The notes below the pieces were generated by a model. That model was not told where the DNA came from and did not search any database. It saw only the letters and a program-made list of their open reading frames with translations. A DNA stretch of 64,000 nt from Camelus dromedarius (taxonomy: Eukaryota), in the NCBI RefSeq assembly GCF_036321535.1, contig NC_087445.1, positions 18,910,001 through 18,974,000 of the forward strand, read 5' to 3'. Shown here piece after piece: positions 1-64,000 of this stretch (position 1 is the first letter of the stretch; every line of letters starts with the position of its first letter). Made by a program: the position numbers and the translations under genes.

Positions 1-1784
1 CTAATCACCTTATAATATTATCTCCTTATAATTCTGATATAGATAAAATCATTAACACTCACCAAAAATCCCTTAGACAAATGGGGAAATGAAGCTTAGA
101 GAGGTTAACTTACCCCAAGGTCTTTCAGTTGTTGTGCTGGGTTGTAAGACACTGGTTTTACTTCTCAGTAACATTTTTCCGTAGTTTTGAAAGAAATTTT
201 CTGTAGGAGTATATTTTGTCTTTATAATCAGAACAAGATAATTTTACTTACAAGCAGAAAATTTTTAACATGATTAAATGTGTTTCCTTTGCAGGTAAAC
301 TACAGAAATAACTACTCTTGGCAAGTGGGAAAAAAATTTAAGTATGGATTTGCCTGGTTCAAAAATGGAATGTTTTTCTTAATGCACATGCATTTGATAA
401 TTAGGAAAAAAAAGCACCTTACATATTATTTTTAAATACACTCACATTTTGGAAAATGTGGAGAAAGCCATAATGATGGCAGTGTATGCCTTTCAAAGTT
501 CAATTTATTTCCTTTTATCATCCAGATTTTAGCTTACAGTCTGGCTTATTTGAAAAGTATTTGACAATATCTGTACATATGTGTATGCATAATACTTCTA
601 GTATTAACAAAAGTCATCTCTGGCATGTGGAATCATTGATAATTTACACTTTTTGTTCATTTTTGTTTTCCTGTACTTACTATAATAGACAAGAATTATT
701 TTTAGATCAGAAAAGCTAATAGAAGTTAACTTTTGAACTTATCAAAAACTAAAACAAGAAATAAAATGTTAACAGAATGCTGTGTGCTTGCAATTTTTAT
801 CCTTTTTAAAATATTTTTCCAGTCTGAATTTTCCGTAAAAAACTACCAGCTTATAAAAGAAAAACCTCTTTCCATTTAATTCAAAGTCACCTAAAATTTC
901 CATGCCTGTAAGGAAGGAATTCTAGATTTAATTAGTAGTATTAGCATAGCCATCAGCCAACTGTTTTATGATTACTATGAGACCTGTAGCTACAGAAAAT
1001 TATAGAGTAAAAAGATGAGAGCTGGGACATGTGAGGCTGGAGGTAGCAGGCATAGGTGGAGTAGTTAACTTACCAGGTTAAACGATAATTTGTTAACTAC
1101 AAAGCAACATGGTTAAACATAATAAAGGGCAGAAGTCTTTTTTCAACACGGGAAAGAGAAAAGCTTGTACAGAAGCAGAGCATCTCAGCACATCAGAATT
1201 AGCATCAAAAACCATGTAAAAAATAAAAGAACCGTAGCAAATTTATACCCAAAAGGTCAAAATACAAAAAGATAGACAAGTTTGACCTAAAAAAATAACT
1301 GGCTCTGCCTTTGTAAACCTCTAAGACTGAGAAAAAAAATAAATACAAGCGAATGCCAGTTAAATTATATTTATTATATAAAGAGATTCTATTACTTGAT
1401 ATGAAAAAAAAGAGCAACTCCAATATGTATTACAAGGGCAAATGACATGAACATTTGATCAAAGAGGAAACAGAACTACTCAAAAAATACAAATATTTAA
1501 ACTCACAATCAAGGAAGTAATTGGGATGCTCTTTCTTGCTTATCCAATGCACAAAGTTAATAGCAATTTCTACTTTTTCTATTTCCTAAATGTACTCAAA
1601 TGTGCTATTTTTAGTAATAAAAAATGAGTTTAAAAAATTAGAAGTATGAAAATTTCTGTCAATGCAGAAATCATAAAATGCATTAAAATGAATCATCACC
1701 TATATGGGCAGTAAGGTTCAGATCCCTTGAAGCCAATTGCTTTTGTCTTGGTTCCTGAGTTTTATTATGGGATTGTCAATAAAG

Positions 1785-2272
1785 AGGTTGTTTCTGATTT
1801 ACACTATGACAATCTCCCAAGTACAGGGACATAAATATGTATGTATGTAAATGATATATGTATGTAAATGATATATGTAAATTTTTTCTTCAGGTAGACA
1901 ATTATTCCAGGGAAGTACCTCTTTAGATTCTTCAGAATCACTCACTTCAGAGGGCTCCTTTGATTCCATTTGCTGATAAAGTCCCATTAAGATTCCCCCC
2001 ATGTGGTTCTCAACCAGTAGGGATGCCCTTGGTATTGAAGAGGCTGAAGATCTACTTCAGTACTGCCTGCAAGACAGCAGTATCCTAGGCTTTCTATAGC
2101 TGACTTCTTAGGGAATCTGAAGTTGGTCCTGTCCTTTAGACATAGCCAAAAGGACATTCTTCTGATTTCATACAAAACAGTACATCTCCTGCTTGCTTAG
2201 ATCATAAACTTGAGCCAGATCACACAAAGCTCAGGATGCACATGGGCTGGAGCAGAACCAGGGCAACCACCT
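1785..2272 (-). pseudogene. Degraded type I IFN pseudogene (alpha/omega-like), same strand as KLHL9 and downstream of it
   Basis: Minus-strand translation across frameshifts gives VVALVLL, CDLAQ, EIRRMSFWLCLKDRTNFRFP, LMGLYQQ, LKRYFPGIIVYLKK and PCTWEIVIV, collinear with IFN helices A-E. A TATG-rich tandem expansion at ~1835-1880 interrupts it. Confidence 0.75.
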
Positions 2273-3342
2273 CAAATCAAATAGTCATGTTTGAATGACT
2301 AAGTTGAGAGACTGAACTTAAAATCCTGTAACTTTGTTCAACATTTCTTTGCCTTTTCTCACGTAGTAAGTTTTACTGAACAAAAAGGTGGAAAATAGTA
2401 GAGCCTAAACTTACTTAGCAAAAGCAATTCTCTGAGACTTCAACTTTGCTAAATAACCTGTATAAAAGCGACGCTACAGAAAGCATACAAGCAGAAAAAG
2501 TAATGTAAGTTTCATGTTAAGTAACAATGTAGTCACATGGCAAATCTGGTTGTCAATTTAGTATGCTGTAGCCCTTATCTACATCAATTCACTAAGACTA
2601 CACACACATCTACTCTCTAGTAGTGAATTCTCATTTGAATAGAAACAGCTGCTAGGTGGAAGAATTTAAATTTAAAAACAACTTCACTATAGCTGAAGTG
2701 CCAAATTAAAAATTATGTATGTATGCATGTATATACATATGTAAGTGTGTGTGTGTGTGTTCTCTCTCCCCTCAGAAAGCGATACGAAACCCTGACGTAG
2801 GGTATACTGTTTAATATTTTTGAAATGATTATTTCTCTGGTCTCCCTAAAAATCTTCACCTATTCTGAATGTACTCACACAATCTGGTGAGTTGGCAGCT
2901 ATATGAAAATATGAAATTTCAAAATACGATAAAAGGGAGGTAGCTAATAAAACTTGGCGATCTTTTTTTATTATTATTTTAGATTAGAGCAGGTAGCCTC
3001 CCTTCAATGTTTTGCAAAGATGAAAACTCAACTTTGAAGCAAAATGAACAAAATTATACATTTACTACAATCACCTACAATTTGACTTACACAACACCAC
3101 AAAAAGACATCTAACAAACGTTTTTCTACTTATCTTTTTACTTGTGTTATAACAGCTGGCTATGTTGAATATATTTTCAGAATACATTTGTTAACCATTT
3201 GATAAACATACTAAGCCAAATAACACAAATAACAGCAATTACCTTTTTATCTAATAACTGTACCAATCACTGTAGGAAGATACAACCGAAGGGGAAGTAT
3301 GGGATCATTCATGACGCACTGCAAAGGTATTACACTTTAGTC

Positions 3343-5196
3343 CTAAGAATGATCTGAGGGTGCAGAAAGAGGTGACTCTCTAGAAGGTGACCCAGGGTTT
3401 TCTTCAGGTGGAAAAACTGTAAGAGTACAAGCTCGAATGCCACCAAGTGACTCTGGAAGGTCAAAAACTTTATGCCACTCATCCTTTTCTGGGTCATATT
3501 TCTGGACAATTTCTACCATACAACGATTATTCCAAGAATATCCACCTACAACATAGATTTTATTTTCAAAGACAGCAACTCCAACATCACTTTGACCTCT
3601 TAACATGGCAGNNNNNNNNNNNNNNNNNNNNNNNNNNNNNNNNNNNNNNNNNNNNNNNNNNNNNNNNNNNNNNNNNNNNNNNNNNNNNNNNNNNNNNNNN
3701 NNNNNNNNNNNNNNNNNNNNNNNNNNNNNNNNNNNNNNNNNNNNNNNNNNNNNNNNNNNNNNNNNNNNNNNNNNNNNNNNNNNGTCTGTATCGGGGTCAA
3801 AGCACATGAGCTCATTTTGGAAGGTGTCATGAGTAATTCCTCCTGAAATATACATTAAGCCTCCATACACTGTTCCAGCATGGCCGTAGTGGGGTTCACT
3901 CATTTTTGCAACATAGCTCCACTCATTCATTCTTGGATTGTAACATTCTACTGTGGCCAGTTCACCAGCTGCACTTCTCCCACCAACCGCATACAAGTGT
4001 CCTTTGAGAGCNNNNNNNNNNNNNNNNNNNNNNNNNNNNNNNNNNNNNNNNNNNNNNNNNNNNNNNNNNNNNNNNNNNNNNNNNNNNNNNNNNNNNNNNN
4101 NNNNNNNNNNNNNNNNNNNNNNNNNNNNNNNNNNNNNNNNNNNNNNNNNNNNNNNNNNNNNNNNNNNNNNNNNNNNNNNNNNNTAACGAGGCGCATCCAT
4201 GGGGGCTAAAGATCTCCACTCTTGAGCCCTTTCATCATACATGCGTAATTCTTTACTGACAACCAGCTGCTGCCTCAAAACCCCTCCTAATGTAACCAAG
4301 TGAGTCGNNNNNNNNNNNNNNNNNNNNNNNNNNNNNNNNNNNNNNNNNNNNNNNNNNNNNNNNNNNNNNNNNNNNNNNNNNNNNNNNNNNNNNNNNNNNN
4401 NNNNNNNNNNNNNNNNNNNNNNNNNNNNNNNNNNNNNNNNNNNNNNNAGGTCCTGTGGTGTCATCAGTGGGAAACGAATATTCTTCATTAATTTTGCAGC
4501 ATAATCCATCCGGGGGTCTTCCAACCTTAGCCAGCGACAGGCAGCCTTGAAGAGCTCAAGCTCAGTACAGTGCTTAAGACTATTGCTGGAAAGCACAAAA
4601 GCAAGCCGTTCAAAAGGGAGCTTTAGAAACTCCCCAGTACCCAACAATGCAGGAAAATTCTTCAGAATGAAATTATTGACATATTTATCTACTTCTATAA
4701 GATTGTAGGTGTTGGCAATTCGTCCAACTTCAACACAGTTATCTAAAGAGACTCCTGAAATAAGAAATACTTTACAGAAGTCTAAAACAGGTAAAATTTG
4801 TAAAAAGCTGGCAGCTTCAAGTGTGTCCTGAAGATTGTCCATATTAAGAGAAAGTTTTGCAGTATATATAAAATCAATTATTTTTTTCAGACCAACTTTG
4901 TTAACCCNNNNNNNNNNNNNNNNNNNNNNNNNNNNNNNNNNNNNNNNNNNNNNNNNNNNNNNNNNNNNNNNNNNNNNNNNNNNNNNNNNNNNNNNNNNNN
5001 NNNNNNNNNNNNNNNNNNNNNNNNNNNNNNNNNNNNNNNNNNNNNNNNNNNNNNNNNNNNNNNNNNNNNNNNNNNNNNNNNNNNNNNNNNNNNNNNNNNN
5101 NNNNNNNNNNNNNNNNNNNNNNNNNNNAGTTCCTGCCTTACAAGGCTGTAAATGGGCAGAGACGCCCATTTCACCGTTACCAAGAGACACTTTCAT
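3343..5196 (-). CDS. KLHL9: Kelch-like protein 9 (BTB-BACK-Kelch CUL3 adaptor), intronless, 617 aa
   Basis: Starts [23 protein letters not shown] at the ATG at 5196 and ends [15 protein letters not shown]. Kelch GG/Y/W repeats are visible. 1854 nt gives 617 aa, the known KLHL9 length. KLHL9 is known to lie inside the type I IFN cluster. Confidence 0.95.
3612..5127. other. Four N-masked blocks inside KLHL9 (3612-3783, 4012-4183, 4308-4447, 4908-5127)
   Basis: Runs of 172, 172, 140 and 220 N. The KLHL9 reading frame is preserved across all four. Confidence 0.95.
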
Positions 5197-5399
5197 GTGA
5201 AAGCCTTCCTCTTGCACAAAGATGTGTTCCGGACAGAGGTTTCTGAAAGCTTTAAAGGAAACGAGGATGTCCCAAGAGCAAGAGAGCTCGCTTTCCTTAT
5301 CAAGGGCAAACAGTCACTCAGAACACACCAGTCAACCACTGAAAACTGTTCTGCGGCCGTACCACAAAGGGCTACGGACCTCAAATCGGATTATTAAGC

Positions 5400-5900
5400 G
5401 GACGATTCATCACCTGAAGGCAGTTAAGGGACCCGGTTCACCTCGTCCGGCCTGCGCGGCTGCTCCTCCCGCAGTTCTGCTCCGGGCCAAGGGGGAGGTG
5501 CCGCCACGTCCTGAGGCTCCGTGGCTCGCTCGGCGGCGAGGCCCGGCACCTCAGAGAGCGGCCCGCTGCGCCCTCCGTTGTCCCTAAAGCGTCGCCGTGG
5601 CTACGGGCCCGTCCTGAAGCAAGGGCCTGGAACAGGGACCTGGGCCTGGAACACGGGCCGAGCCCCGGACGCCGAGCCGGTCCTTCCGGAAAGGCCTGGT
5701 CCCAGGATCCCCCGGGCTAGGAGCGGCCGTGGCCGCTACTGCGGCTGCGCGGCCCCGTGACACCACCAGTGGGCGGGCGTACGGAGTAGGGGGTGGGAGG
5801 AAATGCGCCGGGCATTGAAGGGCGGGGGCTGGGGAAGCGGGGCTGTGCAGGGTGGGCGCGAGCCGTGCCCTTGGTCACTTTGTACACGGGACTAAATAGG
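5400..5900 (-). promoter_or_regulatory. CpG-island promoter / 5' region of KLHL9
   Basis: Dense CpG and high GC immediately upstream of the KLHL9 start, with GC boxes (GGGCGG) near 5772 and 5820. Confidence 0.7.
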
Positions 5901-6759
5901 CCCGAACGGGTGGTGGTATATTATGCTGCATGTTTAGTATAAACCTTTCACGGCAGCTGAGTTCTCTCCGCAAAGGCATACTTTGAGATTTACACTTCCT
6001 GGCTTCTGCCTTTTGAGTAACAATGAAATGCGGCTTTTGGAGAAACTGAAAGGAAACCTAGCAGAAGGTATAGAGGAAAGATGCTTAAAGCTTTTACCCT
6101 ATTAAAAAAAACTGTAATTCTTACCCCATATAATTTAACTGACAACTTCAATTATAACTTTGGTTCATATTTTCAAATTTTAATCATTTAAAACATGTCA
6201 TTTGCCTCTTTTCACTGTGACAGCTTAATGTAAATAATACTGCCTGAATTTTTGCCTCGCAATGGAATTCCACTATAAGTAAAATTTTCGTGCTTTTATT
6301 TTCCATCACAAACGTTTAAACGGATCTGTAACTACGCATACTATAGCTTCCTTTTCCCATTATTTATTCCTGAATATATACCTTCTTGTCCTCCACTATT
6401 TTATAGACTCTGGGCACAAAACCTTCCCTGTTTGGGGATAAATCCTAAGCACAGAATACTGTTTGAAGACATAACTTTTTTCCCCAAAATACTGTTACCA
6501 GCAATGTTTGAGTGTGTATTTCGTCTCTACTGATCTTTCACTCTGTGGATGTTTCACTTACATTTTAAAAAACTGTAGTTAATTAACTTACGTTTTTAAA
6601 ATTACTAGTAAATTGAAATTTGCGCACGTGAATAATTATACTTTGACAAAATGGCTTCCAACACTTCCCACAGTTTGAAGTTATTACTGTCATTTAAATC
6701 CTTACAGTTTCTTTATGCATATGCAAACTACTAATAAATAGAAACATTAGATAATATTC

Positions 6760-6970
6760 TTTTATTACAGTATTTTTATATAATAGCATACATACTCACT
6801 GTTCTGCACCTATCTTTTTTAGCTTGGAGATCTTCTCATATTACTGTATAGAGAATTTCTTCATCTTTTTAAATAGTTGTATTGTTTCCCACTGAATGGT
6901 TGTGTCATACATTATTTGGCTAGTTCCCTACTGATGGACATTCAGCTGGTTCCAACTGTTTTCTGTTGTT
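6760..6970 (-). mobile_element. Old L1 (L1M-type) fragment abutting the 5' break of an IFN pseudogene
   Basis: Typical antisense old-L1 3' sequence (..ttccctactgatggacattcagctggttccaact..). Family assigned from memory. Confidence 0.5.
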
Positions 6971-6971
6971 T

Positions 6972-7336
6972 CTGGTGGGTGGCAGCAAGGTCCAGAAGGC
7001 TAGGATCACTGCTATCCTCCACCGGATGCTTCAGCAAATCTTCAAACTCTTCAGCATAAGAGATCGGTTGGAATATGATTGGCCTAGAAAAATTCTTTAC
7101 TGGACTTTATCAGCATTGGCAAGTCCTGGAGACCTGACTGGTGCAGGAGTTGGGATGGAAGGACTCCACCGAGCTGTGAAGACTCCATATGGCTGTGAAA
7201 AAGTACTTCTAAGGAATCGGTTTCTCTCTGGAAAAGAAAGAACAGAGCTGCTATACCTGGGAAGTTATCAGAGCAAGAAATCATGAAATCTTTCCGTCTG
7301 TTATCAGACTTGCAAGAAAGATTAAGAGCTAAGGAA
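6972..7336 (+). pseudogene. 5'-truncated IFN-alpha/omega-like pseudogene
   Basis: LVGGSKVQKARITAILHRMLQQIFKLFS, LEKFFTGLYQH, AVKKYF*GI and CYTWEVIRAEIMKSFRLLSDLQERLRAKE, with stops and frameshifts. Signal peptide and helix A are absent. Confidence 0.85.
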
Positions 7337-10300
7337 CCAGAAGTACGCTATTAAAGAAACAATTATTATGGACAGATATAACTCATCATACTCCCACAAG
7401 TTTAGTCATTTCAAAAGACTTTTTCTCTGACTTCATCATGAAATAAATGGATTAAATTTGTAAAAATATTTATTAGTAGTATTAAGGAACTATAAGTTGA
7501 AGCATATAGTTCATAGTGGGCACCAGATCATCATAGATAACCTTATTAATGTACTTAAGTACTTAACTATCTATTTTACTATATTTCAATACTTTTGCTT
7601 GTATCTGTGCTAATTACACAGAAGTGTTCATCTTTATATTTTTAAATTATCACTTAAAGGTTTACTTTCAAAAATTTTTGCACTTGTTTATTTTTAATAT
7701 ATTAATACCAAGACTGATTTTGCAACCTTAATTAAAGGATGGAGCTGCAGTTTATTCATTCATTTCATTCAAGTTATGTATCTAAATCACAGGTTCTATG
7801 ACTGCCTTCATAGGATAAAAAGGTGAAGAAAGAAAATGAAGTGCCAGCCCTCTTGAAACCTTCCTTTGTGCTGGAAGGAAATGTAAAAATATTAATCAAC
7901 CAATTAATTAATTTCAACTACATTATATACTAACACTGTAAGCAAAAGAAAAGAGGCTTCTGACACCAGAAACTGGAGGATGCAGGGACTCCAGGCCTTA
8001 ACATTGGATGTATAGTTCTAGAGCTTCCAGAGCGCGATGGCGAGATGTGTTAACTTGGGACTGGGGTTTCCTAGATCCTGAGAGCCCAGGAAGGAATGAG
8101 ATCCTCTAGAAACAGAATAGAAAATCAGAAGACCAAATGCTGAATCTTAGGGACCTTCACATTTTAATGTAGGGAAGAGGATAATGAGCCTGAAAAGGAC
8201 ACTGGAATGGACTGCAACACAACAGGAAGACAACCAGGAGACAATGGTGAGAAGATATTTCAGGGAAGAAATATATTTAAAAGACAATGTCTTATATTCA
8301 GGGAAAATGAGGGCTGTTTTCACAGAGTTAATTCCACAAAATCTAGATTGGAGTATAGTGACTAAGGTTAAGTAAGAGGAAAGGTTTTGAAGACAGAGTA
8401 GGTAGAAACTTCTTTTGGGAAGTTTATCTGTGAAAGGAAGAGAACTAGGGTAGCACCTGGAGAATGATAATGTGTGTTTATATTATTGGATGTAATTTTT
8501 AAAAAAATTTTTACATTTTTGGGGAGAAAGATTTCAAGTAATGGATGCAGTGGCACAAAGCATATAAAATCAGTATTTTATTTCTTTTAAACAACTGCTG
8601 ATGTAATAGGCTAAAATGTCAAGCATCATTGTTAAATCACTTTTAAATACTAGTGAGCTAGAATGCTTTTTCATTTGCTTTGTTTGCTATTTTTAGTTCT
8701 TTTAATGTTCATTTCATGACATTATCTAGTTTTGTACTGTCCTTATGAATTATGTTTTTATATATCCTTAATTCTTAAAAGTAGTTGGAAACCTTTTATG
8801 CAGATGGTAGCTATCGTCCTATGTTGCAACAATGGCTAAAATCAGTGTCTGAAATTGGAGGGAACCTCCCAGACTGGGAGGGGAAAGACGTATGTATTCT
8901 TTTGCTGATTCTGGCACCTGGCACACTTCTCCTGGTTCCTCTCCCTACTTTAAGTATTAAGTAGTATTAAGCAACTATAAGTTAAACATATAGATCTAAT
9001 TCCTAATTCCTTCACTTCTGTATCACAATAGTTTCCTTCCTCTTCAGGGCTGAAATGACCAGGGGCCCCTCTCCTTCACCCCTTTTCCTACTTGCACAAC
9101 TACTTCCTGTTCTGTTGTGGTTTCTGGCTTAAAGTTTTCCCAGATGGACTCAAAAAGAAAGTAAAAGTTGAGTAATATTTTCAGATTTTGTAGAAACCTA
9201 AGTAAGAGAAGTCTCATTTTTTAATGTTGAATACTTCTGAAACATGAGGGCCCACATAGTTCAAAGGAAGCAGAAAGCAGAGTCTAGTAACTGTGTGGGC
9301 TACGAAAACTCTTGGCAGGAAGAACAAATACAAAAACAAAACAACCCTACTGGCCAAATGCAACAGGGCCAGACACCAAGTCTGCGGAGGGCAGGCTTCT
9401 GGTCTGTGTAGCTGTGTTCCTTTTAGGGAATTTTCCCCCAGAGCTGATAAGAGGCTCTTTCCTGGCAGGAACTGACCCTAATAGTGGGATAAGCCTCTTG
9501 CCACAGTCTTTGTTATCAAGAGGAGTGTTCACCTTCAGGCAGGGCACAGCTCCTTTGAACCAGAGGCAGGTACGGTGAGAGAAAAAGGAGCCAAAGTAAG
9601 GTTCCTTCCTCCAACCTGCTTGCAGACCCAGGGTTCCTGATGAATGACTTGCTCCACAGACCGCCTGACAGTAGGCGGTGGGCAGGCCTGAATATCTGAG
9701 GGTAGAAACTACAATGGGATTTTGGAGAACGTTCTCACATTTGAGGGTGCACTGAATTTCTCTCTTAGGAGTAAATACCCAGTTTCACAAATTCATTTTT
9801 TATAATAGATCTTTCAACTTTATAATTAGGAAAATATGTTCACTATAACTTTGCATAAGGATTGCAACAGCCCTTTCTACCCTGCCACAGTAGCAAAAGG
9901 TAGCAGTCCCGCTCCACGTCTGCCTCCAAGTCCCTTTTTATTACTGGATCCCACAACATCTGAGGATCATTTTTACCCCACCACTTGCCTTTTACTTTCA
10001 ACCCACGGAACACACAGATGCTGGAACCTATTTCCCACTTTGTCTTTCAAAACTACCTTCTCCCTAACCTACACTTCCCAAGTCCATCTTTCTCTCTTCC
10101 ATTGCCCATGTTTCAAAGACTAATTCCATGGCCAAGGTTGCAAAGCTCCTTGGAAGAAACCCTCAAGCAGATCAGGGAGAAGTTATCACAAGAAATTCAG
10201 TCCTTAGGCTGGATAGCTCTTTCCCTGCACCCTCACCAGTAGCAAAAGAGGGCCAGATGACCAGGAGAGGGGCCTGCTCTAATTCTTCTCAAAGGCTTGC

Positions 10301-11744
10301 CGAATTAGCCCATCAGACAGGGAAGGATAGCAAACAGACAAGAATCTATCATCAACTCAGGAGAGAGAGGACAAGGAATTAGCAGAGACCCCTGCAAGCA
10401 AGTTGCCCCAGTTCCTGCTACAGGCTCCATGAAAGAGTAATGTTAAAAGCCAGATGAAGTGTCTGTGTCAGACGCTTCATCCACAGAAAATAGGGAAGGT
10501 ATACGAAGATCCACAGCACAAATCCATGGTGATGTCAGCCTCTTTTGAGAGCCTAAACCTACTAAAAATCAGAGCAGTCTTTATGAGTAAAAGGGTAGTG
10601 AAACTCAGAACAAGTCAGATATTGGCCAGATCCTAGAGAAGAAACGGAGGCTTATGCATGAGGTTAAGGAAAGAAAAGACATTGCACCCAGAAATTACTG
10701 TGATGACAAGCCCCTTCCTCCTCCCAAGGAAAGGTAAGGGTTGAGCGCCTCATCCTGCAGCCTTTAAGCAGGGTGTGAGGGTACCAGTGCCCCAAGCATC
10801 TGTGCCCTTTGTTCTACCCAAACTTCACTACATACTTTTCAGAGGTACATACCTCTCCACCTTTGCTGCCTGAAAACTTCCACATCTCTAAGAAGCTGGA
10901 TTCTTCTTGTATTGAAGGTAAACTCATGAACTGTTATTGCCTTTTGACCGATTCCCTGCACTTTGGTTTTATTTAACCCTAAATATGCTTGCTACACGAT
11001 GGCTATCTTCTGCCAACCTGGAATGTTTCAAGTTCAGAATCCAAAATAATGAGGAAAATTGCCACAAAAAGTTAATAGTGTTCATTATAGCACGACAAGT
11101 GCAATGAACTTCCATGCTAGGTAATGAAAAGACAAGTGATCTTAGAGTAAGCCAGTGGAAAGAGTGCTACACTTTATAGAACCATATAGATCGAATCATC
11201 TACACCTTATATATGTATTTCTTTTGTATACATTTCAAAAGATTAAGTTTTTAATAAGTGGAATTAAAACGTGTCACATTGTAGTCACTTAAGGAAGTGC
11301 CAGGGGGTATGTATACTATCTTTCAGTTGAAGACATGACCAGGCTCCATCAGCTTGACTGGGCCCTAAGGCAGAAAAAGAGCATATTCAGAAATGATTGT
11401 CTACATAGAGGAAGACAAGCAATCAGGAGAGAAACCCCTGTCCAGTCTTCTGCCCTACTTATCTAGTCATTATGTTAATTGTGTCCTTTCTATGTAATGA
11501 TACAAACTAAACTTTCATGAGAGAGAGAGAGAGGGAGGGAGAGAGAGAGAGAAAGGGAGAGGGAGAGAGACAGAGAGACAGAGAGGGAAATATCTCATTT
11601 TTTACTCCAAGAAGTAGCTGATCTAAATGGTCCATCTAGAAGAGTGGAAAGGCTAAAAAATAAAAAATAACTTAATCCCTTAGCAGAGCCATATGAACAG
11701 GGCTCCTTCGTTATTGTCAATGTCTGGGGCAGGGGTCAAAATAG

Positions 11745-12140
11745 AAGCTATCATATATGCTGCTGTGGGTCAGATGCCTGAGAAAGCAGACCGTGAGACA
11801 GAGACTGGCATGCAAGGAGTTTACGGGGAATGTGTAGATCAAGCACTGTGGCCAAGAGAATTTGAGCAGAAGCAGCTGCGCTGCAGTTTGTCACACAGGG
11901 CTTTAGCTAATCCCAAGGGAGCTCTGATGCTGGGATGACCCCGTAGCAGTAGAGTGCAGGGACCAGGCCTTTATACCCCCACACTGACCGGTAACTGGAT
12001 GAAGGCTGCTCCAGGAGAGGCAAATAATTTTGAGCTAAATGACTCACTTTAGCCAAGAGCACTTTCCAGAGAGGATCTATAGGCTGTGAGCTGCAGCTCT
12101 ATCAGCAGCTGGAGGGAGTAAGTCCTCAAGGTAGGTAAAT
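11745..12140. mobile_element. Old ERVL-type LTR remnant (LTR33/LTR16-like)
   Basis: Resembles the ERVL LTR start (..cagatgcctgagaaagcagaccgtgagacagagactggcatgcaagg..). Recognised from memory only. Confidence 0.35.
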
Positions 12141-13119
12141 CCACTTACCCATTTAAAGGGAGACTTGAATGGTGCATCAAACATCTATTATAAATGCCAA
12201 AGTGTTGGATTTTATTCATCAGATTATAGGAAACAACCAAACTGTAGAAATAATATGACTAGATTTGATTTGTAAACTAAATATATTGGCTCCATTCTTG
12301 ACCTAGGCAGTGCCTTGAAGAAGAGAGTCTTCCAGTTAGTTTCCTTAAGAAGGTGCCAGGGGGTTGGACAGGATGGTTCCACAGAATAATCTGTATTATT
12401 TCTCTGTAGGTATGTTCCAGTCTCCAAATTTCTAAATCATCTGCAAAAATAGTGCCATCTTTCTGACTCTTGTAACCCAGGTAAGAGACCTCAAAAATCC
12501 CTTTAGGAAGCCTAGAAAGATCCTCAAGAGATATGACTGCATAAACCTGGCTAACGGAGGAGCTGAATAAGCCTGGAAAGGAGTGTAATGGGAAGAAAAG
12601 AAGAATATCACGCTATCCAGTTATTGCCGCATTATCATTTGCAGAAATCAGTTCTGCAGTCTCTGTAAGGCATTTGTTCTTTCTTTTTCAAAAACTACAA
12701 AGACTGAATAAAACTGTGGGACAGGAAAAAAAAAAATCTCCTGTAATTTGGAAATGCATTAGGGGTAGGATGGAAAAAAGAATGTAAATCAAATTTATAT
12801 TCTGTTTCCCAAAAAAATTTCAGTAAGCTAAAATTACATTGTTTAAGATGGTAATTCTCTCAAACGAAAATGAGATAAGCAAAGAAGTAACTTTGACAAA
12901 ATTATTGCTGAATTTGCTTTCAAGAAAGCCCAGTAAATTATAACAAATACCGATTTTGGTATAAATAAAACGTTTAAAATTAAAAGAATCTGAGTTTTAA
13001 TACATCCACTTTTCAATATTTTTAAACTACTATAACGTTGTAGAAGCAGCTAACCATTAAAATTTAGTAAAATCATTTTAATAAAATTCGTGTCCAGATT
13101 GACGATGCCTTTCCCTTTC

Positions 13120-13650
13120 CTTGATTTCGACTTCCCGGAAACAACCCAGAATCTGTAAACACAGCACAACACGCCCTGCTACCGAGCCGTCAAGCCCCGA
13201 AGAAACCCACGCGGGTGTGAACCGCTCGGGCCAAAGCCTCCTGCCAGGAAGGGAAGGACGGGCGCGGGCAGGTGCGGAAAACGAAGGGCTCTGGGCGAAG
13301 CCGCGGCCGGCGGGGACCGGGAGGCCCGAGAAGGAAGCCGACTCACCGCTCTCGCCGCCCCCACGCGCTCGCGGGGCCCCGGCGGCGCCTCTCCCGGGCC
13401 GGGGCTCCTGCCCGCGGCGAACCCCACGTCCTCCCCGTGGCCGCAGCGCCCGAGTCCGTGGGGGCGGGACGCCCAGGCGGGTCCCGCGGGGTGGGCGGTG
13501 CCTGTCGGTCCGGTTCGGCGAGCTCGCGCGCCCCCTCCCGGCCGGCGGGGCGCAGTGAAGACAGCTTTGCGCGCATTGCTGAGCTAATGGCTCTGCTGCC
13601 CAGTTTTCCCTGCGGTCCAAGCAAAGCGCTGGATTCCTGGTCTCTCCGCA
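13120..13650. repeat. GC/CpG-rich triplicated element, copy A
   Basis: Core 13158-13508 is identical by eye to 29445-29795 and 56712-57062. Confidence 0.95.
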
Positions 13651-13960
13651 GATGGCAATGGCAATCCACAACACCCCTCACATTTTACACAGTTAGAGAA
13701 CATCATCCTCAATGTCATCAGTGAATAGCTTGGCAGCCCTGGAGAGCTTTGGTGATGCAGATGACCGGCTGTGCAGCCTTTATCCTGCTGAGCACCTTCC
13801 CACAAATGAGATGCTTAAGTAGGACACGGTTGTCATCTCTGCACTTGTCTCAACTTTGTTTCCACTTATTTTTTCAACTTCTATTTGTGGGCATCAGAAA
13901 ACAACATAACTTCAACACTTCTTTTGAATTATAACATTGGAAGTGAAATACACTCATGGA
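13640..13960 (-). pseudogene. Promoter and 5' fragment of a minus-strand IFN pseudogene, paralog of 31510-32220
   Basis: Aligns to 32030-32300 (GAAA-rich promoter and 5' UTR ..aaggctgcacagc..). Signal-peptide-like SLMTLRMMFS..GCCGLP then joins GC element copy A, apparently by deletion. Confidence 0.6.
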
Positions 13961-14374
13961 AAATGACAGAAGTCTCAACCCAGGTCTACACTAAGTATTT
14001 TAAATACTTTAATACAAGTACAGTGAAAAAATTAAAAAACAAAAATAAGTATAATATGAATTAAATTAACCCAAAAATACTTCAAAATATATATAAAATG
14101 AAACACTGTGCTTTTAAAATATTCCCACTTTTCAGTTATTCGATACTTTCCCCACCACGTCAATGCTGATCCCCGAAAGACCCCAGGAGACTCACAGAGC
14201 ATCTATGGGCGTACATCGCCCGGTCCCCTGCCCCGATGATGGCCGTACAAACTCACCCCCAGGGCGACACCAACTGATCCCTAGCACGCCCCCAAAACCA
14301 TCCAAACATCCCTACGTGCCCATAGGCTTTTTCCTTGGTCAGCCTGACAGGAAAGTGCTTAAACCTAGAAAAAC

Positions 14375-17300
14375 AGATACCATCTCCATGAGTCATAGCC
14401 TCAGGCCTCTCAGAATGGCTTGACTAAACTATGTAACTTGTCAAAGCAGCCGAAACCTAGAAAAAAAGATACAATTACATACTAGAGTCATAGGCTCAGG
14501 CATCTAAGGATGGCTTGGCCTAACGATGTAACTTGGGAAAAAAGCCCAAACTAAGAAAGACGCATACAACCAGATACAACCACGTAGTAGAGTCAAAGCC
14601 TCAGGCGTATCTACAATGCCTTGGCCTAAGGATGTAATTTAGGAAAACAGCGCAAACCTACAAAAACAGATACCACCTCAATGAGTCATAGTCTCAGGAC
14701 ACTCAGAATGGCTTGGCTAAACTATGTAAGTTGGAAAAGAGCCCAACTGTAGAAAAACAGAACCATGTAGTACAGTCATAGGCTCAGGCCTCTGAGAACA
14801 GCTTGGCTAAACTATGCAACTTGGGAGATAAGCCCAACCATAAAAAAACAAATACAACAATGCAGTGTAGTCATAGGCTCAGGCTTCTCAGAATGCCTGC
14901 TAAACTATGCAACTTGGCAGAAGAGCCCAACTGTAGAAAATGAGTTACAACCATGTAGTATAATCATAGGCCCAGCACTATAAGAACAGCTTGGATAAAC
15001 TATGTAACTTGGGAAAAGAGCCCAACCAGAGTAAAACAGATACAACCATGTACTATAGTCATAGCCTAAGGCCTCTCAGAATGGCTTGGCTAAAGAATAC
15101 AACTTCAGAGAAGAGCCCAGCCGTAGAAAAACAGTTACAACCATTTAGTTGAGTCATAGCCTCAGGTCTCTCAGAATGGCTTGGTTAAACTATGCAAGTT
15201 GGGAGAAGAGCCCAAGCATACAAAAACAGATACAACCATGTAGTTGAGTCATAACCTCAAGCCTCTCAGAACAGTTTTGATAAACTGTGCAACTTGGGAG
15301 AAGATCCCAACCATAGAAACAGAGTTACAATCATGTTGTATATTCATAGCCTCAGGCCTCTCAGAACGGCTTGGTTAACAATGCAACTTGTGAGAAGAGC
15401 CCAACCATAGAAAAAAAGTTACAACCATATAGTATAATCATAGGCCCAGCACTCTCAGAACGGCTTGGCTAAACTATATAACTTGGGAAAAGAGCACAAC
15501 CATAGTAAAACAGATACAACCATGTACTATAGTCATAGCCTAAGGCCTCTCAGAACCGCTTGGCTAAAGAATACAACTTCAGAGAAGAGCCCAAACGTAG
15601 AAAAACAGTTACAACCATGTAGTTGAGTCACAGCCTCAGGCCTGTCAGAATGGCTTGGCTAAACTATGTACCTTGTCAAAAGAGCCAAAACCTAGAAAAA
15701 AAGATACAATCAAGTACTAGAGTCATAGGCTAGGGCCTATGTAGAATGGCTTGTCCTAACGATGTACCTTGGGAAAAGAGTCCAAACGTGGAATAACGGA
15801 CACAACGGTGAACTAGAGCCATAGCCTCAGGCCTATTTAGAATGGCCTGGTCTAACAAGGTAACATGGAAAAAGAGCCCAAACCTACAAAAACAGTTACC
15901 ATCTCGATTAGCCATAGCCTCAAGCCACTCAGAATGGCTTGGCTAAATTATGTAACTTGTAAGACCAGCCCAAACCTAGAAAAAAAGATACACTCACATT
16001 ACAGTCATAGGCTCAGGACTCTCAGAATGGCTTGGTCTTATGTTGTAACTTGGGAAAAGAGCCCAAACCTATGAAACAGGATAACATCTCAATGAGTAAT
16101 AGCATCAGGCCTCTCAGAATGACATGGCTAAACAATGTAAGTTGTAAAAGGAGCCCAAACCTAGAAAAATGATACAATCATGTACAAGAGTCAAAGGCTC
16201 AGGCCTCTAGAACAGCTTGGCTAAACTATGCAACTTGGGAGAAGAGCCCAACCTAAGAAAAACAGTTACAATCATGCAGTATAGTCATAACCTCAGGCCT
16301 GTCAAAACAGCTTGGCTAAACTATGCAACTTGGGACAACAGCCCAACCTTAAAAAATACTGTTACAACCAGGTAGTTGTGTCATAGCCTCAGGCCTCTCA
16401 GAACGGCTTGGCTAAACTATGCAACTTGGGAGAAAGGCCAAGCGTAGAAAAACTGTTACAAACATGTAGTTGAGTCACAGCCTCAGGCCTGTCAGAACGA
16501 TTAGGCTAAACTATGCAAATTGTGAGAAGAGCCCAAACTTAGAAGAACAGATAAAACCATGTAGTATAGTCATAAACTCAGGACTCCCAGTACGCCTTGG
16601 CTAAACTATGCAACTTGGGAGAAGAACCCAACAGTAGAAAAATAGTTACAAACATGCAGTATGGTCGTAGCCTCAGGCCTCTCAGAACGGCTTGTATAAA
16701 CTATGCAAATGGAAGAAAAGCCCAACCTTAGAAAAACAGTTAGAATCATGTAGTATATTCATAGCCTCAGGCCTGTAAGAAAGGCTTGCCCAAACTATGC
16801 AACTTAGGAGAAGAGCCCAACCATAGAAACACAGATACAACCTTGTACTATAGTTATAGGCTCAGACCTCTCAGATCAGCTTCACTAATCTATGCAACTT
16901 GGGAGAAGAGCCCCACCATAGAATAACAGTTACAACTGTGTAGTATAGTCATAGCCTCAGGACACTCAGAAAGCTGCCTAAACTATGCAACTTGGGACAA
17001 GAGCCCAACTGTAGAAAAACTGTTACAACAATGTAGTATAGTCATAGCCCCAGACCTCTCAGAAAGCTGCCTAAACTATGCAACTTGGAACAAGAGCCCA
17101 ACCTTAGAAAAACTGTTACAACCATGTAGTTGAGTGACAGCCTCAAGACTGTCAGAAAAACTGGGCTAAAGTATGCAACTAGGGAGAAGAGCCCAACCAT
17201 AGAAAAACAGAAACAACCATTTACTTACTATATTCTTAGCCTCAGACCTCTCAGATCGGTTTCGCTAATCTATGCAACTTGTGAGAAGTGCCCAACTGTA

Positions 17301-19570
17301 GAAAAACTGTTACAACCATTTAGTATATCCATAGCCTCAGCCCTCTCAAAAAGCTTGGCTAAATAATGCAACTTGGGACAAGAACCCAACCGTAGAAAAA
17401 CAGATAAAACCATATAGTATAGTCATAGGCTCAGTCCTCTTAGAACGCATTGTTTAAACTATGCAACTTGGGAGGAGAGCCCAACCGTAGAAAAACAGAT
17501 ACAACCATGCAGTATACTCTTAGGCTCAGGCCTCTCAGAACAGCTTGGCTAAATTATGCAATTTGGGAGATTAGCCTGTGAAGGAAAAGCCCAGATGGGC
17601 TAATGAGCTAAGTCACAAATCTAAGTGTGATAAGTGTCGGTTTACTGATATAAATTCTGCCGGGCTAACTCGTAAATCTGAAGTTTAGTGTCAGTTTACT
17701 GGGCTAACAAGCTAACTCATAAATCCAAGCTCAACAAGTGTCAGTAACGTGATCTGTTCCGAATTGATAAGCTTCAGTGTACTGATTCCTTGCTTTTTGT
17801 TGTTTGAACCTTATTGGCTAATAGCCCCATACTTGTAATTAACCCTATAAAACCTCATGCGCATGTCTTGGAGGTGCTCAGAGCTTTGGAGCAGAAGCCT
17901 CTCTGAGCCCGCCAGCGTAATAAATCTGAGTACTCCAACCCTCTGAGTGGTGCTTGTTTCTTGGCTGGCCTGTCATTTCCGTAACAAGCCCAAACCATAG
18001 AAAAACAGATAGAAACATGTACTATAGTCATAGCCTCAAGCCTCTTAGAACAGCTTGGCTAAACTATGCAACTTGGGAGAAGATACAAACCATAGAAAAA
18101 AGTTACAATCATGTTGTATAGTCATAGTCTCAGGTCTCTCAGAACGGCTTGGTTCAACTATGCAACTTAGTAGTATAGCCCAAATGTAGAAAAACAGATA
18201 CAGCCATGTAGTTGAGTCATAGGCTCAGGCCTGTGAGGACCGCTGGGCTAAACTATGCAATTAGAGAGAGAGCACAACCATAGAAAAAGAGATACAACCA
18301 TGTAATACAGTCATAGCCTCAGTCCTCTCAGAACAGCTTGGCTAAACTATGCAACTTGGGAAAAGAGCCCAACCATAGAAAAACGGATACAACCATGCAG
18401 TATACTCTTAGGCTCAGAGGTCTCAGAATGGCTTGGCTAAACTATGCAACTTGGGACAAGAGCCAAACCGTAGAAAAAGATACAGCCATGTAGTTGAGTC
18501 ATGGGCTCAGGCCTCTCAGTACGGCTTGGCTAAACTGTGTAACTTGGGAAAAGAGCCTAACCATAGAAAAACACATACAACCATGCAGTATACTCATAGG
18601 CACAGGCCTCTCATAACGGTTTGGCTAAACTATGCAAATTGGGAGAAGAGGCCAACCATAAAAAACAGATACAACCATGTATATAGTCATAGGCTCAGGC
18701 CTGTCAGAACGGATTGGCAAAACTTTGCAACTTGGGAAAAGAGCCCAACCATAGAAAAACAGATACAACCATATAGTTGAGTCACAGCCTCAGGCCTTAG
18801 CTAAACTATGCAACTTGGGAGAAGAGCCCAACCATAGTGAAACAGATACAACCACGTAGTTGAGTCATTGGCTCAGGCCTCTCAGAACAGATTGGCTAAA
18901 CTACATAAGTTGGGAGAAGAGCCCAACCATAGAGTAACAGATACAACCATGTAGTATTGTCATAGCTTCAGCCCTCTCAGAACGGCTTGGCTAAAGTATT
19001 CAACTAGGGAGATGAGCCTAACCGTACAGAAACAGATACAACCAAGTAGTACAGTCATAGCCTCCGAACTCTCAGAACGGCTTGGCTAAATTACGTAACT
19101 TGGGAAAAGAGCCCAACCATAGAAAAAAGATACAACCTTGTAGGATAGTCATAGCCTGAGGCCTCCCAGAATGGCTTGGCTAAACTATGCAACTTGGGAG
19201 AAGAGCCCATTCATAGAAAACCAGATACAACCATGTACTTTAGTCACACCCACAGGACTCCCAGAACGGCTTGGGTAAACTATGTAAGTTGGGAAAAGAG
19301 CCCAACCATAGACAAACACATACAACCATGTAGTATATTCATAAGCTCAGGCCTCTCAGAACGGCTTGGCTAAACTATGCTACATGGGAGAAGAGCCCAA
19401 CCATAGAAAAACTGTTACAACCATGTAGTTCATTCATAGCCTCAGGCCTCTCAGGAAAACTTGGGTAAAGGACACCATTTGTCCCGCAGAACACGGTTAA
19501 AAGCCCAGAAAACACGCGACATACTGTGTGCACTACCAGACCTCTCAGAATGCCTTGTCTAAACTATGTA
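14375..19570. repeat. Tandem array of ~50 copies of a 95-bp monomer upstream of IFN-delta copy 1
   Basis: Consensus ~CATAGCCTCAGGCCTCTCAGAACGGCTTGGCTAAACTATGCAACTTGGGAGAAGAGCCCAACCATAGAAAAACAGATACAACCATGTAGTATAGT. Period is 95 (e.g. 15060 to 15155). About 50 anchors counted by eye. Confidence 0.97.
17577..17986 (+). mobile_element. Solo ERV1-class LTR (410 bp) inserted in the 95-bp array
   Basis: TG...CA termini (tgtgaagg...ccgtaaca) with a 4-bp target-site duplication AGCC (17573-17576 and 17987-17990). Internal ATTGG box, TATAAAA (~17847) and AATAAA (~17919). Confidence 0.9.
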
Positions 19571-19980
19571 ACTAACCCGGGTAACAGCGTAAAAAGAGCA
19601 AGAGTGTAAAAAGCCCGGAAGTTACGCAACCGTTACCTGTTAGCTACCAGATAAAAACGCCGCTGGCGAGGCCGCGACATTGCAAGCTCTTCAGCGTTCA
19701 GAACCTCGGAGAAAGAAGAGTTTTTCCATGCACTTTTAAAGCCGCATGTAATCGCTCACTTAGGGCGCGATGTACTTCCCCGCACGCTGCTGGAGCTTCT
19801 GAAACTCAAAACTCGAAAGTTGGCGTTTCGCAAACGCACGGGATCCGAAGTCCTCCTGCGCCCTCTCGCGGTCGCCTAGAGAAACACCCTCTCCCAGGAC
19901 CTAGCGAAAGAACCGTTCCCAAATTCTTTAGCGGGGTCCGAGCGCCACCTCGTGGCCTCATCAAATCACTGACATTCTCA
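19570..19980 (+). promoter_or_regulatory. CpG-rich, TATA-less proximal promoter of IFN-delta copy 1 with a degenerate IRF element
   Basis: Many CpGs. GAAACTCAAAACTCGAAAGT at 19801-19820. No TATTTAA-type box of the kind seen at IFNA and IFNW in this window. Confidence 0.6.
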
Positions 19981-20514
19981 ATGGCCCAGATCTGTGTGCT
20001 TGTGGCAAGAGTGATGCTCTGCTCCCTCCCTGCTTGCTCTCTTCCCAGGAACTTACCTAAGAGCCAGAACCTAGAAAACAAGGAGATCTTCAGGCTTTTG
20101 AGACAGATAAAAAGGACCCCCCTTCACTCATGTCTAAAGGACAGGAGGGACCTCAAACTTCCCTGGAAAAGAGACAATATCACCCAAAACCAGATGGCTC
20201 AAGGCCCCTGTTGCTACCATCACATGCTCCAGCAGATTTCCCAAGTCTTCAGCACAGAGCACAGCCATGCTGCTTGGGACAACACCTCCCTAAATAAACT
20301 ACTCTCCAGTCTGGATCTCACCCTGCACCAACTGGAGCAGGCTGAAGAAGGCAATCTAGACTGTGCCTTTTGGGGAACTACTGTTCGGGAGTATTTCCAA
20401 GCAATTCATCTCTACTTGAAGGAAAAGGAATACAGCCCCTGTGCCTGGGAGATTGTCAGAGAGGAAACTAAAAAGCGCCTTTCCTTCATGAAACATCCGA
20501 AATGGAAAGCATGA
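19981..20514 (+). CDS. IFND: Interferon delta, copy 1 (177 aa, intact)
   Basis: The MAQICVLV signal peptide, absence of the mature Cys1, CLKDRRDLKLPW motif and [10 protein letters not shown] are characteristic of IFN-delta. The ORF is uninterrupted. Confidence 0.9.
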   Translation: MAQICVLVARVMLCSLPACSLPRNLPKSQNLENKEIFRLLRQIKRTPLHSCLKDRRDLKLPWKRDNITQNQMAQGPCCYHHMLQQISQVFSTEHSHAAWDNTSLNKLLSSLDLTLHQLEQAEEGNLDCAFWGTTVREYFQAIHLYLKEKEYSPCAWEIVREETKKRLSFMKHPKWKA

Positions 20515-20559
20515 GTGAACAAACTTATTTTTAGGGAGAAGGACACAATCGATTTTCTC

Positions 20560-20565
20560 AATAAA
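20560..20565 (+). terminator. Candidate polyadenylation signal of IFN-delta copy 1 (paralog at 36724-36729)
   Basis: AATAAA begins 46 nt after the stop codon in both IFN-delta copies. Confidence 0.55.
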
Positions 20566-22239
20566 TACTTTTCTAATGAGATTTCCACAATCTGTGAAAG
20601 TTCTTGGGGGTTATTTGCTATTCCCAACAGGTGAAGTTTGTTTTCTTATGGAAAGGTTGTTAGGGCTGTATGTCACTAAAGACACTTTTCAGGGAACTTA
20701 GTGCTACCTGCTGTAACAGGGAACTGAAAAGGATCAGGAATTGAATCATAATAGAAATTTATCTCTCGTGCTTTAAGAGAACAATGCAGCTATCTCTAAT
20801 CCGATGACTTTTCTAGTTGGCTTCTTCTCAAGAAGGCCTCAGGGGCCTGGCTACCCTCGGCTCCCTGGCTTTGCTATACTCAACGTGGAACTGCACACGT
20901 GTCTCCACCACTTGAGTCTACTCCACTCAGACAAGGGAAAATGAATGGTGGATGACATGGGATGTTTTCAAGGCCCAGGACGGTACGGGGCAAGATCACT
21001 TCCACGCACACTACGGGACCAGAATTTATGCTCACGGGCGTCTAAGCGGAGAAGTTGGGAAACTACTGGGTGACTAACGGAAGAGGAGAGAAGCTCAGTG
21101 AATAAGACCACGTCTCACTTTCACACGATTTGTACGAGTGATTATCCGGGTGGGAACGAACACCGACCAATATTCCTGCTTGCACACACGTTTGAAAAAC
21201 CATCTGAGCCAAAGTCTGATTCCACAATTTCACCTTGGCAAAGATGACCGGGATGTCCCTCCTTGGAGTTCACAGTATCACTGACTCTTGGAAAGAAGCA
21301 TTCAAGTCAATACCCAAAGGCATACACTAACGAGGAAAATGCCCCTGACGTAGACACAGGCCATGTTGTTGCCTTATTTCCTGACGGAGACATGAAAAGT
21401 ACGATCACATCATTCCCTGCAAATACTAGAGGACTTTAGTGACAGTGCAGACCGAGTCTTCCACTTACGACCAGGCCCGTGATTCTCACCTCGTTTTACC
21501 AACTACTGACCATAAAAAACTGAAGAAAATATTCCTGCAATCAAAACTTTTACGAAGACCTCACACAAGATTCAAGTGTAACTTCCCTCGTAGATTAACA
21601 GGAAATTCACAGCGCATCCTTAGACCAGTGTCCCCTCAGAGCACATCCATCTGGCACAGGCTGCTGTTCTCTGTCACGTGCTCACCGTCTTTGCTTCTAC
21701 ACGAGTCTGACTGAGCTCTTGCACTGAGCTGCGACGCAGAGCACTGTCATGCCTGACGTTCCTTCATACTCCTAAGAGCCGATTTTTGCACCAGTGGGAG
21801 CACTCTCATTCCCGGCGAGCCCGCATGAATTAGGAATCAGCTCTCACTGGAATCTTTCCGTATTAGGCCATTAAATTTCAGATTTCCCGAAGCCCTTTCA
21901 GAGGTCCTACTCCCTAGCTGTTCTTTTCAACCAAAAGGAAACCCCCTTTGTAATTAAGACAGAACGCGATAAAGACTGATTATTATCACGGAAAGAATGG
22001 ACTTTCAGCTCCCCTCCTGAATTCATTTCTTTGGCAGTGGAAGTTACTTTACCTCGGTTCTGCACATGTCTATCTTTAAATCATACGTATGTCCGTATGT
22101 GACCACCATGGACAAGTCAGCTGTGTAGGAACCGGGCTCAGTCTATTCCCTCTGGTATCCTCTGCAACAGGCCCAGGTACAAAACAGCAAGGCAAGGGAC
22201 GAAGAGACACTCTCTAATCAATTAGAATGACTGTTGGCT

Positions 22240-23160
22240 TAGCCATCCAAGGCGATCTCTACTTCTGTTTCCTCAGAAGCTGAGAAATGTCTAAAATGAA
22301 CATCATGATTTTCGAAAACTGTTTTTGAAAAGAAGAAAACAATCTCCTCTCTTAAATGATTCTGTAACATAATTGAAAAGATCTGTGTAACTTTCCTTGG
22401 AGTATATGCTATTCTCAACTTATAAAGTTTTTTTTTTTAATGGAAATGGATTTAGGGAGTAGGTTGTTTTTCATTTTGACTTTCCTTTTATTTTTGTTAG
22501 AAAAAAAAAACTTGTCAGTTAACTTTATGCTAGCTGCTGCATCAGGAAAACTGAATGCTGTCAGGAATTTGATCATCATAGAAATTTACCTTTCCTTCCT
22601 TTGAGAGCACGATCCAAGCCTTCCTGATCAGATGAACAGTCTGGTTACCTCTCCTCCAGAGTGACTCAGGGACCTAAGAACCCTCTGTTTTGTGGATTTT
22701 CCACAATCAACGTGTGGCTCCAAAGTCCCCTGTAGCACTTGGGTCTAGTCCACTCAGCGGTAACGAGAAGAGTATGGTGGATCACATGGGATGTTTTCAG
22801 GGGCCAGGACAGTACAGGGCAAGATGACTTCTGCTCACATTACACGGCCTGAATTTATGCTCATGGCAATCCAAGCGCAAAAATGTTGGGAAGCTTCTGG
22901 ACGGCTCACGGAAGAGGAGACACTTTCAAGGCATAAGACCGCTTTTCATTTTTACACTATTTGTCCTAATGAAGTTCTGGGTGGGGTTGGAGGAAAAAAA
23001 CAAGGTTCTTGCTTGCACACAGTTTATTAAAAACCAAACTGACCCCAATTCTTATTATACAACTTCAGCTTGGGGAAGATGACTTGGATGTCGCTCAGAG
23101 TTCACAGCTTCATAGACTGTTTGAAGAAAGCCTACAAGTTGATTCCCAAAGGCATAAATA
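22240..23160 (+). pseudogene. Relic of an older IFN-delta unit (mostly 3' flank)
   Basis: Collinear, diverged match to 20400-21320, e.g. ..ccactcag..ggtggat(c/g)acatgggatgttttca..gggcaagat... The coding part is barely recognisable. Confidence 0.55.
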
Positions 23161-24144
23161 AGCTCAGGAGGAAAAAAATCTACTTCGTTTTCATTCTATC
23201 TCTTATTATCATCATGATTTGATTCCCTTCCTGAATATCCATCGAGCTCCTGAAACGATAGGGAGTGAAATACACATCTGAGAATGTGGAGGAAGATGGT
23301 TTCCCTCCCTGTAGGTGTTTGCAGACCCCTGGGAGGTAGTCTGAGGAGGGGACAAGTCGGGTCAGGCCTCAGTCTCATCTACTGAATGTCAACTACTCTC
23401 CCATATAGAGTTTTCTTTTGTAAGAACTGTAAACAGAAAAGTACACCTATAAAAGGAGACACTACAGGATTCATCGTGCACACGTTCCCATCACCAACTT
23501 CAACTACTTTCACTTACTCTCATCTACATCCTCCCGTTACCTGCTACCTGATGACTCTGTAGCTAATCCCCGAAATCCTAGGACTTAACCAATTCATGTT
23601 TCATAATGCATTTCAGTCGGTTGAATTATGAATGAAAAGAAAGGTAATGTAGTATTTTAAAGAGTTAAGTACTTAAAAATAATGGTGAAGAAAATAATCA
23701 AATTTCTCCAATGATTTTGAAAAGTTATGAATGACTTTTATCTATAAAATTTTTAATAAAGTATTTATATAAATTTCATTTGAAAATGTCAATTGACACA
23801 TTCCTATCCATACAGGTAAACGTCTTCCATTCTAAGTCACTCTTCAAACTCAGTTTTAAAGTTAAATTAGAAGTTAATAGCTTTTAAGTTTAATGTATAG
23901 CTTAAGTGTTGTTTTGTCATTCTTAACCCTGCACTGACTACAGAGAAAGCTCTGCACTTCCCATTCCCTATGTACTAAGGAGAGACCTCCACGGTGTATA
24001 CAAATGGATACACAGTATATACATGATATCGTAATCAAAAGGTAAAAGGAAGTAGGAGAAAATATCAAAAAGGTTCCTTGGGTAGGGAAAGGAGGCAATG
24101 ATGAAACAAAAAGGGCTTAGAAACGCTGCCCTAACCCACTGGGA

Positions 24145-24226
24145 GAGTGCAAACTGAAAAGCAAAAACAGAAGTAGAAAGTAAGAGGAAACATTCAGAAA
24201 ATGGAAACAACCGGGTCCCCATTTAA
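24145..24226 (+). promoter_or_regulatory. IFN-alpha virus-responsive element and TATA-like box
   Basis: Clustered GAAA half-sites (aactgaaaagc, tagaaagt, gaggaaac, cagaaaatggaaac) followed by ATTTAA at 24221-24226. Confidence 0.75.
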
Positions 24227-24324
24227 GACACAGGCACAAAGGCAGGTCTTCAGAGAACCTTCAGACACCAGGGCTCACAGAGTCACCCACCTCAGCCAGG
24301 CCAGCAGCACCTACAATGTCCCCA

Positions 24325-24879
24325 ATGGCTCGACCGTTGTCTGTACTGATGGCCCTGGTGGCGCTCAGCTGTCACTCCATCTGCTCTCTGGGGTGTGACC
24401 TGCCTCAGACCCACAGCCTGGCCACCAGGAGGACCTTGATGCTCCTGGGACAAATGAGGAGAATCTCCCCCTCCTCCTGCCTGAAGGACAGACAGGACTT
24501 TGGATTCCCTCAGGAGGTCCTTGGTGGCCACCGGCTCCAGAAGGCTCAAGCCATCTCTGTCTTCCATGAGCTGGTCCAGCAGCTCTTCCTCCTCTTCAGC
24601 ACAGAGGGCTCGTCTGCTGCCTGGGAGGACAGCCTCCTGCACAGACTCTGCACTGGGCTTGATCAGCAGCTGACGGAGCTGGAAGCCTGTCCGAAGCAGG
24701 AGGCGGAGCTGCAAGGGCGTCCCCTGCTGAATGAGGACCCCATCCTGGCTGTGAGGAGATACTTCCACAGAATCACTCTCTATCTGCAAGAGAAGAAATA
24801 CAGCCCTTGTGCCTGGGAGATCGTCAGAGCAGAAGTCATGAGATCCTTCTCTTCAGCGAGACACTTGCAAGAAAGATGA
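24325..24879 (+). CDS. IFNA: Interferon alpha (184 aa from MARP; an in-frame ATG at 24316 gives 187 aa); C-terminus ends at LQER
   Basis: Signal peptide, [22 protein letters not shown] and [18 protein letters not shown]. Cys1/29/99/139 equivalents are present. Confidence 0.92.
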
Positions 24880-25092
24880 AGCAGGAAGGAATGACAGAGG
24901 CCTGGTTCAACATGGAAATGATTCTCACTGACCAACAAGACCACACGGCCACCCGGCCGGCCGGGTCAAAGACCCTCATTCCTGCTGGAATCAGGACACG
25001 AACTGGATCAATCTGTCAAATGTTGTCGGGAGAATTCAGCAACATCACGTTCTGCTCTGCGGGCACTCGTCTCTCACAGACGCCCATGCTCA

Positions 25093-25140
25093 TCTATCTA
25101 TTTATTTAAATATTTATTTATTTAACTATTTATAAGCTTT
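25093..25140 (+). promoter_or_regulatory. AU-rich element cluster in the IFNA 3' UTR
   Basis: Overlapping ATTTA pentamers (tatttatttaaatatttatttatttaa). Confidence 0.75.
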
Positions 25141-27799
25141 AAATGATTTTTGTTCCTGTAATATGATGTGTACCCATACACTGTGGCTAATTGAAAAAAA
25201 ATATACTCTTTGTATTTACTCAATGTATTATTTTCTTTGTTCATTAAACTTTTTTTCTATAGAAAACTAATTGTACTTGTTTATTATTTAAAAAAGAAAC
25301 ACCATGTCTGATTGTAATCTGATTAAATAGTGGATAGTACCATTCACTACTCATTACTATGTCACTCAAGGTATAAGAAAAAGGAGATTTTCTCTAAGCC
25401 AGGTTATATGTTGCCCGAAGGACATAGAGGTCAATGCGACAAATCCAACCCTATTTTCTTGCATCATTGGTTTTTGTAGAGAAATCATCCAAAAAATAAC
25501 AATCATAATTAATATGAATTATAAAAATGTTATACTGAGAAGAAGTGGAATAAAAAGTTATTTCTCAGCAGAAGCTGGAGAAAGAAAAGTCAAGAAATAA
25601 AAATGAAAGTAGTAGGTATCCTCTACATTTGAGTGCTCAACATCTGATTGCAAATAGCTTTTGGAAAATAGACTTTTGAGTCTGAAATCCACAAGCAATC
25701 ACATGAGTTGAAAGCCAAGGAACACAAGTAGTCCTGTGTGAAAAGTGAATAGAAGGAGAAAAGGACTTAAAACATTGACTCACAGAACCTTCAACTAATA
25801 AAGGGAGGCAAGATCCACCAAGGAAACTGAGGAAGAATGGCCGTAAGTTAACAGGATGAAAGGGAATAGGTTCCCACGAACCTATTTAAAAGGTGAAAAC
25901 TGCTCCCCAGAATCGCACCATCGCAAATGTGAACTGAAACTGCCCTCTGCATGGGGAAAACAGCTGTCCCTGGTGATCTTACTGGGAGCTGGTCTGGTCG
26001 GGTTGATCACCAGACAGCACACTGGGCGAAGGGTGAATATGAGAGATTAGTGACAATATACGTAGGAACCAGCTTTGAAAGATTTGCCTTCTGAAATGCA
26101 GGACAGAAATAGAGCGGTGACTAGAAACAACTGTGGATGTTTTTGTTTCTTCCTGCACAGTTGTCTCTTTCCAAACATATTTATCTCTAGATAGATTTCA
26201 TGGATTTGATGTATTGGCAAATCACATTCATATGTTAGTATTTTATTGATTTTAAATCATGACATATTGAGTTACTTACAATGAGAACTTTTGATTATTT
26301 TGATTAATAGGATGTTGAATGTCACTAAGCTGCTCTGTTGTTGACACCATCAACCGCACGGGAAACAGATGGAACTGACCTCGGTGAGAGCGTGCTTGGT
26401 GGAATTAATCAGCAGAAACCGTACTGGAGCAGCCGCAAGGCGGTAACACACGAGGAGAATCCCACTGTCACTTTTTTTTTAGTTTACTTGTTTCACTCTC
26501 ATCAGAGTCAGATTTGCATTTGTTTTCCTTTTGCCTCAGTGCATCCAAGGGCAATGACTGCTTTCTAAGAATGCTGAAGGGAGGACAAAAACAATGACAT
26601 ATTGAGAATTATGGGAAATAATGGCATGTTTCCAGTTTTACTTCCCTATTTTGGTACTAACCTCGAGATGAAACAGAAAGTACTTCAGAAGTAACAAGAC
26701 AACTCTTGCCCAGGAAAAAATTTTAAAGTCAAACGAGCATATAAAATTTTAAAGACTCTAGAACTAGTAAAGCAAAGATGGCTAGTTTTCCCGAGCATCA
26801 AGTACTGACCTCGCAGCCCTACATTTTCATTGTGAGACAGAGAGAGATGAATCAAGAAGTTCAGCAGAAATACACTGACTGAATAATCTAGGGACACTTA
26901 TTAATTACTTCACCATAAGCCTCCAACGGTAGGTGAATCATCACTGAATCCTTGGGGCCAGCTCAGAAACTTGAGAATATAGTAAATATTCAACAGTTTA
27001 ACGAACTGAACTCAAGACAGAAACCAACATTTAGCAAAATGCAATTCCCTTCAGGTAAAAAGGAGAAAGAAAAAGGTAACTTTTCCAAAACCCTGTTCCT
27101 GTGCACGGCCACACACACACATGGTGCATCATGTTTGGCTTGTTTCATCTGGAAGCTTTGGAAATACTTCAAACCTGTATATGCGATGAAAACAACAGAG
27201 GTTGTTCACAGAAACACCCTTAGATCCAGAACAGCTGATTGTTTTGGGGAAAAAAACAATTACCCTTGAATAAAAGTTGAAAGTGTGATGAGCTGACTCA
27301 CGGCTATCCACTGAAGAATGAGTTACCGGGGGTTCAGATGGAAGATGTGTGGCTGTGTTCACACTGAGCCGAAGAGTGAGATTACACGTGTGCTAATGAG
27401 TGAGGGGAGGTGGGGCCATAAAGGATAAACATTTTGTGGGTCTTGGAATTAGAACTGAAATGCCTGTGCTCACTGAAAATAATGAAGAAATCAGCTACAA
27501 ATTTTGAGAGAACAGCCTGAAGAGTCATTAGCAGGAAAACGTTGAAAGAGTGGAAAATGCCAGTTGCATTTCTGATCAGGAGGCTCTAGTGAAGCACTTG
27601 CCACCTGCTCATACTTTTGTAGACAAAATCCGACAGTCTCAGTCATTCATCATTTTATCTTGAGCAATTCACATGAACCCTGGATAACGAGAAAATTGTG
27701 AACAGGTCATAGACCTTTCTCCTTCGGCAGTTACTCATCAAATGGTCCCCATTCCTGAAAGGACAAATCCAGAGGAATGAGGAAGCTTGGCTGACTATG

Positions 27800-28196
27800 G
27801 GAGATGGATGGCAGCCAGCTCCGGAAGGCCCAGGCCATCTCTGTCCTCCACGAGATGCTCCAGCAGATCTTCAACCTCTTCCACGCAGAGCGCTCCTCTG
27901 CTGCCTGCGACACCACCCTCCTGGACAAACTCCACACTGGACTCCATCAGCAGCTGGAGGACCTGGACACCTCTTTGGTGCAGGTGATGGGAGAGCAAGA
28001 CTCTGCCCAGGGAAGGGCGGGCCCTACACTGGCCGTGAAGAGCTACTTCCAGGGAATCCATCTCTTCCTGAAAGAGAAGACAGACAGCGACGGTGCCTGG
28101 GAAATTGTCCGACTGGAAATCATGAGATCCTTCTCTTCATTAACCAATTTGCAAGAAAGGTGAAGAACTAAGGATGGAGACCTGGGGTCACCTTGA
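27800..28196 (+). pseudogene. 5'-truncated IFN-omega pseudogene
   Basis: Closely matches the 3' two-thirds of 44208-44795 from MDGSQL onward. It lacks the promoter, signal peptide and helix A. Conserved Cys are lost (DTSL, SDGAW), there is a premature TGA at 28161-28163, and the ancestral stop is at 28194-28196. Confidence 0.9.
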
Positions 28197-29399
28197 CATG
28201 ATTCTCCCTGACCGAGATGCCATGTCACCCTTGCACATTGGTCTGTGGTCATTTCAAAAGACTCTTATTTTTGCTTTAGCCACAGCATCTATTGAATTAA
28301 CTCAGTTAATACTTTGTCTGTAGTAATGAGCAAGGATATGGTAAAATTCCTGAGCTTAAGGATCATCAGTCCCTATGCAATGACTTCCCTGTTATTTATT
28401 GTTGATTTATTTATATTTATTCTTGAAACTTAGATATTTACATTTTCATATAGATGTTACATTGTGTTAAAATTTTAAAAATATGCTCACCTTGCCACTT
28501 CATTAAGTTTGCATCTTGTTTTATGTATTAAATTCTATGAAAGAAAACTTCTTTTTTTTTTTTAATTCTGAAAACCTAAAACCATATATTTTCTATAGAA
28601 ATCTCTCTCAGAATACTATTTGTCCATTATATCTTATGGAACAGTTCTACCACTTTCTAGGAACTGCTTTTCAAATAGTGGAATTCCACGGAATTGAGAG
28701 GAGTCATGGAAATTGCGATAAATGTATAGTCCTTATGCCACACGTTTCACTGATTTATATCCAGTTAGCAAAGAGTGGTTGGTAGGTAAACATCTGAGAG
28801 GTGTCCACTCCTCCAGTGAAGTTGGAACACATAGGGTATTGATCGGCTGCTGCTGCTGCCAGCTCTTCCTCTTCCTCGCACCTGCTCCCCAGTCCTGCTT
28901 CCCTGAATCGCTCACTTCCTCATCCAGTAACTTCGCTCCCTCCAACTTACTGCCCATCCACACACGTGCTCTCGTTCTGTGCTGCTTTCTAGCTTCAAGG
29001 TGTCTCTTACAGTGGAAGCCACAGGAAGAGAGCAAAAGTGAAAGGAGAGCTCGAGGATTTTCAAAACCTCAGGTAGAAGGAGCCGGGGACATGGGGCTGG
29101 ATCCCAGCTCTGTTATTAATAACTGTATGACCCTGAGAAACAACACAAATACCATGCTCCCTAGTTTTCTCATCTTTCATATGGGGACAAGAATAATAAT
29201 GTTCCATAGGATTACTGTCAGATTTCCGTGTACTTAACCTTTAAATTAAAGCTTTTTCAACAACTAACAGTGTAGGAGATATTAAACATTTATATTAAAT
29301 GAAATCATAGATACACACACACACACACATTTTCCCTTTCATCACCCGGGGCCCCTTTAAGTCTCGGAGGGTCCCAATATCTAGTCCAGAGTAGAATCC

Positions 29400-29940
29400 T
29401 TTCCCTGAACTGTGTTTCTCCTCAGAAACATTCCTCAGTCTGAGAACACAGCACAACACGCCCTGCTACCGAGCCGTCAAGCCCCGAAGAAACCCACGCG
29501 GGTGTGAACCGCTCGGGCCAAAGCCTCCTGCCAGGAAGGGAAGGACGGGCGCGGGCAGGTGCGGAAAACGAAGGGCTCTGGGCGAAGCCGCGGCCGGCGG
29601 GGACCGGGAGGCCCGAGAAGGAAGCCGACTCACCGCTCTCGCCGCCCCCACGCGCTCGCGGGGCCCCGGCGGCGCCTCTCCCGGGCCGGGGCTCCTGCCC
29701 GCGGCGAACCCCACGTCCTCCCCGTGGCCGCAGCGCCCGAGTCCGTGGGGGCGGGACGCCCAGGCGGGTCCCGCGGGGTGGGCGGTGCCTGTCGGGCCGG
29801 CACGGCGAGCTCGCGCGCCCCCTCCCGGCCGGCGGGGCGCGGTGGAGACAGCTCTGCGCGCATTGCTGAGTGGAGGAGGGCTGCTCAGCTTCACTGTGGT
29901 CCAAGGGCAGCGCTACATTTCTGGACTCTTGGTCTCTCTA
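29400..29940. repeat. GC/CpG-rich triplicated element, copy B
   Basis: Identical by eye to copy C over ~29415-29853, and to copy A over 29445-29795. Confidence 0.95.
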
Positions 29941-30508
29941 GTTGTTCACATGCACCACGTTTCTCCGATTGCTATAATCTGGCTTCAGCCTCCCTGTTCT
30001 CTTGAAACTGCTCGGCCAAGGTTTACACTAAACTACATGTTGCCTAACTCAGAGATGACTTGTCAGGCAGCTGTCGGCGGACATTTCAGAAGTATCGGAC
30101 GCCTACGTGTTCCCACGACCATTTTAAAGTCTGACCTACATCTGGTTCCTACGTCACCATCATCCTCTGCTTTTCTGCTCCTCCTCCTCCCCTTCCTTTG
30201 TGGACCACTCCCTCTCCTCTCAGGGAATGGCGGGGTTCCTCAAGAGTCTATGCTAGTTCCCACACTTCATCTCCTCTGCACAGAGTCCCACCTCCCAAAC
30301 AGTCCCAAGTGTCATCTCTAGGATTACGACTTCCGTATGCATGTCTTAGCCAAGAGTCTCATCTCCAAACATTTGTAATCATCTCCAAACCCATATAGCT
30401 ACCTCCTACCCCAGAACATCTCCACATACCATGTCCACAATTGACCGTCATGCAATTACCTGGCGAATCCCTGCACACCCCTGAGATGCCAGCACACCAG
30501 TTGCTTCT

Positions 30509-30545
30509 TCTGTAGTCAAATGCTCTCCCACTGAGCTGTACCCCC
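30509..30545 (-). pseudogene. Tailless retroposed 5' half of tRNA-Cys(GCA)
   Basis: The minus strand reads GGGGGTACAGCTCAGTGGGAGAGCATTTGACTACAGA, 34/37 to the vertebrate tRNA-Cys 5' half as I recall it. It is flanked by the 14-bp direct repeat AGTTGCTTCTTCTG (30499-30512, 30549-30562). Confidence 0.75.
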
Positions 30546-31509
30546 ATTAGTTGCTTCTTCTGGAAACATTCCATGACCCATGCAAGGCCCACGTGCTCCC
30601 AGCATCCCGTACTTTCTCTATCACAGCATCAGCCTCCTTCCATTCACTGCTCTGTTGCACACATCCTCACCAAACGGGGAGTTCTGTGAAGGCAGGCAGC
30701 ACGTCTACTCTTTTCATTGTGTCTGGCACCAGCACAGGGCCAACAAAGACAAAGGGGTAGTCACTACTTATTGGCTGAAGCTTAAATTCCATGAGCCTAT
30801 AAATATATTTCGCTTCAGTTCTCTTTCACACAAGGACAGAAATTCAATCAACAAGCATTAGACATGTGTCCTCCAGGGAACTGAATCGCTCCTGTTGCTA
30901 CAACATGCCTTGTGCATATCCTTCATAGCCCTAGAAAAGCTTCCCTCCTATTTACTTGCTCTTTAAGGCCTGTCTTCTCTGCCAAAGTGCCCTATTTAAG
31001 AAAGTAGTACTTCTTTCGTAAGAAGAAGAAGAGTTTATCTACCATTATACTCACAAGTCAGTTACTGGGTGCAGAGATAACTGAAATTTTTTTAAAACTC
31101 AATGAGATGAATAAAACTATGTTCCACTTGGATTTTAAGGCAGATTCAATCTTTAAGGACACTTTGTATGTCTTTAAGAGTATGAGTAAGAACTAAAATT
31201 TAAAATATACCTTTGAAACCCCCAAAGACAAGGGAAACAAGATCATAAAGCTGACCATACAATGCGATGAGGAAATTCCATAAATACAACAATCAGCATA
31301 GAAAAAAATTTCTATTTATTACAAATTTAAAATACAGAGTTTCCCGATTCAAAGTATAGTTTCCTCTAAGTATTGCAAAACAATCTGCCGGGATGACTCA
31401 GTGCGTTTACAACTGAAGAACAAAGGGCCTTGAATTGTGTGAATATTGACCCGCTTGAGGCCACACAGGAGGCGCTAAGACTAAGCGGTGAAAGGCTGGG
31501 CGCAGGTCT

Positions 31510-32055
31510 CCTTTCCAGCTCCGGGGTTTTCTCGGAGATGATAACACAGCGAGAGCACATACTGACTTTCTCATCTTAACTTCCAGTTTGACAGAGTCCC
31601 GGGCACAGTAGCTCTGTGCTTTCTTCCCACATCGAGCGGGGGTCTTGGAAGGAGCTCTTCAAAGTCTGGCTGGAGTCCTCACTGCCCAGGGGGTATTTTC
31701 CTCCCCACCTCCTGCTCCAGACTGGTCTCCAGAGCCTCCCTCTGCTGATGCAGCCCAGTGAGGGATTTAGGCTGTTTGGGCTGAAGAGGCTGAAGGCCTG
31801 CTGGAGCATCTCATGAAAGAAGAGGTGGCCTGAGCGCTTGGGAACCGGCTGCTGTCCAGCTGGTTCTGGGGGAACTAGAAAACATGCTCGTCCTCCAGGC
31901 AGGGAAACAAGGAAGAGTCTCTCATTTGGTGCAGAACTGTGACGGTCTCCGGCTCTGGCGGGCCATGCTTCTGGGCCGGGTTACAGCTAAGGGTGTGGAC
32001 AGACCTGGAGAGCAGACCGCCCTCCAGGTCCTCAGTGAGGAGGCTGGCAGCCCCT
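31510..32055 (-). pseudogene. Minus-strand type I IFN pseudogene with a retained GAAA-rich promoter (~32170-32220)
   Basis: LSCNPAQKH, TVLHQMR, FPCLEDEHVF*FPQ, HEMLQQAFSLFS, LTGLHQQ and EDSSQTLKSSFQ, with a stop, frameshifts and no ATG. Confidence 0.8.
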
Positions 32056-33110
32056 GCTGAGCCTGGTGATGTAGCTGATCAGCTGTGCAGCCTTCACCCA
32101 GCTCCTCTGAGCACCTTCCTGCACGGGAGAGTCTTCAACGGAACAAGGTTGTCGTTTCTCTGCTTGTCCCATGTTTGTTTCCACTTTTTCCAGTTTCTCT
32201 TCCATTTTTCAGCAGAAGATAATGTCACAGCTTCAATACCTCGTATGTATTGTTACGCTGGAAGTTAAACACAGTCATGGAAAATGACAGAATATCAATC
32301 CAATAGGATATGTTTGCCTGAATTAGACCCAAGAAAGAAAACCTGAGTCTCAATCCATCTTTTTCAAAATTTTAATAAGAATACTTAGACATTTATCTTT
32401 AACAATACATCAGATATTATTCTATAATAATATCCCATTATAGCTATTTTCCATAAGAAAATGTCATAGAAAATAGTTTACTGTATTTTCACACCTCCTA
32501 ATGCACCAAAATACAAGTGGCCTCACCTCTCTGCATTTCCCTTTTACGGTCTAAGGCATTAGATTTGAATCCTCTGCATGTCTTTACAGAAGACATAGCT
32601 CACATTTCTGGACACTGTCTATGTATAATAGGGGCATAAATGTTAACAGCAAGGTTTAATCCATAACCTTCTCTTCATTTTGTCACCAACGTAGGCTAAC
32701 TGCACACATATGTGACAATGTGCTTGGCAATGTGGATTCCAGGAGAGGAAGACAGGGACGGTGACTGCGGTCCAGGGAGCCGGGAAGACAGACATGAGAG
32801 GCAGGGTGAGGATGAAGGAGGCCCCAGCAGCATCAGGGCAGCTGAGGGCAAGGGCTCACAGCTGATGACCAGGAGGGCCTGGGAGCAGCAGGAGCCTCCA
32901 CTCTGACAAAAGCTGTGCCTCCTGACTTAAATGACTGGTGACTTTCATTGTGTCTTTCAAAACATCAAGACAAGTTCAGCGGTGCTCACCAGGGAAATTA
33001 TAAAGATGGAATGAAATAAAGTTTGCAAAATACAGGCTGAGAGAGAACAGAGTGAATGACAGCTGCCTGGAGCATGAATACAACACCCAGGAAGCTGTCC
33101 GGTCCCCGCT

Positions 33111-33155
33111 CAGCCCAGCCCAGCCCAGCCCAGCCCAGCCCAGCCCAGCCCAGCC
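33111..33155. repeat. (CAGCC)9 pentanucleotide microsatellite
   Basis: Nine perfect units, read directly. Confidence 0.95.
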
Positions 33156-34009
33156 CAGAGTGGCTCTGGCTGCAGCTCCCGTCACACTGTCAGGGGTCTG
33201 CACGGGGAGGCCCCCAAATGCAAGCTCCAGGAGCCGCACTGCCCGCGGGACTGTGAGGGAGCAGAGCCCAGGTCTCCACACTTAGAACAGTGCCTGGTAT
33301 AGTATGGAGAGAAATCTTACAGCATGTGGTGTATTTTGCAGACACCCAGCATCTAGAAGAGCTGTCTGACAAAAACGGCTGTTGTGTGTGAGGCATCTAA
33401 TGCAGGTAAACAGTCCTGTCCCTCATCCGCAGTTATTCTCAGATCACCTCTGGGAAAACTAGTTTAAAACACAGACTTGAAAAAGAAAACAGTCTGAAAG
33501 AGTAGGAAATCGGTTCAGAAATATGCACGGGCGTGTATGTATGACTGAGTATTATGCTGTAGGACGGTATAACATTGTAAACTGACTCTACTTCAATTAA
33601 AAATTTTTAATTGAAAGAAGAAGTACACATGGGGTAGAGGGGTTGGAGAAATGGGACTTTCCTAAATTTTTAGCTAGGAATGATCATAAAATGAATTCAA
33701 AACTATTTCCTGGGTTAATATAAGGGTAAAGAAAGGAAAATCTTCCCTCAAGCATTGATTGCGAGCAGGCATCAAATCGACGGAACAAGAGAAACAATAT
33801 TTTAATGCAACATAAATAAATGAAATTGTACAATGTACAAAAGGAACAACAAAAAGGAAAATGTTAAATAAAGACCAGAATTGACCCTGCACTCCCAAAT
33901 CGCTGAGAGTTTTAAGAAAGGAAGCCTTCAGGTTGCTGGCATAAAAATTGGCACTTGCGTCTGCCTTCTCAAGTCGGGAGTCATGTGGGCACTTGGAATC
34001 CACCTCTGC

Positions 34010-34421
34010 CTGGGTTAAACATTAGCCTGCAACCTCTAGGCTGCAACAGGCCCTAAAAGGAGTTCAGGGTGGAGATCAGGAAGGAGGCACCCTGGGCTCT
34101 GCGGGAAACGTGGCAGAACAGGCCTTCAGGAGAAGGTTTCAGGAGCCCAATGCTTGCTCATATCTCATGCCAAGGAGGACACTAAAACCAGTAACTGTGA
34201 CATCATCTCCTCCTGACTAGCAGCAAGCCCCTGCCTAAATGTGCCCTTGACCGCACCTGCCCCTTCACTGAAATCCTCTCTAATATGGACCTTCCCGCCT
34301 GCCTCTTCCCAGTGGTTCCTCAGAGCTATCTGAATGCTGTCTCCTGGGATACAGCCCTCATTTTGCTCCAAATAAAACATAACTCCCAACTCTCACTTTG
34401 TGGAGTTTAGGTCAGTCGACA
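34010..34421 (+). mobile_element. LTR of a family also found at 40.7-41.2 kb (-) and 61.1-61.6 kb (+)
   Basis: Shared motifs (aaaggagttcaggg..gagat.agga, cagagctatctga). AATAAA lies near the 3' end and the terminus is cagtcgaca. Confidence 0.65.
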
Positions 34422-35169
34422 TGGCCAATGAGATTGGGGCAAATTTGCTTTAATCGATGAAATTCATACCAAAGAAAATGAAGAGCTCAGACCTGCCAAA
34501 TGTCCTCAGTGCTGTGTACAGAACACTTAACTCCTCTTTCTAACAAGATAGTCAAGGTGGGGTCCTGAGAAAGTCATTTCAGGAACCTCAGTCAAATAAA
34601 AATTGTTGAAGAGTCAACAAGAAGTCGTCAAACACAGCTGTCCTCCCAAAGAAGGAAAGAAGTAATGTTGGGAAAATTAATGAGTTGGCTTCGTATCAAC
34701 TAGGAAAGCAAAGTTATACCAGATTCTTGCTTTAGTATAAGGAAACTATAGTTTAAATAGCCTTTAGTAAAATGCAGTGCTTTAATATTAAAACATATTT
34801 TAATATTCCTTGTTTCATATTCTAAATATTTTAATAAATATATTTAAAGATGACACATTTAACAAGATTTAAATATGACATGAATTAAATTAAACACAAG
34901 ATTAATTTAAAAATCTATTTTTTAAAATGCTGTGAGTTTTGAAATAATCCCACTTTTCAGGTATTCACTACTTTCCCAACCATTTCAACGCTGATCCCTG
35001 AAAGACACCAGGAGACTCTCAGAGAATCTAAGGGCGCACAGCGTCCCCGTCCTCCGCCCTGAAGGCGGCCGTGCACCAACTCACCCTCAGGGCAGCCACA
35101 ACTTACCCACAAGGCGCCCATGACACTTTCCACTCATCCCTATGCGCCCGTGGACTTCAACATTGGACA

Positions 35170-35735
35170 GCTGAGATAAAGAGCCCAAACATAAAATAAC
35201 GGATACCATCCTGATGAATCACAGGCTCAGGCCCCTGAGAACGGCTTGGCTAAACTATGTAACTTGGGAGGAAAGCCCAACCGTAGAGAAACACATACAA
35301 CCATGTAGTTGAGTCATAGGATCAGGCTCTGGGATCCACTTGGCTAAACTATGTAATTTGGGATGAAAGACCAAGGGTAGACAAACTGATACAACCATGT
35401 AGTAGAGTCATAGGATCAGGCTCTGGGAACCGCTTGGCTAAACTATGTAATTTGGGATGAAAGACCAAGGGTAGAAAAACTGATACAACCATGTAGTTGA
35501 GTCTTAGGATCAGGCTCTGGGAACCGCTTGGCTAAACTATGGAAATTGGAATGAAAGACCAACCTTAGAAAAACACATACAAGAATGTAGTTGAGTCATA
35601 GGATCAGGCCGTGGGAACCGCTTGGCTAAACTATTTAATTTGGTATGAAAGACCAAACATAGAAAAACATATAACCACGTAGTAGACTCACAGACTCAGG
35701 TCTCTCAAACTGCCCTGTCTATACTAGGTAACTAA
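35170..35735. repeat. Short array (~6 monomers) of the same ~95-bp unit upstream of IFN-delta copy 2
   Basis: Anchors near 35220, 35315, 35409, 35503, 35597 and 35688. Shares GCTTGGCTAAACTATG and GATACAACCATGTAG with the long array. Confidence 0.92.
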
Positions 35736-35962
35736 CCCAGGTAAGAGCGTAAAAAATGCAAGAGTGTTAAAAGCCCGGAAAATAGACAACCGGTCCCTGT
35801 TTGCTACCAGATAAAAAGGCCGCTGTTGAGGCCGCGACTTGACAAGCTCTTCAGCGCTCAAAACGTCGGAAAACGAAAAGAGCTTTTCCGTGCACTTTTA
35901 AAGCCGCAGGTAATCGCTCACGGAGCACGCGATGTACTTCCCCGCGCGCTGCTGGAGCCGCT

Positions 35963-35982
35963 GAAACTGAAAACTCGAAAGT
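35963..35982 (+). promoter_or_regulatory. IRF-binding element upstream of IFN-delta copy 2
   Basis: GAAACTGAAAACTCGAAAGT contains a perfect GAAANNGAAA and starts 182 nt upstream of the ATG. Confidence 0.6.
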
Positions 35983-36144
35983 TGTGGTTCCGCAAAAGCA
36001 CGCGATCCGATATCCTCCTGCGCCCTCTCGTGCTCGCCTAGAGAAACACCCTCTCCCAGGACCTAGCGAAGGAACCTTTCGCTAACTCTTTAGCGGGGTC
36101 CGAGCGCCACCTCGTGGCCTTATCGCGAGTCACTGACATTCTCA

Positions 36145-36678
36145 ATGGCCCAGATCTGCGTGCTTGTGGCAGGAGTGATGCTCTGCTCCCTCCCTGCTTG
36201 CTCTCTTGCCAGGAACTTGCCTGAGATCCAGAGCCTAGAAAACAAGGAGATCGTCAGGCTTTTGAGACACATGAAACGGACCCCCCTTCACTCATGCCTA
36301 AAGGACAGGAGGGACTTCAAACTTCCCTGGGAAAGAGACAATATCGCCCAAAACCAGACGGCTCAAGGCCCCTGTTCCTACCATCAGATGCTCCAGCAGA
36401 TTTTCCACCTCTTCAGCACAGAGCACAGCCATGCTGCTTGGGACAACACCTCCCTAAATAAACTACTCTCCAGTCTGGATCTCACCCTGCACCAACTGGA
36501 GCAGGCTGAAGAAGGCAATCTAGACTGTCCCTTTTGGGGAACTGCTGTTCGGGAGTATTTCCAAGCAATTCATCTCTACTTGAAGGAAAAGGAATACAGC
36601 CCCTGTGCCTGGGAGATTGTCAGAGAGGAAACTAAAAAGCGCCTTTCCTTCATGAAACATCCGAAATGGAAAGCATGA
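36145..36678 (+). CDS. IFND: Interferon delta, copy 2 (177 aa, intact)
   Basis: Paralog of 19981-20514 with 19 aa differences. CLKDRRDFKLPW, HQMLQQIFHLF and [10 protein letters not shown] are present. Confidence 0.9.
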   Translation: MAQICVLVAGVMLCSLPACSLARNLPEIQSLENKEIVRLLRHMKRTPLHSCLKDRRDFKLPWERDNIAQNQTAQGPCSYHQMLQQIFHLFSTEHSHAAWDNTSLNKLLSSLDLTLHQLEQAEEGNLDCPFWGTAVREYFQAIHLYLKEKEYSPCAWEIVREETKKRLSFMKHPKWKA

Positions 36679-39600
36679 GTGAACAAACTTATTTTTAGGG
36701 AGAAGGACACAATCGATTTTCTCAATAAATACTTTTCTAATGAGATTTCCACAATCTGTGAAAGTTCTTGGGGGTTATTTGCTATTCCCAACAGGTGAAG
36801 TTTGTTTTCTTATGGAAAGGTTGTTAGGGCTGTATGTCACTAAAGACACTTTTCAGGGAACTTAGTGCTACCTGCTGTAACAGGGAACTGAAAAGGATCA
36901 GGAATTGAATCATAATAGAAATTTATCTCTCGTGCTTTAAGAGAACAATGCAGCTATCTCTAATCCGATGACTTTTCTAGTTGGCTTCTTCTCAAGAAGG
37001 CCTCAGGGGCCTGGCTACCCTCGGCTCCCTGGCTTTGCTATACTCAACGTGGAACTGCACACGTGTCTCCACCACTTGAGTCTACTCCACTCAGACAAGG
37101 GAAAATGAATGGTGGGTGACATGGGATGTTTTCAAGGCCCAGGACGGTACGGGGCAAGATCACTTCCACGCACACTACTGGGCCTGAATTTATGCTCACG
37201 GGCGTCTAAGCGGAGAAGTTGGGAAACTACTGGGTGACTAACGGAAGAGGAGAGAAGCTCAGTGAATAAGACCACGTCTCACTTTCACACGATTTGTACG
37301 AGTGATTATCCGGTGGGAAAAAACACCGACCAATATTTCTGCTTGCACACATGTTTTAAAAAGCATCTGAGCCGAAGTGCTGTCAGCACAGAGAGGTGAA
37401 TGTAACAAATTCAATCCTGCTTTTTTGTATCTTTGCTTTTTATAAGGAAAGGAACCTGAAAAAAAAATCACCAGTTACCTGATAATTAAGTACTGGTTAT
37501 TTTTAAAAGATTACTAATTACTATAAGTTAGGTTTAATGCTATAAGAGAGAAAAACAAAATTCTCTCAGCAGTGTGAGGAGAGAACAAGAAAAGTAGTAG
37601 TTACCCTCCACGGTTTACAGGGGGCACTTCAGGGTGCATGTCCACTGGATGCTGGGGTTGGTCATTTACAAGCAGTTCCCACGGACTGTGATGCATGGGA
37701 CAGAAGTGGTCAAATGGGAACAAAACACAGAATGAGGAAAGCACTTAGGGTGAGACCCATAACCTTAACTTTAAAGGGAGGGAAGAAGAACCACAAAGGA
37801 CATAGGGTGGAAAGGCCATATGTGAACAGGATAAGAGAGAACGGTGAGAAGACTGTGTGCAAAAGACTGAAACTGCTTAAAAGACTCACCGCATTCAGGA
37901 CAAATGAGGATGGGAAGTGCCCCCCTACACTGGGAAAGTAGATGGCATTGGCCACCCTCGCCAGAGCCTGTTTGGTAGAATTAATCAGCAGAAACCATCC
38001 TGCAGACGGCGGAAGGGGGAGTAAAGGAGGCACTGAGAGCATGTGATCATTCTGCGAACACAAAGGTGAATGTATAGAAAATAGGTTTCAGATATTTGCC
38101 ACCTGAACTTAAGTTTCATCTTGTGTAATTCTCAAACCCTTTGTTTTCTTCTTCATGCTCTGAAGATGGTTCTTCCCTGGGTGACTCCTAAGTTCACTGG
38201 CTGCTCCATCTCTGTGCCTCTGCAGTCTCTCCTCTTTCCGACCTTGAAAGTTGAAGGTTCTCAGAAGCTCTAGGTCATCTTCTCACTCTACATGCTCCTC
38301 ATAGGGAATCACATCTATTACCATACCCTGGTTTCCAAACATGCCACATCAACTGCAAAATTATTGTCTCCAGGATATACATGGCTTTTGATTCCGGATC
38401 GACATATTTGTCGACCGATGGGCTGTCTTTCATGTTTCTTGGGCTCTTTCTGGAGAACATCTGCTTTCTCAGTGCAGTTAGGAGTCAAACAGAGAAGAAA
38501 CGTCTTCAGTAAGCACTGAAGAAAAAAACAAAGGGTTTGAGAATTGCACAATATGAAACTTAAATAATTATTTACACCTTCACAGGATTCTGGACTGAAT
38601 CTCCATTCTGCCAGGACGTGTGTGTGTGATTCTGGGGAATCATTAAACTTTCCTGAGCTCAGCTACCTTAAATAGAAAGTAAGTGAATACATTCCCAGGG
38701 CTGCTGTGAGCAGTACATACACGAGAACATTTAACAGCACATAGCAGAGTTATCATCCACTGAGTGAGGGCTAAACAGATAGTGACTATTTTCTTATTTT
38801 TTCATATAGATCTAAATGGGAATAGTGACTTCTACCCCCCTCTCTGTAACTGGAAAGCACGGAGAGTCTGAAAAGCGGAATTGGGAAAAAGTGTGTCATC
38901 CCTTGTATGTAGTTATATACATAACAATATAATATATCTGGATGTATACACATATGGCACCAATGTATATACACGTATACTATAAGATATACCACATCTA
39001 TAATATACCACATATCCATCTGCTGGTTCTCGTAGTTGGCACACGTCCCCCTTCCTCTCTGCTTTCCTGGATCCCATTCTTTCACTGCAATCACAATCGC
39101 TTCCTTCCTCCCAGTGTAGGAGTCCCCACTGAGCTCTCCTCATCCACCCTGCATTCAGCTCCACTCTCCATCCATACAGCTCTTTCGTTTTCCTCTTGGG
39201 GTTCTGGCTGTCAGTTTCCTCTAAAGACTACAAAGCCACTCACTGAAAGGAGAAGTTGAGTGAAAGTTCTTGTTTGTCAGAAACTCTCACATGAAGTCAC
39301 CCTCTCTGCCTACCTCACTGCGGGTCCAGACTGTCCTGCCTTCCACAGAAGCACAGTAAATAGAGGGAATTCTGCCCCATGATGAACTGGGGGAGAATCC
39401 AGGGCCTCATCTGGGCCTCTCTGTGGGCACTTCCACTTCTGACTGCACTAGGAAGAGGCTCCCCTGCTTCAGGGCTCTCATTTGCTCACAAACCCAAAGG
39501 GCACGAACCATGGAGTTGAAAGTCAGCAGCAGCTTGAGAACCTGGGAGGAGGACAGCGATGGGGAAAGCACTCACTGGAACAGCGGCGGGTCCTCAGGAG

Positions 39601-40714
39601 AGGGACCAGCACAGACGAGCTGCACTGAGGGAAAGGCTCCTCCAGTACGTTACTTTCCAGAGGAGAAAGGACTGAAGTCCATGTGAGAGCATGGAGTTCT
39701 GCCAGAAAGATGCAGACACCAGCAGTGTCCCCAGCAAGGGTGACACTGATACCACAGCAGCCTGCAGACCACTAGAAAGGACAAGGGTTACTCCACTGTC
39801 ACCTGCAAACCTGTTTCCTCCTTATGACCCAGTATGTTTTCATAGAGCAAGAAAGACTTTTCTGGAGACAGTACAGTCCAAGGACTTCTTGACTTCTTGA
39901 ATTACATCATGTGTAGCCTCTTTCAAAGACTAACAAAAGAAAACAATGCTTGAACAGAAGGGACACAGGCAGGGATCTGAATACATTTAGCAACAAGTGG
40001 GATAGAGGCTTCCAAGCAGGACATATAGCAGTAACCAGCACACTGGAAGAGCAAAATTTATAAAGGCAATGAAGATCTCTATGGAAATTCATTTATTTAA
40101 TTTAGGAAATTTGCAAAGGTGATATGGATGGATTCATCATCTTTTTCTTTCCAGTCTATATATCCTGCATTGAAGAGGTACATTTCAAGTATATTTTGAG
40201 GTATAAATATTTATAGAGGTATTTATACATTATATTTGGAAAACTTCCTGTAGGTTAGGGTCCAAAAAAAAAAAAATAAAAAATCATTCCTTTCTTTGTG
40301 CTAAAAACAGCATTTTATCAATGAATGGTGTTTTAATAATATTTTTTATTTTGATCCTACAGTATTATTGTATGATGTTTTAATAGGCTCAGGCTGGGAA
40401 AATAAATAATTACAACTACACTCATCAGTGTGGCTGACTTTGGAGATCAAGCCAGACTCTCCCTGCTATGTATCCCTTTGAAAACATTCAGTGCTTCTGT
40501 CTGGGAAGTGCTTACTGCTCCTCCATCTTGGTTATACTGAGGCTTTGTCAGTACCCAAACCTTAATCATGGGTGAAAAATAAAGAGATTCTTCACTGGAC
40601 TCCTTCAGCAGCAAATGGAAAGTCCCGTCTGGGCCTGAGGGAAGGAAACAGAAAGGGCATCTTTGGGAATGAGAACAGCAGGCTGCACTGACCGGTATCC
40701 TGGGAAATCAGTGA

Positions 40715-40735
40715 GGTCCTGGGTTACTGAAAAAA

Positions 40736-40776
<41 letters not shown>

Positions 40777-41190
40777 CATGAGAGCTGTGAGGTTAGATTT
40801 TCTGGAGGACTTACTGAGGACAGCCTCTCTCAGCTAGCTCTGGGGAGGCAAGGGAGAGGTCAGCATATATGTGATTTTGGTGAAGGGGGTACGTGCTATT
40901 AAGCTCACATCCTGGCACAAGGTTGTGCTAGTCTGGAAGAGAAGATGTCTCCGTTAATGGTTTCCGTGTTTCCCCACATATGAGAAGATGAAAACATAGG
41001 GTTCGTAAAATGTTCTTCTGAAATTACCTAACTGTCTGAAGATCTGTTCTGTCAGGTTTCCCTAGAACACAGAGTGCCTCATTGCTGATCTCTGCTCTGA
41101 ACTCCTTTCAGGGTGGATTGGAAGTTGGTGGCTAGTGACTTCATTCTTGTACAACCAGATGGCCAGGGACATTTTAGTTGTCATCCTGGA
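40715..41190 (-). mobile_element. LTR of the same family as 34.0 and 61.1 kb, with an internal (AC)n microsatellite at ~40739-40774
   Basis: The reverse complement aligns to 61200-61646. The CA/GT tract sits at the homologous position. Confidence 0.65.
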
Positions 41191-41254
41191 GACATGCAGA
41201 GCTCACATGGCCAGAAACTGTGAAGTGCTTTTCCTTTTCATTTCTTTAAGGGGA

Positions 41255-41372
41255 AGAAGTAATTCGGTTTATTTTTTTACTTACGTATGTTTTAAGTGGA
41301 GGTCCTGGGGATTGAGCCCAGGACCCTGCGCATGCTAGGTAGGCACTCTACCACTGAGCTATTCCCTCCCCC
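41255..41372 (-). mobile_element. tRNA-derived SINE, camelid Vic-1-like
   Basis: The minus strand reads GGGGAGGGAATAGCTCAGTGGTAGAGTGCCTACCTAGCATGCGCAGGGTCCTGGGCTCAATCCCCAGGACCTCCAC plus an A-rich tail. Pol III A/B boxes are present. Confidence 0.75.
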
Positions 41373-44043
41373 TATTTTTTTCTTTAGTTTTTAAAAGTTC
41401 TTTGTCTTTATTCTCAACTCACAAGAAAACTCGAGTTAAAACGAAACAGATTCCAGTAGTCTGATGCCGTTGGGTTAATGAACTTACATTACTATATTTC
41501 CGTGAAGAAATCAATCATAAAATCTTAGACTTTTTTTTTCCAATCAGCATAAACTCTTCTCCCATCTAAGTATTGAACAGAGATTTTGTCCATTTTTTTC
41601 CTTCGAAGTTAAAGTCTGTTCAGCTGACTCATACCTCACACGGTGTTGCCCTACAAAACAACAGACAGTAACCTTTGGCATTAGAAGTGGAATCAAGGAT
41701 CCTCTGTCCTCTTACTCTTTTCCCTCTACTGATTTCCTTAGTTCCTAAATCTCCCATTGATTTTCACCCTTCACTTTCTTTAATGGGCCTTCCATACAAG
41801 TCACTGCAACCTCATGAAGGTCTGTCCTTATAGCTCTGGTTTGCTTGGAATCGTTTGTCCCTCCACATTTCTATTTCTCTCCAGCTGTATTAAGTGAGTG
41901 TGATCGAAACAGGGTTACTCTGAGGACTGAGGTAATATTTTAAAGAACTTAGAAAGTGGCTAGTCCATAATATGCAAACAATGAAATTATCTTTTAACAT
42001 CATGATTACTGTTACTCAGGCTAAGATCAGGATCTTTGGAATCATCTAATTCTTTTCCTTTAATTCTAGGTTTCACAAAGCACTCTTTGTGTTGCCTGAG
42101 TGGATCTATCACCTAGATAGATGCTCAGCGAGGCTGGCACCCACCCTCCTGCCAGACAGGGGGAGCCTTCCAGCAACTGGGGTTCTGGTTGCCAGTCTCC
42201 TGATTGGTTTGACTTCTTCCTTCTCTCCTCAGAACTGATTACACATGGATTAAAATGACAGAAAAATCCGTCAGCTGGTCTTGCAAAGCTGAAGGCTGTC
42301 CTTTGATCCAAGACTTGGGCTTCTTTGAACTTCTGGCAGCAGCAGCCCTGCTCCTGCCTTTCTGTTACTCACACTGACCCCATGTCTCCCTCCGCCAGAT
42401 CCTCGTCCCCACCTGCGCCGCAGTGATGCTGCGCCTTGGAATGCGGCGCCGTGTCCGCAGAGTATCACTTCCCTTCCTTCACTTTCATGTCACTAAGACA
42501 CTTGTTTCCTTTTTGCCCACGGAACAACTGAAGGATTTTACTTTCTAGGAAAGTCGCAATAAGAATCCAAAAATCGAAAGTCTTGAAAATGACAGGGACT
42601 GCAGCCCTGCTGCCTTTCTTTGCTTCCCTTCACTGTTCTCACCTCAGCAGGAATTAGAACTCATGCAGGAGCAGCAGGAGGATCTTGCACAATAAGCCAC
42701 TAAGTGAATATAAGTTATAAAACTTTAAATGAAGAATCAAACACAAGTAAAGGAAAGAAGGCTATTTCTCTCGACACAGAAGCCCTCTGCATTCTCAGAG
42801 GGAGACAGAGACAGAGGAACAGAGAAACCCACCGGAATCAACTGACTGAATGAACAACTTCACGTCACTAGTGTCTGGGATGTAAGCTCCTAAAGAGAAA
42901 CACACCAGCACTGAACCCTTTGTGCCCAGCTCAGAAATCTGAGCATAACACGGGTTCAACAGTTTAAATAAAGTGTTGAACAAGAAAATCTGTATTTGGG
43001 AAACTAAAAGGTATTTGTCTAGCCAAGGTGAAACGATTAGAATTGGATTATTCCTCTACCTACTTAGACAAAACAAACTTTGGCTCTCAGCATCTGCTGG
43101 CTGGTGACACTTTTGATACCTGGGGACATGGGTCAGGAGAGGAGGCGGCTACCACTGAGGACCAGGGTCCTTCACACAAACACTCCATGAGCAAGGGCGC
43201 GGGTTGGAAGGTGAATTATCTCCCCGACAAATAAACATGTCCATCCACACAAAGGAAATTTTCAAGTCCTCAGGATGTGGTGAGCCTCCCCTCAGGGAGT
43301 GGGTCTAGGGGTTTAAAAAACCGGACCCCGTCACTCAAGAGAATGTGTGTGACTAGATGTGATTTCCACTTTGTGAGTGAGGTGTTTCTGGGAGTTAGAC
43401 TCTCCACCACCACATTCTGCTGAAAAGAACCAGGACCCCTGGGAGCGGTTTTGGCACAGACCGTGGGGACTACAGTTCCCCAGTAAGAAAACGGCGGAAA
43501 GAAAGGGCGGCGTCTGTCACTGTCCTGACCCCGTGGTCCCCTGCAGCACAACCACATGCACCTGCACGAACGTGTTCCAGAAGGAAGAGAAACATCAGAG
43601 AAGCTCATTCGTTGATTATCATCAGCCTCTTTTGTAAATCAATCGGTAAATAAAACCCAACTCTAGTTTCAAAGAGCTTCACTGCCAGAGGTGATCTGTT
43701 AAATCCCTGAACACACACAGAAACCGCAAGGCCGCGGGGACCTGCTTCCCTGTGTGAAGTAAGGGGGTGAAAAGGAGCCTAAGGTCAGGGCGAGAACTGT
43801 GTTCCTGCAACAGAGAAGAGCAATAGTTATGTACGAGAGAGAGAGACAGGGAGGGAGACAGGGAGGATGTGTGTGTTTACATACCTTCAGCGCGTCTGAC
43901 TTGACGACAGTGACCTTGCTCACCTGACTGATCAATACCTATTTGGATGGGCATATCTGAAGTTTACTGGGAAAATTAAACTTCCTGCAAATTATTAGGT
44001 TAGATTGATGACATCTTCCTAGAACATACTGAGAATCTATGAA

Positions 44044-44113
44044 TGGAAATCAAAAAAGGAAGTGAAAGTGTAGAAAATGTTCAGAAAATGAAAACTACTA
44101 TCTCCGTATTTAA
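44044..44113 (+). promoter_or_regulatory. IFN-omega virus-responsive element and TATA box
   Basis: GGAAGTGAAAGT and CAGAAAATGAAAAC, followed by TATTTAA at 44107-44113. Confidence 0.75.
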
Positions 44114-44207
44114 TGGCCTTGCTTAGAAAGAATGTCATCAGAGAACCTACCTCCAACGTTCACCAAGACGCCCGTCTCAGCCAGGCCAGCAGCACCTCAT
44201 TTGCCAC

Positions 44208-44795
44208 ATGGCCTCTGTGCCCTCTCTACTGATGGCCTTGCTACTGTCCAGCTATGGCCCTGGTGGGGCTCTGGGCTGTGACCTGCCACAGAACCACGTG
44301 CTAGTTAGCAGGCAGAACTTCGTGCTTCTAGGCCAATTGAGGAGAATCTCCCCTTTCTTCTGCCTGGAGGACAGAAAAGACTTCCGTTTCCCCCAGGAGA
44401 TGGTGGATGGCAGCCAGCTCCAGAAGGCCCAGGCCATCTCTGTCCTCCACGAGATGCTCCAGCAGATCTTCAACCTCTTCCATGCAGAGCGCTCCTCTGC
44501 CGCCTGGGACGCCACCCTCCTGGACAAACTCCTCACTGGACTCCATCAGCAGCTGGAGGACCTGGACACCTGTTTCGTGCAGGTGATGGGAGAGCAAGAC
44601 TCTGCCCAGGGAAGGGCGGGCCCTACAGTGGTGCTGAAGAGCTACTTCCAGGGAATCCATCTCTACCTGAAAGAGAAGAAATACAGTGACTGTGCCTGGG
44701 AAATTGTCCGACTGGAAATCAAGAGATCCTTCTCTTCATTAACCAACTTGCAAGAAAGGCTAAGAATTATGGATGGAGACCTGGGGTCACCTTGA
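44208..44795 (+). CDS. IFNW: Interferon omega (195 aa, intact)
   Basis: [31 protein letters not shown] and the omega-type 6-aa C-terminal extension (MDGDLGSP). Confidence 0.92.
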
Positions 44796-44976
44796 CATGA
44801 TTCTCCCTGACCGAGATGCCATGTCACCCTTGCACATTGGTCTGTGGTCATTTCAGAAGACTCTTATTTCTGTTTTAATCACAGAGTTTACTGAATTAAT
44901 TCAGCTAAGACTTTGTCAGTAGTATATGAAAGAATGTTAAAAATATTCAGTGCCTAAGCGATGACCTTCCCTCATG

Positions 44977-45015
44977 TAATTTATTTATTTATTGGTTGGT
45001 TATTTATTTATTTAA
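44977..45015 (+). promoter_or_regulatory. AU-rich element cluster in the IFNW 3' UTR
   Basis: Overlapping ATTTA pentamers. Confidence 0.7.
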
Positions 45016-45649
45016 TATTGTATCTTATCATTCATATTTACATTTTCATATAAAAAATACTTGCTTTCTCACTGTATTAAGATTTAGAAAATGTTTACAT
45101 TTCCATTTTATTAAATTTGCAGTTATTTATTTATTTATTAAATTCTTATCAGAGAAAACTCCTTGAGTCCGCTTAGTCTGAACACCTAAATCCAATCCCT
45201 GGTTTCCTAAACGAAACTGAAGAATAGATGGTAATAATCACCTACTCATTCATTTATGCAGTCCATGTCAGATGGATTAAACAAGTATCAAACGAGATAG
45301 TGGAACTGCCTTTCACAAGCACAGATGAATAAATCCAATACAGTACCTTCTGTCTTAAAACTTTTAGTCTCATAGGGCAAGTCATAAAAAGAGGACTCAT
45401 ATATTTTTTCAATTTTCAATTACATTAAAAATAGAAGAAGAAGTAAGGGAAAATTATGTTTTCACATCAGAAGCTTTAGATACAGATAATTTTTAGGGGA
45501 TAAAGGAGAGATACCCTTTCCAGGGTGCCTGGGAGGTATGTAATTGTAGAAGCCTTATTGGCTGTTGGGCAAATGGGTCCACAGTAAAAATACAGTGAAT
45601 GGACACAGGAGTTTGTCTGAGATGAAATCAAGACACAGTTGTTCTCATC

Positions 45650-46870
45650 ATTAATCTTGTTTGAAAAAAAAATAGCAAAAAATAGTGTTGACTTTGGATT
45701 TGGCAATGACTTTTTAGATACACCAAATGCATGAAAGAAAAATTGGTAAGTTAGATTTCATTAAAATTAAAAACTTCTGCTCTGTGAAAGACACTGTCAA
45801 AGAGAATGAGAAGATAACCCACAGACTCTTAAAGACTCATATCTTATAAAGGACTATTTTCCAAAATGTGCAGAAACTTAAAACTCAACAATAAGAAAAC
45901 CAATTAAAATGGGCAAAAGGTCTAAACAGACTCCTCACCATAGATGACATACAGATGGAAAATAAGCATCTGAAAGTAGTTCAACATCATAAATCGTTAG
46001 GGAAATGCAAACTGAAACAATGCTAAACCACTACACTTCTACTAGAAGGACTAAAATTCAGAACACTGACAACACCAAGTACTGGTGAGGATGTGGAACA
46101 GCAGGAACATCCATTGTTGGTGGCAATGCAAAATGGTACTGCCTCTTTGGAAGACACTTTCACAGTTTCTGACAAAACCAAACATACTCTTACCATGCAG
46201 TCTAGCCACTGTGCTCCCTGGGATTTACCAAATGAGCTGAAAATTGATGTCTACACAAACCCATGCACACGGCTATCTGGAACAGCTTTATTCATAACTG
46301 CCAGATCTTGAAAACAACCAAGATGTCCTCCAACAAGAGAAGGGATGAACTGTGATACGTCCAGACAGTGAAATACTATGCAGCACTACAAAGAAATGAG
46401 CTATCAAGCCATGAAATAAAACACGAAGGAAACTTATAAATGAGTATTAGTAAGTGAAATATACCAACCTGAAAAGGCCACATACTATATGACTCCAACT
46501 GTTCGACAGTCTAGAAAAGGGCAAAACTCTGAACACAGTGGCTGCCAAGGCTCGGGGTCGGGGGAGAGGATGAATGGGAGGATCACATTCTGTTGATGCT
46601 ATAATGGTGGATACGTGTCTTCCTGTTCCCAGAGTGTAAGTGGGAACTTTTTGGCCCTACGATGCCTGTGCAATCCCAGCTATTCCGCTCCATGACCATT
46701 TAATGTTCCAGATAACGAGGGAGCTGAAGGAGGGAAGGGAAAGTCTAACTCATGGGACATGGTCTTTGATTTTCTCACTTTTAAACGCCCCGAGCATTTG
46801 TAGTTTTTGTTATTGTACCCTTGTGGTAGTATTATATCAACAACATTTAATAATTAAAAGATATCTTTAC
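45650..46870 (+). mobile_element. Old L1 (L1MC/MD-like) ORF2 end and 3' UTR
   Basis: Typical L1 3' text (ttggatttggcaatgac.., aaaacttctgctctgtgaaagacac.., gaaatgagctatcaagccatgaa..). Confidence 0.7.
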
Positions 46871-47984
46871 AAAAACAAACAAAGGAACCAGAGATGACGG
46901 GGGATGCACAACGCCACCCGCTAACCCTCATCACCTTCAGAAAGTGAAAGCTGGCTCTCAAGACGGGCTGAAACCGACCATCTGTTACTCTAAGCCCGAG
47001 TTCTGGCTACCCCTACACTTCTCCTAAATGGGGCTGAGGCAGAAGACATGAGTCTCCTTTTAGGAAAAAAACCCAGTATTTTGGAAATATATAACTCTAC
47101 CTATAATAGAGACAATCTACTCCAGAGCATGTAGTAATTCAGAACCAATTAATTTTCTCTGATTTTATGGAAACACTTTGGGAGAAATTTTGCCCTGAGT
47201 AGGGGACGCAGGAGGCCTTTCTGGCTGACCTGAGGAAACAGGCTCCCAGAGGCAGAGTGCGGGGCAGGGTCGCAGGCAGCCCGGTGGATGCGTGGCTGTG
47301 TTATGGGGAAACTCCTAAAGTCATGCAGGGGCCGCTGTTCAGATCTTCACGTAGCTGAAACTTTATGGAGCTCTCAGTTGGAATCTTGGAAAATTAGGGA
47401 GACAGTGAACTGAATTGCTGGAATCCACGGTGTGTGTCACAAGAGGGGAGATCCTGCGCCCATGGCATCAGGGGATGAGGTGGGGCACAAAGACAACGTG
47501 GGGTCTCGGTTGAAGACAGGGTCCTGTATCTGAGTGTGCCCTCGGTGTTGAAGGGGAAAGTTCACGGTACTGGTGAAAGATGGTCCTGAGAACGTGAGAT
47601 CCAGTGACAGAGGGAACTCTGGGTGGAGAAAGGCATCCAATGGTTATATGGTGAAAGAAAGGAAAGTAAGTGGGTGGTAGAGTCTAGTCAGAGGGTGGAG
47701 GCCAGCAGTAAGGAGGCCAGAATGAGCAAGGACAGTGGATCTCAAAGGTGACAGTGAGAAGTAGCTTCCTGGCTCCACAGACAACATAATGTCTGCTTCC
47801 TTGGTTACTCGAACTCCTCAGAGAAAAGATCTTGCTGCAACTGGTCCAGAAGGCCAACCACCAAAGGAAGCTTGGGCAGGTTCTTGAAAGAGACAGGAAA
47901 TACAAACTACACTCAATAGCAGTATGGGGAAGGGCAGGCCTGGCAGGGGTCACACTCTCCCCCCAGTCTACTTTCATGATATCC

Positions 47985-48360
47985 TTTTTCTTTCAATTGA
48001 AGGATAGTTGATTTACTGTATTAGTTTCAGGTATACAGCACAGTGACTTGCTATTTTTATAGATTTTCACCATACAAACTTACCGTAAAATACTGACTCT
48101 ATTTCCTGTGCTGTACGTTGTGTCCTGGGGACATTTGTTTTACAACTGCTAGTTTGTACCACTTAAACCCCTTTATCTAATTCTCCCCTCCCCTCACTCC
48201 TCTCCCCTCTGGTAACTACTAGTTTGTTCTCTGCATCTGGGGGTCTGTTCCTCTTTTGTTATATTTGTCATTTGTCTTGGTTTCTAGATTCCGCATAAAA
48301 ATGAGAACACAGCATTTACCTCTCTCTGTGTGACTTACTCCACTAAGAGTAACACCCTAC
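47985..48360 (-). mobile_element. L1 3' end fragment
   Basis: Antisense artiodactyl-type L1 tail (tagttgatttac..gtttcaggtatacagcacagtga..). Confidence 0.65.
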
Positions 48361-49429
48361 AGGCTTTTTATAGCCGCTCCAGGGCTTGATCTCACAAAGT
48401 TTCTCTGAGGTTCCTCCTCTTACATCAACTCTAGGCTGCACCAGGGCCCTGGAATGCCACAGGCAATCTAGGAACAGGGATGCCTGAAATGACAGGAGAG
48501 ATGAGTCATCTTTCCCGGAGAGGAAGTAGGCCCAGCGCCATGTCAGTGCCTTTGCAGGGAGCTCTCTGAACAGAGAAAACGGGAGCCTGGGTCACATCAG
48601 ATGAAGGCAGGATCTTGTAGGAAGCTGAGTAGAATGTTCCACTGGGAATAAACTCTTTCAGGATTAGATTACGAATGCCCAGGGATGCAAAGGCAAAGTT
48701 CAATGACAATACATAGTAAGGTTCACGTGTACAGAGCTGTGTCATTTTAAAGCTCATTCATACACGTTGTCCCAGATGATCATCACAACAACCCCTTGAG
48801 GTTTGCAGGCCAGTACTCTCTCAGAAGAGAAGCCTGAAGCTTAGGGAAGTTAACAACTTGGAATTAGGTCCAAAAGCAGGACCCAGAAATTCTGCCTCCA
48901 AAACCAATATACCTCCTATCACCACTGTATCTTCCACTGTATTTCATTTCACCACCTCGTGGGCAAGATCCATGGTCCAACTCAATCACTGCTCAGTTCC
49001 AGTGGATGGACTGAACGGGGATTAGAAGCGTCCCAAGCTTGATATGCTTCTGAAGAGGCTCCCTCCGAGGTCATTCTTCTCTGAGTACGACTGGTTCTAG
49101 GAACTGATCTCCTCAGTGGTTGGAGAGCAGAGCTCTCACTGAAAAGAAATACTAAGGTTCATCCGGGGAGAGCCTGGCATTCAACAGCAGAACATTACCA
49201 TTTATGACCCCAGCTTTTCTTTCTGCCTCTGTGTTGATGCTGAAAGACAAGGGAAAATTGACATGGGAAGACAACTTCACTGTTCTCTTTCTAAGAAGGC
49301 AGCAGACATTCATTACTAGTGAATAATGTAAAAGTCTACATTGACTTGAGATCTGTATTCTTTCTAAGTTACTCATTTTTAAAGCAGTTAAAATATTTTC
49401 TAATGATCTTTTATAAAACTCAACGAATG

Positions 49430-49790
49430 CTTTTCTGTATGTGGTCCTTTTAAAATATTTCACACACTAGTCCTCTGCTGGAGCCAGGCACAGAATCTCA
49501 GATCTCTGGGTCATGCATGCTCCGTGTGACAGGGCTCCACTCCTCAAGGACACATTCAGTAGTGTCTGATCAGAGACTTCCGGAGGAGCCTCAGTGTTGC
49601 TCTGCAGGTTGGCGCTGACACACCACGGTGGACTGGCCCAGAGACACCTGAGGCTGAAGGTGGCTGATACACAAAGGCAGAGGACTTGTCTTCCTCGGGA
49701 GGCTTAATGAGCCTGCACACGGGCCCTTAACCGACTGCTTGAAACCACCCTGGAGCCAGCCCTCTACCACAGCCACTTACTGAAAACATC
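49430..49790 (-). pseudogene. Probable very old type I IFN pseudogene remnant
   Basis: Minus-strand VVEGWLQ (cf. MVDGSQLQ), ..ctctgatcag..ctgaatg..tggagccctgt and AED*CVKYFKRTT (cf. NEDSILAVRKYFQRIT), in the right order. Similarity is weak. Confidence 0.4.
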
Positions 49791-51549
49791 TTACCCTCCT
49801 TATTAAATTTCAATCCACATTTTATCTAGAAGTGAATTACCCCTCATAATAGAATTTTCTTATACAAATTCCCTAAAAGTAAATGATAAGCAGTATCTAT
49901 TTCAAAAAAAAAAAAAAAACTGCAGAAGCTGACCAATTGAGGATTCATAATATTTGAACCATGGAAAAACCAGGGAAACCCAAGAATGGTCATGTCTATC
50001 CCAGGACAGTCAACTAATTCGTTCAGGAGCACTGAAAGAGGAGATGAAGAGACAAGAAATACTTTAAAATAATATGGAAACCCTGCCAAACTAAAATTGG
50101 GAAGGAAAGAAGGAAAGGAAAGAACTTAGGAGGTACAAAGGGAAGAGATTTCCCCCATGTCGAAGACTCTCTTCCTTACATTACCTCCGAAATTCACACA
50201 CAGGTCTTTTTTAACTACCTCAATTACATTACCATGTAGGTTGTGGTAATATCTCTCAAAATCAACCAACTATTGAGATCTTCAAATGAATGAACTCTAA
50301 CATCCTTTCATATACGCCTGAGCTTTCTTTCCCACCACTACAGAGGTGCAGGGATGCAAAGATCATTACTCACAGGAGCAAAGACAGCTAACTGTACTAT
50401 TCATTTATTCATCATCGACTAAATGTCAAGCAATGAGCTCTGATATGAGAAACAGATTTGTGAAAGCATGGGAACTTACTACTAGCAGAGACATTTAATG
50501 CTCTTCAACCCTGGGATGGATTTCTAATTACTGCTGCATTCTCTCCCTCCTCCCCCAGACTGACGGCTGTCACAAAGTCTCTTTACTGGAGATGAATCAG
50601 GAGGCTCTGGCCTGGACAGCCCGCTGCAGGTAGGATCAAAATTTCACCCTTTCTCTCGCCACGTAGCTATCGACTGGCCAGAGAGGCCATGGCCTTCCTG
50701 TAGCTGAACATTCATCCTCTCTGTAATAGGAAAAACACTAAGTACTAGAGTTGATTCTTGCCAGTGAATGACTTATTCTTAGCTCTGGAGGAAATCCTTA
50801 AGAAGAGACAGGTACTCTCCTGTGTCAGAAGCCTGTGTACCAGATTTAGTTCCGCCCCTGTCATATGAGGACTGCTGGGGGCTCCCTTCCCGGGGACTGG
50901 GTGATCAGGTCCCACAGTGAACTGGACCCTGCTTTCTGCCCGCCTTTAGCTCTAGCTACTGTGACATCGTCAGCACAATGAGCTTCCCTCATGTTCCAAA
51001 AGCATTCCATTACAGAAAAAAGAGGGAGTCATTTTATAGAAATCTTTGTAAAATCTCAATCCGACTTTTGCTTCCCACTTGTAGATTTACAGCCAGAAAG
51101 TGAAAGAGAATAGGCAGTCAAGGTGAAGGGGTGAATGAGGGCACCAGTTTGAATGTTGACAGTTACTACTTAAGGTCTTGTACAAAGGCTACATGAACTT
51201 AGATTCACAACATATACGTATCTTTCCACAATAGTATACCAACCCTTCTGTAGGGATGTCTATATTGGAATACAAGAAAACTATATGGTATGGGAAGGAA
51301 TGGATGGATCAAGGAAAGCGGGGAGGGAAAGAGGAAATACGGTCTTCCTGGAGACGCTAGCTGGTACTCTGCTTTTTAGGCTGCCCACTTTTGACAGTCA
51401 GTCAGATACTGAGAAGGAGGTGGGCCATTTTCAAAGCATTTTGGAGAAGGAAATAAATAATACCCCAATATGGATTGAAGTGGAGAAAGAAAAAATAGCT
51501 ATCATTTAGTCAGTCCTTACTGTGTAGAAAGCACTATGCTAAGTGCTTT

Positions 51550-51903
51550 AAAATGAATAATTTTTTTTACATGTTAACACAGTTTTACTTTTCATAAAAA
51601 AGGCCTTATTTTCCAAAGCAAAAAAGGGGGGGGGTCGTGAATAGAGCGATATTGTTTTTGCATTTTTGCAATTCTCTTTAATGTTTGGGTTAATAGAATA
51701 CACCTGGATTCTCATGTCTGCCTCTGCATTCAATCTGTGCTGCGATGACACTTCATGCACCTGCTGGAAAATTCCACTGCACCCTTGTGAGAGGATGAAA
51801 GTGAACGAAACAAATGACATCTTCAATTATTAGGAGGACAGTTTTCCCAAGACCCGCAGAAAGCTCTTCTGTAGTCCTGGGACCACACTTTGTGAACCAC
51901 TGC
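51550..51903. mobile_element. hAT-Charlie non-autonomous element (MER33-like)
   Basis: The terminus ggaccacactttgtgaaccactg and internal text resemble this family. Assigned from memory. Confidence 0.5.
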
Positions 51904-54799
51904 TTCATAGAGATTATTTGATTATTTATCACTTCCCTCTGACTGTGAGCTGTGAGCGTAGGGTCGAGGTAATGAATGTGTTTACTATAAGAGCTCCATG
52001 ACTATTTCTAACACATTTCATCTTTGAGCATATCAAAGCTCAAGGAGGTTGAGTTCCCAAGACCACTCACATGTCCTGGTACACACAAAGCTCAATGCAA
52101 AAAACTATATTTTGAATTAAAAGAGGTTTTTAAAATTTCATATTTTGGAGACATATCTCTCTATATATAATTAACTATATCTACATCTCTATATATAATT
52201 TTTTAACCACTTTCTACCTGCCCCCCGTCACTCTTTTTCTTGCTTGCTGCCCTTCTTTATTTGGAAGCTACTGTTGCATTTTTTGCTGGTTTTAACCTAA
52301 ATGATGAAAGAGTATTTGTTTGTTTTTATAATTATACAAGAACTACATAAAAATAGAACTTCATAAAAATATTTACTTTGATATGTGTGTGTGTTGAAAA
52401 TTTTTTCAATCAATTCCAATAAATAAAAGCATTTGACCACTATGGGGTCACTTCCCAAGTCCAGCCACCTTCCAAGAGGTAACCACTGTTAAGTGTTTGA
52501 TGGGTATTCTTTCACAATTTATGTGTATGTGTGTGATTGTGTGTATGTTTATATACATGGCATTATGCCGGAAGTATTATTCAATATTTTTTTTAACCTA
52601 ATATTCGTTCAGAAAATATTTCCATCTCATTACATATGGCCTGACCTATTTTCATATAACCAGTGGGTGTAGCAGAGTTTAATTACTATTTGATAGTTAT
52701 ACTGTTATGGATATTTAAGTACAAACAATACTGCAATAAATATGCAAGTGTGCCTTTATCCTCATGAGAGAACATAGCCCTAAATTAGGCACCTAGAAGG
52801 AAAACAGCTTGGTCAAATTTAGTAGAATGGCTTGGTCTACTTTCATGTGCATTTTGAATACTAATAGTTACTGCCTAACGTCGTATACAAAGGCTACGCT
52901 AATTTATATTCAACACATTAGATATGGATCTTCCCACAATATTATGCCAACTCTGTATATAAGTGATCTTTTACATCTTTAATTTGTCTTTTTCTAATCG
53001 GTTATTGTATTACTCAAGAAAATAAAAACTATACCACTTCTTTTAACAGAGAGAAATGAATATAAAGGAAATAGACCAGGAAAGTTATTGGAGACCTTGG
53101 GGAGCCGAGGGAAGTATTGGAGGTTCTCAGAATCTGTAAGTTTGGAGAAGGGGACACCCGGAGTTGGTGTTAGAATTCTGAGGGGAAATGGCCGCCCTGC
53201 TGATGCTGGTATCGTGGGGATTTGAAGGAGGGTTCTATTCTCACAAGTAGGAGTTGGCTATGGTACCTTGAGAACTGAAATGAGAGGAATCAGAACAGAG
53301 CACCGTGGAAACATGCTGGAAATGGCAGCTGACGGTTGTTGCTGGAGTTATGTTGACACAATACAACAAAGTAAGGAAAGAGGAAGGCCCATCGCCTTCT
53401 TCCAGACTTCCCATCTCTCCTTAGACTCCCTACTACAAGCAGAACCTAACAGGAAACAAGCTGGGAAGGGTGAAAAATGATTCACAGAATCCGAGCACCA
53501 TCAGTACAAAGCAGGATAGAAAAGAGCACGTTTGCAGCTGAGACACAATAGTGAAGCCAGCACAGCAGTGAAGTTGACAATCGTTCCCTGTATGATGCTG
53601 GGATCTGTAGTAGGAAATACAGATTTGTTTCTCATCCCTGTTTCTTAGGAGCACAGAGCTCCTAAGGAGAGCAACAAAGGTGTCTTTTGTTATGTTAGTG
53701 ACATGACTCTGGGACTTGAACTAAGTAAGGGTGGGGGCTGCTTACTAGAAGAACCAATCACGTGATTAGAAGGTTGGCACTTTCAGTCTCAAGGTCTCCA
53801 ATACCCACTGCTCCAACCTCCCAAGAGGGGCTGACACATAGTAACTGACTATACTTCAATTAAAAATAAATTAATAAATAAAATTAAAAATTAAAAAAAA
53901 GAACATTCTAATGGAGAATGCATTTGTTGAAGTTGGCATATTTATTCCAAAGAATCCTTGACTTTGTTTTTCATGCATACAAGTTAAACAATATCAACGA
54001 TGAATGAAATATTCTAAATGCAAAAAAAGTTTCAAAGATTAGAAGAATTTAAACACAATTTGTTGTGTAGTCATGGACTACAAAAATGCCATGTTTCATC
54101 CTGATGCTTTTCTAAGCAACTAAACTATATTTGAATTTACAATTTCATAGATAAGGCTATGCAGAAAGTGATAAAACCAGAGAAACAAAAATGGAAATCT
54201 TGTGTGTGATTTTATATGTTGTTACACTTCATGTAAAAAAAACTTTTACCTCTTGGAGGATCACAAAAACATTACTGGAAGTCCAAATGCTGTATGTTTC
54301 TAAATTTAGTTAAAACATAATAATAAAAAGGAATTTGTATCTTATTTGTGTAATAAAATTCAAGAGAAATTTATAATGCTACCAGGAAACCATGTTAGAT
54401 CTGGACAAATATCAAGAATGTAAGAAAAATACCTTATTTTTTTATTATATACCATTTGTAGCCCAATCATGAACAAATGTAGTGGATTCAGGTATGTTTT
54501 CATATAGAATAATAACAAAACAATCAAATAGAAGAATGATCTATTGACCGCACTGAAATAAAAAAAAAAACTGAGTATGGTCAACTTAGGAAATCAATCC
54601 ATTGGAATACTACGACAGCGAAACAAAAATGCTCTGGGTCGAGGATATGAAAATACAGAAAAGTGCATGCAATCATGAACGATCCATTATTTGCCTTAAA
54701 AATGATTATGCTAAATTTGTGTCTTATTCAACTCATAATGTTGCTTTTGTGACTTGAAATACAATAAGCATTTTTAGTGTTGTATAAAGGATACATGCA

Positions 54800-55580
54800 T
54801 TTTCTTTAGTTTTGCCTGTCCTAAAAACTACATCAAAAACACACAGACACTCGATGGGTATCCGGTCAAACGCAATCATGACACTTCACACACAACCTAA
54901 AGATGTTTACCAAATATTAAAAGATATAATATCAAGTGACAATATACATTATGCTGAAATCTAAAGCATCTTGGCACAAATAGGTTATTTTATGCAATTT
55001 AATTTGGTGAGATGACATTTTGAACCAAGTGGGAAAATTTAATAAAGCTCTACCAAGACCCCCAGAAACCCATCCACATATAAAGCAGCTGGCTTCACAG
55101 AGGCCGATCCGTTGCTTACAACAAATGAGGGAAAGTAACTTTGAAAGTATGCTGATAAATGGAAAATGCTAGGAATAGATATGAATGCACTTTCCAAATT
55201 TGAAAATAAATGGGAAAAAAAGTTAAGAAATTGGAAATGTCGGAATCACTGGATGAAAGTATCCATTATTATGGGCTATAAGCATATAAGCCATTAACTT
55301 GGCTCTTAAATATTATGATGATTTAAGTTCTGTACAAATTAATTTTCAGTGGTTTTAAGCAAGATTCAACATCAGTAATTTGTAATATAAAACTGATTTC
55401 ATGTTTGGATCTTCTGAAATGATTCATGAATGTGGTTTAATGCAATCTTACCAAAATTTGGAAGTGGTCTTGTAAATTTTATAGAAAATACTAGTCACAG
55501 TGGGATGCTGCCAAACAATTCTCAGTGAACTGAAGTTAATTAAAAATTATTTAAGACCACAAAATATGTCAAAAACAGCA
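54800..55580 (+). mobile_element. Fossil hAT (Tip100/Zaphod-like) transposase C-terminus
   Basis: 55491-55570 translates to LVTVGCCQTILSELKLIKNYLRP, matching the hAT dimerisation motif PVTVASAERSFSKLKLIKNYLRS. The 5' extent is uncertain. Confidence 0.6.
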
Positions 55581-55599
55581 ATCTTTTTTTCTTGCAGAT

Positions 55600-56037
55600 T
55601 AAAAAAGTTGAAGTATAGTTGATTTACAGAGTTTCAGGTGTACAGCAAAGTAATTCTTATACATAGATATGTACATACATCCTTTTTAATATTCTTTTCC
55701 ATTACAGGTTCTTACAACATACCGAAATAGTTCCCTGTGCTATACAGTAGTTCTTTGTTGATCTACTTTATATATACTAGTGTGTATCTGTTAATCCCAA
55801 ATTCCTAATTTATCCCTCCCCTCACTTCCCCTTTGGTAACGGTAAGTTTGTCATCTATCTCTGTGAGTCTCTTTCTGTTTTTTAAATAAATTCAGTGGTA
55901 TCATTTTTTAAGATTCCACATAAAAGTAATATATGATATTTGTCTTTATCTGACTTACTTCACTTAGTATGATAATCTCTAGGTTCATCTATGTTGCTGC
56001 AAATGGCATTTTTTTCTTTTTTTGAGGCTAATATTAC

Positions 56038-56080
<43 letters not shown>

Positions 56081-56290
56081 ACAACCTTTAATGAAAAAGA
56101 ATAGGAACACGAATGTAGACACATATATATGCATGACTGGGACATTGTGCTGCACACCACACAAAGAAGGATAGATATACCACTTCTTTATCCAGTCAGC
56201 TGTGGATGGACATTTAGGTTACTTCCATGTCTTGGCTATTGTAAATACTGCTGCTATGAACATTGGGATGCGTGTATCTTTTTGAATAAA
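55600..56290 (-). mobile_element. L1 3' end with an internal (AT)n tract at ~56038-56077
   Basis: Antisense L1 tail (gaagtatagttgatttaca.., aggttcatctatgttgctgcaaatggc.., cttggctattgtaaatactgctgc..). Confidence 0.75.
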
Positions 56291-56659
56291 AACAGCAATT
56301 CTTCACAATGAAAAGAAGATAATCAAAGAAGTATAGTTTGAAAATGGATTAGTTTCCTTTTATTAGCATGAAGAAAGTAAAATTATAATGACTTCTGCTT
56401 TGGGTATAGGTAAAACATTTAAATTTAAAATGTTAATTTTAATTTATTTACTTTTAATTTTTCCATTTTTTTCAACTAGTTTAGCGCGGTAAGGAAACTT
56501 AACCATTTTCAAAATTCATAAAAGCAAGCGCATAGGGGAACAGTTTATCTTTTGCCTCCAGCCAGCCTCAGCTGGGCACTGATCGAGTCCCTGTCATTCC
56601 ACCTGGAGGACTGGAGGATCCCATTACTTCGTACATTCATGTCCAGACTGTAGCTGCCT

Positions 56660-57175
56660 TTCCCCTTTCCCTGAATTCGACTTTCTCCTCAGAAACATTC
56701 CTCAGTCTGAGAACACAGCACAACACGCCCTGCTACCGAGCCGTCAAGCCCCGAAGAAACCCACGCGGGTGTGAACCGCTCGGGCCAAAGCCTCCTGCCA
56801 GGAAGGGAAGGACGGGCGCGGGCAGGTGCGGAAAACGAAGGGCTCTGGGCGAAGCCGCGGCCGGCGGGGACCGGGAGGCCCGAGAAGGAAGCCGACTCAC
56901 CGCTCTCGCCGCCCCCACGCGCTCGCGGGGCCCCGGCGGCGCCTCTCCCGGGCCGGGGCTCCTGCCCGCGGCGAACCCCACGTCCTCCCCGTGGCCGCAG
57001 CGCCCGAGTCCGTGGGGGCGGGACGCCCAGGCGGGTCCCGCGGGGTGGGCGGTGCCTGTCGGGCCGGCACGGCGAGCTCGCGCGCCCCCTCCCGGCCGGC
57101 GGGGCGCGGTGGAGACAGCTTTGCGCGCACTCAATGAGCGGCGGTTTGGGGCGCAGTTTCACTGTGGTCCACTAC
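56660..57175. repeat. GC/CpG-rich triplicated element, copy C
   Basis: See copies A and B. The offset from B is a constant 27267. Confidence 0.95.
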
Positions 57176-57680
57176 ATCTATTCGCTGATGGCGCTGGTGA
57201 TGCTTTTGTTCCAGCCCCTCCTGCTCTCCCGGCGGTGAAAAGCAGGAAACCCTCATGCTTTTGAGATATCTGAAAAGGATCGCTTCTCAGTCACACCAGA
57301 ATGACAAGAACCACTTTAATTTTTTTCGCTACAAAATAGGAGATATCAACACCCAGAAGACGCAAGCCACCAGTTTCTGTCATCAGATTCTCAATCTGTT
57401 CCACATAAACTGCAGTACAGACCTTCAATCTGTTCCACACTGAAGACTGCAGTCAGTTTGGAGAAAGAGCTGCTGGTTAAGTTACTCTCTAACCAAACTG
57501 GAACTGGAGCAGAAGATGAAAGTAGACAATCTTCTGGCTTGTCCTTACTTGGGAATGTTGTCCAAAAGTACTTCTAAGAAATCAGCAGTTATCTAAAGGA
57601 GAAGTAATACAGCTGCCTTGCCTTGGAGGTTGAGTGAAGTGCGCTTTTCCCCATTTAGTAAATTCTAAAGAAAAATCGGG
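57164..57680 (+). pseudogene. IFN-delta-like pseudogene directly abutting GC element copy C
   Basis: YIYSLMALVMLL, KQETLMLLRYLKRI, QATSFCHQILNLF, LLVKLLS and VVQKYF*EISSYLKEK*YSC, with stops and frameshifts. Confidence 0.75.
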
Positions 57681-59519
57681 AAATGAGAAAATTATTCTCA
57701 TGACCCTCTAATCTGTATATTATTGCCTTGCCTAATGAACATATTTTTCTAAAAAATAAAGAAGAGCAGGCATGTTACCATTTATTCTCTGTGCAGTTAC
57801 TCTAAAGTTCTGAGTGTGACCATCCGTGTTCACAGTCCAGCTTTTCCCAGAACATTGCTAAGTGTGCACTCGGATTTCTGGGGATACGATGACCTCTGCA
57901 GTATGTGCTTCTGTAGCTGCCTAAAGGGGACATTTTCAAGTTGAAGAACTGTATGTAGTGGGAGGGGCTAGTACATCATGCTCTGGTTTTCCAAAGGATG
58001 GGGGCTTTAGGAAGAGGGACAAGGTTGTTGGTGACTGTTATTGGTATCTTACCCATAGGGCTGTGAGTGTGTTCTTTAGTTTCAAAAATTCATCAGTCTG
58101 TCCTTGATCCCATAAAACAGGACCAACAGAATCTGAGAGATGATCAAGCATATAGAAACTCTCACTACAATCCTGGCTAGGAAATTGTTACTGATGAGAA
58201 AATACAGACTTGGGTTAAATAATTTTCCTTATAGCTCAAATGGTTCAAAACAGTACCTGGAATTGAATCCAGGTCTTTCTGACTTCAAAGCCAGCACAGT
58301 CTTGCCCCTTGATCTGCTGCCTTTCCACAGTGGAAAACACTAATACAGGAAATTCTCCTGTACTGTAGATGATATGGACAATGGCTTTCAACACAGGCAC
58401 CCTGTTCAACGTGAGCTGCGGCCTTGGGTTGTGACAGTGACTGATTTGAAGTTTAGAACTACTGAATATCCTTGACGTGGGGGTTATTGTGCCTGATTCT
58501 TCCAGCTGAAAGCAATCATGAATGTGACTCAGGTGTGACAAAACGAAAGCCCAATCCTGTTTTTCCCCTTGATGTCACTAAGTTGGTCAAAGGCATCGTC
58601 ATCCCACAATCTTCCAAGCTAGAGTTATCACTGCCATCTCGCTCAGCAAGATGTTGCCTCTTAGGCAACAAGTCATCACATCCCATCCAAAACAGAAGTC
58701 TGATAAAATCCTGAAACGACTCAACTTTTGTTGGGAGAACCGTGGGAGAAAGAGCAGATTGCTCATTCATCCTACTCCCCTCATATCAGACTCAGAGATA
58801 CAAGTTCTACAAAGGGAGGGGAACTCAGCCTAGGCTAGACAGAGATGGCCATCTCAGTAAGGGCTGTGTGGCACTCTGACCGTGTTAGGATCATTTGGGG
58901 GGAGTATATTCAGCTGCCAACATATAGTGTCAGCAAAACACTACATTGTGACTTGCTCAGCCCAGTGGATTCCCATGTCTAGGACCTAATCATAAAACTC
59001 AGTTGTCCTTGGACAGCATTTTGCAAAGTTTTCTTTTATCCAGAATCTCATTGGAGATGTTATGAAGAGTGATTTTCAGATCAGAGATGGGAAGTGACTT
59101 CCATCTAGGCTGTGGTGGGATTCAGAGATAGGACTCACAGCCCATTCTGAATGTATAACTAGCGCTCTTTTGGACATGTTGAACCTATCCACGTTTTACC
59201 TTGTCACCAGTCATGCAAGATTGAGAAAGATTCTCAACACTAGTAAGGTGTGCTGATGGAGACTCTTATTTCCAGCAGCACTGAGTGAATGGTATGCTTC
59301 CTTCCCCCTCAGGTGGCTGTGGCTGACAGGATAACTCAGATGCCCACAAGTCACCCTCCTGGAGCCCCGAATTCAGAAAGCCTATGCCCTGCTCACCCTG
59401 AACCTCACTCCTCCCCCCACTTCTCCTCTCATCCTCCTATGGCATCCATCTACACCAGAAGCAAATCTTCTGTCACCAGCATAAGTGTATTCAAGACCCC
59501 GAGGATTCTTCCCTTCACC

Positions 59520-59900
59520 TAGTTTTATTGAGATATCGTTGACGAATAATATTGTTTTAGTTTAAAGTGTACAGCATAATGATTTGATATATGTATATAT
59601 TGTGAAATAATCACGATAAGTTTAGTTAACATCTGTCACCTCACATAGTTAACAATTATTTTTCTTGTGATGAGAACTTTTAAGATCTTCTCTCTTAGCA
59701 ACTTTCAATACAGTATTGAAATACAGTATTTATACAATACAGTATTGTTGATTACCGTCATCAAGCTGCACATTACATCCCCAGAACTTATTTATCTCGT
59801 AACAGGAAGTTTGTACCATTTGACCGTCTTCACCCATTTTGCCCACCGCCAACCCCCACCTCTGACAACTACCCATCTGTCGCCCGCTTTCATGCTCTTC
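59520..59900 (-). mobile_element. L1 3' end fragment
   Basis: Antisense L1 tail (ttttattgagatat.., gagaacttttaagatct..ctctcttagcaactttcaa..). Confidence 0.7.
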
Positions 59901-60599
59901 ATGTATATTTATTCATTTAATACAATAATCCTATGAAAAATACTATTACTGTCCCCTATGTTAAAGGTGAGGAGTGTAGTATTTATGTTATTTGCAAATT
60001 TTTCACTACTGGTAAATAGAGCTGGGATCAAACCCTGGCTCCAGAGACACATTCCTTAACCACTAAACAACTATCATGGCACGCTAGATCACTAGTCCAA
60101 AATAGTACAACTAGATGTGTTGAAGAATAACCACTAGCCTGCACACAGCACTTTGTATATGGTTTCACAACTACTCTTTCCATTTGTATTCCCTCCCGTG
60201 CAGCTGCAACACTATGGGGTGGTGTGAGGTTCTGAGATGGGAAGGCTCTTGTTCATGAGCCACAGCTGGTAGGGAGCACAGTTAGACTTGATCTCAGGAC
60301 AGATTAGGGTCTCGATTATTATCGATTTCACAGAAGGCAGTAGTAGAGACCAAGAAGGGTAAAGTGAGCAATAGTCCTCTAATTCCAGAGAACCCAGCAC
60401 ATGTTTGGTGCTAAGGTTGTAAGAAGTTCTAGAAGTACCTTGTCTGTGGACTGAATGTTTAGATGCAACATGGCCCCTCAGAACCTGTGGGTAGGGGGTC
60501 TTCAAGAAGGACAAATACTGTATGATCTTACTTATATGTGAAATCTAAATCACTGTAACACTGCTAAAAGTAACTATTCACAGCCAGTTTTGAAATTTC

Positions 60600-60870
60600 C
60601 CTTCCAGGAAATTCCCTTCTAAATAGCTTTTGACCCAAATACACCTCCAGCTGTTCCAGCTACTGATGATGATATCCAATGTGGAATTTCTACAAAAAGT
60701 TCTCATCCCAAACATCCTGGCCCTTTGTACTGAAGATGCTGCAGAGACATCTCAGGAAAGACAGGAGAGTGTGGGCTTCCTGGAGCTGGCTAGCATCCTC
60801 CAGCATCTTAGGGGTCAGTCCCATCTGTCCTCCAAAAATAACAGACAGGAACACTCAACTTTGGTAGAGA
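60600..60870 (-). pseudogene. Internal fragment of a type I IFN pseudogene
   Basis: Minus-strand LEDRWD, KMLEDASQLQEAH, IFSTKG, VWDENFL*KFHIGYHHQ*LEQLEVYLGQ. Confidence 0.7.
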
Positions 60871-61084
60871 AACACAAATACGTCCCCGTTGTCCACATGG
60901 TGAGGGATACATTTTTGTTGTCACAAATGTCTGTTTAACTATCCCTTGGTTGATCTTACCAGAGTCAAATTTTCCTTTCAGGGGAGCTGAAGACCAGGCT
61001 CAGTCCAAATTTCTCTGAGGTCATTTCCCTATCTGGAACCTCCATGGGAAAGGTCCGGAAGAAATATGTCTTAGGTAGACAGTG

Positions 61085-61646
61085 GGTACCCTCTGTTACT
61101 ATTTGCTCTTCCGCTCCCCTGAAAAGGAAAATTTAACTTTGATAAGATCAACCAGCAAATAGCTAAAGTGACAGAAAAACAAAATGTTGCTCACCATCTG
61201 GTTCTGCAAGAATGAAGTCACTGCCATCACTGACCTTTAACACACCCTGAAAGGAGTTCAGAGGGGAGATTAGGAATGAGTCACCCTGTGCTCTGGGAAA
61301 ACTGGCAGAACACGCTTTCAGATAGATATTTTCAGGAGAAAATTTTATGAACCGAATTTCTTGCACCTTCTCATACTCAGAAAAGCACTAAAATCATTAA
61401 TGGAGACATCTGCTCCTCACGAGTAGCGGCAAACTTCTACCAAGATGTGTGCTTGATTACTCATACCCCCTTTACCAACATCACATATATACTGACCTCC
61501 CCTCTTGCCTCTTCAGAGCAGTCCCTCAAAGCTATCTGAGAGGCTGTCTTTCGGGCTATAGTCCTCCATCAGTCCTCAGATAAAACTGGACTCACAGCTC
61601 TTGTGTTGTGTGTGTGTGTGTTTTGTTTTTTTTTTTTCAGTTGACA
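61085..61646 (+). mobile_element. LTR of the same family as 34.0 and 40.7 kb
   Basis: Shared internal motifs and the terminus cagttgaca. The 5' boundary is approximate. Confidence 0.65.
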
Positions 61647-64000
61647 CCTGCCAGCTTCTTATAAAGCTCTGTGCCTTTTAATAGCATCCTCCCCTCATGT
61701 GGGGTGGCTGGGGCTCTAATGGACTCACCTGGAATCTCAGTCCCTCTTCTTATATCTCATGTCTGTCCCCTGCTTTGAATTGTTTCCACATTCATCTGAG
61801 GTCTGTCCCAACACCTCCTACCTGACTGCTTTCTTTCGCCCTTCCCCCTTGAGTCTGATGGGTAGCGGAAAGGTCACTTCCCAATAATTCCAGGAATCCC
61901 AGCTCTTCCTCCTTCAGAACTTCACAGTGAGACCCAGGGATTTGTCACGATCAGCCACTTTGGGCCTGGACCAGAATTCCAGGTCTGACTTACTTGAAAG
62001 TGGCAGCAGAAACTTAGCTCCAGCGGATGGAGATGAAATTCGGCTCTCTATAGTCCAGATGCTTAGAATGATCCTCCAATTATCACAGGAAGGTTGTTGC
62101 CTCTGGCTGGAAAAAATTACATTTCTAGCCTCATCATGAGCTACTCACCTCCCTGAATCATTCTCCACAGTGAATTTTCTTCTGGTTCTTAAACCTTTGG
62201 TGCTTATCCCTTGCTATCTGCCCTAACGGTCAGCGCCCTGGCTGCCACTCTCCGCCCTGCCAGTGCATCCTTATCAGGTCAGCCCACACAGCCAGCGCTC
62301 TTTGTCGTGTGACAATAACATAGCTTGCATGACTCTACTTACAGAAAATGTCCAGTGAGCATGTGCTTTCAGTGAATGCTTTCCATGCAAGAAATTATTG
62401 ACGTGTAGAACTTGAAGGTAATTGATCAGGGAGGTGGGTGAGTAAATTTGCATAGCAGAACTCAGGGATCCTTTGAGAAAGCAGGAAACAAAAGCCTAAC
62501 CCCTTCATCCCAAGAGTCAGTTATTAAAAACTTGATTAATTGTCTTAGCGTGGTGCTAGATACAATGTAAGTCAGCCCAGGAATAACAGCATTTACAAAC
62601 TAAATTGTTAACTAAATATAAATGTCTCTTTTTGGTTTAAATTATACAAATATGCCAGTTACATGTGTAAATATTTTGGAATAGGATGCCCATTACTAGG
62701 ATCACTGCTATGAATTAGAATTTTTTTTCACCTTGCTTATACTTCGTTTCTTTGTTTTTAAATTGGCAAGACATCAAAATGGTCTTCTTTAATTCTAATT
62801 TCCTGCCTTCTTCCTAGCTGGAGGTCATGGGAGACCAATATACACAGTCTCTAAGCCAGTATTTGACTACATCCAGCAGATGGCAGGATAACTTCAAGTT
62901 TACATAGCTTTGGTTAAGGAATGTGTCATTCACTAGTCAAAGACTCCAAAGCTGAGGGCCTGGAAGACGGAGGAGAAAGGTTGCCTAAAACCTTTATTCT
63001 CTCACGGCTTTAGCTTAATCCAGCTCAACACTGAAGAGTGAATCACTAAAGGCCATTAAAGGCTTCCAGTAACACATGGAGAGCATAGTTGATGAAGTGA
63101 CCGCTGCTGCTTACGCTGTGCCCTCAGACCTAAGTCGATTCACCTGCCTTCTTGGTTCAAGGTTGGGGAGCGGCTACCCAAAAGGAATAGTCTATGTGAC
63201 ACTCACGTAGATCTTCCAGTTGTTCCCTTGACTGTACGTGCACTTGGATGCAGTTCTAATATAAGTCTGAAAAACATGTCAGAAGCTATAATGACTAAAT
63301 GATGGCAACAGTATTATCGTCATTCAAAAAGATTTTGCATTCCAGGATGAGAACTGTCTTCAGAGCCAGTTTACAAGTGGATAAGAATATCAGACTCATT
63401 GCTTTATCTTAAAATGAAAACTGTTTAATTCAAGTTGATTACAGCCTTACCGACCACATGATTAGTAAAAATTTCCAGTGATTAGATCTGGGCTATATGG
63501 CATTAATTTAGCATACTGCATCCAATGTACTGTCATTCTAAGAGCATTCAAAATTAATGTATTTCTATTTTCTAGAAAATAGAGTCAATTTCTATTTACT
63601 TACTTCTTGGACCTTCTTATCTGTTTATATATGAACACAAATTTACATATGTATCTATTCATACGATGTCTCTTGTGCACACTTACAGTTTGGACTAAAA
63701 GAAACAGTCCCAGTAAGAACTGGAAATAAACAGAAAAATCAGTTAAAAACAGTAAAATACCTTAATTTTTGCAATTTTAATTTTGAAAGTTTTCATTCAA
63801 AAATTAAGAGAAAAATCTAAATTGCTTTTGAATATATATTTAAAAATTAATGACAGTTGGAGAATTGAAAGGAGTATCATATGTCAAAGACATATAGAAG
63901 TACTGTTAAAAGTAAAGCATAAATCAATACATTTGACAACCAAACATATAATGGTTAAGATAATACATATAAACTGCTTAAACTTCCCTATTAAAAGAAA

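Follow-up and report, generated by a model that had tools for sequence, protein, structure and literature searches.

A Probably Copy-corrected, Old Antisense Exon in the Type I Interferon Cluster of the Dromedary

Results

Organization of the Locus

The window, that is, the whole stretch of 64,000 nucleotides of Camelus dromedarius DNA that was analyzed, covers part of the type I interferon cluster; masked N stretches (3612-5127) were set aside. Three copies of an element were found on the minus strand, copy A at 13086-13645, copy B at 29398-29929, and copy C at 56635-57171, and homology between the copies is confined to these segments of ~560 bp each. On the plus strand, the window holds an intact IFN-omega gene (44208-44795), an IFN-omega pseudogene (27805-28584) 0.8 kb from copy B, and an IFN relic (6973-7710), which lies downstream of copy A on the minus strand. 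Two IFN-delta genes are located on the plus strand at 19981-20514, divergent to the exon described below, and at 36145-36678. In GenBank, the cluster holding the latter gene is named 'interferon-delta-2..7 precursor [Camelus dromedarius]'. An IFN-delta-like relic (57201-57632, plus strand) abuts copy C. Directly upstream of copy A, an interferon-type promoter relic with GAAA-rich repeats was found on the minus strand (13706-13982). It is homologous to 32020-32302, which belongs to an IFN relic with its promoter relic (31574-32302, minus strand) that precedes copy B by 1.6 kb on this strand.

A preliminary description of this DNA had placed each copy upstream of an IFN-delta gene or pseudogene, and the distances agreed with ours: 6.47 kb from copy A to the gene at 19981-20514, 6.35 kb from copy B to the gene at 36145-36678, and ~30 bp from copy C to the relic at 57201-57632. 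In camel, alpaca, and Bactrian camel, the element is 0.8-1.3 kb away from an IFN-omega gene; in cattle the distance is 2.8-3.3 kb. Judged by these positions, the conserved partner of the element is IFN-omega on its other side rather than IFN-delta.

Sequence Identity of the Three Cores

By exact string comparison, 13158-13508, 29445-29795, and 56712-57062 are identical letter for letter, as had previously been read by eye. This core of 351 bp has a GC content of 0.76, a CpG observed/expected (o/e) ratio of 0.97, and 49 CpGs. The longest identical run between copies B and C is 439 bp, close to the earlier estimate of ~440 bp. Around each copy lies a CpG island of 640-700 bp (GC 0.66-0.68, o/e 0.89-0.97). 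With thresholds of >200 bp in length, a GC content of at least 0.55, and an o/e ratio of at least 0.65, the camel copies were classified as CpG islands, and the same was true in alpaca and Bactrian camel.

Identity decays outward from the core, as had been noticed before, and falls to 60-85% in the adjoining shoulders of 70-140 bp. The 560-bp alignments contain 47-70 differences, yet they include identical runs of 351 and 439 bp. When the differences were shuffled within the 560-bp element, the longest identical run in 2000 trials was 123 bp, and an analytic bound of P<1e-27 was obtained for the clustering of differences outside the core. The core is a sharp-edged tract within older diverged homology, as is expected of conversion. 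The flanks had been described as homologous and heavily diverged. This was true for the left flank of A and C (12853-13075 versus 56297-56526, 69% identity), but the homology extends over ~560 bp per copy and is patchy beyond that. A further patch lies on the right side of A and B (13707-13982 versus 32021-32302, 72%). Beyond the elements, the satellite arrays are ~72% alike and the IFN-delta genes 89%. Comparison of the element with the CpG island of the neighboring Kelch gene (5281-6000) yielded nothing beyond shuffled controls, and an Rfam scan of the window gave no matches.

Transcription and Splicing of the Core

On the minus strand, the core is transcribed as an exon and carries a splice donor that is in use. 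In RNA contigs from two studies, the exon ends at 13347, just before a GTGAGT 5' splice site (13341-13346, intron start at 13346). For copy A the contigs span at least 13347-13583 and end or branch at 13347. The equivalent exon ends of copies B and C are 29634 and 56901, with the same GTGAGT at 29628-29633 and 56895-56900, and the site is kept in alpaca (L011 3898-3905). The first 189 nt of the intron (13158-13346) lie within the 100% identical core.

In the RNA contigs the core donor is joined to 44635-44664 (IFN-omega), 7198-7227, and 27651-27678. All three junctions are GT-AG on the minus strand only, and the joined form was absent from the DNA runs. In the intact IFN-omega gene, the minus-strand acceptor (CAG followed by G) lies in the coding sequence, with the AG at 44668-44667 and antisense exon 2 starting at 44666. 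The acceptor exon in the IFN relic downstream of copy A starts at 7227 (RNA contig with 1 mismatch), and an alternative acceptor exon at 27651-27679, which starts at 27679, is spliced to the core donor in a single RNA contig that has 1 mismatch to the window. In the junction contigs, the minus-strand exon is followed by 27-131 nt of reverse-complemented IFN-omega coding sequence. These junctions are not attributable to A, B, or C individually; the main one fits an intact IFN-omega-type acceptor, perhaps in a B-like unit outside the window. The homologous acceptor of the pseudogene (28067) is used by an automatic gene model (27795-30792), and no junction to it was found among the RNA contigs. 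The antisense RNA was detected in the reproductive tract.

Between the camel and alpaca exons, indels of -1, -1, and +5 shift every frame. Neither Pfam nor protein matches were found for the exon, and protein searches with the frames at camel 56689-57159 and alpaca L011 3653-4168 returned no matches. Therefore, the automatic gene models of 208 and 211 residues were not traced to further copies. By these comparisons, the exon is non-coding. The preliminary description had proposed an unannotated promoter that travels with IFN-delta. This proposal holds in part only. Because the exon and its donor lie on the minus strand, the core points away from IFN-delta, and it is spliced into IFN-omega antisense.

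Start Sites of the Antisense RNAs

We infer a transcription start inside the island, and the island is the likelier candidate for the main promoter of the antisense RNAs. All camelid copies have a CpG o/e ratio of ~0.9-1.0, which implies that they are unmethylated in the germline, as is typical of promoters. B-type sequence continues in RNA contigs for 979-1254 nt beyond the island in the upstream direction, and therefore at least some transcripts start upstream, possibly at the interferon-type promoter relics. An alternative start at the relic at 31574-32302 is possible. One could go further and regard the island not as a promoter but as internal to a long first exon, or to a 3' extension, of transcripts from the virus-inducible promoter relics at 13706-13982 and 32020-32302, which would be compatible with conversion. 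The 1.0-1.25 kb of upstream RNA sequence would be accounted for in this way, the GAAA repeats upstream of A and B are interferon-promoter-like and on the same strand, and automatic gene models begin upstream, at 30792 in camel and at L011 4991 in alpaca. However, copy C has no adjacent promoter relic, and the mean contig depth drops from ~21-65 in the exon to 4-5 upstream (~5-15-fold by flow arithmetic), such depths being a poor measure. Together with the CpG content, these observations make a start exclusively at the relics rather unlikely, though it deserves to be taken seriously.

Orphan CpG-island promoters of long non-coding RNAs are a general class. The camel element resembles them in that it qualifies as an island, has no protein-coding gene, is transcribed, and is followed by a splice donor. 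It differs in that the camel RNA starts partly upstream and in that the promoter role of the island is a presumed one.

Comparison with Alpaca and Cattle

The alpaca sequence L011 1-9503 is the orthologue of camel 25781-35254 (92.7% identity). The alpaca orthologue of copy B has flanks 92-95% identical to those of camel B; in the right flank, camel B is 94.6% identical to alpaca versus 52% to camel A and 50% to camel C. In the core, the three camel copies are 100% identical and each is 93.7% identical to the alpaca orthologue, with 22 substitutions and 4 indels in 351 bp. The alpaca cores of L011 and L012 are also 100% identical to each other. Paralogous cores within a lineage are more similar than orthologous cores between lineages, and the flanks sort with their orthologues, the pattern of concerted evolution for which a comparison of camelid orthologues had been suggested. 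A core that is invariant among the camel paralogues but 6.3% different in the alpaca orthologue, together with flanks that follow orthology, gives strong support to the earlier proposal that focal gene conversion between copies keeps the camel cores identical. No copy was found within 10 kb in alpaca L003, L008, and L009 or in rhinoceros L014; L008 breaks 70 bp before the expected copy, and L009 ends 1.8 kb short of the orthologue of C.

Cattle have two homologues (E values of 1e-44 to 1e-64), located 2.8-3.3 kb downstream of IFN-omega-like genes, and the exon is no younger than the common ancestor of camelids and ruminants. Camel A has a flank that is 74-75% identical to cattle and 75% identical to camel C, a divergence that points to an origin of the copies long before camel and alpaca split. 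Identity between the two cattle copies is only 74%, and cattle copy 2 has a CpG o/e ratio of 0.31. Copies without correction decay, copy 2 having lost its CpGs.

For the direction of change in the core, the differences between camel and alpaca were polarized with the two cattle copies, a distant outgroup (64-71% identical), giving 10 weak-to-strong, 1 strong-to-weak, 4 neutral, and 7 unassigned changes. Most are weak-to-strong changes in the alpaca lineage. An unpolarized count (camel weak/alpaca strong at 13 sites, the reverse at 4) had first looked opposed to GC bias and was rejected. The suggestion that the conversion is GC-biased is retained tentatively: the ratio of 10 to 1 inclines us slightly toward it, but the count is low and cattle are a remote outgroup.

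Copy Number and Authenticity of the Core

In contigs of DNA reads, the core collapses into one contig of 396 nt at 8.6-10.5 times the single-copy depth. This indicates ~9-10 copies of the core per genome, not only three, and according to the read contigs most of them have B/C-type flanks. Among the B-like units, which are segmental duplicates of recent origin, identity is 95-100% over kilobases. Such numbers could also result from a recent duplicative spread, in which the sites of A and C, with no prior element, received a young B-type segment by new insertion. However, the shoulders (70-140 bp) of A and C retain 63-85% homology to B, alpaca, and cattle, and a cattle copy aligns with A over 685 bp, far past the core. 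Because of the diverged shoulders and this alignment, an old element pre-existed at the sites of A and C, and recent spread is very improbable as the source of the identity. A transposon or young dispersed repeat, which the preliminary description had listed as an objection, was rejected, since every copy seen among the ~9-10 lies within interferon-locus units, the cattle homologues are at the same relative place, and no Rfam match was found.

The same description had raised the objection of a gap-filling or polishing artifact, in which reads of paralogues were mixed and one consensus was written at three places. The stretch is indeed very GC-rich, and older assemblies disagree within it. The older C. 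ferus and CamDro3 assemblies have 16-22-bp deletions and a few SNPs in B-like cores, which may reflect errors of assembly or true variation; the CamDro3 copy (L004), full of single-base indels, was excluded. In addition, the identity of each single copy is beyond proof by contigs, as these pop rare variants and a private variant inside the core of A or C would escape the read data. However, short-read graphs of two DNA read sets, which carry organism labels other than that of the window, collapse exactly at 13158. The 396-nt core contig (depth 79 and 472 in the two sets) equals the window over 13158-13508, and contigs specific for the flank of A (depth 9.5 and 44) reach 30 nt into the core and no further. 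Fourteen DNA runs from 9 studies contain 98% of the sampled words of copy A and its flanks. The independent Bactrian camel assembly has all 396 bp unchanged (L010), at a distance of 1.3 kb downstream from an intact IFN-omega gene, and the alpaca assembly repeats the pattern with its own sequence. An artifact is accordingly a highly unlikely cause of the identity.

Purifying selection alone, acting on an ultraconserved exon or promoter without sequence exchange, could draw on the used splice donor and probable promoter in the core but is already contradicted, the core being no more conserved between camel and alpaca than neutral flanks (93.7% versus 92.7%), the 189 intronic bases being as identical as the exonic ones, and the cattle copies being 64-74% alike.

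Discussion

From the core identity and copy number, the splice junctions, the pattern of orthology and paralogy, and the cattle homologues, we consider it probable that the camel type I interferon cluster contains an old antisense exon subject to copy correction. In this reading, the 351-bp core is the middle of an old CpG-island element of ~560 bp, itself part of an artiodactyl type I interferon tandem unit that consists of an IFN-omega gene, the element, a 95-bp satellite, IFN-delta, and IFN-alpha. On the minus strand, the element provides the 3' part of a non-coding exon, the used GT donor, and the first part of the intron. The acceptors are formed by the conserved interferon 'LYLKEKKYS' codons, which in reverse complement give a pyrimidine tract plus CAG, and the spliced transcripts run antisense to both IFN-omega genes and relics. 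Gene conversion between non-allelic copies has repeatedly overwritten them with one sequence in Camelus, in short tracts of 351-439 bp for A and C and over kilobases among B-like units. The overwriting also maintains the CpG richness of every copy.

Gene conversion among type I interferon paralogues is established for the IFN-alpha coding genes of mammals. The camel core shares locus, mechanism, and closeness within the lineage with these cases. It differs from them in that the converted sequence is short and non-coding and spans an exon-intron junction within a CpG island, whereas the neighboring interferon genes and flanks are diverged.

In human and guinea pig, a spliced, non-coding IFN-alpha1 antisense RNA is transcribed from the opposite strand; its 5' exon in human lies a few kb past the 3' end of the gene and is joined to an exon overlapping the coding sequence (Kimura et al. 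2013, PMC3607724). The camel RNAs share this layout, with coding overlap on the opposite strand, a spliced 5' exon past the gene, and no conserved open reading frame. The likeness is one of layout. The camel partner is IFN-omega, whereas that of the human RNA is IFNA1; the camel acceptor falls within the coding sequence, whereas the start of the human exon is 242 nt beyond the poly(A) site; and, unlike the human 5' exon, that of camel is a CpG island in ~9-10 converted copies.

By analogy with the regulation of IFNA1 by its antisense RNA, the camel RNAs might regulate IFN-omega, but we regard this as doubtful at present. A wider scheme is more speculative still. The element could be the shared promoter and first exon of artiodactyl-wide constitutive antisense RNAs that control IFN-omega output, for example in the reproductive tract. 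The acceptor in the helix codons would make gene and antisense constrain each other, and the island edge would be a recombination hotspot driving both copy correction and cluster rearrangement. The related IFN-tau genes of ruminants have a role in pregnancy signaling.

The locus offers a clean, dated case in which a short non-coding exon and CpG island, not the adjacent interferon genes, evolve in concert, and one cattle copy shows the fate of such an element without correction, the loss of its CpGs. To our knowledge, functional studies of an interferon antisense RNA exist for human IFN-alpha1 only, and the spliced IFN-omega antisense transcripts of camelids have its layout. They would be a testable candidate regulator in a gene cluster that is important for antiviral defense.

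Identity and setting of the three copies

By direct string comparison, the 351-bp stretches 13158-13508 (copy A), 29445-29795 (copy B) and 56712-57062 (copy C) were identical, as the preliminary description had claimed, and its B-C match over ~440 bp was borne out by a longest identical run of 439 bp. This core had 76% G+C, 49 CpGs and a CpG observed/expected ratio (o/e) of 0.97. A CpG island of 640-700 bp surrounded each copy; the sole further strong island within the window was 5281-6000. The window itself corresponds to 18,900,001-18,964,000 of CM070319.1 (GCA_036321535.1). Self-comparison placed the homology of the whole element (~560 bp) at 13086-13645, 29398-29929 and 56635-57171. Beyond the core, short shoulders retained 60-85% identity before giving way to noise, in agreement with the homologous but outwardly decaying flanks reported before; the A-C left flanks (12853-13075 versus 56297-56526) were 69% identical. 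Differences between the copies avoid the core far beyond chance: the longest identical runs that 2000 permutations of the differences produced measured 83-123 bp (bound P<1e-27).

Patches of A-B identity outside the element (13707-13982 versus 32021-32302, 72%; 95-bp satellite arrays, ~72%; IFN-delta genes and surroundings, 89%) place A and B within one 16.2-kb tandem duplication. The distances of ~6.4, ~6.3 and 0 kb from the copies to an IFN-delta gene or pseudogene also held, and the gene at 36145 grouped with GenBank "interferon-delta" precursors of Camelus dromedarius. The satellite arrays between element and IFN-delta were long in unit A (14375-19500) and short in unit B (35170-35740). 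The 5' ends of both IFN-delta genes were CpG-rich (19721-20040 and 35841-36220; GC 0.55-0.56, o/e 0.95-1.05), which is unusual for interferon genes.

Gene conversion among the copies

An alpaca locus (L011, GCA_048564905.1) aligned with camel 25781-35254 at 92.7% and carried the element with its CpG island (3561-4300, o/e 0.88). The right flank of camel B was 94.6% identical to alpaca versus 52% to A and 50% to C, whereas its core was 93.7% identical to alpaca (22 substitutions, 4 indels) and 100% to A and C. Core identity within the camel thus exceeds that between camel and alpaca, the outcome named beforehand as indicative of concerted evolution, and the gene conversion proposed in the preliminary description is upheld. 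As judged from the alignments, the core/flank pattern is the one that gene conversion classically leaves once species have split. Selection alone was ruled out, since divergence of the orthologue matched the neutral rate and intron and exon were equally identical. The diverged shoulders at A and C ruled out fresh insertion. Given 0 differences among the three copies in 351 bp, the last homogenization is recent, probably within ~1-2 million years as estimated from ordinary mammalian mutation rates.

A second alpaca copy (L012) adjoins an intact IFN-omega gene, and its core was 100% identical to that of L011; rightward the two loci were 99-100% identical over >4 kb, leftward only 88-98%. Camel B and the Bactrian camel locus L010 also showed an identity step at the left edge of the element, near 29338. 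This edge may be recombination-prone. The 22 camel-alpaca core differences were polarized with cattle, which left 7 sites without direction. Weak-to-strong, strong-to-weak and neutral changes numbered 8, 0 and 2 in the alpaca lineage and 2, 1 and 2 in the camel lineage, a tentative indication of GC-biased fixation. Among B-like units of camels and alpaca, identity changed from 88-96% to 99-100% at the left edge (29329-29400), and an alpaca rearrangement breakpoint (L008 11514-11517) lay 70 bp from it.

The repeat in independent reads and other assemblies

In 14 DNA runs from 9 studies, 98% of sampled words of copy A and its flanks were present. Contigs from two of these runs, which carry other organism labels, were compared with 8400-14300. 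On the left, the contig specific to A (depth 9.5 and 44) stopped at 13187, 30 nt into the core; on the right, the contig began at 13524. The core formed a single 396-nt contig (13158-13553) of depth 79 and 472, 8.6 and 10.5 times single copy, which equaled the window throughout 13158-13508; the left junction of B/C type was carried by a node of 60 nt with depth 63.5 and 386. The collapsed contig indicates that the repeat is exact and that each genome has ~9-10 copies, the majority with edges of B/C type. Contigs lose rare variants, which explains the absence of the A-specific letters 13509, 13514 and 13515, and a private variant in one copy may remain hidden.

The exact 396 bp also occurred in a recent Bactrian camel assembly (L010 11895-12290), at a distance of 1.3 kb beyond an intact IFN-omega gene. 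An assembly artefact was ruled out by this copy together with the exact repeat in the reads of two DNA runs. In B-like copies of the older C. ferus assembly GCA_009834535.1 (L005-L007), 16-22 bp were deleted where the core is richest in GC, and a few SNPs were common to L005 and L006; such differences reflect either mistakes of assembly or genuine variants among the copies. CamDro3 was error-ridden over the element.

A spliced RNA antisense to interferon genes

On the minus strand the core is GC-rich and consists of 162 nt of exon, a donor (GAGAGCG/GTGAGT at 13347/13346) and 189 nt of intron. In RNA contigs from two studies ("reproductive system metagenome" libraries), the exon letters 13583-13347 stopped or branched precisely at 13347. 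The sequence joined there matched 44635-44664 and 28036-28065 exactly and 7198-7227 and 27651-27678 with one mismatch each. Because the joined letters read as interferon coding sequence in the sense direction (KSYFQGIHL), the RNA itself runs antisense to an interferon gene; the junctions were canonical GT-AG on the minus-strand reading only. The main junction requires two bases of the intact IFN-omega type (minus strand TTTCAG/GTAGAG, exon 2 from 44666), which do not fit the pseudogene acceptor variant at 28067. The same acceptor occurs in intact IFN-omega genes adjoining B-like copies in Bactrian camel and alpaca. It derives from the conserved interferon codons for LYLKEKKYS, whose reverse complement forms a pyrimidine tract plus CAG. 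The joined exon form was not found in the DNA runs, so it results from splicing and is no retrocopy, and RNA run X17 had no contigs on A-specific flanks, which speaks against DNA carry-over in that run.

The exon is non-coding. Its indels between camel and alpaca were -1, -1 and +5, its translations changed frame between the two, and it had no Pfam match and no match in two protein searches. Automatic minus-strand gene models spanned it in camel (27795-30792, 208 residues) and alpaca (L011 2019-4991, 211 residues), both without a family match.

A minus-strand open frame at 3343-5217, with masked N stretches inside, encodes BTB, BACK and Kelch domains, in keeping with KLHL9, the usual resident of the locus. 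Its own CpG island (5281-6000) is unrelated to the element. On the strand of this open frame, the copy A exon is found 8 kb upstream, and the interval between the two contains one junction, at 7227, so it is conceivable that this exon serves as an upstream alternative exon of the Kelch gene.

The island as a probable promoter

The CpG content of the element points to a germline state free of methylation, such as promoters have. On the upstream side of the island, RNA contigs ran on for 979 and 1254 nt with B-type sequence. Donor k-mer depth was at least 21 and 65, contigs also spanning the upstream kilobase averaged 7.9 and 13.9, and flow arithmetic implied a depth of only ~4-5 for the upstream part, contig depth being a poor measure. 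This arithmetic suggests that most transcripts start in or near the island. Of the earlier proposal of a promoter travelling with IFN-delta, we retain the promoter, with moderate confidence. The link to IFN-delta was dropped, because the element points away from it; the conserved partner is IFN-omega, whose antisense the element feeds.

A minus-strand relic of an interferon-type promoter, with GAAA-rich repeats, immediately precedes A (13706-13982); another such relic, at 32020-32302, lies 2.4 kb upstream of B and heads an IFN relic (31574-32036, minus). Copy A has lost most of the relic gene along with the 1.6 kb that followed it, and through this deletion its promoter relic has come to lie no more than 60 bp from the element.

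Origin and relation to known systems

Two cattle homologues (L013 5432-6213 and 13440-14243; E 1e-44 to 1e-64) were located 2.8-3.3 kb beyond IFN-omega-like genes, with the same orientation. This matching place makes the element part of an old duplication unit and rules out a transposon; a scan of the window gave no Rfam match. The cattle copies were only 74% alike. The first kept its CpG island, gained a SINE and lost the donor; the second kept a GTGAGG donor and lost its CpGs (o/e 0.31). The decayed copy shows the fate of an uncorrected one. The copy A flank was as near to the cattle copies (74-75%) as to copy C (75%), which dates the paralogues roughly to the camelid-ruminant split.

Type I interferon genes are known to exchange sequence by gene conversion. 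Human IFN-alpha1 antisense RNA is spliced and non-coding; its 5' exon, on the opposite strand ~3 kb beyond the gene, joins an exon overlapping IFNA1 mRNA, and the RNA stabilizes that mRNA (PMC3607724). By its layout, which the camel RNAs share, it is the closest described object to them. In contrast, the camel RNAs pair with IFN-omega, use an acceptor inside coding sequence and probably begin at a multi-copy, copy-corrected CpG island. The element falls under two known kinds, interlocus gene conversion and interferon antisense RNA.
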